Positions 1 to 64,000 of a stretch of DNA of 64,000 nt are shown in pieces. The translations under genes were made by a program, and so were the position numbers. This DNA is from Callorhinchus milii (Eukaryota): the NCBI RefSeq assembly GCF_018977255.1, contig NW_024704742.1, forward strand, positions 53,694,001 through 53,758,000, given 5' to 3'. A model generated the notes under the pieces. The model was not told the DNA's origin. It made no database searches and saw only the letters and a list, made by a program, of their open reading frames with translations. Positions within the stretch are counted from its first letter, which is position 1. Every line of letters starts with the position of its first letter.

Positions 1-205
1 GAAACAGGAGTAGTCCATTCATCCCCTCGAGCCATTCTATAAGACCGTGGCTGATCTGTACCTCAAGTCCAATTACCCGCCCTTGCCCTCTATCCCTTAA
101 TACCCTGACCTAACAAATGTCCATCCACCTCAGTTTTGAAGCTGTGAACGGATCTAGCATTCACAATGTTTTGGGGGAGAGAGTTCCAGATTTGGGGAGT
201 GTGTT
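1..205 (-). mobile_element. CR1 LINE 3' end fragment
   Basis: Reverse complement resembles the CR1 3' UTR seen at 25440-25585 and 53990-54100 (gaatggactactcctg, gtattaagggata). Confidence 0.7.
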
Positions 206-642
206 CCAGATCTATTATTAACTAAATATTAACTAAAATTTGCTGCACCTAATTTGGCTGCCCCCTTCGCCCACAAAACGCACAGTCACTCCACATTACA
301 GGATATATTATGCAGCATTTTGAGACTCCTTCTTGACCCTAAACCAAATGAAAGGTTTATTATCATTATTTTAAAAGAGGATACTGACTTAATTCAGTCT
401 ACATCCTGTGAAGCACCATTTGTTCTAATGCTGGAATCAGGAAAGTCGCAAATCAGTTAAATATATGAAGGAAATGGTATTACTCTTTTTCCGGAGCTAA
501 TACACTATTTAGATATGTGCCACTATCAGTAGAGAGAAAATCAGATAGAGATTACTGAGGCTGCTTATAGCTAAGGTACATTTAATGCATTTCATAATTC
601 TCACATTAAACGCATCGTAAAATACTACAAAGGTCACCCCAT

Positions 643-760
643 TAATAATAATAATAATCCTTGCATTTGATATAGTACCTTATTACATCTTTGAGACATC
701 TCAAAGCGCTTCACAGAATATACTGTGAAGTGAATTGACTGTATATTTGGTGGGTGATTT
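643..760 (-). mobile_element. 5'-truncated SINE tail, representative of dozens of short tail-only copies in the window
   Basis: aataataataatccttgcatttgatatag...tctcaaagcgcttcacagaatatactg is the reverse complement of the SINE 3' end at 32560-32646. Confidence 0.8.
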
Positions 761-3715
761 CTGAAGTCTCTCCTTTTAATAAATGTTAACAAATTGTACA
801 GAATTAATGGTGTAGAGTCAACAAATGCCCCTCTGCTGGGTGCTTTTTTTACCTACAGCCACTGGCACTTCACAGTAAATCTTGTGAAATGCTTTGAGAA
901 GTCCTCCTGATGCTATATTAAATGCAAATATATCGTTTTTAAAATTATTTTCCAGTTCTTTAACTTTGTAATGACTTAACAGTCACTATTTGAGCCTTGG
1001 TGAATTATTGCATCACTTAAATGGGAGGTTAAACATGATTACAATCTCATCTGCAAAACTTTGAGTGAACATTTGTTCCTTTTTTAAATGTGAACTTTGT
1101 GAAGCTGTAGAGCAGGGGATTAAAGTAAACCAATTCAAAACGTCAAGAGTGCCACCTCTAACCAGACATTATAACCTGGGACATTGTTGTGTAATTTAGC
1201 TTTTCTTCTAGTTGCCTCCCTCAAAATTGATAGTTCCAAACAGCTATTCTGACAAGCATTCTCTCTTTTATAATTTGACTTTCATTCTAAATGAAAATTC
1301 GTTCTGCAAAGTAGGGACATTAGATCTTCATTAAATGGCAAAAATTAAATTGTTTGCAGCTTGTGAGATGTCGTTTTGTTGCATCTTTCAATGAAATCTA
1401 ATTAATAATTCACTTTTGTTCAGCTTTTCTTAAGCAATTTTGCACAGGAAATCCATAAGTTATAGTTCAAGATATCATTAGGAGCAATTCCGTACACAGT
1501 AGTGGAATGAAAATGTTAAATCACCATTTACAGAAAATCAAGGAATGAAATGCGATTTAAAAATGGCCCACAATCTAGGGCAACATAATGGAAGACGTTA
1601 CAATCTAAAATAATTATTTTGCATGGAATTATCTTATCAAGGGAGCATCTAGGCTTGAAAGATGCACACAACGTCAAGTAACAGTAGCGTAGCTTTTAAT
1701 GCTGAATAAAAATGGTCTGAATGCAATTATCCTCAATATTATGTATAAAAGCTTCATTATAATCCACATAAGTGTTTAATCTCTTCAGGCTACTAGGTAC
1801 TAAATGAGTACCAAAAATGTAATCATGGCTCTAAACTGAGCAGTTATTTCTGATTTACAATCCCTCAAATGATGGGCAAGATCCTTTTGATTTTCCAATC
1901 AGCTGTATAACATCATTATTATTATTATTTATATTATTTCAAAGTTACTGTTTCTTAAATAGAATTATTTTGATGCTTCTTTCTCAGAATAACAACCTGT
2001 GTCTGCAGTGATTAATGCCATCACCATGAAATGCAGAGATTCTCTCTAATCCTAACAAGTTGTTGAACTTTAAATAAGTTCATGTTACGTGTTCTGCCTT
2101 TGCAATTCTTGATTACTAGAAAGGAATAGGGCAAGTTGACAGTTCAATGCATGTTTAAAATTCAGTGTGCTCTTGTCACTTTCTGAAAACTTTTCAATTT
2201 TATTTAAGAAAGAAAGTGTAAAACTGGAGAGCTTTTTTAAAATCATTATAGTCCATTGGTATATGGAATAGTGACCACTAACACCTAGCAAATGTAATAG
2301 TCCACAAGAGTTTCAAATCAGGTGCCATATCATATTTTTTCAGGAAATCTAGTCATTCTATTATAGACAGTCTTTATGTTCAAAACAATCAGACAGAAAG
2401 AAACCCTCTTAAAATCACTTCCTGGTTTTTCATATAAAATTAAATCAGAAGATATATCTGGGGTCAAGATTTATATATAAACACATTATAAGCATAACAA
2501 AAACTTGCATTTATATAGCACCCTTCATGCCGGACAGCGTCTCGGAGAGTTTATATATATTAGATTTTTTTTCCACATTATCCAGTTCATTTTAATTTAT
2601 CTCTTGCTTTAATGTTTAGTCTTTGAACTTAGATATTGAGTTCATTAATATATCTTTCCCCCTCCCAATCTCTTCTGATACTTCTGTCCTGAATGAAAAA
2701 GATTCTCTCTATGTTCATGTTGTGCAATCTTGCAAGCAGCGTGAGAGTGACAGAATACCATGACTGCAGATCCAATCAAATTAAATTATGCATGCTTCTA
2801 TTTTAGATTCATATCTGAAATCTATAGATTCACTGAAATAGAGTTAGATTTAGACTAATCTATAGATTGCAGAGCTCTGAGACAATGCAATGCGTGAAGG
2901 GCGCTATGTGAATGCAAATTGCTGTTGTTGTCATACGCATGCAGATATATTTATCTTGTGTCATTCCTACTGGAAACAAAAATGTGATGTCTCATGTGTT
3001 TAGGACCACCATGTTGGTTTGTACACAAAAGAGAATAGGAATCTGATTTAGGAAAATGAGATGCATTTGGTCTGCATTTCAACCTTTTAATATCCTTGCC
3101 ATTTTCTTTGTGAGCAATAAAATATATGAAGACTTGGATCGTTTAGTTTTACTGTTGTTTGTTTATCCGTTATTACACAGAGTGGTGAAATTCTAAATCA
3201 GTGTCTCTATCCTGCAAATGAATGCCTATTGACATTCCAGTTGCTACAGCACTTCAGTCTTAAGGAAAAAAGAGGTGAAAGCTGATACGTGCCGGTGACA
3301 GAAAACTTTACTTTTTAAACTTATCATTTAAAACACATTTGTTCAATCACAGAAACTGATGGCCTCAGCTTAAAATAACACACTTTCATGCAGTTAAAAT
3401 CACCTGAAGCATAGCAGCTAAAAAGAGTAACATACTCCATCTGACAAACAGGATTAGGACTAGGCATGTACCTAACTAACAATGAATTTGTAAAAACGGA
3501 CTGCGTGTTACATTGAGTCCATGCTGCTGTTTTTCTCCACATAAACCACAATAATACTTACATTCAATTTAATGTATTTCATGTTGGGAAGACATCCCAA
3601 AGCACTTTACAGGATTTTCAATGAGCCACCAAGGTGAAATGAGTCACCTAATCTAATCCCACTCTTCTGTACACTTCTTTTGAATATTCCTTTCACAAGG
3701 ATCTATCTAATTCTT

Positions 3716-5442
3716 CATAGAATCATACAATTATATAGCATAGAAGGAGGCCATTTGACCCATCGTGTCTATGCTGGATGTTTGGAAAGAGCTATCCAAT
3801 TCAATCCCACCCCCTGCTCTCTCCCTATAGCCCTACAAACTTGTCCTCCCCAAATAATTATCTACTTTTCTCTTAAAAGTTGTTATCGAATCGGCTTCCA
3901 CCACTCTTTCAGGCAATGCATTCCAGATCCGAACAACTCGCTGTGTGAAAAAATTTCTCCTCACCTCCCTCTGTTTCTTTTAACAACTATTTTAAATCGG
4001 TGCCCTCGGGTTACCGACCCACCCATCAGTGGAAATAGTTTCTCCTTGTTCACCCTATCGAATCCCCTCATAATTTTGAAAACTTCTATTAAGTCTCCTC
4101 TTAACCTTCTCTGCTCCAAGGAGAATAATCTTAGCTTCTCTAGTCTCTCCTGATAACTGAAGTCCATCATTCCTGGTACCATCCTGTTAAATCTCCTTTG
4201 CACCCTCTCCAATGCCTTGACATCCTTCCTAAAGTGTGAGAACTGACACAGAACTGTCAGTTGGCCAGAACTGAACCCAGTCTTTAGCTGAGGCCTAACC
4301 AGTGTTTTATAAAGGTTCATCATAACTTCCTGACATTTGTATTCTATGCCCCTAGTTATAAAGCCTATTGTCCCATATGCTTTTTTAACAGCTTTATCCA
4401 CCTGTCCAGCCACCTTCAAAGATTTACTTATATGAACCCCCAGGTCTCTCTGTTCCTTCACCCCCTTTAAGATTGTACCATCAGCTTATATTGCCTCTCC
4501 TCATTCTTCCTACCAAAATGCACCACTTCACATTTCTCCACATTAAACTTTATCTGCCATGTGTCTGCCCATTTTACCAGTCTGTCTATGTCCTCTTGCA
4601 GTCTGCTACTATCCTCCTCACTTTTATTACTTTTCCTATCTTAGTGTCAACTGGAAACTTAGAAATTGTACTCCCTATACCCAAGTCCAGGTCATTTATA
4701 TAGATCAAAAACAGCAGGGGTCCCAATGCCGATTCCTGGGGGACACCACAGCACATGTTCCTCCAGTAAGAAAAACAACCATTCACCACTACTCTCTGCT
4801 TTCTGTCTCCCAGCCAGTTCTGTATCCATGCTGCCACTCTCCCTTTGGGCTTCTATTTTGCTTACAAGTCTCTTATGTGGCACTTTATCAAATGCCTTTT
4901 GAAAATCTATATAAACTACATCAACTACACTACCTTCATCCATCCTTTCCATTCCTTCATCAAAAAACTCAGGTTTGTTAGGCATGATTTACCTTTAACA
5001 AATCCGTGTTGGCTGTCCTTTATTAACCCATATTTTGCTAAGTGAAAATTATTTTGTCCCAGATTATTGTCTCTAGAAGTTTCCCCACTACTGATTTTAA
5101 GTTGACTGGCCTGTATTTCCCGGGTTTATCCTTCTGCCCCTTTTTGTACAGGGGAGTAACATTTGCAACCCTCCAGTCCTCTGGCACCATCCCAGCGTCA
5201 AAGGAGGATTGAAAGATTTTGGCCAGAGCCTCCGTTATTTCCACCCTTACTTCCCTCAGTAACCTAGGATATATCCGAACCGGGTGACTTATCTGCCTTG
5301 AGCACCGACAACCTTTTTAATACCTCCTCTCGGTTTATTCTTATCTTATCCAATTTCTCTACACTCTTCTCCAATACTGTGGCATTGGCTGGCCCTTCAT
5401 CTTTTGTGAAGACAGATGAAGTACTCATTCAGTAAAATACTC
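3716..5442 (-). mobile_element. CR1 LINE, 5'-truncated, degraded ORF2 (RT domain and C-terminus), inserted into an older CR1 3' UTR
   Basis: ORF fragments VPEDWRVANVTPLYKKG, YIDFQKAFDKVPHKRL, GVPQESALGPLLFLIYINDLD, LERVQRRF..LEQRRLRGDLIEVFKI. ATTCTATG-type 3' end at 3716. Candidate TSD attctt at 3710-3715 and 5443-5448. Confidence 0.95.
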
Positions 5443-6324
5443 ATTCTTGTTTGAAATAATTCATGAAATCTGCTTCAACTATGTTTTGCGGCAGTGAAAT
5501 CTATATTCTAACCACTCTCTGTGTTAATGTCTTCTAACCTTCCATTTTAATTCCTTTTGTGAAAGCACCAAACAAAATAATATTTTGTAAGCAGCACCTG
5601 CCTAAACCTCAGTCATACCAGGTTCCTTTGTATTTAACTGCAGCACAAAATGTAATGCACTTGTTACTGTTTTTCACCCAGATTACCATGAGTAGGTAAT
5701 TTGAAAGTGAAGCTCAAATCTTTTAACTCTGTTTTGATTCATTCCATGAAGGCTATCTGGGAGTGATGACTAATCAGTAATCTCATGCAGGGTTAAGATA
5801 ACAATATAAACCACCGAATGAACTGGGGCTATTTCAGAACCACTATGTGCACCTCTTGAACAAAATTGCAGCCTGAAAATCACAACAAAGTAGCTATTAT
5901 TTTTGATAATAAGAGACTGAAATTCTCTGCAGTGGAATTTTATTTTTCACCCTCCAATTTTCTCCTTCAAATTGTCTCCCGACCCCCTCCTCCTTCTTGG
6001 ACTTCGGATAATGTTTGATGGGTGCATGTTAACCTCTGCCAAGTGTATTCACCTTGACAGCAAATCTTGGCAAACTATTCAGCCAAGAGAGGATGCATTA
6101 CAAATGAGACTGTCTTTGTCCTCATGTCAACACATGTACACCTTCAACAGGGGGGCCATTAGAAAATGACCAGGAGCAGGAAGCATGACTAATTTCTGAG
6201 GCTAATTGAACTGCCCTCTCTCTCCCTCCTTCAGCAGCCCAGGCCAAGTTCAGATAACTCAGCTCAATGCAGGAATCGAATCTGGATGCATGTTCCTAGA
6301 AAAACTAAACACATAATCAACACG

Positions 6325-6530
6325 TATTTATTTAGCGCTCTTCATGTGCGGTAGCATCGCTGAGTGCTTAACAGTGGCAAAGCTTGACGTCGAGCAAGTG
6401 AGAGCGGGATGGAAGGGGGAGGTCGAAGGAGAAAGTGTTTAGGAGCGATATGAAAATGGACAAGGAGGGGGCAATATGGAGGGATTGAAGTAGAGAGTTC
6501 CAGAGTCTGAAGCATAGTGGCTGAACATTA
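6325..6530 (-). mobile_element. Old L2 LINE 3' fragment
   Basis: Encodes RLWNSLLQSLHIAPSLSIF, matching the L2 ORF2 C-terminus of the younger copies, followed by an L2-type tail. Confidence 0.75.
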
Positions 6531-6597
6531 TAAACATTTTCTTTAAGCATGAGTCTGAAAAGGTTTAGCTAGTCCCACTTTCAGTCTTCATTTAAGT

Positions 6598-7285
6598 GTC
6601 AGCTTGGCTTTCTCAGTCGTACTCTCACCTCTGAGTTAATAATAACAATGCTTGCATTTGAATTTTTGGTTTAGAGCCTTATCTCGTCATCAAGACATCT
6701 CAAAGCATTTCACAGGATTTATTATAAATGGATTGACTGTGTATTTTGTGGGCGAATACAGCAGGGAATTTGCACACAGCAATGTCTCACAAACAATTTT
6801 TGTGGGAACCAATTTTGTTATTTAGAAGACTGTTGGCCAGGAACCGGGAGAAACTCCCTTCTCTTCTCGAATAGTACTGTGGGATCTTTAGCGTTCACCT
6901 GAACAGGCAGACAGGACCTTGGTTTAATATCTCACCTCCGACAATGCAACACACCTCCATTGCATTGGAGTGTCATCTTATGTCTATGTTATTCCACGTC
7001 CTGACATGGGGCTTGAACCACAGCCTTCTGATTCAGAGACGAGAGTATGGCAAGCTGATTCATTGCATCAGGCTGACACACAAGTTGTAGGTTCAAATCT
7101 CACATGGGGACTGACACTCCGGTACAATGTTGTAAGTGTGCTGCAATGTTAAGAGTTGACATTCTTTGGATATGATATCAAACTGAGGACCTTTCTAACT
7201 CTGCAGGTTGACAATAAAGATCCAACAGATCTTCTCTTCTCACAGAGAAGGGAGTTTCTCCTGGTGTCTTGGCCAACAATCCTGC
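6598..7285. mobile_element. Two long tRNA-derived Deu-like SINEs nested in opposite orientation (+ host 6598-6636 and 7079-7285; - insert 6637-7078)
   Basis: The host head ...cctctgagt is interrupted and resumes as cacaagttgtaggttcaa. The insert is a reverse-complement SINE with the tgctgtgtgcaaatt core and a TTA tail. Confidence 0.75.
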
Positions 7286-7289
7286 CATT

Positions 7290-7838
7290 TGATAAGATCA
7301 TGGCTGATCTTCAGATCTATTTCTAATTACCTGCCCTATCCCCATATCCCCTAATCCCTCTATTTTTAAAAAAATTTATTTGAGTCTCAGCCTTGAAGAT
7401 GTTCAAGGACTGAGCATCTACAGCCTTCTGGGGTAGTGAATTCCATAACTTCACTACCCTCTGAGTGAAGAAATGTTTCCTCAACTCTGTTCTAAAAGGC
7501 TGACCCTTAATTTTATGACTGTGACCCCTGGTTATAGATTCTCCTACCAGGGGAAACAGTCCCTCAGTGTCTACTTTATCCAGCCCTTTAAGAATCTTAT
7601 ATGTTTCAATAAGATCTCCCCTAATTCTTCTGTACTCTAGAGAATAGAGCCCTAGTTTATTCAGCCTATCCTCATAGGTCAGTCCCCTCATCCCAGGAAC
7701 TAACCGAGTGAATCTACGCTGCACCCACTCTAGAGCAAGTATGTCCTTTTTTAAATAAGGAGACCAAAACTGCACATAATACTCTAGGTGCGGTCTCACC
7801 AAGGCCCTATACAGTTGCAGCAAGATTTCCCTACTCTG
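7290..7838 (-). mobile_element. CR1 LINE 3' portion (second subfamily)
   Basis: ORF LYRALVRPHLEYYVQFWSPYLKKDILALEWVQRRFTRL...FFTQRVVKLWNSLP. Confidence 0.95.
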
Positions 7839-8826
7839 TGACCAGGGCTCAATCAGCCTCCTTGGCCTCTTGGACCTCTCCGTGGCGTTCAACACAGTCG
7901 ATCGCGCCATCCTCCTCCACCGCCTTTCATCTGTAATCTATTTCAGAGGGACCGCACTCGCCTGGTTTGAGTCCTACCTCACAAACCACCAGCAGTACAT
8001 CTGCACAAACGGCTTCTCCTCCCGCTCTCACCCGGTTACCTGCGGGGTACCCCAAGGATCCATCCTTGGCCCCTTCCTCTTTCCGATCTACATCCTCCCT
8101 CTTGGGGATGTCATCCGAAGACATGGGGCACACTTCCACATGTATGCGGACGACACCCAACTCTATTTTTCCACCTCTCTTTGCGACCCCCAGTCCCCTG
8201 ATGTTCTGTCAGCCTGCCTGTTGGATCTCAGGAGCTGGCTGAGCGCAAATATCCTTCAGCTGAACGTTGACAAGACAGAAACCATACTCTTTGGCTCTCA
8301 TCAATGTCTAAAATCACACAATTCTCACCTTCTCCACCTACCCGACCTCCCCCTAAAACTCTCCGAACCTGTACGCAACCGAGGTGTCTGGTTCGACCCC
8401 CAATTATCCTTCCTCCCCCACATCCAGTCCCTCACCAGCACCGCTTTCTTCCCCCTCCCACGCATCGCTCATCTCCGTTACTGTGAACAACAGCAACAAC
8501 AACTTGGATTTATATAGCGCCCTCCACGCTGGACTGCATCTCAGAGCGCTTCACAGTAACGGATCCTGGGGCCGAGTCAGGGGGAGGGGAAGGAAGGTGA
8601 TCAAAGGTGCGGTCGAAAAGAAAGGTCTTCAGCAGAGACCTGAAAATAAGAAGAGAGGGAACGAGGCGAAGGGAGTGAGGAAGGGAATTCCAGTGCCTCG
8701 GGGCATAGTGGCTGAAGGCACGGCCACCGAGGGTGGAGCGGAGGACTTGGGGGAGTGAAGCGCTTTGAGACGCTGTCCGGCTGGAGGGTGCTATACAAAT
8801 CCAAGTTGTTGTTGTTATTGTTGTTA
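7839..8826 (+). mobile_element. L2 LINE RT fragment with internal deletion; tail at 8755-8826 split off by a second L2
   Basis: [33 protein letters not shown]; (TTG)n tail at 8805-8826. Confidence 0.9.
8488..8754 (-). mobile_element. 5'-truncated L2 3' end inserted into the tail of another L2
   Basis: (CAA)n tail at 8488; peptide GGRAFSHYAPRHWNSLP..LKTFLF; gtgaa duplicated at 8483-8487 and 8755-8759. Confidence 0.85.
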
Positions 8827-10439
8827 TCTCAACTCGCACTGCCGATTTCAATGTATCTTTCTTTCCTACAATCAGCCATGAACAATTTTATCCTGTGGCG
8901 GTCGGGGGGTCGGAGGGGTTTGTTGGCCAGGACACAAGGAGAAATTCCATTCTCCCTAAAAGATCTTAATTTTTCTGCCATGCTTTTGGATTGTAAAACT
9001 CAAAAAATTGTATGTTTTCCACCATACCTTCTGTCACTTACAATGTCTCCAACTTCTTGCTCAGTGCCAAACCTTCCATTGCTTTGGGATTTTTTTTCAC
9101 ATGAATGGCATTGCATAAAACAAGTTCTTATTGACCAATATTAAGTTGAATTAGAACAGTTTTAAAAATAGCCAATTCAATAAAAAGTGCTGAACAAATA
9201 GCACAATGAAAGTTTATGCTCCAACACAAATGTTCCCTGGGGGTCATCAAAGCAAGGTAACCGGCTAGAATTGACAGCAGGTTTTTCTTTGTTTACTGTT
9301 CCAGGTCATCTAGCTGGACAAACAGCCCCCACTGAGACAATAATGGCCGTTTAAAAGTAAATAAAAGGGAGTACTACCTGCATAACCCTCCCAAACACCT
9401 CAGCAACCAGTGTTTCAATGCTGGATGATAAAATATAAATGGTTATTGCTCAACAAACAGATTCAGAGTGCATGGCTTTGCAAAGTTTCATCTTTCCCCA
9501 AAGGTAAATCAAACAAAGCTGCAGAAAATCTGCCTGATCTTACATCATATATCCTACATCCTTGACTGTTTGCCTTCCTTGATACCAGGGGTTTGCATAG
9601 GTTTTACAGGACTTGAAAATCTGGAACTGGACTCCCATGAGCAGCTATTAGGTATGCCTGGTATTAATCAGTTTCCAACTCTACAGTACACCAATAAAAT
9701 ACTGAATATTGGAAATGAGCTCATTAATCCCAAATCACTTTGACAATCTTAATACAGACGCTATGGTGTACAATACTATCTATGTTGCACTTTTCATGTT
9801 GAGAGGATGTCTCAATGAATTTTACACGCCAACGGTGGAGGAGCTGAAGAGAGTGAGGGTAGAGGAAGATGACCTAAAGCATCGGTCAATGAAGTGGGTT
9901 TTGAAAGTGGAGAAGGAGGGAACAATCAGAGGGACTCCGGGCTGGAATTCCAGAGATCAATGGTGGAGCAGTTAGGGAGGGGATGTGAATCAGCCCGGAA
10001 TTCACTGAGCGAAGGGAGCATTCATATAATTGGGAGATGAATCATTTCTAGAAGTGGATCATACCCTGGGAGAATGCAGGAGCTGACTTTTTAAAAGCCT
10101 CTGTTTATGGAAGCTAAAGTCATTAGTAAAATCCCATCATCACTTGTCTGGAACTAAAATGAACTAACGACTCTGTATTCCCAGAGTGCAAACAGGGAGA
10201 ACTCACTTCGGCATACAGCACAGGCAACAATTGACACCAGGGACACTGTTTTCACTCTGAACTGTTACCCTTCCTACAAATTTAGGAATTATATTCTGTG
10301 AAGACGGTTACAAATCCCTCCTGTCGGCGTTGCTGTGCTGTGAAACACAATCCCATTTACTGTCGTTTCCCTGTTTGTAATGAGACATACCTTGTTCTCT
10401 CACTGCTCCTTTTATCTGTTTGTAATATATTTTGCTCTG

Positions 10440-10670
10440 TCATCTGTTTGCTTCTGTTCCTCTAAGTTTGCTATAAGATTGTTTTTCCTTTGTCTGCTGT
10501 TTGTTTTTATTCCTAGATATAAGATTGCTTTCATTCTTTCTACTGTCTCTATTCATCTAGGCATGATATAAGATTGCTTTGCCTCTGATTACTCCCTCTA
10601 GTCCTCTAGGTGTGATAAAAAAAATGCTTGCCCTCTCTCTATGTTTCTGTTCCTCTCAGTGTGATTGTTT
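10440..10670. repeat. Degenerate ~47-bp tandem repeat, 4-5 units
   Basis: ataagattg recurs at 10473, 10519 and 10568, with a variant at 10615; each is preceded by a tt(c)ctctagg-like motif. Confidence 0.7.
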
Positions 10671-10879
10671 TCCACCGTCTATTGTTCTCTTTCATTGTTA
10701 ATGAATAGTTGTTCTTCCAGCTGTTGCTTCCTTTCTTGTGACATCAAACTGACGGGTGTTGCTCTCACTCTTTATCTCTCTGTTGCATTGGCTGTGACAT
10801 GGAATAACTCACCTGCTTGAAGGTAGTGAATCAAATTAGTTAGGTCACAGTGTTCCACCAATACTTCAACTTATTTTCC

Positions 10880-11390
10880 ATCAGTGAGCCTAGACACTGA
10901 GTCTAGACAGTCTAGACTGTGAGTCTAGATAGTCAAAACAGTGAACCTAGATAGCTTAGACAGTGAACCCAGACAGTGAGTCTAGATAGTCTAGACAGTG
11001 AATCTAGATAGTTTGGATAGTAAGCCTAGATAGTCCAGATAGTAAACCTAGATAGTAGCCTAGATAGTCTAGACAGTGAACTGGGATAGTCTAGACAGTG
11101 AACTGGGATAGTTTAGACAGTGAACCACGATAGTCTAGACAGTGAACTGAGATAGTCTAGATAGTGAACCTAGATAGTTTAGACAGTGAACTGGGATAGT
11201 CTAGACAATAAGCCTAAATTGTCCAGATAGTGAGTCGAAACAGTCGAGACAGTGAGTCTAGACAGTGAGCCTAGACAGTGAACATAGATAGTGTAGACAG
11301 CAATCTTAGACAGTTTAGACAGTGGGCCTAGACAATATAGACAGCAAGCTTATTCATTGAGCCTAGAGAGTCTAGACAGTGAGCCTAGAA
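10880..11390. repeat. Minisatellite, ~22-bp unit TAGATAGTCTAGACAGTGAACC (9-bp plus 13-bp subunits)
   Basis: Direct reading of repeated (t/c)ctaga(c/t)agt motifs over ~510 bp. Confidence 0.9.
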
Positions 11391-13268
11391 GCTCCAAACA
11401 ATCAGCTCATTGCTCAATTTCACTTGTCGCATACTTACTATTTGCAGTAGGATGACTGGCTAGTAATTAAGAAAGCAAACGCTGAAAAAAACAGTCAATC
11501 AAGAAGAAATCTAATTGTTTAATGGAGAAGCAATAGGACAATTGAGTCTGGTAAGGAAATCCAATATACGTCATACCGACACAGGAAGACACTGTACTGA
11601 TGTTTTACATCGGTTTCAACGTATCAGATATGTTATACATTCTGAAGCACTTTTGCTAGCTATCAAAAGACATTTACACAGTGCTTTTCCCATTCAAGAG
11701 AAATTTCAATTTCAACTCAATCATTATCTGATTGTTGCCCTTGCTATCCCATGGACAAGGGCTACCTGCAGAGATCCCACCTCTGGTTAAGATCAGCTAT
11801 CTCAGCATAGACAAGAGACCAAATCTTGGAGCACCCTAGTCTGAATTGTTCAGTGCCATACTTTTGAGTTACCAGCAGAGATTTTTGTGGTTTTTTTAAA
11901 ATACAGTAAAACTTGCATAGGTCTGATCTGTATATGTCGTATAATCACTCAAGTCGTACATTTGCCCAAGTCCTGTCCAAGAGTTTACATTCTATGCACG
12001 TTTGACTTAACTCATACTTTGCAATAAGTCATACTAAATGTATGGTTCCAACTGATATGACTTGTATAAGGTTTACTGTAGATGCCTGTCCTGCATTGAA
12101 CTGGGAACTATTGCCTCCATTTGAAGGGACACTGGTATTTATGTTAGCCTGGATTCTGAGGTCACTTTACTTGTTGGAATGATATATTATTTAGCAGCTG
12201 TGTATAAAAATAGCCTTGGTTTATATATAAAAACGACCAAGAGGCCAACAACAACAAATTGCATTTATATAGTACCCTTCACATCGGGAACATGGAACAA
12301 TGCCCACTGAATGGAGGGAACCAACAGATTGGTAAGGTTTTAGTAAGTCACAGAGGTAGGGAGCAAGGTATCTATTCCTAAATATTAATTTGAAACTTGA
12401 GCCCAAAACGTTTTGCCTCATGATGTTGATTTGTTTAAGTGGTCACTTGATCCTAAATGTGAAGTACTCCCAGTTTATTCATGTGAAAATCATAACCCGG
12501 TGTTGTATTGACATTATGATCCACACAATTTATTGTTCACTTTGCAAAATGCCCAATTCATCACAGCTCTAATTCCATAACTCAGCAGATTCCAGCCACA
12601 GAGTTTGTCATGTTAGATTTCCCCTTGTCGATGCACGACTGTGCATGTGAATTTCTGCAGTCACTGGGGCTGAAGTGAACAAAGGATAAAATGTTCACCT
12701 TCATTACTTGAACACAAGCCATTTAAAGATTAAAAAGACAGGCTTTTTTTATTTTAATTGGATTACTGAGAAACATGCACAATATAAAATGTTGATCTCC
12801 TGTCAGATACCTGCTAAGTGCCAGCTGCTGCAAATAATTTAATTGTGCTGAGAGGGTATTATAGATAAAATGGCCATCCCATTGGAACTCCAGTAGCAAA
12901 ACATGACACAAGTGAACATCAAATCGTTAATTCTGAAAAGGTAGGATGGCAAGAAGGAAACCATTTCATTAAGTGACACTGTACCAGAAGATATTTCAAA
13001 TAGTACTCATTGAAAAGGAGATATCAGAAGCTAAAGCCTTTTAAAATGAACGAGAGATAAGCTGTTTCTCCATTTAGAGAAGAAATAATACATCACTATC
13101 AACATGCTTTAAAGTAGATGTGAAGAGACTTAAGAGACTGCAATAAGATCTGCCATTAATCTTCAACCACTTGGTGATTCCCACATATGAGAATCATGCC
13201 ATGCTTTCTTTAGGTGAGAGATGAAGTGATTCAAACTGGAATATACATTCACACAAGCACAAACTTAC

Positions 13269-13356
13269 CGACTGTCAGCTGCCCTGTAATCTGTCCAAGG
13301 TTATTGCGTGCATTCACGGTTACATTTCTGTCAGACTGCAACATCAGTGGGCTGTC
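13269..13356 (-). CDS. SGCZ: Zeta-sarcoglycan next coding exon (88 nt, phase 0-1)
   Basis: Minus strand reads cattatttctcag|GACAGC...ACAGTCG|gtaagt. It encodes DSPLMLQSDRNVTVNARNNLGQITGQLTV+G, includes the N-glycosylation sequon NVT, and joins in frame to the 102-nt exon. Confidence 0.95.
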
Positions 13357-15414
13357 CTGAGAAATAATGACAAGAGGGGAAACATGGGGTGGGGAAAGAT
13401 AAAAGAAAAATATATACCGAGGTGAGTTTGGCATAAGCAGTACAAAATAATCAGAACAGGCTTATTGACATTCCCTTTAAACTAGGAAAACAAATAAAGA
13501 CTTATAGAACATCTATTTTGCTCAGATTAGTACTTTTTCAAATCTGTATTGTTCTTCATTGTTCACCTGCAAGTTGTTTTCTTAATGCAACTAATTAATC
13601 ATTGGATTAAGAATGAATTATTTCTTAAACCGCATTTCAGTTGTTAATACATAATTTACTGAAACCATTAAACAAGCAAAGGAGCAATAAATACTAAACA
13701 CCCACAGCTTTTCAGATTGACAAATATCCAAGTTAAGACAGTCATCTAACAACATGATCCTCAGCATCTAATACATTCTGTAAGCTTTGGTGCATTCAAC
13801 CTGAATTTTGATGGTGGCAATGTTCCTTCTTGGCAACGTTCTTAACTGATTGAACAGCAAGATCAGTACAGATGAAGAAGGCCCTTTGGCCCATCTGATT
13901 TCAGCCTTCCCGAACACCCATTCTACCTTCCACCTATCACAGGATCCAGCTGTTTTTTTTAAAAATGAGTCTGGTGTCCTGATAACTTGTTCTAGTCATT
14001 ATTAATAATAATCCTTATATTTGATATAATGCCTTACTGCATCATCAAGATGTCTCATAACTCTTCACAGGATATACTGAAAGTGATGTGGCTGTGTGTA
14101 TTATGTGGGTGAACTATATGCAGTAATTCGAGGTGTGGTCTGACCAGACCGCTATACAGCTTGAGTATGAAGTCTGGGAATCTAAACACAACTGTTTTAA
14201 CAATACAGCCTAGCCTTCTGTTTCCAATGTATTCGTTTATTAATGATTAAATAGTACAAACCTAGAAATAAATAACACAAACAAGACATGTAGGCAATGT
14301 GGCAGTGTTGCTGTTTGATCGCTTTTGCAGCTTCAATCATTAAGAAAACAGACCTTGAAAGAACCTTCCAACAGTCCAAAGCTTGCTGTTCAAATGAAGT
14401 CATTGCATCAGTGATAATGACTAATTTGTCCCGATCCAAGAAGTTATGTTGTTCAGCCGACAGAAACCCATCGTCACGCTTGAGAGTAACCAAACGAGAC
14501 AGAGTTTCATATATGTATGCCACCTACACATGGAAATTTTAATTTGGAATAGAATGGAATGCCCACTTTCACTAGAGAGAAAAAAAAACTAATTTGAGAA
14601 AATATTAGATGCAGGTTAGCAAGACACAAGACTAGCTAGCTAAAACTGTATAGCTTGCTACTGCAAACACTGGCTGATCCACTCAAGAAAAGTATTTCTT
14701 GAATCCATAAAGTTGCCCTTGATCTCTGATCCAGTGCTTCAAATAGATGTCATACATGGATCAAACCTTTAATCCTGTCTTCAATCTAGAATGTTCGGAT
14801 CTGTTTGAGGATTATACAGCTACATACTGGGTTGAAGATCACTCAAAGGGCATAATTGCTGGAAAAATAATCTCCAATGTTAGCTCTTATCTTTTGCAGG
14901 GAAGACCCTGTCTGTCATACCAATACAACAGCTTGAACAGGAGATCTCATCAAAGCTAAAGTCTCTTGAGTTGACATTACGTACATGGTATTCCCTGTAG
15001 AAAACTTATTTTATACCATTATACCACTAGCTACTCTCTAATTAAAACTGGAACGTTTTAATCCCTGAAGTGTTCACAACAACATTAAAAGCCATAGATG
15101 TGAACCATTGATATTAGCAATCACAGACTGCTGACAATTAAAAACAATTACAAGGTGCATTATCTCAAATTGTGTACCCCAAGTATAACTGGCTTCTTTA
15201 TAGCTGTAGTTAAGTAAAAAAGTGTTTGAGGTGTAGATCCATTTCATTGTGCATGTTCAATCAGCTCACTAGCTTCCTGTGTCCAGCCAGCTGTCTCCAA
15301 TGTTAAAATGGCTGTCTTCTAGGATATCAGTTCACTATTGAGACTGTAGCATATGTAAAGATCTGATAAATAGGAAGTTGGCCATTTTAGGTTCTTGTGT
15401 GTTAAAAATAATGG

Positions 15415-16160
15415 ACGTCCAGGTCATCAGGTCATTGCTTCACTACACTAACTCTCTGCTCTAGCCAAACATCCCGACTCTTCCGTCCACAAGCTGCAGA
15501 CCATTCAGAACTCCGCAGCTTGTGTTCTCTTCCGCACCAGGCTCCATGAAGCCTATCACCTCCATTCTTGTCCTGCTCCACAAGCTCTCAACCCCCAGAG
15601 GATTGAGTTAAAGAGCCTCGTCATCACTTTTAAAGCACGCCACCATCTTGCTGATCCTAAATTAGTGACCTTTTAAAGCTATACTAACCCACTTGCTCTC
15701 TCCACTCGGTAGGCACTGGTCTGCTTCACACTTCTGCCTTGCCTGTCCCACCATCGGCAGTCAGGCCTTCAGCCTATCTGCCCCCAACCACTAGAATTCC
15801 ATCCCGGAGTACCTTCACTCTCCTCCCTTGCCTCCTTCAAGGTCTGCCTTAAGACCTTCCTCTTTGACCATGCCTTCAGTCATCCTTCAGATGAAACATT
15901 AAACCAAGGTTCTGTCTGCCTGTTCAACTGGATATGAAAGGAACTATTCCAAAAGATAAGTGCCCTTTCTTCTGGTGCCCAATGACCCCCCTGAATAAAA
16001 TTTGTCATTAACTTCATGACTCTACGTGGGTTATTGCTCTCCCCAAATTTGCTGCTGCATCTGTCTATGTATGACGCAATCACTACGCTTTACAGTGAAT
16101 GTGAAGTGCTTTGAGATGTGCTCCCACATGATAAGCACTCCATCAAATGTAAGTTTTTTT
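15415..16160 (+). mobile_element. Old L2 ORF2 C-terminal fragment (15415-15885) joined to a Deu-like SINE 3' part (15886-16160)
   Basis: cacaagctgcagaccattcagaactccgcagct and cttaagaccttcctctttgacc match the young L2 copies; then cagatgaaacattaaaccaagg..aaatttgctgctgc, the SINE body. Confidence 0.75.
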
Positions 16161-17914
16161 ATATAAATGAAGCAAAAGGGGCTTCTTCACCGGAACCAAT
16201 CCTGTGATCTTGTGAAGTGAAGTGATTGTTCCTTCAGAGAGACAATATACCCATTAGAGGTTCCTTACCTTTATCTGTTATTAAGCAGAAAAGCAACTCC
16301 ATTTGCAAACTTGCCAACTTTGGATAAGAAACAATGCTATGCATGTATCGCTGTTATATTGTAATTTCAGTCAGAAGATGCTGATAGCATTTCAGTCTGA
16401 AGCAGAAAAGGATGAAAACTGTGGTGACTACAATTTGTTTTGGAGGAAACAATTGTGCTCCCAAATCCTATAAAGAAAATTAGATGTACATTCACAATGC
16501 TTCACAACGTTTCAGAAGAGGTCACTATTCCCCTGATGGCATCAGAAGCTTATAAAAACAAATATTGAATATAATTTCAGACTGAAACCTATCTTCATTA
16601 ACCTTGACAAATGACTTGATAGCTCTGCAGGCATTGCAATTCTGCAGTTAACTGGAAGATTGATGGGTTAGGTACAGTGTACATTCTAGTATGCATTCTA
16701 TATTACTACTGTAGTTTGAACATTATGGACAAGTCAGTGACCAAACCACAGTCTAAGTATAAAAGCTTCTCTTAATATGGTGAGGACAGAGGGGTAGGTG
16801 AGTCAATCATCTTATACAATGTTATAATTAACAGACAGAATCGACAAATAATGGCAGAAGCAAATTAATATCAAACTGGAATAGAAAGAGAAAGGAAGAG
16901 TAGATGAAGGTAACTGGAAGGGAAGTATAGGCACTGGCAGTGAGAGAGAGAGAGCAGATATATAAACCCAGAAATTTAGAAAGAATGAAAATGAAAGAAA
17001 AAAATATATAAAGGAGCATGTGAAAAGGGATGAGAATCAAATAAAAATAAAATAAAACACTATTGTATTAGATTTAAACTTAGAAGACTACAGCAAACTC
17101 CTAATAACAAGACCACTACCTCTGAAGTAGCCATGCTATCTATATCCTTGCCATTTTCCATGCAAAATATTAATAAGGGACTCTGCTCGACTTGTCCGTC
17201 CATCCCCTCTCCCCCCCACCTCCCTCCCCACCCTCCACCCTTCTTGATTCCATCCCCCAGCTCACGTGCAACACCTTCATTGTCCTTCCAATGTGAAGTG
17301 CGCTACGTAAATGCAATTTGTTATTGTAATAGTGCCCCTGTGTGGCCCGGGAAGACTTTTGCCTAACCAGCCACTCTGGATAACTAGTCACCGAGGCCCT
17401 TTTCCTTGAAGTGATGAGTTATCAGGAATTCACTATATTTGCTCTGTAAGTTTAATTAGAATGTAAATTTGTGATGTGATAATTATCTTAACCTAACATC
17501 TGTTCTTGGTGATAGCTTTGGAAGGGAACAATCCCAAGTTCAGGAGTTATTATTAATTATTATGATGCTGATGATGTCATGAGTCAAGTGATAATTATTA
17601 TATTACAAATCAAATGTTCCCATTAATATACCAGAACATTATAAAGACAAGTTTGATTAGGGTCAATTTTGTAATATTTCTCAATTAAGAAATGAGGACT
17701 GAGATATTTCTGGTTACTGGAGGGAGTCACAAATCGCATTGAGAAATGAAGCAAAATTGACCTCAATGTTTCCATTCTTCTTCCTGGTGTAGCCAGAGTC
17801 CCAAGATCATTTTGGAGGGGGACATGTATCTTTCTTCCACAGGATTTGACTGTTTTAGATACTGTTCTTCATAGTGTCCACTAATCATGACTAACCATGC
17901 AAATGTTATGTTAA

Positions 17915-18280
17915 GGTCTCAGCTTGGTTCAGTTGGTAGGCTTCTTATTTCTGAGTCAGAAGGTTGTTAGTTTAAGTCCTACATTCAAACTTTGAGGTCA
18001 CAGTCTGACAATCCAGTGCAGTGCTTGGAGTGCCATCCTTTGAATGAGATGTAAACTAAGTTCCCACCTCTCTTTTCAGATATATATTAAAGATTCAATA
18101 ACACTATTTAAAAAGGAATATCCTGCCCAAGAATCATCCAAGTAAATTGATCAGTCAATTCATCTTTGTTTGCCTACAAGTGCACAATTATTACATTTGG
18201 TAGCAATTGCTATAGAAGTGTTTTCAGATGTTTCAACATTATAGGTGCTATGTCAAATACAAGGATTCTTATTATTATGT
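17915..18280 (+). mobile_element. Near full-length, diverged long tRNA-derived SINE
   Basis: Head cagcttggttcagttggtag..tctgagtcagaaggttgttagtttaagtc; tail tatgtcaaatacaaggattcttattatt. Confidence 0.7.
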
Positions 18281-19607
18281 AGCACATTATTATCTTTCTC
18301 AAGAGACTCATTGGGCTTGATGTTGAAACAGATTTGATTTTGGTGAAGCAATGTAATTTTGAGTAAGGTTTGTAGCTCCTGTGATCTTATGGATAATAGC
18401 TTTTCATCATAATGAGCTCAGTATGAAAATAATTTTGCCTGTACTTTTGCCTGACCATTTTGCCTGATCCTCCCTTCAACTAAAGCATGTTCACTGTTTT
18501 GCTTGTGCTGTAAAACACTGTTTAATCGGTCACCATGGGATCTATAGTGAAGTGGAGAAACATTGAACCCTTTGCATATGATACATTGTAAACTGAACAG
18601 GCTGTCCTCTCCTTTAGATTTCAGATCAAAATCTTTCAAAGGTTTACCTTGCCTGGATAGGTTGCCAACTCAATACTTGGAACTTTGTGAGGTCCCCAAT
18701 GAAAGATATATCCAGGACTGAATTTAACTTAGTTTACAGGGTACACCATTAAAAATGTTCCATTGATAACTATTGTGAGATTGTCAGGCCCTGCAACACC
18801 ATCAAAAGATGAGAGGTTATTGAGAAGACGATGGATGTTTATAAGACAAAGAGTAAATTTGCAATCCAAGAGTGCAGAAAGCAAGTTTGGTTAAAGACAT
18901 AACCAGTGCTGTCTCCTGTGAAGGCTCTAATCAAACAGTCTTGCATTTCCTTCCTTACAATGACAATCATATAGTTAATTAGATTGTATGCCTAAATACT
19001 AAAAGTGTTTTGTCAGGAAATGCCTGGCAATATAATCTTGTTCGTTGAAGTTTTGGAGCTGTCCTCTACCAGAATGTCTAGCTCAAGCTTTTTACTCTTT
19101 AAGTAAATGATTTGAAAGTGCTATCTTCTTTTCTGCTTTACAATACAGACTATTTTTATAAAAACATGCCTTAAGGAGAGGAGACATGCTGTTTGTTCAG
19201 GCAGCAAAACCAACACGTCAAAGTACTATGAAAGATTGGAAGAAGTTTAAAGCTTCCAAAGGACATTGACATTTGTAGGTAGCAGCAGTTGTGTATGAAA
19301 CAATCCTCCAAAAAGAAGAAATTGCACTAGTTTGGACCACAATTCACTGTTAACTGGATTTCTTACACAGGATTTCTTCCAACTTGAAAATCAGTTGCTG
19401 ATAAATCTAACTCTTCAGTTTAATAATACTCTCCACCACCAAGGAACCATGGAAAATAGCATCAACCTAATTTAGAAAGTGTTTCAACTTCTAACCCACA
19501 TGGTAGTCAGAAATCTTTCAAAACTCTTGACTTTTATTATTACAAATTACTCTGGATACTTAATTTGTTTAGCATTAGTAATGGGTATTTATCTGCTTTT
19601 TGCAGTG

Positions 19608-21155
19608 TTTGGTCAGCCAGGTTTATGACACATGCAGAAACCCATCACCATTCTTTACAGTATCTAATGTAAACTAAGTCCCTCCATGCTACTTACACAT
19701 TGATGTTCCTAGCTCTGGAATGGAATCTCCGTGGAGACACAATCTGCTTTCCTAATTGTAGAGGGTATTAGCTATAGATTGGCAAGAGCCAAGGCTTGGA
19801 ACTCCAGGGTATGTGTTGGGGTATTGCTGGAGTTTAACCAGCAAAATCTAATTAGCTTGCCATTGAAAGCACTGCCTGGCAATTTCCCGCAGCTTGTCCA
19901 GCTAGGATTACCATATCCATCAGAGGTTTAGATCAGTTAACAGGACCTGAGTGGGAAGAATCTTTGCTCCCAGTCTGACCCTCCAGGGCATGCCCTGAAG
20001 TACAACAACAACAACAACAAGATTCCATTTATAGAGCGCCTTTCACGTCAGGAGGACGTCCCAAGGCGCTGCACAGTTGGGTCATGACCCGAGCAGGGGG
20101 AAATGGTCAGGGTGAGGGGAGGGAAGGGAGGGAGAGAGGAGGGGGAAATGGTCAGGGTGAGGGGAGGGAAGGGAGGGAGCGAGGAGGAGGAAGAGAGTCG
20201 AGAGGGGAGCTGAAGGCACGGTCAAAGAGAAAGGTTTTGAGACCGGCCTTGAAGGAGGAAAGGGAGGAAGCAAGGCGAAGGCACTGGGGATGGAGTTCCA
20301 GAGCCTCGGGGCTGAGAGGCTGAAGGCCCGACCACCGATAGTAGGGCGGTTGGGGCGGGGGACGTGGAGCAGACCGGAGCCAGAGGAACGGAGGGTACGG
20401 GCAGGTAGGTAGGGGGATAGTAGGTTGGAGAGGTAGGAGGGAGCAAGGCCGTGAATGGCCTTGTAGGTGAGGATGAGGATCTTGAAATCAATCCTCTGGG
20501 GGATGGGGAGCCAGTGGAGGCGAGCGAGGGTAGGAGTGATGTGGTCCCGAAGCCTGGTGCGGGACAGTACACGAGCTGCAGAGTTCTGAATGACCTGCAG
20601 CTTGTGGAGGAGGTGCCGGAAGGCCGGCGAGGAGAGAGTTCCCATAGTCCAGCCTTGAGGTGACAAAGGCGTGAACCAGGGTTTCAGCGGCGTGAGGGGT
20701 GAGGTAGTGCCGTAATCTGGCGATATTCCGGAGGTGATGGAAGGCGGTGCCAGTTGTGGTGCGGATGTGAGGGAGAAAGGACAGCTCAGGGTCGAACAAA
20801 ACGCCGAGGTTCCTGACTGGCTTTGAGAGGTGGAGAGTGCAGCCTTGGATGCTGATGGTGTCAGCGCCTGAGGTGCAGAGGCGCTGACGTGAGCCAATCA
20901 GGAGGGCCTCGGTTTTTCGCACGTTGAGCTGAAGAAAGTTGTCTCTCGTCCAGGACTCGATGTCGGACAGGCAGGCTGCCCATGCTTAGCGCAGGAACCT
21001 GACTACCAAGTTTGCCAAAGAGGTTTGACTCGATTCGAACATTCTGTTGCCAAGCACGTCACCTTGGAGCAAATTCATCTCCAAGGAGACCCTGCTTATC
21101 TCATCCCCAAGGTGAATATACATCGAATTGAGTGGGTAACAGGCACACCCTGCCT
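19608..21155 (-). repeat. Unassigned hairpin-rich interspersed repeat, longest copy (split by L2 at 20002-20980)
   Basis: Collinear similarity to 14445-14578, 34575-34752, 39186-39552, 40589-41122, 44904-45256 and 49950-49997. Strand is assigned from the terminal hairpin plus A-tract on the minus strand. Confidence 0.8.
20002..20980 (-). mobile_element. Young L2 LINE, 5'-truncated
   Basis: [53 protein letters not shown]; (CAA)n tail; near-identical to 57413-58340. Confidence 0.95.
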
Positions 21156-22579
21156 TTTGCATCTAATGTTAAAAACAATAGGTCAGAGATGGCAGAGGTG
21201 AAAAATAAGGTAAAACTCACTCTATAATACCCTGACCAATTACCCCAGCCCAGCTTCAGAAAAGCCTTCTGACTGCATCAGTGTTATCCCTTTGCCTGGA
21301 GCTCCATTCTTTTAGACTATGTGTTTGTAATTGATGTAAAATTAAGGACAATTTCCATTGTGTCAGTAGGGGTTGCTCAAACTGGTTTCACTTAGCATCC
21401 ATATCCGCACAGCTGCCTTTGAACTACAGGTTTTATCTTATTGTTCTGAGTGGTTTGTACCTAGAACATCTGTTCCTAATAAATCTGAGGCTAAAGCGAC
21501 AATGGATTTGAGTAGAACAGAAAGCTGTTTCCATTGTGCTGAGGAGATACATTTAGGATCTACAGTGCAATATTCACTAAAGAATTTAAAAATGCAAAAT
21601 TAAATGCAAAATGCAAGGAGTATTATTACTATTATTATATAAAATGATTTGCAAGCAACATCCCCATCCAATGAACACGAAGGTGCCCTCAGTACAGATG
21701 AGCTGAAATTCTTTACAAATAACCAGGACAAGACAAGTGATCATAGCAGTATGACATAGAGGGAATCCTCAATGGTAGGGGAGAGTATGGCAGAATCCTT
21801 GGTGCCGAGAGGGGGGAATCCTCAGCAGTGAGACTTAGAGAATCCTTGAGAGAGAGAATGTGTGTGTGTTGGGGGGATGGGGGGGAAGGCATTACACCAC
21901 ATGACTGGGGGAAGCACTCAGAAATGTGACTGAGAGTTTGAGCCCTGCAGACAATTACAAAATCAGTTTGAATAATGATAGATAAAATTGGAAGTATAGA
22001 GGTGTGATTTATTGAAATAATGTTCCTCATATAGGTTTTGATGTAGAGCAGAATATTCTTTGAGAAAAATGTGAATGCTACATGTACATTTCTCAAATAC
22101 CATTTTTGATATTCGAGACATGTACATGAGATATTTGAGACATGTTTATGCAGTACATAAAATTAAAATCAATATTGATTTTATCACATAATTATTTGAC
22201 AAGTCAAGTCAAAGTTCTTTTAGCTCTGAGTCACTCTCTGAAGCCATGTTCTGTGCAGGTCAAAAACGAACCTGACCTTTGCGTAGAGCCATTATTTTAC
22301 TTCCAATACAATTATTAATTGATAATATGTTAAATGATGGAGAAGAACCAAAGGAAATCTAAAAAAGATAAAGTGAATCTGAAAATTGCCATCTAGTCTC
22401 TCCAATTTTCTCACTTATACTCACTTCTATGGATGTACAAACCATTTTGTCTGGGTCTTGACCTTATATTTTAAAAACGGATATGTTTGAAGCATTCCTT
22501 TTCTGCATTATCCTTCACTGAGAATACAAATCCCCAGATACGTAAACTCAACCACTGTTTCCAACTGTTTTTTATTGTT

Positions 22580-23065
22580 ATAACAAAAACAACAACAAGA
22601 TTGCATTTATAAAGCGCCTTTCACGTCGGGAAGATGTCCCAAGGCGCTGGACAGTTGGGTCGGGACCCGAGCAGGGGGAAATGGTGAGGGAAGGGAAGGG
22701 AGGGAGCGAGGAGGGGGTAGAGAGTCGAGAGGGGAGCTGAAGGCACGGTTGTAGAGAAAGGTCTTAAGCCCGGCCTTGAAGGAGGAAAGGGAGGAAGCAA
22801 GGCGAAGGCACTGGGGGATGGAGTTCCAGAGCCGAGGGGCTGAGAGGCTGAAAGCCCGGCCACCGATGGTAGGACGGTTAGGGCGGGGGGTGTGGAGCAG
22901 ACCGGAGCCAGAGGAACGGAGGATACGGGCAGGTAAGTAGGGGGATAGTAGGTCGGAGAGGTAGGAGGGTGCAAGGCCGTGAATGGCCTTGTAGGTGAGG
23001 ATGAGGATCTTGAATTCGATCCTCTGGGAGATGGGGAGCCAGTGGAGGTGAGCGAGTGATGTGAT
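22580..23065 (-). mobile_element. Young L2 LINE 3' end
   Basis: LHWLPISQRIEFKILILTYKAIHGLAPSYLSDLL..GGRAFSLSAPRLWNSIP; (CAA)n tail. Confidence 0.95.
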
Positions 23066-23299
23066 CATTTACTGTTAATTTACTGTTAATGTCCAGTACT
23101 GATTTACTGTTAATGTCCAGTTTCTTCTGTCTTCCTTTGTCCTTCCATGCTCTTCCCTCCGCTGTGAGTATAATGTTGGTCTCTGTGAAACTGATGGTGA
23201 ACTCCTACTTTTTAATAATCCTACTCTTTTTATGAGATTTAGCACTGAATCTCAATTAAATCCTCAAAGTGCTTTTGGCATCTAATTACTTGGACAGAA

Positions 23300-24400
23300 A
23301 TTATTTGCATTTCTTTTTAGCAGCTTATCATGTTAAAATGCGTCAAAACACTTCACAGGTAATTACTGGCAGATCTAGTGATTGTTGTTGGTAGGCAATA
23401 CACAGCAGCCCCCATTTACGCTTGCAAAGTTCCATAAACAGCCGTGAGATAAATGTTCAGGATTGTTGTCCAGAACACTATGAGAAACTTCCTTCTTGTT
23501 TTGAATATTATCCTGGGATTCTTAACATCTGTTTGAAAAGGAAGATGGGATTTTAGTTTAATTGATATCATCCAATTATTATGCTAATGACAGTACCTCC
23601 AAAAATCCAGTTCTACCAAAGTACTGCACTAGAGTGCAAAACAACTGTTAGTTTAACAACAAAAACAACAAATTACAATTGTATAATGCCTTTCATGTCA
23701 GGAGAACGTCCCAAGGTGCTGGACAGTCAGAGATCTGCACCCGAGCTGGTGGTTGGGATCAGGAGGGTTAGAGGCAGGGAATGCAGGGGTAGGAGGGTGA
23801 CCGAAGGCACGGTCGTAGAGGAGGGTCTTGAGAGGGGTCTTGAATGAGGGGCAAGAAAGGGGATGAGGCAGAGGGACTGTGAGATGGACTTCCATAGGAT
23901 GGGGGCGGAGGGGCTGAAGACCCACCCCAATGGAAGGCATATGGGAATCGGGATATATAATGTAGTGCAGACCCCCAAGCCAGGGAGATACAGACATACA
24001 CTGAGAGAGACTCTCACTACAGCAAACATTTAATCCCAGGCGGGGGAGAAAACCTAGAACAGTAACTCAACAACCGCAGAAGGGTGCAGGTACCTCGGTT
24101 CATGGGCAATATCTACCAGTCCACGCTTTGCCTACCTGTTCAGTTGAACGCTAAAGATTCCTTGGCATTATTGGGAAGAAGAAGGAAGTTTTTCCTAGTG
24201 TCCTGGTCAACAATCCCTCAGAATACAAAAAATAGTCATCACTTCATGGCTGTTTGTGAGATATTGCTGTGTGCAAATTGGCTGCCATGTTTAGCTACAA
24301 ATACAGTCACTACACTTCACAGTAAAATCTTGTGAAGTAGTTTAAGACATCTCAATGACGTGACAAGGAACTATATCAAATACAAGGATTAATTAGTTTA
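23300..24400. mobile_element. Cluster: SINE (-, ~23300-23640), L2 3' end (-, ~23655-23975), SINE (+, ~24110-24400)
   Basis: Deu-like core atggctgtttgtgagatattgctgtgtgcaaattggctgcc at ~24246; L2 peptide LKTLLYDRAFG. Confidence 0.75.
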
Positions 24401-25074
24401 TTTATCTTCATACACACCAGTGAGTTTCCATGACTAAAATATACAAAATTTAAGTCAAGAACATTTTCACAACAAACACAATTTTATGCGATTGGATTTA
24501 ATACAATAAACACATGTCTATGTTTGTATTTACTGATAATAAAGGTTGGCATTTTATTCAATTAAACTGCAATTTTAAATAACTCCAATGTGACGATCAG
24601 TGCATGTGGCACATTGTTCATTTGCACTCTTCACTATCTATTGACTAAGTGGATATGACTACAGAAGCAACTAAATATTATAACTAAAATCTACATAGAC
24701 TATCGAGCAATGAGAAACTTACAATCCACTTAGTTTTAACTGTAAAATAATCTTACTTTAATTCATGCAATTAACTGCATTGTATGAATTAAACTACTAT
24801 AATTTAGGCTTTCCAATGTTGTTGCAAAATAATTTTGCTACAATAAAAATAGCATTGCCCTGTTTCCCTATATTAAGAACATTACTTTTTTCCCCTCAAA
24901 TTTATATCTCTTCTGCCTTTTCATTTTTAGTTCATTGATAGTTCTAACTGTCGTTCTGTGAATTGATCTGGCAGCATCTGATCATATTATTTTGAGAAAG
25001 AAACATTACACTCATAGTGTGAGAATGAATCTTGATGCTTGGTTTCAAATTTGCTAATATTTCATGGTCAAACT

Positions 25075-25585
25075 AATACTGTGTCCAGTTTTGGTCTACT
25101 CATTTAAGGAAGGACGTACTTGCCTTGGAGGGGTTGCAGTGTAGATTTACTAGATTAGTGCCAGGGATGAAGGGGATGAGTTACAAGGATAGGCTGACCA
25201 ATTGGGTCTATATTCTCTAGAATATAGAAGAATTAGAGGGGATCTTATAGAAACTTATAAGATCATCAAAGGGCATGGTAGAGTAGATAGTGGGAGATTG
25301 TTTCCCCTGGTTGGAGAAACTAAAACCAGGGGTCACAAGCTTAAAATCCTCAAAGGGTGGTGAATGTATGGAACTCACTACCCCAGAGGGCTGTTGACAC
25401 TCAGTCCTTGAACATATTCAAGACTGAGATAGATAGATTTCGTATTGCTAAAGGGATTAAGGGATATGGGGATAAGGCAGGGTCAGGTTATTAGCTGGAG
25501 TTAGATTAGAAGATCAGCCATGATTGAATGGCGGGGCAGGCTCGCAGGGCCGAATGGCCTACTCCTGCTCCTACATGTTATGTTA
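25075..25585 (+). mobile_element. CR1 LINE 3' portion
   Basis: tactgtgtccagttttggtct (YCVQFWS), agaattagaggggatcttatagaa (RIRGDLIE), 3' UTR ggccgaatggcctactcctgctcc with a tgtta repeat. Confidence 0.9.
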
Positions 25586-26589
25586 ATTATTTTATCACTT
25601 CCCTTGCTATTAAAACCTATTTACTGACTGTCATTTTAAAGTTACTCACAGATCATGCCTTCCAGGTCAATTGGCACTTAGAAACAATTACTCTTAGAAA
25701 TGATTTGTTTGCTCCTCATTTGGTGATCACATTTTTGATTATTGTTTCAAGTGTTAGAATACAGTTCACTCTATAATAATAACTGATTATATTTACTAGA
25801 GTCAAAAATACAGCAGTTTGCATGTAGATTCATTGATGGACGTGGATAATCACCAATGGGGAATCCTGTTGGTAAGAGTCAGTATGCCATGGTTGACTCT
25901 TTGATTCCCTCTCAGAATTGTTGGATTCCCCATTAGCAACTTTGAGTTACTATTGGGGAAATATGTTGCTAACCATAGTTATTTCACCTACACAGTTACT
26001 ACACTACACTTTGCGAGATTTTGAGGACACAATAAGGTGCTATATCAAATGCAAGGAATATTATTATTTATTATTTAAATCCCAATGTAAAGTATATTTT
26101 ATTATATCACAAGTAATCTAAATATATTTTGTTTGCCTACAAAATACAGTCACTAGACTTTACACTGTGTCCTGTGAAGCACCTTGAGACATCCTCCCAA
26201 CATGAAAGACGCAATACCAAATGCAAGGATTATTATTATTCAGGAAGCAAGCTGTTGAGTTGGGAAAATCAAAGACAGTAACAATCCATCGAAAAACTAG
26301 GAAGACCTTCCAATATACTATACTTCACAATTTAGTCATAATGAATAGTTACAGTAAAGTGGCCTTCACTCCAAATCATATGCTAAAATTAGCAATTACA
26401 TTTACAGAGGCTCCAGTGGCTAATCCCTGTAATTCACACAAAATCAACGAGTTTTAAAAGACGTTGGCAAGACCAGCATCAGCTCTGCTGTATATTAAAG
26501 GTCTCATGTGCTGTGATACTGAAGAATGCCTTGTGTCTGTGACTCACCACAGCTCTGAAGCACGGAAATAACCTTAGGATTGTCTGCTA

Positions 26590-26965
26590 ACTGAAATGCC
26601 CCATCCTTTCCCACGATCACTCCTGCCTGTCTCTTACTATTCAACCTTCAAAGCCCTCCACAGCCTTGCTTCTTCCTACTTCTGTTCTGCTAATCCCATA
26701 TCGACCTGTCCCTCCGCTCAGCAGGTTATGGCCTGCTCCATGTCCCCCACCCCATCATCAGCGGTCAGGCCTTCAGCCTCTCTGAGGCCAAGACCCTCCT
26801 CTTTGACCACGCACTTGGTCACCCTCCTATCTCTACCCTCCCTGGCCTCCACTCCTTCAAATCCCAACCTCCTGCTTGGGTCCAAATCCCTAACAGTCTA
26901 GATCCTTGAGACGTTCACCCGACGTGAAAAGGGCTATACAAATATAATTTGATATTTGTTGTTGT
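26590..26965 (+). mobile_element. Old L2 3' end
   Basis: FKALHSLASSY peptide; tail gtgaaaagggctatacaaat..gttgtt. Confidence 0.75.
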
Positions 26966-27399
26966 TCGAGCAACACAGGCACAGGCTTTCAAACGCACAG
27001 TCTGTCAGCTTTCTCAAGACAGGAAATAGTTAGCTGTGCATTGAAAAACTCTCAGGTCTATTCATATCCACTCCCTCTGAATTCTAATCTCTTTTACCAG
27101 TTGCTTGCTGTGATATTTAGCTGAAAATAATAAACAGAAATGCACAAACTAACATCTTCCATTGCACACAAATGCAGCATTACTAACAGCTCAATTTCAA
27201 GCTCAATTCATTCAGTCATTCTTGAGGTCCACTGCAGCCACCCTCTGACGGCTGAAATCACCGACCTACATCAGAGGAGCATCTAATGGGAAACTCTATT
27301 CAGAAACACAGACAGTTTGCTGGAAACATCTCTATCTCAATCCAGTAAAAATGCTGATGAACATTTGCCAGTCTATAGCAGCATGGCAGAATATAGAAT

Positions 27400-27700
27400 A
27401 TAGTCAGAAGGTTGTGGGTCAAACCCACGTCGGGAATTTGAACTCACAGTCAATACTGGAGTTGTTCTGCGTTTTCAGATGTTAAAGATCCCATGGCACT
27501 ATTCAAAAAGAGAAGGGATTTTCTCCCAATATCCTGGCCAACAATTCCAACAGATAAAATTGGTCATTCATGGCTGTTTATGGGACTGTGCGCAAATTGT
27601 CTGCTTCATTTACCTACAAATACACAGTCACTATATTTCACAGGAAAATCCTTTGAATCACTTTGAGGCACCTCAAAGGTGCTGTATCAAATACAAAAAT
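27400..27700 (+). mobile_element. Long Deu-like SINE, internally deleted
   Basis: gtcagaaggttgtgggtcaa head; aaagatcccatggcactatt body; tgtgcgcaaattg core. Confidence 0.75.
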
Positions 27701-28639
27701 TGTCTGTGTTCACAAAATCATAATAGGTTGAGATGGAAAGGGCTATTTGGCCTCATCCTTCCATAATGGCCACCCTGTTGTGTTCCATTAGCGTACCAAG
27801 CGATTTCTTAAACGGGTCCATTGTTCTGGCCTCTGGCATCTTTGCTGGTAATCCAATACTATTCTGTTGAGTACTTCTTTCTCATTTAGTCCTGTTAACC
27901 TTGTTAAAATGACTGACGATTGATTTCTATTGCATTCCCATTGAAAGATACACTTTCCTTAAAGGAAGAAATCCATTTGTCCCACCACAAAATCACTTTT
28001 AGACAGCTTTGATTGATGCACTGCTTTACCTTTCATGAATTGTGCATTTCCCCTATTAACTCATGAGTACTGTTAGGAAGCACGATAGATCTATATGATT
28101 AGACTTCTAAACTTAGCCAAGAACCTTAGAATTGGAAAGAGAGAGAGACATAGACAGTCCAGATCATGGAGAGAACATTTATTTTATTTTCAAAATGAAT
28201 CCAGATTATCTCTGGATTTTTCAACTAAATCTCCACCAGGAAGCCTTTCCAAAGATGCTCCAAGCACTTGTGCATAGTGCTGGTAGCGATTTGTAGGAAC
28301 TATCAGCTTTTACACCATACTTATGTAACTAGCAACTAACGTGAAGAATTAAAAGTAGCCAGGGGCAGATTGACTGTGTAGGAAATCAGGACATTGCCTG
28401 AATATACCATGACTGGCTTACACCCAGGTGTGGCAAGCATCAGGTGTCATTCATGGGTGCCAAAACGCATAAAACATCTGTGTAATCGTGCTTTTTGTCT
28501 CCCCCCACAAATCAACAGCCCTATTTTGCTTAACAATCCGAAGCCCTTTCTGCCATTGCATGTAACTGAATCATCCATTCATTTCATAGGTCAACAATTC
28601 ATGCCTAGTTTGGTTTATTTAGTTTACTCATCCAAACTC

Positions 28640-29035
28640 TGTACACCCATAATCCCATCCCTCCCCTGCCTCCCAGCAAATTGATTTCATGGTTTGCCCC
28701 CACCTACAAATCCACCCATACCTGGTATCTCCTTATCTCTTCTATCTTCCGCTACCCTACTTCACACCTCCTCCGCTCAGCAAACTTAGGCTTGTTGCGT
28801 GTCTCCCATTCTCCCGTGCCACTCTTAGAGGCAGTTCCTTCAATTTCTATGCCCCTAACCTCTGGAACTCTCTCCTTCCCTCTTTTTCTGTTTTTAAGTC
28901 CCACCTGAAAACCTGCCTATGGCCATCTCCTTATTACCCCTCTCACCTCCCACCATCTCCCGCTCAGTTTCAAACCGCAGCCTTGCAAAACACTCAGCTA
29001 CATGAAGAAATCTATACAAATGCAAGTTGTTGTTA
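28640..29035 (+). mobile_element. Old L2 3' end
   Basis: YAPNLWNSL..FKSHLKT peptide; aaatgcaagttgttgtt tail. Confidence 0.75.
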
Positions 29036-32000
29036 TAGTAGTTCCCCCACAGACAACATTTTACTCCTGATTGCCTCATTTGCATAGAAGGTATTTAAAC
29101 TTGAAGTACTTGTTTGTGTCAAGTTTCTCCCAGTGTCTTGGCCAACAATACCCCAAATAAAATTGGTCATTCGCTTCATGACAGCGGAGATTGGAAATAT
29201 ATACAAATACATCTAAAAACACTCAAACAAAGATCATGTCCCAAATAAACAGCAATCAACAGCATTCTAAAGGTTAATTTCATTAAAATCATTGATTTAA
29301 TTCAATGTATAATGTTTTGAATATTATTATTTTAAAAAGGATGTCCAGATGAGATCATGGGGAGTACTGACCTGGAGGTTTTATTAACTCTGACAATGTA
29401 AAGGAGCTGAATTAGCATCAAACCCAGATCATCATTTAACCCAGGGGTATTTCAGGTTCAGCTTCATGTATGTTCATTCAGTTACATCACATCACTGGGT
29501 TCAGTAACTAACTTCTCCAGCTTTTCCCTGGTGAGTTTGTCAGTATTTACTGTTCAAACGCAACTTCAATAGAATTATTAAAAAAATCCAAAATAAGTCA
29601 GAATTGCATTATTATTTCCAAATGGATCCTGATTCTGTTTACTGGTGATTTGTTCTCATCATACACTTTTTCCGAGAGGCCTGTGCTCCCAGAATCCACT
29701 AGAATAAAACTCTTAAATGGTTTGTACTGGATCTAGTTACCTCTTGCTGCAGACTGTTGTATCTTCTTCATTGCATCGTCGAGATGTTTCAAAGCCTTTA
29801 ACTGTGAAATGATTTTATATTGTGTAGACAAACATGGCAGCCAACTTGCACACAACAATGTCCCAGAAACAGCTATGGAGCGAATGACCAATTTTATTTG
29901 GGGCAATATCAGCCAGGACACTAGCCTTCTATTATAAACAAAGAAATGGATAAAAGTGACTCATTTAAACTTCAGCACTCAGCTTCATCTGTTCCTGATA
30001 CAATCCCAGAACAGATTACGTCACAACATTAGTTACCTTTCAAACTATTTCTGATTCTTTTCCAAAGTATAAATAGCAATCAGAGATAGCTAAAAGCACA
30101 GTTCAGGATAAGGCTCCAAAGTGGTCTTATCCTCAAGTATCGATTGTAAAGAAAATGGTAAGCCAATTTATTGTATTTGAAACTCGCTGCGCAGTGCCTG
30201 GGCTCTAACAGGACCCATAAGTGTTAGGGTTAGTGTTAGATCAGGACTGCCATTGTTGCAGTATTTTGAAATAAGATTCTGATGTCTTACATTTGCTTTC
30301 CTCAGCCTTAACTCCCATTACTTCCTCAAGGAAAGCAAAACAACAGCAAATCCTGAGCCACCGATATGCAACGTCACGTAGTACAGATAAAAAGGGAAAG
30401 ATGGGAATGCTGAAAATGTGAAATAAAAACAGAAAACTGTTGCAGAATATGAAAGAGAACTATACTGATCAAACATTGCTGGATTCTGAAGTTAACAGAA
30501 ACATTGTGAATAAAACAGCAATTTCAAAAAGGACTTTTTGTTTACTTTTAAAGCCATTAAGCTGGTATTCCCCAAACCAGCAGATTGATAAATGGTTCAA
30601 AAACAGCAGCGAGCAATATCAGGCGAAGGATTTTTCGTCATTTATCAACTCCAGGAATGAAATACCACAAAATGATTACAGGTGATGATTTTCACATAAT
30701 ACGTCACACTTTTCACCATGTTAACTTAGGTTGTTGAATCCTTTTAACTTCTGAATAGCATATGGACCAGTGCTTATTGAAGATCAGCAAACTATATCAA
30801 ACTTTTTAACAAATTTATACTGAGAGAAACACTGCTTTCCCTCGGAGCTCAGTTTGTTGACAGTACAGTATGTGCTGGCATAAGATCAGCGTTTAGAAAA
30901 CAGCCACATAGATAGCCATAGAACACACACGCTTACAGTTGGCTCTTTTTAAGGTATTTGTTTGGTTCCCTCTTGAAGGCTAATAATGATTCTGCCTCAA
31001 CCACTGTTCCCTGTAGGCCATTCCATATCGTAACCACTCTGCGTGTGAAAAGAATTCTCCTAACCTCCTCATTTGCTCATTTAATAACTTAAATTGATGC
31101 TCTCTGGTTACTGATTCACTGACCAGATTGCAGTGCATTCCCGATCAGATGACTAACGTTATGAAGAAGACTCATGAGGCATGAGATCATAATGAAACAG
31201 GAGTTTACAGTAAAATACATTTTAAAATAAAACATATTTGCCTGTTGCATCATGTATGGGGGAAAAAAATACTTCTTGCAGAAGAGAGAGAATAAAAATA
31301 AGTTATGCAGGTTAGTAAGGCCCATCTCCTTTGAGGTACCTTTTTGACTGTTACCTCTTTCTTTTCCCCAACCCCTTGGCTCTCACCCCAAGCCCATCTA
31401 GCATTGCTAAGTGCTCTATGACATCTTCCCAATGTAAAAGGTGCTATATAAACCAAAATTATATTGTATATCATAATACTGTTACAGCAATAAGCTTTTT
31501 TTAATGAAATTGCATGAAGAAGTTGCTTTTCAAGCAACAATGATAGGAAAATGGAGTATGGGTTAGCATCACAGATGATAATTATTTTATGGATCAAAAA
31601 CATGGTCAAAACCATTGAATGACAATAATAATAACCCTTGCCTTTGATATAAAGCCTTTCCTAAAGGGTGGGGGGGGGTGGGGGGTGACTTGTCTCAAAA
31701 TGCTTCACAGGATTTTACTGTGTAGTGTAGTAACTGTGTACGTTGTAGACAAATAATTATCACTGGCCACAAGGGGGAGGGGGAGGGGCAGGGGGAGTGG
31801 GGGGGGGTTGCATTTCTTCCTCCTTTTCCCCATTTCATTTGATCTAGAAATGTCATTTCACAACAATGTAACTCAGGCTTCTCATTCTCTGAACACTCCA
31901 CTAAGGTGTATTCTGAAGTAAGAAGTATATTTATTGCACTATTTAATTTACAATTCCATTCGCTTAAATTAAAAATTGGTTCACTTCTTGATACCATCTG

Positions 32001-32230
32001 AGTCAGGAAAGACCAAAGCACCCTGAGAATAAAAACAATTGTGCTTTTTTTTATGTACTACTGCTGGGACATGTAGTTGAGCCTTTGTTAGAGCACTATA
32101 AAGAGAGAGAGAGAGAGAGAATGAGGCCTAAAGTACTGCAACAACATGGGAGGAGTAAAAGTGGAGGACAAGGAGATGTATGCCAGATGCTACTCCACGT
32201 GAAGGGCACAAGTTGTTGTTGAGACACTGT

Positions 32231-32646
32231 GCTGCTGCCAAAAAGCAGGGGAACTATAATTACAAATAATAAAAGTTGGTAAGGTTACTTGGCCAGTAAA
32301 AACTGAGCATAAAAACTCACATCTACAGGACAAGGAGTCCTGTAGCTCAGTCGTTAGAGTATTCTCCTCGCGAACGAGAGACCTGGGTTTGATTCCCGGC
32401 AGGGCGAAACCTTGGGCAAGTTTGCTTGCTCCACACGCCTGATAATAATCCCTCAAGAAAAAAAACAATAACAAATTGGTCACTTCAAATCACGACTGTT
32501 TGTGGGACACCGCTGTGCGCAATTGGCTGCTGCGTTTCGCCCACAAATATACAGTCAATTCACTTTACAGTCTATTCTGTGAAGTGCTTTGAGATGTCGA
32601 GAAAACTTGAAAAGCCCTATATCAAATACAAGGATTATTATTATTA
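32231..32646 (+). mobile_element. Short tRNA-derived SINE (A and B boxes, Deu-like core, L2-like tail) with ~107-bp 5' extension
   Basis: A box tagctcagtcg; B box gtttgattcc; core gctgtgcgcaattggctgc; tail tatatcaaatacaaggattattatta. Confidence 0.9.
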
Positions 32647-32895
32647 CAACAACAACAAAATACAAGAATAAAATTACATTTGTAAAGCGCCTGTCATGTC
32701 GGGAGGGTGTCCCAAAGCGCTGGACAGACAGAGTTACTGACCTGAGCTGGGGGTCGGGGTGGGGGAGGGGGGAGGGCAGGGAGATTGAAAGCAAGTTTGA
32801 GATGGGTCTTGAAGGAGGCAAGGGTGGGGGCGAGCTGGTGGGACTGCGGGATGGAGTTCCAGAGGGTGGGGGCAGAAAGGCAGAAGGCCCACCGC
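32647..32895 (-). mobile_element. L2 3' end, tail-to-tail with the preceding SINE
   Basis: AFCLSAPTLWNSIPQ..FKTHLK; its (CAA)n tail abuts the SINE's (TTA)n tail. Confidence 0.85.
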
Positions 32896-34574
32896 ACTAT
32901 AATGTATAAATATTGGAAGACATTCACATTTAATTATGCTGAAAATATATTCCAGCAATCTTTGTGGGCAGAAAGGGTTCTACAGTCCCTGGGATATCTC
33001 TTAAAACATTTATATGTTTTTCAGAATAAAAAAAATATGAAGGAGACTCTGTTGTGAGTCTTTTAATAACCTTCACTTTGAAATCCTCCTCATTCTTTTG
33101 TACCAACCCATCCATAACCTCAATGGCAAATGCCTGAATTCCACAGCTCAACTATATGTTTGTGATGAGTATTGTTTTCATTTGGTGCATAATGATGCCC
33201 TGAGTTAAAGCAAAGCTGTTTCCCTGACTGCTTTGCTTAGGGTGAGTGTATTGGCGAGGAAGCTGATGATCCTATTTACATAGAACAAAAGCCTCTACTC
33301 GGGCATGAGACGATAATAAAACAGGATTTTAGAGTAAGTACAATTATGTGTTGCATAATGCATGGAGAAAGGATGTTGCTTGCAGAATTGAATGAAAAAA
33401 TAAGGTAATCAGAAACCCCAGTGGCTATTATATAGCAATAACATAACAGCAGGGGTGCAGAAGCCCAATTACTGCTTGATGGTCTTTTAAATTTATGGTC
33501 CAAGCACAGTGAGTTCATGCATGTTCAAATTCTGTTACGACTATTAATATACACAAATTCCTATTAATTTTAATTAATCTGATGGCTCTGTAAGTCTTTT
33601 ATGCTCTCCCTCATTTGGGGAGAAATTCCACCGGCCTCTGGTTTTACTCTATTGATGTAGTATGACAGAGCATCTGGAAATCGGCAAATTTTTAAACTCC
33701 AAATTTTGAAGCTTCTTTTTTCAAAGTTCTTTTCTAAAAATTGCAAAAGTTAAGGCTGAAATCAACAACTGCTCTAAGAGGCTACATAAATAGACTGAGG
33801 ACTAGACCAAGGATACATTTCTCCCTGTAAAGAGTGAATCCCTTGAAGTTGGGCTCTTGTTAAATAAAAATCTATAATTAATAGAGGAAAAGTCATTATG
33901 TGCACACCAATTGAAGCTGGTATGGTGTAAAAGGATATCATTAAAGCTAATAATGATAATTATTCTAACAATGAGAAGTTGTAACTAGCTCCTCATGAAA
34001 ATTTTACCTTCAGATAAGTATAAAGGACAATTTTGTTTCCCATGTAATTTTCACCCCTCTTTTGTTGAAGCTACTGACTCAATTTGGGGTACAATACAAT
34101 AGAATACAATATCATTAACATTTGTACAGTGCTTTTCATGTCCATGGATGCCTCAAACCCCTTAAGAATGCTGGATGGCATCTAAGCTGGGGGTGAGAGT
34201 CAAGGGAAAGATGACTGAAAGTACGATTAGAGGAACATTATGAGATATACCATGAATAAGGGTATATATAAGGGTATAGTAGTAATTAGTATAATTAAGT
34301 TCCCAATAAAAGGCACAGCAAATGATTGAAGGCCTGATTTTGTCACACAAGCCTCATTGTAACACTTCTAAAGTGGCAGATTTTTCACTAACTTTATTTT
34401 TGAATGTATTTTTGAATGTATACCATCCACCAATATCCTATCCAATGTTATACAAATGAAATATAAGAACACAAAAGATGTACAATCTCTTTCCTTTTTT
34501 GTTCCAGTGGAACATGTTCCAGTGCCACTTCTTGTAATACCAAGATACCCTTGAGTTAAACTGGTAACCTGTGA

Positions 34575-34752
34575 TGAGATTGGCTGATATGTCATCAGCA
34601 GTGCTCTTGAGTACTGTGGACCTGCCTGGCTCAGGAACTGGACTACCGAGACCACCACAGAAGATTGACTCAATTCAATCATTCTGTTGCCAAGCACATC
34701 ACCTTGGAGCCAGTTCAATTTCAAGGAGATCCCACTTACCTTCACACCAAGG
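34575..34752 (-). repeat. Copy of the unassigned hairpin-rich repeat
   Basis: caggaactggactaccgag..attctgttgccaagcacatcaccttggagc matches 20990-21090 and 41015-41120. Confidence 0.8.
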
Positions 34753-37700
34753 AGGATCATGACTAAATATTTTTTTCTGCTGCGAAAGAAAACACAAGTT
34801 AAATGTGTATATTTGTTATATTGAATTTCTTTCATCATTATCCCTAATGCATTTACTCTGCTATAATAATAATAAAATATAATATACATTGTGGAAGAGA
34901 ATTACACATACTAACCAACAGCAATGTAAAGAAATGTACGGAATGGCTGATGTTTTTTGAGACACCAACGCACATAATATCAGCATGCGTAAAATGATTA
35001 GGCCCCCATGAAAAGAGGCCTGTTTCATCTACTGGAAACTCTTTCCACGATTGACTCAGTGATGTGCTGTATAGTAAGGATAATGATGAAGGAATTTCTA
35101 CATGTATAGAACATTTAGGTATATATAGATTGTGGGTTGTTTAGTAGCTGAAAAATTACTTTGCTGAACAAGAATAGAAGGAATGCTTTATACAATTATT
35201 TTAAGATTTCATGCCACCTCTGGCCATTGCACTAAAAAAAATCAGCAAGTTTCTGTCTTGAATACCAAACAATTCTGTTTATAGTTTTCCTGATACTTTC
35301 TATTTTTGCACATAGAAATGCAACACTCTAAATGCATAATTTAGCTGGAACCTAGTTTCCATTCAGTGACTAATGAAGTGTAGAATAATGATTTGCTGTA
35401 CGGTGGAACTTTTAGTCAGGATCAGTGTCTGGCTGTTTTCCAAGTCCTGAATGTCAGGTCACAAGAGACTATATGATCAAAAAGTGAAAACATATGTAAG
35501 GTAGCTCTGATAATCCTGATAGCATGATCAACCAGGAGGGAATAATCAATTAAGCTCCTTTCATAAAATATGACACCTCCACTCTATGCCTCCACTCTAC
35601 CACAATCTGCAAAAAAGCTATTGTGTGAAGTCTCATGAAGTTGGGTTCTCCTCCCCAACCCCCTCAGCAACCATCCCCAGCATGGGGTCCCAGCAGCAAG
35701 GTCAAGCGCTTTGAGACATGCTACTGGCATGAAAGGCACTATATAAATATGTTGCATTGTTTAAGGCTAAGGTTCATCAAGATTATGAGGATACCGTAGC
35801 CATTTATTGACTTGGCAACTATAAGAGAAAATCTGGTTCCTTGTTCTCATAATAAAAGGACAGATTACCATTCTAATCATTGAGTTTAGTCTGACATTTT
35901 ATTAGATCATAGAAACGTTTGATTCCCATTTCCTCATCTTTTCTTCATATCCCTTAATATCTTTAATTTGCCATAGGAATATTGGATGTTAATCTCCCTC
36001 ATCCATTTTTGGCATCCAGTCTGCCCTACTGAATGAGAATTGTGTCCCATGGTGTTCTTCGAAAAAAGAATGGAGTTTTTCCCGGTGTCCAGGTCAACAA
36101 TTCCCCAATGAGATTGATCATTTAATGTTGTTTGTGGGGCATTGCTGTGTGCAAATTGGTTTTCACCCACAAAATACACAATACTACAGTGTATTCGGTG
36201 ATGCTTTGAGACATTCCATTGACAGGAAAGACGCTACATCAAATGTAAAGATTATTATATGCGCTATAGTTATCCATAGATAGTTCATTAGATATAATAA
36301 TGCATATTAAAAAAGCACTAAGATGTAAGAATCAAAACATTTTATACAAAGGGTAATAGACTAATTGCATTTATTTATTAGTGCATATCGGCATCAAATA
36401 AGTCAACTTCTTCTGCCCTTTGGTACAGTGGAACATGTACAATAGCGGCACAAGAAGTAATAAAAATGCAACATCATAACCACAAAGTTTAATTCCCAAT
36501 TACATTAAGCCCTTCTTGTGGCTATCGGTGATAAGTGTGAAAAGTTAACAGAAGTTGATTGTAACAATTGTGCCCATCTCCCCCTCGGTCTTGGAAGATA
36601 GCATATCTTCAATGGAAGAAATCTCTACAATACTATACAAGATGATTTGTAAAAACAGAAGTTTCAGCACAGAAGTAGACAATTTGACTTATGTCTATGA
36701 ATAAAAATAAATAAAATAATAATAATTTGGTAACTCAATCCATGACTGTTTTGTGGGATACTGCTGTGCTGCAGTTGGCTCACACGTTTCGTCCAAAAAG
36801 TAGTTAATTAACTTTCCATATATTCTGTGAAGTGCTTTGACATGTCTCAATGATGTGATAGGGCGCTATCACAAAAGCAAGGATTATTATTATATATTAA
36901 TATCATTAATAATTGATCTAGTCCCATTCCCCATTATTTCCTAATTTTTTCAATGTGGTGAGAAGTGTAATTTATGCTATAATTTATGATATTCATTTGA
37001 GTCCTTTTGGTTAGCCTGAGAGGATTCATTGGGTTTGACAATTTTTGAAAGTTGTTAAAGTGTGATAAAAAAACAAGGGAGCCATGGGGAGATGGTATGG
37101 AAAAAATACAGAAGAATGGAACTAAATGGAGCTCTTTCAGAGAGACAGCACAGGAAAAAAGACTGAATACCCTTCCCTCTGATCTGTAAATTTCTTTGGT
37201 TTCTACATTACAAATTAATGTTTTTCCTTTTCACATCTCCCAAATGAAATCTCATTTTTAATGTTCTCACACTTATGCATAAGATGGCAATGTCCCTAAA
37301 TATACAATAATAATCGTTGCATTTGATACAGCAGCTTATCACGTCATTGAGATGTCTCAAAGTGCTTCACAGAATATACTGTAAAGTGAATTGACTTTGT
37401 ATTGTGTGGGCGATACATTGCAGAGATCCAGAGATCTGATTCTGCCTGCTTTTTATCTCCACGAAAACTCAATCAGGATTGAGAGTTTACCTTTATTCAG
37501 AATGGTTAAACTCAAGCACATCGTATTGGTGAATAACTTTAACAAGTGTGTTATGTTGGACAAGGCAACTGTTGATAAACAATCACACTTTTTTGAGTAT
37601 TTTGTTATCAGCAGTTTTATTACTTAACAGGTCTTCCTTGACTTTGGTTGCACCATGGAACCTCACACGGTTAAACCACACAGTCAATTCTGCACGACAA

Positions 37701-38829
37701 CGTAGAATTGTGCAGCATTGCAAACAATTCTTATGCTTCAAACGGTTTTGTGAGATTTCAAGCTACATTCGCAGTTAAGGATTTTTATAAATTTAGCCTG
37801 AAATTGAAATTCAAGCATCCAAAATCTTAATCTGCAATCAGGAATACTCAAAATACTGAACATGAAGTCCAAACCAACCAGCGTAAAAACATCCTTATCA
37901 AAACCAATTAGGGACTCAGAAATGTACAGTACCATCCTATCTCTCCAGGGGAAGCCATGGGGGGAGTAAAGGCACTCACTTTTCCCTAGAAACTCAAGGA
38001 TTCCATTTATATCCTAAATATATTTTACAAAAAATGATCATTCCTACCTGTGTTGCCAGACTTACTATCATGGAGATGAATCATAGTTTCACACCAAAGG
38101 CTTGAAATGACATCTAGTCTTAGCTTACAAGACTTTAAAATCATGCAGACATGTGGAAAATTCTTAAATTCAGTCTTAATCAGTGCCTTGGGACACGTTC
38201 CCGATACGAAAGGGGCTATATAAATCTAAACTCATTGTTGTCTGAAACCCTGTACTCTGTCCAGCGCCTTGGGATGTCCTCCCGATATGAAATGCGCTAT
38301 ACAAATGTAATCTTGTCGCTGTTGTTGTTGTTAATTTGTAAGCCTGGACATTTTTTTTAAGAATTGAGGAAAACCAGCTTCCAAATTAAGATTGAATCTG
38401 AGAATTTTTTAACAATTCTGCATGATCTCAATTTTTAAGACCAAGCTTACAAGCTAAGACGATGTAGAATTTTAGGTCTCATGTACATATGCACTTACGA
38501 TCTTTACCCTCTGCACATGCCTTAATGAAAGAACTGCGCTGTACTGCTCTGAACATGGTGGCCAGCTGTGCACAACGCATGTATGTGTTTAAGATCATAC
38601 ATGTCTTCACTTCATTTAAACTGTTGGGTGATTCCAAAATATAAGTTGAGTGAAATAGATTCATTTAGTGTTCATACGGCTGGGAGAGAATTTGCTTTGC
38701 TTCCTTGGAGCAGGAGAGTAGGATTAGATTAGCTCATATGGAGAAAAACACTAATGCTGACGTAATGATGTTGAATGCCCCATTTTAAGCTGTAATATGA
38801 ATGATTCTAGAGCAAACCATGATTAATAT

Positions 38830-39170
38830 TATCGTATCTGTATTAGAAGATTATGGGTTCAAATCCAAAGTCACGTGCTGCATTGTTAGAAGTGCTGACC
38901 TCCAGATGAGCTGTTAAACTGAAGTCCCATATGCCTGTTCAGGTGGACATTAAAGATCCCACAGCACTACCATGGCACTATTTGAAAAGAGAAAGGTATT
39001 GCTCTCGGTGTCCAGTTAACATTTTCGCAAATAAAATTTTCATGCATTCATTACTGTGTACAAATTGTCTGCTGCATTTGCTTACAAACATACTGTCACT
39101 ACACTTTACTGTATATTCTTTAAATATCCATTTATATGAAAGTGCTATATCTAATACAATGGAAGGATTT
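38830..39170 (+). mobile_element. Long Deu-like SINE
   Basis: cagatgagctgttaaactgaag..caggtggacattaaagatccc body; tgtgtacaaattgtctgc core. Confidence 0.75.
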
Positions 39171-39185
39171 AAAATATATATATAA

Positions 39186-39552
39186 TTTTTGGGCAGCCGG
39201 GTGTCTGACACATGCCCATCACCGTGCCCATTAAGGGATTTCCATGCATTCCATGCATTCTACACATGGAAATCCCAGAGATAGATTGTTGGAATGGAAT
39301 GCACACTCTCTCCCGGAGGGATCCATCCTGCTTACCTAATTCCAGAAAGTATTAGGCGCAGGTTGGCAAGAACCAAGGCTTGGGGACCCAAAAGTGTGGG
39401 TTGGGGTACTGCTGAAGTCTAGCCAGCTAAAACAGCGCAGCTTGCCATTGATAACACTGGCCGGCAAGCTTTCTCACTGCTTGTCCAACTGGGTTCACCC
39501 TACCCATTAGGCTTTCGCTTGCAAAGTTAACAGGAGCTGAGTGGGATAACTT
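39186..39552 (-). repeat. Copy of the unassigned hairpin-rich repeat
   Basis: tttttgggcagccgggtgtctgacacatgc start; ggttggcaagaaccaaggcttgg; gttaacaggagctgagtggg. Confidence 0.85.
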
Positions 39553-40588
39553 CCTATATCTAGTAGCTTAATACCTCAAACTGCATGTAGTGTCAGGAGC
39601 AACAACAAGATTTACATTTTAGGAGCAAGACTCTTCTTCAGTTTTTCTAGGCTCTATCCCATTATATTGTTTGTCTGATGGCAAACATGCAGTGTAAGCA
39701 CAGCCTGCCTCAACCACCTCTTTGGTAATCCATTCCAGTTGTAAATCACCCACTTTCTCAATCCCAATTTAAAATCTTAGATACCATTACAAAGAACCCT
39801 CTGAAATGTCTCCTTGTCCAAGACTGGAGAGCCCTAGCCTGTCATATATCTGATCATAGTCTTGTTGCTTTAACACTGGAGATCATCCTTGTTGCTCTCC
39901 TTTGCACTGTCTCTAATTTCATGCTCATCTTAAAAAATACTAATAGGATAAAACTTACTTTCACGGATCATTTCCAGAAGAAAGCTTCTCAACAATTTAT
40001 CATTGCACCTCAAGTCAAAGAATAAAATCTGCACTAATTCAGCATTCAGTTGATTAATCTGAATATGCCCAATATTTGGAATACATTTAACACTCATTCT
40101 TTATGTCTAAATAAATATATTTATTAATTCACATACTATTGTCCCCAATATTATTTATAGTATTCAGTATGTTTTGTAGATATTATTGAATAGAAAATGC
40201 ATGAATATTTCAAAACGTATAAATCTTACAGAGAAGTTATATGGGGACTTTATAGACCCAATAAAAACGACGACCAATTTCTCCACAGCAGTTATTTTAC
40301 ATGCCCTTGCTTAAAACATTGATGACTGTGAGAGTGTAGTAGGATATAGGTTGATGGTTAATGTTTTCGCGCATGATAAATTTGCTAAGTTCATGTTCCC
40401 TAACAGAGGGAGATGTTGAGAGGAAGCCAAGATCTATCTTATAGAAAGCACAAGAAGCTCAAAGAGAATCAACTCTGGGCTGTTCTAGTTAAATGCAACT
40501 GACTGCTCCTTATACAGGAAAATTAGCAGATGTCTGTCAGAAGGTCTCTTGTCTGTAACCCGTAGAAACAACTTCTACAATTGGTGTA

Positions 40589-41122
40589 TTTTTTTATCAC
40601 CAAGATGTTTGACACAAGCAGAAATTCATCACAATGCTCAAGATTATCCCAACTAAACTGAGAGTTCCACATATGTATGCCACTTACATGTGGAAACGTG
40701 CCTGTGTCTGGAATGGAATGTGTACTTTCTCCCTGGAGTCACATATCCTGCTTACTTAATTCCAGAAACTTTTAGACATAGGTTGGTAAGAGCCATAGCC
40801 ATTGACCCCAGATTGAATGTTGGGGTTACTCCTGGAATTTAATTACCTAAAAATACCTTTGAGGTTGCAATTGAAAGCACTGTCTGGAAACCTTCCCACT
40901 GTTTGTCTAGCATGGACCACTTTACCCATTAGGAGTTTGGCTTATAGGGTTAATAATAGAATTCCTGCCCCCAGTGATCAGTCTTCCTCTCCAAGTCTTG
41001 CCACCAAGCCAGGCTGGCTGGTTTGTCATCAGCAGTGCTTTAGATTACCACGGACCCGGCTGGCTTAGTAACTGGACTATCGAGACTTCAATAGAGGGTT
41101 GACTCAATTCTAACATTCAGGT
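40589..41122 (-). repeat. Copy of the unassigned hairpin-rich repeat, ~335 bp into the intron after the 102-nt exon
   Basis: Collinear with the 19608, 39186 and 34575 copies. Confidence 0.85.
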
Positions 41123-41456
41123 GCTAAAGGGCAGGATAGATTTAAAAGTAAATAAAAAAGAGAAAGAATAAAATCACACAAATAAAGGCTGGGAAAGTTA
41201 ATGAATATTAAGGGAGCGTTTAAATTTATTTAAAAAAGCATTCTTGACCAAATCATAAAATAAAATATTTTTAAAAATATATATACTTAACAAACAAATG
41301 TATTTATTTTTAGACAATCGATCTGCAGATTTACCCTAGTGGTATTGAAAATTTTGAATTACAGTTTATTTAGATTTAGATGCCTATTTAACAAATAAGT
41401 TAAATAAGGGAAATTGTTCATTATATTTTTTCACTGCCTGGACAGTTCCTACTTAC

Positions 41457-41558
41457 CTTTCTTGACTGAATTTCTTTGACGTACAACGGAAGAAGGAACT
41501 CAGATTTGCCTTCCAGCCGAACACCCTGATTTGTGATTCTCAGGTTTCCCATCCCGTC
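41457..41558 (-). CDS. SGCZ: Zeta-sarcoglycan internal coding exon (102 nt, phase 0-0)
   Basis: Minus strand reads ttttcctttcctgtgattgcag|GACGGG...AGAAAG|gtaagt. It encodes [34 protein letters not shown], the post-transmembrane segment of gamma/delta/zeta sarcoglycans. [12 protein letters not shown] fits the zeta paralog as I recall it (delta has FLQPLYAKEI, gamma FLFPLYAKEI). Confidence 0.95.
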
Positions 41559-44500
41559 CTGCAATCACAGGAAAGGAAAACATTTTATTTGAAAAATATG
41601 AGCATTACAAAACCCAGACAAATAAAAGACTACCGTTTCTTTGATAAATCATGTCTTGAACAAATAGTTTAAAGATTGCATGTAGATTATTATTACTCCC
41701 TGCCTCAATCTCTCCACCTTACCCCTTCTTTATCTGACTTCAAATCGCACCTGAAGAATTTTCACTTCGACCATATTTATAGTAACTTCCCTTCTCTCCT
41801 TGACTTGTGGTCAAACTCCCCATTATTCAGCACTCCACACAATATGAAGGACGCTGAATAAATATAAGTTATTGTTGTTATTATCCCTAGTGACAAGCTA
41901 GATGTTAATTGTGGGTAAGTAACTCTTCAATCTGTCCCTTGCCCTATCTGCTGTCCATTCTAAACCAGTTGCAGCTACATACTTACTGAGGCTGTTCAAA
42001 AAATATTCTGTGTGTTGCAAGAGATAAGTGTTCGTAAGCCCTTCTGTTGTCAGAAATTAGATTCCTTCCAGGAAAGAAATCCTGTTTGCCAATGAAAAGC
42101 CAATTTGGAGCATGAAGGATGGCAGCAGAAACACAATTGCATTGTCTTCACTCCAATCACAAGATTTTAACGTTGATGTCTACAAACATTTTTATTTCCA
42201 GATTCCAGAACTAATCTCGTCAAAATATTGTGATTGCAAAGATTGTGATTGTATTAAGTTTTTCTCCCATGATTTGATTCTCACAGCATTACTCTTTTCT
42301 ACATTCTTCCTCCTCCTCCCCTAAAGTGCGATGACGGTTTATGCTGTTGTGTCGTTTATTTCCGCTTTTCTCCTCCCCTGAAAGTGTTTGATTCCCTATT
42401 ATTCCTCCAAATAGGGCTTGTTTTATATTGGTACCTAATCCAACTGACTGTTATTTATGTGTGAGCCTTGACTGTAAATATTGGCAGGCTGTTTGATTGT
42501 GGGAGACATCAAAGCCCATGCTATCCTCACTGAACATCTGCCCACTAACACTTTCAAGTAAGGATTAGGAATTGAAATCCTGGTCGATTTTCCTTCTTAA
42601 TACAGAGTTGCTACACCACATCTGGTTCTCTGGCTGAGACCAGCCAACTCAACACCAATTAACGTTTGAGCCTCATTTTAGCTTGATGCCTTAACTAGTC
42701 CGTCAGGGTGTTCCATTATCATTTCGGGATTGATATCATTAAGAATAATCTGTACACTGGTACAATTTGGGCTCTTTAAACTCAATAGATTTCTGACTTG
42801 GTACAAATGCCTGGCAAGCCTTTTTTCAATTATTTTTGCAAGCTATGGCTCAAATGCTATGGCTCAAGTTCCATCCAAACATAAAGTAACAATGCAGCAC
42901 TTTACTGCCAGCATCTGGGATATCAACCTATTTCAGATTGAAGGGCCACTCAAACATTCCTCTCCATGATCCATTACAACAATGGCCAGTGGTTAGTGGC
43001 TGGAACTGGTATGGTGGCAGCTGGTGAGGGTTCAGCTAGCTTTAAGCCAAACCATCATGCTGAGGTCAGAGACATACATGAGAACCTAGGAAAAGGAGGA
43101 GCCCATGGAGCATGCTTCAACAGTTTATTAGTTCTTGGTAAAATCTTTTAATCTCAATTCATTGTTCTTTTCATCCATTTACATCCACATTTATACCCCA
43201 AATCGGTTGAAAATTTTCAACTGAAATTCTTATGTTTCACAACATATTCAATGTGATATCACAGCGAATCTGTTCTGAAAGTCTTATTTTTCACCCCACT
43301 TCTGCGTGAAATCATCAAAATGCCACAGAACTCTCCGTTTCTTCTCCTCCTACCCCCAAACAAAACAAACTAATGAAATCATGGAATATCATTTTACAAA
43401 TCCACAGCCCTTTAAACAAAAAAAGGCAGTGGAATTAATCCAGTCCATTTTATACAGTCAGTGACTTACCTTCATGTATATTTTCCACCGTTAAAGAAAA
43501 CTAAAAGTCGTTTGGAAAACCTTTAGTGTGTCTTTCACACATTGCAATGCAATGATGCAATTGACTTTGATCTTTGCCTTTGTATCATGAAACAGCAACT
43601 GCATTATTTGGATGCAAAGTCATTGTGACAAAACTGCCTCCAGGAGATTAGTCTCTCTGCTGTTCTCTCTCATCAACAATTGAGCTATTATAACATCCTT
43701 TGAAAATGAAATAGTCAAAAGAACATGATAAATGTAGCATTGGACTATATTTCAAATACATATTTCTCCATAATGTGCAGCAAATTAAAATAGTATTTGT
43801 GATTAAGAGACAGCAATGGGTCAATGGAAGATATTGCATTCTGAAACTAGCCCAAGCTCCATCAGGTCTGGGAATACTTGATGGTGTGGAGCCAAAGAGT
43901 GGAAAACTAATCTACCCTTCAGTGCTGACATCAACCCCTTAAAATCCAACAAAACTCTATTTTTTAACAATGGAAGGTTAAATATTTTAAAGATGTACAT
44001 AGTTAAGTTATACTCCACCATGTTAATCAAGATGTTAAGGTTTGAATAGTAGAACATAAAAGAGGCTATCAGAATGGGCAGGAGGATGGCAAATTAAGTT
44101 TAATATAAGAAAATACAAAAAAAATCATTTTGACTGGAAAAGTACAGAAGCCGTCTATATGGTTGGAACCTAAGAGGAGTGGAGAAGCAAAGAGATCTGG
44201 GGTTTCCGAGTTCCAGTTCAGACTTGCTATTCTGTGATATCCTTGACAATGGAATAGCTTGCCTAAAGGATGGTCTGAGAGTTTTGAATGGATCTCACAG
44301 GAGACTGAATCCAGTGCAATTCACATCCACCTCATTTGCACGTGATGCTGCATGGGCACAAATCACTAGGCTCCTGTAAACACTTCTTGCAGGTGTTGCC
44401 AAATGCATGGATCCAGTGTGATTTGCAGTATACAAGATACCATATTTATTGCATGTTTGACAGTGAATAGCTGCCCAAACCGCACTGATCTACTACCAAA

Positions 44501-44903
44501 CATGCAGTATAAACGCAGCATTAACAACATCAATAACTAACATTATTCCTGCGCTGGTCAGCGGATCTCCACTGGGTTCCAGCTTGTGCAATTTCAGAGT
44601 CAGAAGTATAAATTAGATATATTATTTCTCATTGCTTTACAGTTAGAAAAGTGAAAAAATGGACAAACTAGGCACTTAGGAAAACATTAGCCATAATTTT
44701 TGTCTTTTGTATATTGCTCTTTAGAAGAACTGTTAACTGTTCATTTCAGAGACTATTTTATGGCTTAACAAATGGCCCTCACATAAATTCACTGCATAAA
44801 TTTCTCCAAACACTTAGACTTTTCACAGTAAATAATGGTTTATTCTACATTTATACCTCACTACAGCTAATCAGCCTCTGAAATGTTTCTCTCCCACATT
44901 TTC

Positions 44904-45256
44904 TTTTGGTCAGACAGCTGGCTGACATGTGGAAATCCGCCATCATGCATGCTTATGAGTATCCAAATAGCCTGAGAATTCCGTATATCTATGCCAGCTA
45001 TGCATGGAAATTTTGCTGTCTCTTTCTCCCTGGAGAGATGCAACTAATTCTTCCATACTTAATTACGGAGAGTATTAAACGTAGGAAGACAAAAGACAAG
45101 GTGTGGGGACCTCAGAGAATTCTTTGGAATACTGCTGGAGTTAAACCAACGAGAGATTACCACTTGACAAGCTCCTGCTGCTTGCCTCGTGACGATCGCC
45201 CTGCCAATTAGGCTTGGAGGTTAACCGAGCTGAGTGAGAATAATCCTGTTCCCAGT
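44904..45256 (-). repeat. Copy of the unassigned hairpin-rich repeat
   Basis: ttttggtcagacagctggctgacatg start; actgctggagttaaacc; gttaaccgagctgagtgagaa. Confidence 0.75.
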
Positions 45257-45338
45257 GTATATCATTGATTGTACTGATTGGAAATGTTTGATGAGGATGT
45301 GTAACAGTCAGATCTCCAGAGCAAGGCAGAGTTTCGAA

Positions 45339-45757
45339 GCTGCTGCCAAAAAAGCAGGGGAACTATAATTACAAATAATAAAAGTTGATAAGGTTACTTG
45401 GGCAGTAAAAACTGAGCATAAAAACGCACATCGACAGGACAAGGATTCCTGTAGCTCAGTGGTTAGAGCATTCTCCTCGCAAGCGACAGATCTGGGTTCA
45501 ATTCCCAGCAGGGCGAAACCTTGGGCAAGTTTCCTTACTCCACATGCCTGATAATAATCCCTCAAGTAAAAAACAATAATAATTTGGTCACTCAATCCAC
45601 GACTGTTTGGGGGACACTGTTGTACGCAATAGGCTGCTGCGTTTCGCCCACAAAATATACAGTTCATTCATTTTACAGTATATGCTGTGAAGCACTTTGA
45701 GACGACTGGAAGACATGAAAAGCGCTATATCAAATGGAAGGATTATTTTTATTATAA
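45339..45757 (+). mobile_element. Short tRNA-derived SINE with the same 5' extension as the 32231 copy
   Basis: A box tagctcagtgg; B box gttcaattcc; near-identical to 32231-32646 from the first base. Confidence 0.9.
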
Positions 45758-47324
45758 TCTTATTCAAAGCAGATTTTTATGAAATTTAGATAGACGCTTG
45801 AAAAAGAGGAATATTAAAAGATATTGGGAAGCACACAGGAATGTGGGATTAGACTATTAGATACCACATGTAAAGAAAAACACCAGTGCAGCTGGATGAG
45901 CCAAAAAGATTTGTTTGATGCTATAAAGTTTTGTGATGCTACAAGGAAGTTGAAATGGATATATATACTGTATGTAGCATCCTTGATATATTTTCCCAAA
46001 AATCTTAAGGGAAGAGATGAACTTTAGATTAGCCCCAAATAGCGAAGGGTGTCAACAAGGTTAGAAATTTTCAGTAACTTATACTAGGGTGACAATGTTT
46101 TGTAAACCAAATCCATATATTTGAAAACCCAAATACATATATTTAAAAAAATAAACTGACCACAATTCCTGCTGCTGGCAGCATTGGAGAAGCTTGTCAG
46201 ATTAATGGCTTTATTTCTCCGATAAGCGTATCTGATTTAGAATGCTATTATTTAGAACTTGCTCTATTTATTGCTGAACTCAAGACAGGGCAGGGTCAGG
46301 GACACAATATCTCAGACAGGAGGAAATCAGGACGTAAGATCACCCTATAATCACTCCACTCTCTGGTCCTCTCCACCTTTAGACCTTTCTTTTCAACCAC
46401 ATTTTTGGCCACTTACCTCCACCCCCAACCCCCAAATGTTGGCAAAAATAAAACTTCATATCCTGACTCTTATCTGAACAACATGAAAACTATTTTTTTA
46501 ATACATCTACTTGACCTGGATGCCCTTGATTTGAAGCTCCGCTTTAGCTACTGTTTTATACATGTTCCTCTGCACTGTCATTTCTAATGGTTTTTAGTGT
46601 TTATTTTATTGAAGCTATAGACGTAAGTATCTCATCTTTTTAGATACATTCAAAAAGTCATCTCCCATATGGTTGCATCTCAGCAGTGAATTTAGTTATA
46701 AGCCTGTTCAACTGAATTAAATCACCATCATTGTGCAGGGGAAACGAGTTACTTCAACTATTGGCTTAACATTCAACTTTTTTGTACCTTCTGTACCTAG
46801 AGATAATAACAATAATCCTTTCATATCCATAGCGCCATATCACATCTTCAAGACGTCTCAAAGCGCTTTATGGAATATATTGTAAAGTGAATTGACTGTA
46901 TATTTTGTAGGTAAAACGTGGCAGCCAATTCCGCCCAACAAGGATCACACTTTACTTAATTTAAAATCAAAGCAGATACACAGAAATCAAAATGTAATAC
47001 GTGCACCAATAAATTCATGTTAAATATAAAGGCTCCAAGGGCATGATTATATCTTAAATGTCAATCTATTGAATGGCACTCATTGGTGTTTCTATATGGT
47101 AGTGCACAACGTACCAACTTCTACATTTCTCATATGTTCTTATCAAAGTTCTCATTTCCTTCTCTCCCCTGTGGAACATTGAACTTCTGCTCAGTTCTCT
47201 CTCAAGAGCTTGAAAAGTAAGCTGATGAAAACTCATGTAATGAAAACAGGTTTGAATTAAATTCATAGGCAGAGCAGAACCGAACAGGTAGGAGTCAAAC
47301 ACTCAAAACTTTGCACTATAAGGC

Positions 47325-47600
47325 TATTTTAGTTTGCTTGCAAGCAAGACACCTGGGTTCAATTCCAGGCAGGGTGAAACCTTGGGAAAGTTTCCTTACG
47401 CCACATGCCACAAAACAATAATAAATTGGTCATTTTCAATCCACGACTATTTATGGGACACTGCTGTGTGCAATTGGCTGCCGCGTTTTGCCCACAAATG
47501 TACAGTCAATTCACTTTAGAGCATATTCTGTGAAGCGCTTTGAGACCTCTAGAAGACATGAAAAGCACTATATCAAATGCAAGGATTATTATTATTATAT
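47325..47600 (+). mobile_element. Short tRNA-derived SINE, missing the A-box end
   Basis: gacacctgggttcaattccaggcagggtgaaaccttggg..gcaaggattattattatt. Confidence 0.85.
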
Positions 47601-47624
47601 TTAGTACAATGTGCCAGGTTATTT

Positions 47625-48050
47625 GGTGTCAAAGGCCTACATTATGATGAAAAGGTGGAAAAACTTGGTTGTATTCCCTCGAGTTCAGGAGGTTGAGGAG
47701 TGATCTGATGGAGGTGTATAAAATTATAAAGGGATTTGACAAGCTGAACAGTGGAGCAACTATTTCCTCTGGCAAGAGAATTGAGAACTAGAGGCCGTAA
47801 TCTCAAATTTGAGCCTAAAGCGTTTAAAAGTGAAACAAGGAAACATTTTTTAATGCAGCGGGTGGTGGGAGTTTGGAATTCATTGCCCCAGAGGGACAAT
47901 GTGGAGGCAGAGTGAATTTAAGAATTTAAAAGGCAAATAGATAAATACCTGATCGACTGGGGTATCAAAGGATATGGAGAGAGAGTGGAGAGGTGGAATT
48001 GAGTTGTGGATTGGCCATGATCTTGGATAGTGGTGGGACAGGCTTGATGT
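47625..48050 (+). mobile_element. CR1 3' portion
   Basis: aggaggttgaggagtgatctgatggaggtgtataaaatt (RRLRSDLMEVYKI); tttttaatgcagcgggtggtg. Confidence 0.85.
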
Positions 48051-48469
48051 CCTTTTTTCTGAAAATACCTAATCGTAACAAGCTGATTTGGTCACAAAAA
48101 AAAGGAATAAAAAGGAACATTTATTTATTTTTCCTGTATCCTGGGATCCAGGTATTTGACTAAAATAGAAATAGACTGACATACAATAAAAGCCCACTCA
48201 ACCTTTCCCATCTCTTTTAATCCAATGTTTCCACCTTTTCTTCACATACTTAATGTTTTTACTTCTCAAGTATCTTGTCTATGTGTAAACACAACAAAGC
48301 AGTTCTATATTTATATCCTTCAGAGTTACATTAAAACATTCTACATTCTCACTACAATTTTTCATGAAAGATGTTTTATGATTTCACTCTCAACAGGCTT
48401 GACTCTAAATATAGGATCATGTCTCCCCTTTTCGAATCCTTCTACGAGAAGAATAAGTGGTTTCCTAAT

Positions 48470-49030
48470 CCTACAGTTGGTTCAGCTGGTAGCATTCTAG
48501 TCTCTGGGTCAGTGGGTTGTGGATTCAAGCCACACATCAGGATCTGAGTTCATAATCATGGCTAACACTGTTCGGAGTGTAATACTACAGCATTGGACAT
48601 GCTGTTTTTCAGATGAGATATTAAACTTGTAACAAAGGGCAAAGTACTGCAGATGCTGGAAATCTGGTACAAGCACAGAAGTCGCTAGGAACATGCAGCA
48701 TCCATGGAGAGAGGAAAATGAGTTAACGTTTTAGGTCAATGACCTTTCATACCCTGTCTATCTATTTATATGGACTTTAAAGATGCCAACAACAACAACA
48801 AATTACATTTGTATAGCGTCTTCCATGTTGGGAGGACGTCCCAAGGCACTGATGTCCAATAAAACCCCGCTCAATCCCAAGACACTAATTGAGAAGAGAA
48901 GAATGTTTCTCCCAGTTTCCATTCATCTCATGATTGTTTGATTATTAAAGTGATTATTCACTTTATGGTTGTAGTAATTACCTGTGAAGTGCTTGAGACA
49001 GCATAGTATGTTAGGACACTACGAAGTCCT
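48470..49030 (+). mobile_element. Long SINE carrying two insertions: a Penelope-like fragment (~48630-48750) and an L2 tail (-, ~48787-48850)
   Basis: The SINE body cagatgagatattaaac is interrupted and resumes at ccctgtct..aaagat, is interrupted again by aacaacaac..cccaaggcac, and resumes at atcccaagacactaatt. Confidence 0.65.
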
Positions 49031-52000
49031 TTCTTTCAGCTTCTCAATACCTGAATTCACATTCATGTTACTCTGACCCAATTCAAACTATCATGGTTTG
49101 AGGCCGTGGTTTTGCAGTCTGACATGACATACATGCTGAATATGTGCTCATGGCATATTTTCAATTGTCAAGTTCTTTGTGAACTCCTTTTCCTCTAAAT
49201 CCTTGCTCCTTTGTTTTAGCGAATAATAATCTCTTAAGGGGCTGGTTATCAAATTCTTTCTAAAAATTCAAACAGATGACAACCATCAATGTTTTAACTC
49301 TGTGAATCTGTAATAATAGTCACACTGTGAAGGTGCAAACAGACAATTCAAAAGCCAAGTCTGTGGCAACTGAATCGTAATGAAGTCAAATGTTGTCTCT
49401 TTTTAACATTTTGGAGATAAACTGTCGAGCTGTGACCTTCAAATCTACAATTTGTTAGGCAAAAATAGTACAGTTCTGTTTTGTGAAATTTTCTTCACGC
49501 ATAAGCATCCTTTTGATGAGCTTTTTATATGTAAAATATTAAAACTGGTGTCGCAGATTGAATTTGATTTGACCCATCAGCAGGGAATCAAAGCAAAATT
49601 AAACTAAGCAACAGCTGGCTCACTCATCCATTTCGATTGTGCAGCCTATAGTAAAACCAGATGTGGATTCCCTAAATATATTAGATCCTGATTGAAATTT
49701 ACATAAAGCTTATTGTTTGAATATGACAAATACATTTTGTTGTATGTAACAATTTCAGAAAGACACAGTCCATCCAGTCTAACTAGCCAATTTCCCACAA
49801 GATTCCTTCATTATCCAACAATAATCTTTGCATTTCATACAACACTTTGTCACACCGTTAAAATGGATCAAAGCACATCCCTATACACCGTATTGATTGT
49901 ATTTGTAGCAAATGTGGCAGGCAATTTTGTGCACAGCAATATCCAAATATTTTTGGTCAGCTGGGTGTCTGACACATGCAGAAATCCATCACCATCATCA
50001 TGTGAAAGAGTTTCCAAAGTAAACTGATAATAATAATAATAATAATCCTTACATTTGATACCGCTACTTACCACATCATATCTGATCTCCATTACATTGA
50101 CAATATAGCCCAGCATCCTGTTTTCCTTGTTTATTGCTGTTTCACACTGTTTTTACATGGTGAGTGATGAGTTAACTAACTCCTCTGGATCTCTTCAGCT
50201 TGCCCCCCTTGGGAGGTTCTATCCCCATCTATGCAGTACGTGTGCTTCCTATATGCAGTATCTGCAATTTTTGTGTTTTGAACTTCACTGAACGCTTGGA
50301 TGCTCCACTATAAAATGAGATCAATTTGAATTGATTCCAGTGAATTGATTACTCAGAGCAATCTAAAAAGGAACAATTGCAGATATCAATATGGAAGCAG
50401 AGACTTTTGGAAAATCCAGGTAAAATGAAAGACAGTAAATCGAACCTCAGCAAAAGTCCAGAATCAGAGGCACCAATCACCACCAGCTCAAGGTGGAAGC
50501 GTACAAGGAAAACACTGATCAAAGACATTTCCCAAAGACAAGAGAACCAACTACAAAAGAAAACCATGACAGTCCAAAGTTGAAGCTAGGCTAGTGAAGA
50601 CTGATCAAATACCTTACGCCACAGACAAACCATCTTCTAAATTTACAAGAAACTGTCAACCAGCAACTCATCCGCTGTCACCTTGTTTCTGTGAAGTGAC
50701 ACCTTAAGTAACAAAAACTTTGTGACACAGTAGCTCAGTAGCTTACAAAGCCTCATTCAGTAATTAGGTGCTAGAAAAGGGAAATATGGGACCCTTACAT
50801 CCAGATAAGTAACCAGCTCCAAACTAATTCTATATTCAGATAATTATATAGAGAAGGCTTGAAAAAATATCAGGAAATCTCAGGGATTTTCCTCCAAACT
50901 GATTCACGCAGGCAGACTCAGCTCAATAATATAATTCCTTCGGTTTTTCAACATTATTTTAATGCAGGCAATTGAATTAATGAATAGGATAAAACTCAAA
51001 ACCTGATAATTGTTCACACATCCTCAAAATGTTCTGCACTCTTAATGCAAGGATTATTATTATTATTAATGTCCCTTTGAAAGTTACATTCTTAAAGCTG
51101 CACAGAATATTGATATACAGCATATTCATATACATGAGACAACAAGCCTGTAAAACATTCTGCTCCTATGCATCAATTGACATCTACTGATGGTCTGTAA
51201 ATAGCTGGAATACCATTGGAATAAACAGAATATAAAACTGTGTAAGCACAGTTTAGAGTTGACAATTATTTGGCTGGTAAGAGCTGAAAGCTGATGTAAC
51301 TGAGACACCATCTTAATTCTGATTTTTTGTTTGGAAAATAAACACCCTCCCCATTAGACAAGAAAGATGACAACAACAACTACAAAAAACAACAAAATTA
51401 CATTTGTATAGTGCCTTTCACATTGGGAGGATGTCCCAAGGCACAGGACACACTTACTTTGGAATGTCAGTTACATCCGTTCTTTGAAACAAACACCAAA
51501 CTGATAGCTGAAGCAAACCATGGCTTACTTCTGTGCAGTAAACCAATTTGCATGTTAGTTAAAAATGCCATTTTAGCTTAGGATGGAAACAGATTAATTT
51601 GTTTGCTTTTGTGTTATAAATAGTCACAGTATATAAAAGAAACTACATACAAAGCTGTACAAAACTAACGGATTGCTGCAGAGAAATATACCTTTATTTT
51701 AGTCATTTAAAGTGCATTATATATGATGAAAGGAAGTCATTATTGGATGGTAAATAGATTTCTCTCACTTGGCTGCACTCACTAAAACACTACATAATTA
51801 GCATCTCATCAGAATTTATGTTATGGAAATTGCCTATATAATGTAGATATCCATTTTTCATTATTTACTAACTATGGCCCTAAGCTTTGAGGTACCAACA
51901 AATAAATGAGGTTATTCGTTACTTAGAAAATGCACCAGCCTTTGGTTGTCCGTACTTGTACAGGTAAATTTACCAACAAGTGGAGGATAATATGGGCCAA

Positions 52001-52479
52001 TCATGAACAAAGGAGGAATAATCTCCCAAATGTTGAAATCATTGGAGAACAAAATGGCTTTGCAACATGTATGATTGTAAGGCTTGGAGTGACAAGAACG
52101 CAAAATAATGAACTGGAAAATGTGCTATAAATCAGGTGTTTCTCCCAGAAGGAGAAAAGTTCCTCAGACCTTTGTTTTTTCTGTTTGATTTGATAGCATC
52201 AAATAAATACTATTCCTACAGCTAATAATAATAATCCTTGCATTTGATATAACACTCTTCACATCTTCTAATGGTGCTAATATAAATTATTTCTATCATA
52301 CCATTTAGCTCATTGGGATTGTATTAAGGAAGCAAATCGAGTTGGGAGAGTTTATCACAAGTCAGCACAACTTACTTCCAGTTTCCAAAAAGGAGTTCAC
52401 AACTGTTCGACTTACATTTCATATAATGCTGTTCCACTAAGAACATTAGATCCTTGAACAAAGTGGTCTAGTGCTCTTA

Positions 52480-54225
52480 CAGGAATATAGAAGAACAGGA
52501 GGAGGCCTTTCAACATGTGAAATACTTCAAGCCCATTCCACCAGTTTAATAGACCTTGGAAGATCTTTTAATTCCTGACCTTTTGCCATAATCCTGAATA
52601 CCTCTACTACCCTAGCATTTGTCTATCTCTTTGTTAAATATCCCTATTGATTCCACCTACCGAGCTTACTGGGGCAGAGCATTCAGCATCTTCACAAACC
52701 TCTGTGTGAAGAAATGCTCCTTGTCCTGAATTTGTCACTATTCAAAAAATCCAACTCATTCAGAACTCTGCCACCCGAATAGTTACCCGGACCAAACTCT
52801 GTACCTACAACTCACCAGTTCTGGCCAGGCTCCACTGGCTCCCCATCACTGAACGGATCGACTTCAAGGTCCTCACGCTCGTGTTCAAACCTATTTACTC
52901 CCTGGCACCTCCCTACCTCTCCGACCTCCTCACTCCCCAATCCACCACTTGGCGCCTCTGCTCGACTGGCACCGGCTTCCTGCTCGTCCCTCACACCCTC
53001 CGCCCTACCATTGGAGATCGCGCTTTCAGCCGCTATGCTCCCAAATTGTGGAGTACTCTCCCTCAATCCCTCTGCCTTGCCCCCTCTCTCCCCCTTTTCA
53101 AGTCCCGCCTGAAAACCTTTCTCTTCAACCATGCTTACGTTGACTTCCACCCCCACCCTGGCTCAGAGTCAGTCTCAGCCACTGTTAAGCGCTCTGAGAC
53201 ACTACCCTGTGTGGAGGGTGCTATATAAGTGCAAGTTGTTCTTGTAGGTCTCCTAATAATAAATCCCTCCACTAGATGGAAGAGTCATCCGCTATCTAAC
53301 CTATCAATTCCTTTCTTTACTTTTCTCAATCAATTCGCCCCTTAACCTCAAAACGAAATATTTTCTAAATGGTGAGAAACTAAGAACAGTGGAAGACAAA
53401 AGGGTTTTGGGTGTCCATGTACACAAATAACTAAAAACAAGCTCACAGGTACAAAATGTTTTCAAAAAAGCTAATGGGATGTTGGCATTTATCTCAAGGG
53501 GGCTGGAATACAAAGAAGAGGAAATGATCCATTGAACTATATAACGCCTTGGTCAGATCCCCATCTGGAGTACTGCGTTTTGGGCACTGCACCTCAGGAA
53601 GGATATATTGGCTCTGAGGGAGTGCAATGCAGATTCACCAGAATGATACCAAGGCTAAAGGGATTAAATTATGAGGACAGGTTACATAAACTTGGTTTCT
53701 ATTCCCTTGAGTTTAGAAGGTTGAGGGGAATGATCAACCTTTTAAACCTTCTAAAATTAATAAAAGGATTTGATAGGGTAGATACAGAGAATCTATTTCC
53801 TCTGGTAGCAGAATCCAGAATAGGGGGCATCATCTTAAAATTCATAATCAGAGCTAGACCATTTAGGAGTGAAATTAACAGATTTTCACCCAAAAGGTAG
53901 TGGAAATCTGGAATTTTCTCTCCCAAAAGGCAGTGGATGCTGGATCCATTCACATCTTCACGACTGAGGTGGATATATATTTGTTAGGTCAGGGTATGGG
54001 CCAAGGGCGGATAATTGGACTTGAAGTACAGATCAGCAATGATTTTATAGAATTGCAGAACAGGCTTGAGGGGCTGAATGGCCTACTCCTATTTATTTGT
54101 TTCCTCTGGTCTAAGGAATACAATCCCCGCTTACTCAGTCTCTCATCATAACTAAGCCCTTTCAGCCAAGTGCTAATCTAGAAAACTGTCACAGGACACT
54201 ATCCAAAGCTAGTATAACCCTCCTA
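52480..54225. mobile_element. Old CR1 (-) host with nested L2 (+, ~52755-53247) and CR1 (+, ~53346-54103)
   Basis: L2 peptide LAPPYLSDLL..IGDRAFSRYAPKLW; CR1 peptide PHLEYCV..LEFRRLRG. Host segments at 52480-52735, 53248-53345 and 54104-54225 are collinear. Confidence 0.8.
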
Positions 54226-54397
54226 GTGTTTCTTATTGATAGCATTGCTCTCCTTCAATACACAATCACTACATTGTTACTACATTTCACATTAAATTCT
54301 GTGAAGTTATTTGAGACATCTCAACAAAACTGCTATTTCCGATCCCAGTGAATTACCTCACACTTTGCTTTACATTTTCAGATGTAGCATTACACTT

Positions 54398-54755
54398 AGA
54401 AACATAGAAATCTACAGCACAGAAGGAGGCCATTCAGCCCATTGAGTCTGCACCAGTTATCAGAGCAAGCAGATCACTTCAATCCTGCTACCTTGGCTTG
54501 TCCCTATACCCTTCAAGATTCTTTTTTTCATATGCCTATTTGCTTTTCTTCTGAAAGCTCCAATGGATTCGCTTCCACCACCCTACTCGGCAAGGCCTTC
54601 CACATCCCAACAACTGTCTGGGTGACAAAAAACTTCATACGTTCTTCTTTCATTGTCCTTGTGGGTATCTTATAATTATGTCCCTCAGTCACTGACTCCC
54701 CTATCAATGGAAATATCTTCTCCTTATTTATCCTATCAAAACCCACCATAACATG
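54398..54755 (-). mobile_element. CR1 3' end
   Basis: GFDRINKEKIFPLIGESVT peptide; agaaacatagaaa terminal repeat. Confidence 0.85.
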
Positions 54756-55424
54756 AGCGAGTAGGAAGAACATGGATTCACAGGGTACATATCACAGGTA
54801 GTGATTGAACAGTGTATTTCAGCAGCTGGAATCTCATTCTTCAGCAAAATGGCACATCACAACACTGAAAAATCCCCAAAATAATGTAAAGAGAGATATA
54901 ATAGATATTGATTAGAGATTGTGTTTCAAGCAAAGGGTAAAAAAAAGTAAAAGGCAAATGCCTTTAAGTTACCAGGCATATGGATGCAATATTCCAGCCA
55001 CTTTAAAATGTTATTTACATTGATTCCAGACAGAAACCTATCACATGGCATTTTCATCTGTGGACCATGTACACTTTATTTGAAATGGAATATGAAAGCA
55101 CCATCAAAATTTACAGAACAATAGCTTCTATTTTAGCAAGACACTGGATCCTTAATGAAATTATCATAAAGTGATCCATTTACTGAAACATATTATGAGG
55201 ACATTTTCTGCAGGACAGAGAACCTTGAAGCATTTTAGCACCAAGTTTTTCAATTATCAACAAATCCTTCAAATTCAAAGGTAAGGTTGGCTTGTGCTAG
55301 AGGGCACTGCAGAATTGTACATTTAGCAATAAAACAATCTGCATCATTTTTTTGAAGTTGTTCTCTTCTGTGTATCTGAGAAAACACTACCTTCCAATTA
55401 TGGAAGGGACATTTGGATGAGTTC

Positions 55425-55690
55425 TTCTCTACCTGTTCAGATGGACATGAAAGATCCCATGACACCGTTTGAAAAGAGTTTTTCCGGGTGTCCTGGCCAA
55501 CAGTACTCCAGATAAAATTGGTCATTCCTTTCATCACTGTCTGTTGACATTGCTTTGTGCAAATAGACTGCCATATTCAATTACAAAATACGTAGTCACT
55601 GCATTTCACAGTAAAATCCTGTGAAGCACTTTGAGAGTCCTCTTGATATGAAAGGCGCTACATCAAATGCTAGGATTATTATTAATTATT
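55425..55690 (+). mobile_element. Deu-like SINE 3' two-thirds
   Basis: aaagatcccatgacacc..ggtgtcctggccaac..tgtgcaaatagactgcc..ggattattatta. Confidence 0.8.
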
Positions 55691-56302
55691 AACAGGCAAT
55701 TGAGTTAGCTTTATAAATATTTCCCTTAAAAAGTCCTCCAAATTCTGTCTTTCCTTTTTCAATAGAACAGCAAGTATTAAATTCAGCTGATAATCTTTCT
55801 ATGGGAGTTACTTTGCAATTTCATTATATAATGTTAAATATTAATTTCAGATTTCATGCTCAATGGTAATTTGTTAGTTTTTTGTCCCTTTATGGGTATG
55901 AATAATTATTTAGGTGGTATGAAACAATCTTCAAGACAGAATATTTTTATGCTTTAAACTAAAGAAGGCAATCTCCTCATCTTTCAAATAAAATTATTGT
56001 GTTGGTCAATTATCTAAAATGATTGGGATTCAAAGAAACAAATATTACAACCAAACATAATTGGTCAGCATTGACCATGCTATTTTTATAGACTCCTGCT
56101 TTTGCTGTTAGATTGTTTAAGTGCTCAGAGGTGTCCAACCAACATGAAAGATGCTACATGAACGTAAATTGTATTGTGGGTTCCTTACATGGTTCAGTTA
56201 TCTCTGGCATAAAGGAAGCAATGAATAGAAAGGCATGGAATTCTGTACCTATTATTTGCAAAAGCATTCCTCTATAACACTACAAGATGTTGCAGCTGTA
56301 AC

Positions 56303-56580
56303 CACTGTAGCTCAGTAGTTAGAGCACTTGCCTCACAAGCGGGAGACCTGGATTCAATTCCCGGGAGGGAAAAACCTTGGGCAAGTTTCTTTACACTACT
56401 CGCCTGATAATAATCCCACAAGACAACAAAAAAAATAAAAAAATTAGTCACTTCAATCCACGACTGTTTGTGGGACACTGCTGTGCGCAATTGGCTGCTG
56501 CATTTCACCCACAAATATACAGTCAATTCACTTTACAGTGTATTCTTGAAACGCTATATGAAATGCAAGGATTATTATTA
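56303..56580 (+). mobile_element. Short tRNA-derived SINE without the 5' extension
   Basis: ctgtagctcagtagttagagcacttgcctcacaagcgggagacctggattcaattcccggg head; same body and tail as the 32338 copy. Confidence 0.9.
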
Positions 56581-56879
56581 AGGTCTAGAGGTGATAACTG
56601 CAGCAAAATATATTTCACTGAAGCACATCGAATAGAGTGGTTCAACCCAGTGAACATATAACCTCCAGCAGGGAACAGACAACATTTTGAACATCTATTC
56701 TAAATCATTACTTACTCGTATATAACTTAAGGTTCCCCCAACACTGGTTTCCTTTGATGGCTCAATAAATAAATGTGTGTTGTATTGCATACTGACCAAG
56801 ATAGATCAGAAAAGGATGGGGTACAAGTAGTTAGTTAAGAGTGGTGGTAAGGTAGATTATGGGTCTTTGAAATAACAGA

Positions 56880-57212
56880 GTGAAAATTGCAACCTGTGAA
56901 ATTACACTGTATGGATGTTTTCATTTAGTAATATATTTAGAGGCTATGCCCCCCCCGCCCCCTACAAACCCCCCACCGTGCCCCCCCCTCCCCCCCCCCC
57001 CCCCCACACACACACATTCCATTGTATTGGATAGGGCTGGAGCCATGCCCATCTGACTTAATGCCCATGGATTGTGACATTGGATAGTGGCATTGAGATG
57101 GTGTTGGGGGTGGAGGAAGGTAGGATTACATCTGTGGATGAGTTGAGGAATTTCCAATGGTGTGATGATTAACACTGCTGATAATTAATATTCCACAGAT
57201 TGCAATTTTCAC
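56880..57212. mobile_element. Putative MITE with ~25-bp imperfect terminal inverted repeats
   Basis: gtgaaaattgcaacctgtgaaatta (56880-56904) versus taatattccacagattgcaattttcac (57186-57212). Confidence 0.55.
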
Positions 57213-57412
57213 CCCATTAGGAAATAAATCAGCCAAGGTTCACTCCTGATCAGTGCCCAGTGACTGTTTTTGGAACGTGTGCATGACAGGTATATCCTTA
57301 CGATAAACTCCAGATTTTAACAGCCTGCTGACACTCACTTTCCAGGATGATACATAAAAAAAACACATGCTGCTCGGACAAGGTAGCAAGCTGCAGACCT
57401 GTGCAACTGTAC

Positions 57413-59326
57413 AACAACAACAACAACAAGATTCCATTTATTGAGCGCCTTTCACGTCGGCAGGATGTCCCAAGGCGCTGTACAACTGGGTCAGGACACG
57501 AGCAAGGGGGAAATGGTCAGGGTGAGGGGAGGGAAGGGAGGGAGCGAGGAGGGGTAGAGAGTCGAGAGGGGAGCAGAACGCACGGTCAAAGAGAAAGGTC
57601 TTGAGACCGGCCTTGAAGGAGGAAAGGGAGGAGGCGGCGAAGGCACTGGGGGATAGAGTTCCAGAGCCTCGGGGCTGAGAGGCTGAAGGCCCAACCACCG
57701 ATGGTAGGGCGGTTGGGGCGGGGGATGTGGAGCAGACCGGAGCCAGAGGAATGGAGGGTACGGGCAGGTAGGTAGGGGGGTAGTAGGTCGGAGAGGTAGG
57801 AGGGAGCAAGGCCGTGAATGGCCTTGTAGGTGAGGGTGAGGATCTTGAATTCGATCCTCTGGAGGATGGGGAGCCAGTGGAGGCGAGCGAGGGTGGGAGT
57901 GATGTGGTCCCGAAGCCTGGTGCGGGACAGTACACGAGCTGCAGAGTTCTGAATGACCTGCAGCTTGTGGAGGGAGGTGCCGGGAAGGCCGGCGAGGAGA
58001 GAGTTCCCATAGTCCAGCCTTGAGGTGACAAAGGCGTGAACCAGGGTTTCAGCAGCGTGAGGGGTGAGGTAGTGCCGTAGTCTGGCGACATTCCGGAGGT
58101 GATGGAAGGTGGTGCCAGTTGTGGTGCGGATGTGAGGGAGAAAGGACAGATCAGGGTCGAACAGAACCCCGAGGTTCCTGACTGGCTTTGAGAGGTGGAG
58201 AGTGCAGCCTTGGATGTTGATGCTGTCAGCGCCTGAGGTGCGGAGGCGCTGACGCGAGCCAATCAGGAGGGCCTCAGTTTTGCGCACGTTGAGCTGGAGA
58301 AAGTTATCTCTCGTCCAGGACTCAATGTCGGACAGGCAGCTGTCAGGACATCGGTGGTCGTGGAGTTGAGGGTAGAGGAGGAAAGGTAGAGTTGGGTGTC
58401 ATCCGCATACATGTGGAAGTTAACCCCATGTCTGCGGATGATGTCACCAAGGGGGAGCATATAGAGGGTGAAGAGGAGGGGACCGAGGACAGAGCCCTGA
58501 GGGACACCGCACGAGACAGTGCGGGGGCCGGAGGAAAAACCATTTGTGGAGACAAAGTGAAGACGGTGGGAGAGGTGCGACCTGAACCACTCAAGGACAG
58601 GGCCTTGAAGGTTTAGGTGGGAGGACAAGCGGTGGAGGAGGATAGCATGGTCGACCGTATTGAATGCTGCTGATAGGTTGAGGAGGAAGGGGAGGCAGAG
58701 GGAGCCCTGGTCACAGATGGTCAAGATGTCATTGGTGACCTTGACCAGGGCAGTTTCTGTGCTATTGGCAGCACGGAAACCCGATTGAAGGGGTTCGAAT
58801 AGTGAATGGTTGGAGAGGAAAGAGCGCAGCTGGGACGCGACAACTCGTTCCAGAACCTTGGATAGGAAGGAGAGGTTGGAGATGGGCCGGTAGCTTGATA
58901 GCTGCGACGCATCAAGGGAGGGTTTTTTTAAGGTGGGAGTGATGGTGGCAGTTTTTAAGGGAATGGGAATAGAGCCAGAGGAGAGGGACAGGTTGACGAT
59001 GTCTGTGATATGTGGGGCAAGGAGGTGGAGCTGGGAGATAAGGAGTGGAGTGGGGATGGGGTCAAGGGAGCAGGTGGTAGGTTTCAGGGAGAGGATGAGT
59101 TTGGTGACAGAGGATGGGGAAACGGGTACGAAGATGTGTAGGGGAGGATGGGTAGGAGTCGGAGTATGGGAGGGAAGGGGTGGGTGGTGGGTGGATGTTG
59201 AAGGGTAAGTGACCGCGGAACGGATTCCCTTGATCTTGGATTCAAGGAAATCCAGCATCTCCTCGCAGTGAAGGTTGGAGGAGATGACCCGCGTGGCGTG
59301 AACGGAGGAGTTGGGATGTGGTAGAG
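57413..59326 (-). mobile_element. Young L2 LINE, 1.9 kb, nearly intact RT domain, with TSD
   Basis: [53 protein letters not shown]; (CAA)n tail; aactgtac at 57405-57412 and 59327-59334. Confidence 0.97.
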
Positions 59327-59779
59327 AACTGTACTGTAACTGTACTGTACTCTCTGTCAATTTAGACAACAAAATTCCAGAATGAACCAGAATTGCCTGG
59401 CTCACGTAGTATTATTTTGATGTATTTTACTAAAGCTTCAAAGAAACTCTGTATCAGCAACTTGGTGAAGCAGCACATTGAAGCAACAATCCACTGGTGC
59501 TACAGAGCAGTTTAATGCTTGGTTAGCCCTGTGATTCCTCACACAGTGTGTGTATTTTTAATTGAGCCAAGTCAAGTGGTGAGGGAAGACCACAAGCTGT
59601 TGGAAAGCATTGCACAAGAGGACAGAAGAAGTTAAACTGAAAGATGAGTTAATGCATTTACATTTCTCCCAACAACTGTTACACAATCAGATTCACTGGA
59701 AAGGTTGCCTCTCTTCCCTCCTAAAACTAAAACTTCACCTGGTCTAAACCTATAAAACCATTCTGCAGTGAAATTTAGG

Positions 59780-60147
59780 ATCATGCACAAAGTGGACATC
59801 AATTGGCTTCTTATACTTATTGGTGAATCCTACCCTGTACATCACTCGCTGCCACTACTCGGCTAACTCCGGTCTCCTATTTGTCACTTGTGCCCTCTAT
59901 TCCACCATCGGTGGTTGTGCTTTCAGCCATTAAGCCCCGAAACTCTGGAACTCTCTCCCTCTATCCCTCCGCCTTGCCCCCTCCCTCCCCACCTTCAAAT
60001 CCCAACTAAAGGCCTTCCTTTTTGATCGTGCTTACGGTCATCTCACCCCTCCCTCTTCCCTTGGTTCATTGTCAGACTCCACCATTGTGAAGCTCTGGGA
60101 CGCTACCCCGTGTGAAGGGCGCTATATAAATGCAAGTTGATGTTGTA
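59780..60147 (+). mobile_element. L2 3' end
   Basis: ccaccatcggtggttgtgctttcagcc..aaactctggaactctctccc..gtgaagggcgctatataaatgcaagttg. Confidence 0.85.
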
Positions 60148-61077
60148 GCATGTGTTCACGTAAAAGTGAGTCAGTCCTATGTAAGGTTTGTCTTACAATT
60201 AAGTAATTGGTTGTACCTAAGTGTAAAATGCATAATTTCTAATGATTGTGCTCTGAGATGTTATGTTATGTGATGAGTGCTTTGCAAATATAAATTGTTG
60301 GTATATCTTGATAAGCATTCCAATTACAAATCCTGGCAATTCATGGAACTCCACTTGGAAGTAGATTGTGTTGGAGCAGAGTTAAAGTTAGTGACTTCTA
60401 GTTATCAGAAAGAGTCCTCATTTGTGTAACTTGGATTACTCAAGTAATCATGTTCAGAAACATTGCATTATGGTCATGAACAACAATTTACATTTATATA
60501 GCACCTTACATTTATATAGCAACATGAAAAGGGAGAGGTAGAGGGGCAGGATGGAGTTCCAGAAAATGTGAGCAGAATGGCCTGAAATCTTTCTTATTTA
60601 TTATCTTTTTTTGGAATTAAAACATAACTAAAATCTGAAGTTGTTTTTGCCTAACCTAAAAAAATTACATCGATGCACTACAGATTTTGAAAGAAATTCA
60701 TTGTTCATAGTATAAATTACAAAACTTGACAATTTGTAGTCAGGCTTTGAGGTTCAGTTCCAGAGAGGGGAAATGCACATGAATTATTTATTGCAACAAG
60801 AAGCTTATTTCATGACAGTATTGTCCTTCAGTTTCAATGAGGCTTTTTGGGCTCTGAATGCTTCTCGGCAGAAAAAGGATCAAAATCATTCAGAACGTCA
60901 AAGTACATTAAGTTGATAATGTGAATTACACATCAAGCGCACATTCGTAGCACAAAAGTATTAACCCTTTGAATACTTAAATTGAAATGTCAGGCCTGAA
61001 ATTAATCTAGTTATCTAGTTCTGCTTTAAAGAAAGGAACACATCTTATTGGCTCCTCAATAATAAGATGATGTAAGA

Positions 61078-63285
61078 TCATAGAATCATAGAATTATACA
61101 GCACAGAAGGAGGCCATTTTGGCCCATCGTGTCGGTGCCGGATGTTTGAAAAGAGCTATTCAAATCAATCCCACTCACCCACTCTCTCCCCATAGCCCTG
61201 CAAACTTGTCCTCCCCAAATAATTATCTACTTCTCTCTTAAAAGCTGTTATCAAATCAGCTTCCACCACCCTTTCAGGTAATGCAATCCAGATCCGAACA
61301 ATTCGCTGTGTGAAAAAAATTCTCCTTACCTCCCCTCTGTTTCTTTTAACAACTATTTTAAATCGGTGTCTTCGGGTTACCGACCCACCCACCAGTGGAA
61401 ATAGTTTCTCCTTGTTCACCCTATCAAATCCCCTCATAATTTTGAAAACTTCTATTAAGTCTCCTCTTAACCTTCTCTGCTCCAAGGGGAATAATCTTAG
61501 CTTCTCTAGTCTCTCCTGATAACTGAAGTCCCTCATTCCTGGTACCATCCTGGTAAATCTCCTTTGCACCCTCTCCAATGCCTTGACATCCTTCCTAAAG
61601 TGTGAGGGCCAGAACTGAACCCAGTCTTTAGCTGAGGCCTAACCAGTGTTTTATAAAGGTTCATCATAACTTCATGACTTTTGTATTCTATGCCCCTATT
61701 TATAAAGCCTAGTATCCCATATGCTTTTTTAACAGCTTTATCCACCTGTCCAGCCACCTTCAAAGATTTACTTATATGAATCCCAGGTCTCTCTGTTCCT
61801 TCACCCCCTTTAAGATTGTACCATCAGCTTATATTGCCTCTCCTCATTCTTCCTACCAAAATGCATCATTTCGCATTTCTCCACATTAAACTTTATCTGC
61901 CACTTGTCTGCCCATTTTACCAGTATGTCTATGTCCATTTGCAGTCTGCTACTATCCTCCTCACTGTTTACTACTTTTCCTATCTTAGTATCATCTGAAA
62001 ACTTGGAAATTGTACTCCCTATACCCAAGTCCAGGTCATTTATAGTGATCAAAAAGAGCAGTGTTCTCAATACCAATCCCTGCATACTTCTCTCCAGTCA
62101 GAAAAACAACTGATCACCACTACTCTCTGCTTTCTGTCTCCAAGTTTATTCTGTATCCATGTTGCCACTTTCCCATTAATACCATGGGCTTCTATTTTGC
62201 TTACAAGTCTCTTATGTGGCACTTATCAAACACCTTTTGAAAATCCACATAAACTGCATCAACTGCACTACCTTCATCCATCCTCTCCATTACTTCATCA
62301 AAAACTCTGTCAGGTTTGTTAGATATGATTTGCCTTTAACAAATCCGTGTTGGCTGTCCTTTATTAACCCATATTTTTCTAAGTGAAAAGTTATTTTGTC
62401 CCCGATTATAGTCTCTAGAAGTTTCCCCACTACTGACGTTTGGTTGACTGGCCTGCAGTTCCCAGGTTTTTCCTTCTGCCCCTTTTTGTACAAGAGAATA
62501 ACATTTGCAACCCTTCAGTCCTTGGGCACCAACCAAGGAGGATTGAAAGATTGTGGCCAGAGCCTCTGCTATTTCCACCTTTACTTCCCTCAGTAACCTA
62601 GGATGCATCCCATCTGGACCGGGTGACCTATTTACCTTGAGCACCGTCAACCTTTTTGGTACCTCCTCTCAGTTTATTCTTATCTTACCCAATTTCTCTA
62701 CCCTCTCCTCTGATACTATGGCATTGGCTGCATCCTCTTCTTTTGTGAAGACAGATGCAATACGTCAGCCATGCTCTCTGCCTCCACAAGAAGATTTCCT
62801 CTTTGGTTCCTAATTGGACCCACCCTACCTTTAACTAACATTTTATTCTTTATATGCTGATAAAATACCTTAGAGTTCTCTTTTATGTTACCTGTTAATC
62901 TTTTCTCACACAATCTTTTTGCCCCTCTTATTTCCTTATTTCCTTTTTCAGTTCTCCTTTGTACTTTGCATATTCTATTTGATTATCTTCTGTATTTTGG
63001 ACCTAACATTTATCATGAGTCTCCTTTTTCTGTTTTATTTTAATCCCAATTTCCTTAGTCATCTAGGGAGGTTTGCATGCCCTACGTTTCCCCTTTGTGG
63101 GAATGTATTTGTTCTGTCCCCGAACTATCTCTTCCTTGAAAGCTTCCCATTGCTTCTTAACTGTTTTACCTGCCTATTTTCCCTTCCAGTCCAACTTGGC
63201 TAGGTCCATTTTTAACTCACTGAAATTAGCCCTCTTCTCGTAGAGTATCTTCACCTTTGATTGTTCCTTGTCCCTTTGCACATCT
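61078..63285 (-). mobile_element. CR1 LINE, 5'-truncated, 2.2 kb, same subfamily as the 3716 copy
   Basis: SPGPDGMHPRLLRE, SQHGFVKGKS, ISKFSDDTKIG, LEQRRLRGDLIEVFKI; tcatagaatcatagaat = (ATTCTATG)n 3' end. Confidence 0.95.
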
Positions 63286-63574
63286 TATAAAAGATGTTTT
63301 ATAAGGGTATAAAATGGTGAATGCGCAAACTGTGTTTTGTTTTTGGTTCATATTTTGCTTAGAAAAGACACAAAACATCCCACAAAAACGTAGAAGCAGA
63401 GCCCAAGACTTTTTACTGACTTTTTGTAACTTTTTGGAATTTGAAAGGCAGTTTCACTTTTGATCACAAACTGATGAATCGCAAACATAAGCTGCATATA
63501 ATACAACCAATCTAATAATAATATCAAATGCAATAATCCTTGCATTTGATATAACTCCTTATCACTTCATTGTT

Positions 63575-64000
63575 GTTTTCCCCATATCCCTTGATACTCT
63601 TACCTAACAAATACCTATCAATTTTGGTCTTGAAAATTCCATAGCTTCTTGGGAGAAAGAATTCAAGATATCTACAACCATATCTGTGAACAAAATGTTT
63701 CCTGGTTACACCCCTAATGTAGCTCTAATTTGACCCCATTTTCTAGATTCTCACAACTGAGTTCATGAAACCTATCCCATAATTTAACTCTTTTAGCTCT
63801 GGTATCATTTTGGTGAATCTGTGCAACACCCCCTTCAAGGCCAATATATCTTTCCTGATATGCGGTACCCAAAACTGAATGCTGTACTCGAGATAGGGAA
63901 TGACTGAGGCTTTGTATAACTAAAGCATCAGTTCCTTGCTTTTTTATTCTAATCCCCTTGAGATAAAAGCAATTAGCTTTTTTGATTGCTTTTTGTACCT
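63575..64000 (-). mobile_element. Old CR1 3' fragment
   Basis: Reverse complement includes ctcgagtacagcattcagttttgg (LEYSIQFW) and gagtatcaagggatatgggg. Confidence 0.75.

Follow-up and report, generated by a model that had tools for sequence, protein, structure and literature searches.

The seven related repeat copies found in a 64-kb window of the Callorhinchus milii genome (the whole stretch of 64,000 nucleotides that was analysed) are probably dead, 5′-truncated 3′ ends of an old and abundant A-tailed LINE (non-LTR retrotransposon), and overall they look like ordinary old retroposon fragments. The sequence may be the 3′ UTR of a LINE or else a headless non-autonomous element; no connection with a reverse transcriptase ORF was detected. 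LINEs and SINEs dominate this type of genome (PMC4350176), and LINEs typically show 5′ truncation to 100-1000 bp as well as 3′ stem-loops (PMC3747384).

Detection and extent of the copies

A profile search of the window with nhmmer places seven collinear copies, on one strand throughout (14448-14683; 19606-19984 and 20977-21129; 34567-34757; 39186-39564; 40590-41128; 44903-45258; 49950-50027; Table 1). Minus-strand matches in this search were limited to self-palindromic ones within the copies (E >= 0.38), and the reversed-sequence control gave nothing below E 3.6. When pieces were left out of the profile one at a time, the search found all 9 of them again (E 1.4e-13 to 1.8e-61). With held-out copies recovered at E 1e-13 or better, a copy on the opposite strand could hardly have escaped, and missed copies of that kind are rejected. 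The first-pass annotation, made by eye, is thus borne out in its count of seven collinear copies in a single orientation (7/0), and its caveat that opposite-strand copies might have been overlooked does not apply.

Pairwise identity between copies is 58-79% and the flanking sequence is unrelated in all six copies compared, so the insertions are independent; local duplication is ruled out as their origin by the unrelated flanks and by the fact that the element never occurs in a tandem array. The assembled element is about 630-650 nt long, somewhat shorter than the unit of about 0.7 kb first proposed. The copy originally drawn at 19608-21155 is real, but that interval includes a younger L2 insertion, and because the insertion interrupts copy 2, the hairpin-repeat family must be older than that L2. 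Likewise, a T-run start had been ascribed to six copies: five do start cleanly, but the copy at 14448 has partly lost its first hairpin, and in the one at 34567 nothing of the T-run end is seen, its 3′ end being absent or beyond recognition. Joints from 39546 to 41007 occur in other contigs, matching the continuity of copy 5.

Table 1. Coordinates of the repeat copies and associated features in the window
Feature	Position	Strand	Description	Evidence
Host sarcoglycan exon (next)	13270..13356	-		Pfam PF04790
Copy 1	14448..14683	-	3′ ~300 nt; internal deletions, first hairpin partly lost	nhmmer; leave-one-out E 7.6e-24
Candidate target-site duplication, beside T-run of copy 2	19593..19604	+	12 nt, 1 mismatch to 21150-21161	
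Copy 2, 3′ part	19606..19986	-	T-run on +, terminal GTCAG/CTGAC stem, hairpin chain	nhmmer; leave-one-out E 1.8e-61
L2 LINE fragment inside copy 2	19987..20975	-	younger, ~990 nt, 90.6% identical to 57409-58339	self-BLAST, ORFs
Copy 2, 5′ part	20976..21149	-	longest extent seen among copies	
Candidate target-site duplication, far side of copy 2	21150..21161	+		
Copy 3	34567..34757	-	5′ ~200 nt of known element only	leave-one-out E 1.2e-37
Copy 4	39186..39556	-	3′ ~400 nt, nearest to family majority; private 12-15-bp stem at 39235-39276	
Copy 5	40589..41128	-	3′ ~555 nt, both halves joined uninterrupted	
Host sarcoglycan exon	41457..41558	-	AG/GT bounded; fixes gene sense as minus	
Copy 6	44903..45258	-	3′ ~400 nt	nhmmer; leave-one-out E 4.1e-36
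Copy 7	49950..50027	-	last ~77 nt; adjoins (AAT)n SINE/L2-type tail, 50025-50079	leave-one-out E 1.4e-13

Ends and target sites

One end of the element, a short A-tract on the gene-sense strand, is fixed and exact in five of the seven copies (six if the reduced copy 1 is counted), while the far ends vary, lying at consensus positions of about 77, 310, 401, 403, 555, 620 and 630-650 (nhmmer). This anatomy fits the earlier description of a minus-strand (gene-sense) end consisting of a stem-loop and an A-tract. A search for target-site duplications (TSDs) around five copies gave one candidate, at copy 2; 2 of 1500 random stretches match the copy 2 flank equally well, and 15 of 1500 random pairs match each other to that degree. 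From the fixed end, the variable far end and the candidate TSD, we infer a pattern of target-primed retrotransposition.

More specifically, the element RNA would read on the minus strand of the window and terminate in a small stem-loop and A-tract; a putatively linked ORF2 protein would nick genomic DNA and prime reverse transcription from that 3′ end (TPRT), and reverse transcription would mostly halt early, leaving identical 3′ ends with upstream lengths that range from about 75 to about 650 nt. In this reading, the 5-8-bp stems formed a chain in the tail of the active RNA, in decay since insertion, and may plausibly have served as an ORF2 handle or a stability element. Among the observations that count against a LINE tail are the finding of a TSD candidate in only one of the five copies searched, the fact that this candidate does not end at a TTTT/AA-type nick, and the shortness of the decayed T-runs on the plus strand (5-9 nt).

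Stems and RNA structure

The element had been called highly structured, and part of this description stands, as the named stems of 5-7 bp do exist: 78% of 167 cells are paired, versus 24-42% when the positions are slid. The RNAalifold check suggested at that stage, however, returned 0 consensus pairs on the six-copy alignment, and the whole-copy folding z-scores (+1.7 to -2.9) are like those of control repeats, which reach -2.7 to -3.0. The 12-bp stem at 39235-39276, offered earlier as a family feature, is private to copy 4 (one of six aligned copies), and other genomic copies have a different left arm at that point (loose ends before 39260 in 4/4 runs). In a covariation test of low power (6 copies, 40 pairs), 2 pairs had changed on both sides versus 1.7 +/- 1.1 in shuffles, with a score of 0.057 versus 0.060, hence no covariation beyond background; the warning that CpG decay could mimic covariation was right. 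Replacing letters of copy 4 by those of the family majority repairs all three of its broken stems and moves the z-score of the stretch 39330-39546 (minus strand) from +0.65 to -1.45. The ancestral sequence thus had the short stems, which are now decaying.

Relatives and coding capacity

The proposed Rfam check (release 15) was run and gave nothing at the gathering threshold over the whole window and nothing at E <= 10 for copies 4 and 5 and the far end of copy 2, which leaves the suggestion of a retroposed structured ncRNA unsupported; the companion suggestion of an old non-autonomous retroposon survives in so far as an old retroposon ending fits the anatomy. Sub-threshold Rfam matches fall outside the element or at its edge. 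The window has tRNA heads (Rfam, ARAGORN) at 32336, 45445 and 56308 only, none of them on the element, and self-comparison gave no alignment of the element to the window's L2, CR1 or SINE copies, their 3′ ends or tails, or ORF2; the original reading of no tRNA head and no CR1/L2 similarity is confirmed. A CTGATGA motif on the minus strand brought a hammerhead to mind, yet copy 5 has no Rfam hammerhead match at E <= 10.

One minus-strand frame is open across the far ~220 nt (0 stops in 73 codons); it is open in copies 2 and 3 and has one stop in copy 5. Open frames of the far end match no Pfam family, and this frame has no Pfam or database homologue except in further copies of the element. The far-end translation, used in profile searches, brought up nothing but a host gene model with faulty splicing, a fragment of 68 aa and one unrelated repeat protein; a match to the repetitive protein P0003 (E 1.5e-5) was dismissed as spurious. 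Neither the window nor the protein databases show the element continuing into a reverse transcriptase ORF, and this too counts against a LINE tail.

Motif scans of metagenome and genome contig collections (prokaryotic and environmental) gave 0 matches, and five viral loci sharing a 17-mer have no wider similarity (best E 0.29) and were taken as chance. Six 17-18-nt motifs of the element are absent from the literature searched, and no description of the family was found in the titles and abstract openings searched, which cover few subscription papers and neither Repbase nor Dfam.

Abundance and dispersal

The hairpin repeat is a dispersed, very abundant genome-wide family. Indeed, 31,746 contigs of DNA run X1 align over the 2851 nt examined, and summed contig depth in this run reaches 174,500 and 224,410 in copy 4 and up to 12,172 in copy 5, against 9.2 in unique DNA and 52,149 in the adjacent SINE tail. 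The pile-up on copy 4, about 20,000-fold over single-copy depth, exceeds that of the neighbouring SINE, although depth does not equal copy number. A COPS5 gene model of C. milii (P0001, E 3e-10) contains a further copy. A search of sequencing runs found the stretch or part of it in 5 of 24 rows, all 24 of which bear a single organism label; no RNA run is among the listed holders. As this search detects near-identical sequence only, it has no bearing on orthologues of the copies in other species.

Three runs that are guessed to be RNA also have contigs with family sequence; unique intron stretches are uncovered in all three runs, and the exon is covered in two of the three. The depth of the family relative to DNA in these runs (0.31, 0.36 and 0.035) resembles that of the adjacent SINE (0.33, 0.34 and 0.026), though such a ratio is a poor measure of expression. 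Contigs reveal neither strand, start nor level, so the pattern of intron and exon cover carries no weight as evidence.

Host gene and strand orientation

The host is a minus-strand sarcoglycan gene, which we take to be the zeta paralogue (SGCZ). Pfam PF04790 matches both exon translations (E 1.8e-7 and 4.7e-4), both matches falling under the curated cut-off because the translations are short (34 and 29 aa). Copies 1-5 lie within the 28-kb intron between the two exons of Table 1.

All seven copies are gene-sense (nominal P 0.016, a post-hoc value for a single family in a single window). The other families of the window occur on both strands, as had been noted for CR1, L2 and SINE copies, with gene-sense/antisense counts of 8/7 for L2, 6/4 for CR1 and 8/14 for tRNA-SINE tails; comparing 7 gene-sense copies out of 7 with their 22 out of 47 gives a Fisher value of 0.012. 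Across four families, however, the P of the 7/7 run weakens to about 0.06, and such a run is expected somewhere among 161 windows. The co-orientation is therefore most likely a chance run singled out post hoc, to which a modest regional bias of insertion may have contributed. The copy in COPS5 is likewise gene-sense, but the search could detect that orientation only. Mammalian L1 is antisense-biased in genes (PMC5717806, PMC3828378), the opposite of what is seen here, and this was also counted against a LINE tail.

The idea that copies had been retained in sense orientation is not supported, given their neutral-like decay, the lack of covariation and the post-hoc nature of the P value. It is improbable, in our view, that the family is a hairpin-chain retroposon with a true genome-wide preference for gene-sense insertion in introns, possibly a headless, uncatalogued non-autonomous element of 630-650 nt; such a preference would possibly reflect insertion coupled to the direction of transcription or replication, or tolerance of sense copies.

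Origin of the element

The alternative that competes most directly with a LINE tail, although we regard it as somewhat unlikely, is a discrete SINE-like retroposon of about 630-650 nt that is non-autonomous and lacks a tRNA, 5S or 7SL head, for example a LINE derivative with an internal deletion. A LINE would have mobilised such a retroposon in trans by way of the latter's structured 3′ end, and copies 2 and 3 would be full-length. Homology in these two copies is lost at nearly coincident points (21116 and 34757), a few nt apart, at a CACCTTGG/CCAAGGTG stem, and two protein-database copies (P0001 and P0002) start matching near the same 5′ limit, which hints at a discrete 5′ boundary; together with the missing ORF2 link, this speaks for such an element, and the near-coincident 5′ ends of copies 2 and 3 also count against a LINE tail. 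However, a strong stem may equally stall reverse transcriptase, and the start points at the protein level may reflect frameshifts or a splice point. Copy 2, whose homology to the other copies stops near 21116-21129, extends 33 nt further, to the candidate TSD. Nor is there a Pol III head: tRNA, 5S and SRP give no match at E <= 10 over 20950-21400, and the sequence offers neither an A-box nor a T-arm to go with a B-box-like 9-mer read at 21031-21039.

Helentron/Helitron2-type elements begin with a T-run and a 5′ terminal hairpin and carry a subterminal inverted repeat and a hairpin at the other end. The copies, read on the plus strand, have a T-run with a 5-bp hairpin directly behind it, and more hairpins clustered at the far end; single-stranded transposition at replication forks would account for the hairpin chain and for the orientation that all copies share; even so, a non-autonomous element of this or the tyrosine-recombinase type seems improbable. 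Neither type is known to make TSDs, whereas copy 2 has a candidate; the far hairpin is not accompanied by a clear subterminal inverted repeat, the copies are never arranged in tandem, and the genome type is described as poor in DNA transposons (PMC4350176). Very improbable is an exapted or selectively retained structured RNA, whether intronic sense copies acting in the pre-mRNA or a retroposed ncRNA that is still processed. The gene-sense run, the COPS5 copy with its one detectable orientation and the presence of the family in RNA-guess contigs would suit it, but these contigs resemble the adjacent SINE in depth ratio, there is neither covariation, a consensus fold nor an Rfam match, the copies are truncated, internally deleted and interrupted by L2, and copy 4 has kept its stems less well than the family majority.

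Comparison with known systems

The element resembles the tails of A-tailed APE-type LINEs (L1/Tx1 group; PMC5203782, PMC4494074) in its fixed 3′ end with a short, putative A-tract, variable 5′ truncation, dispersal, candidate TSD and untranslated tail of several hundred nt. It differs from them in that no ORF2 is linked here, in being locally gene-sense where mammalian L1 is antisense-biased, and in a tail with a higher GC content and more palindromes than the average of the window. With the stringent-type LINE/SINE tails (UnaL2, ZfL2) it shares a small stem-loop just before the 3′ terminus, in such tails likely a recognition element (PMC3747384); those tails, however, end in microsatellites and have compensatory changes, whereas the element has a putative A-tract, no covariation among six copies and no similarity to the L2 tails of the window.

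If the LINE-tail reading holds, the import is small: one more old LINE-type family for the cartilaginous-fish repeat library, of use as a neutral clock and in masking, as the family already corrupts one public COPS5 gene model. The import would be larger if there were a real genome-wide sense bias in introns, implying a rule of insertion or retention opposite to the antisense bias of mammalian L1, or if the element were a discrete, headless, structured non-autonomous retroposon.

Two SINE families of C. milii, CmiSINE (SINE2-1_CM) and SacSINE1-CM, are similarly old, very abundant and of a similar divergence range; they combine a tRNA head with an L2-2_CM tail, whereas the hairpin family lacks both and gives no alignment to the SINE copies of the window. 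For these two families, 302,861 and 218,294 insertions, respectively, are reported (PMC5499810).

Copies of the repeat and their host gene

Self-BLAST and profile searches recovered seven collinear copies of one repeat in the 64-kb window, all sharing one strand and lying in introns of a sarcoglycan gene that we take to be the zeta paralogue. Leave-one-out profiles recovered 9/9 held-out pieces at E 1.4e-13 or better and gave, on the opposite (search minus) strand, nothing but weak self-palindromic matches inside the copies. The seven co-oriented copies of the first-pass annotation therefore stand, and its worry that opposite-strand copies had been missed by eye does not. The single collinear element that it described is likewise confirmed, with a known length of only ~630-650 nt (model halves joined) in place of ~0.7 kb. 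Pairwise identity among copies is 58-79%, the 400-nt flanks are unrelated in 6/6 copies compared, and a younger L2 fragment of ~990 nt interrupts copy 2 (self-BLAST).

Repeat copies and host exons in the window
Feature	Positions	Remark
Copy 1	14448-14683	profile search
Copy 2	19606-19984 + 20977-21129	profile search; split
Copy 3	34567-34757	profile search
Copy 4	39186-39564	profile search
Copy 5	40590-41128	profile search
Copy 6	44903-45258	profile search
Copy 7	49950-50027	profile search
Host sarcoglycan exon	41457-41558	minus strand
Host sarcoglycan exon	13270-13356	minus strand

RNA structure

The element had been called highly structured, and the stems named for it do exist, with 78.4% of the 167 cells paired vs 24-42% when the partners are slid, in a structure drawn from these same sequences. 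They are not maintained, since pairs changed on both sides number 2 vs 1.7 ± 1.1 in shuffles, the covariation score is 0.057 vs 0.060 in shuffles (both from six copies, with low power) and RNAalifold predicted 0 consensus pairs from the gappy alignment; the original caution over apparent stem covariation was well placed. Whole-copy z-scores span +1.7 to -2.9, and those of L2 and SINE controls reach down to -2.7 to -3.0. When majority letters of other genomic copies were substituted at 16 of the 17 places listed for copy 4 (from the 40 of 115 rows listed), 3/3 of its broken stems were mended and the minus-strand z of 39330-39546 went from +0.65 to -1.45; the stems were thus already in the ancestor and are now decaying.

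Copy 4 also carries a private 12-15-bp stem at 39235-39276 (12 bp, or 15 bp counting G-U on the minus strand; z -2.95), for which the majority left arm is different among the matches listed, and which apparently arose through a template switch or the loss of a short segment between TTCCA repeats. In the consensus, 10 nt in the loop of the GCTTGCC/GGCAAGC hairpin are complementary to a segment ~150 nt off (40874-40885, 41030-41042), a possible pseudoknot or alternative fold in the two to three copies covering it. An 11-nt inverted repeat (21027-21037 / 21123-21133), perfect against the letters of copies 3 and 5, brackets the hairpins at the far end of copy 2 and is either a long ancestral-RNA stem or the result of a small 5′-junction inversion.

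Strand orientation

All seven copies are gene-sense, for which the earlier chance of 2x0.5^7 holds (P 0.016), vs 22/47 for L2, CR1 and SINE copies (P 0.012), which do occur on both strands, each in counts compatible with 50%. The proposed retention in sense orientation does not follow: P is 0.06 over four families, and one 7/7 run would be expected with probability ~0.9 over 161 windows of the genome, if each had a seven-copy family. A regional bias of 60-70% would raise the single-window chance to 0.03-0.08, and L1 and SINE orientation in mouse tracks replication-fork direction, according to excerpts of bioRxiv 10.64898/2026.06.23.733924. Since mammalian L1 is antisense-biased within genes (excerpts of PMC5717806 and PMC3828378), a genuine preference for the sense strand would be worth noting; it cannot be shown from one window.

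Ends and classification

A 5-9-nt T-run precedes the common first base of five copies, while copy 1 begins at that same end with a deletion and copy 3 is without the T-run end; the far ends lie at consensus positions ~77, 310, 401, 403, 555, 620 and 630-650 (profile search). Read on the minus strand, the fixed end is the 3′ one, made of a small stem-loop plus A-tract, and the 5′ truncation varies, a pattern that excerpts of PMC3747384 give as the standard result of LINE retrotransposition. A 12-nt candidate TSD with one mismatch flanks copy 2 (19593-19604 / 21150-21161), as good a one occurring in 2/1500 random stretches for this flank and in 15/1500 random pairs; none was found adjacent to the other four copies searched. 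As first remarked, there is no tRNA head (tRNA search). The repeat is not similar to any L2, CR1 or SINE copy in the window (self-BLAST, profile searches), and no Rfam family matched it (whole window at gathering threshold; copies 4, 5 and the far end of copy 2 at E <= 10), so that it falls in neither the tRNA-SINEs, the window's L2/CR1 families nor an Rfam family. One minus-strand frame stays open across the far part, for which Pfam and protein-database searches gave no reverse transcriptase link.

On balance, the repeat is probably an A-tailed LINE cut down to its 3′ end; retrotransposition of such a LINE would leave copies with the same 3′ end, 5′ truncated at varying points. The copies resemble the L1/Tx1 3′ ends in excerpts of PMC5203782 and PMC4494074, a possible clade for them. 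Against this, homology of copies 2 and 3 stops at nearly one point, and matches to P0001 and P0002, protein-database entries carrying translated copies, start near it; it could be the true 5′ end of a discrete headless non-autonomous retroposon, a less likely reading. A rolling-circle or recombinase-type element is improbable, and a retained functional RNA still more so.

Copies elsewhere in the genome

The far-end translation matches the C-terminus of a public C. milii COPS5 gene model (P0001, UniRef100_A0A4W3GE79; E 3e-10), whose ~90 C-terminal residues (~270-363) come from a gene-sense copy. This model end, another copy of the repeat, is a probable annotation error, or else an exonised copy.

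Public contigs were placed on 38850-41700 at 80% likeness, including 31,746 of 6,922,088 records of X1, a DNA-like sequencing run. Its summed depth, which is not a copy number, is 9.2 on unique DNA. It reaches 174,500 and 224,410 in the top two bins of copy 4 and 4,458 to 12,172 in the top bins of copy 5, and the adjoining SINE tail has 52,149; a depth four orders of magnitude above single copy is that of a high-copy family spread across the genome. The two halves are collinear at other loci too, since ten contigs of X1 and five of a further run, X7, bridge 39546 to 41007. Scaled up, seven copies per 64 kb amount to ~100,000 per Gb, and the 22 SINE tails to ~340,000 per Gb, the same order as the 302,861 and 218,294 Callorhinchus milii SINEs reported in excerpts of PMC5499810; no local enrichment needs explanation. 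Three runs tentatively typed as RNA also have contigs with repeat sequence, at depths relative to DNA of 0.31, 0.36 and 0.035 vs 0.33, 0.34 and 0.026 for the neighbouring SINE, and, as contigs give neither strand nor ends, these values do no more than fail to set the family apart.

Other features of the window

Between copies 4 and 5, a minor X1 depth peak (39810-40001; ~1,075 vs 9) marks a further low-similarity repeat. Two tRNA-headed SINE copies (32231-32649 and 45339-45757; 88% identity across 421 nt) have ~105 nt in common upstream of the head, which suggests either a small duplication or an extended 5′ end. A degenerate minisatellite of 11-13-nt units based on CTAGA words occupies 10882-11389, and CR1 ORF2 fragments at 3715-5424 and 61078-62763 lie on the same strand and are 88% identical over 1.7 kb.
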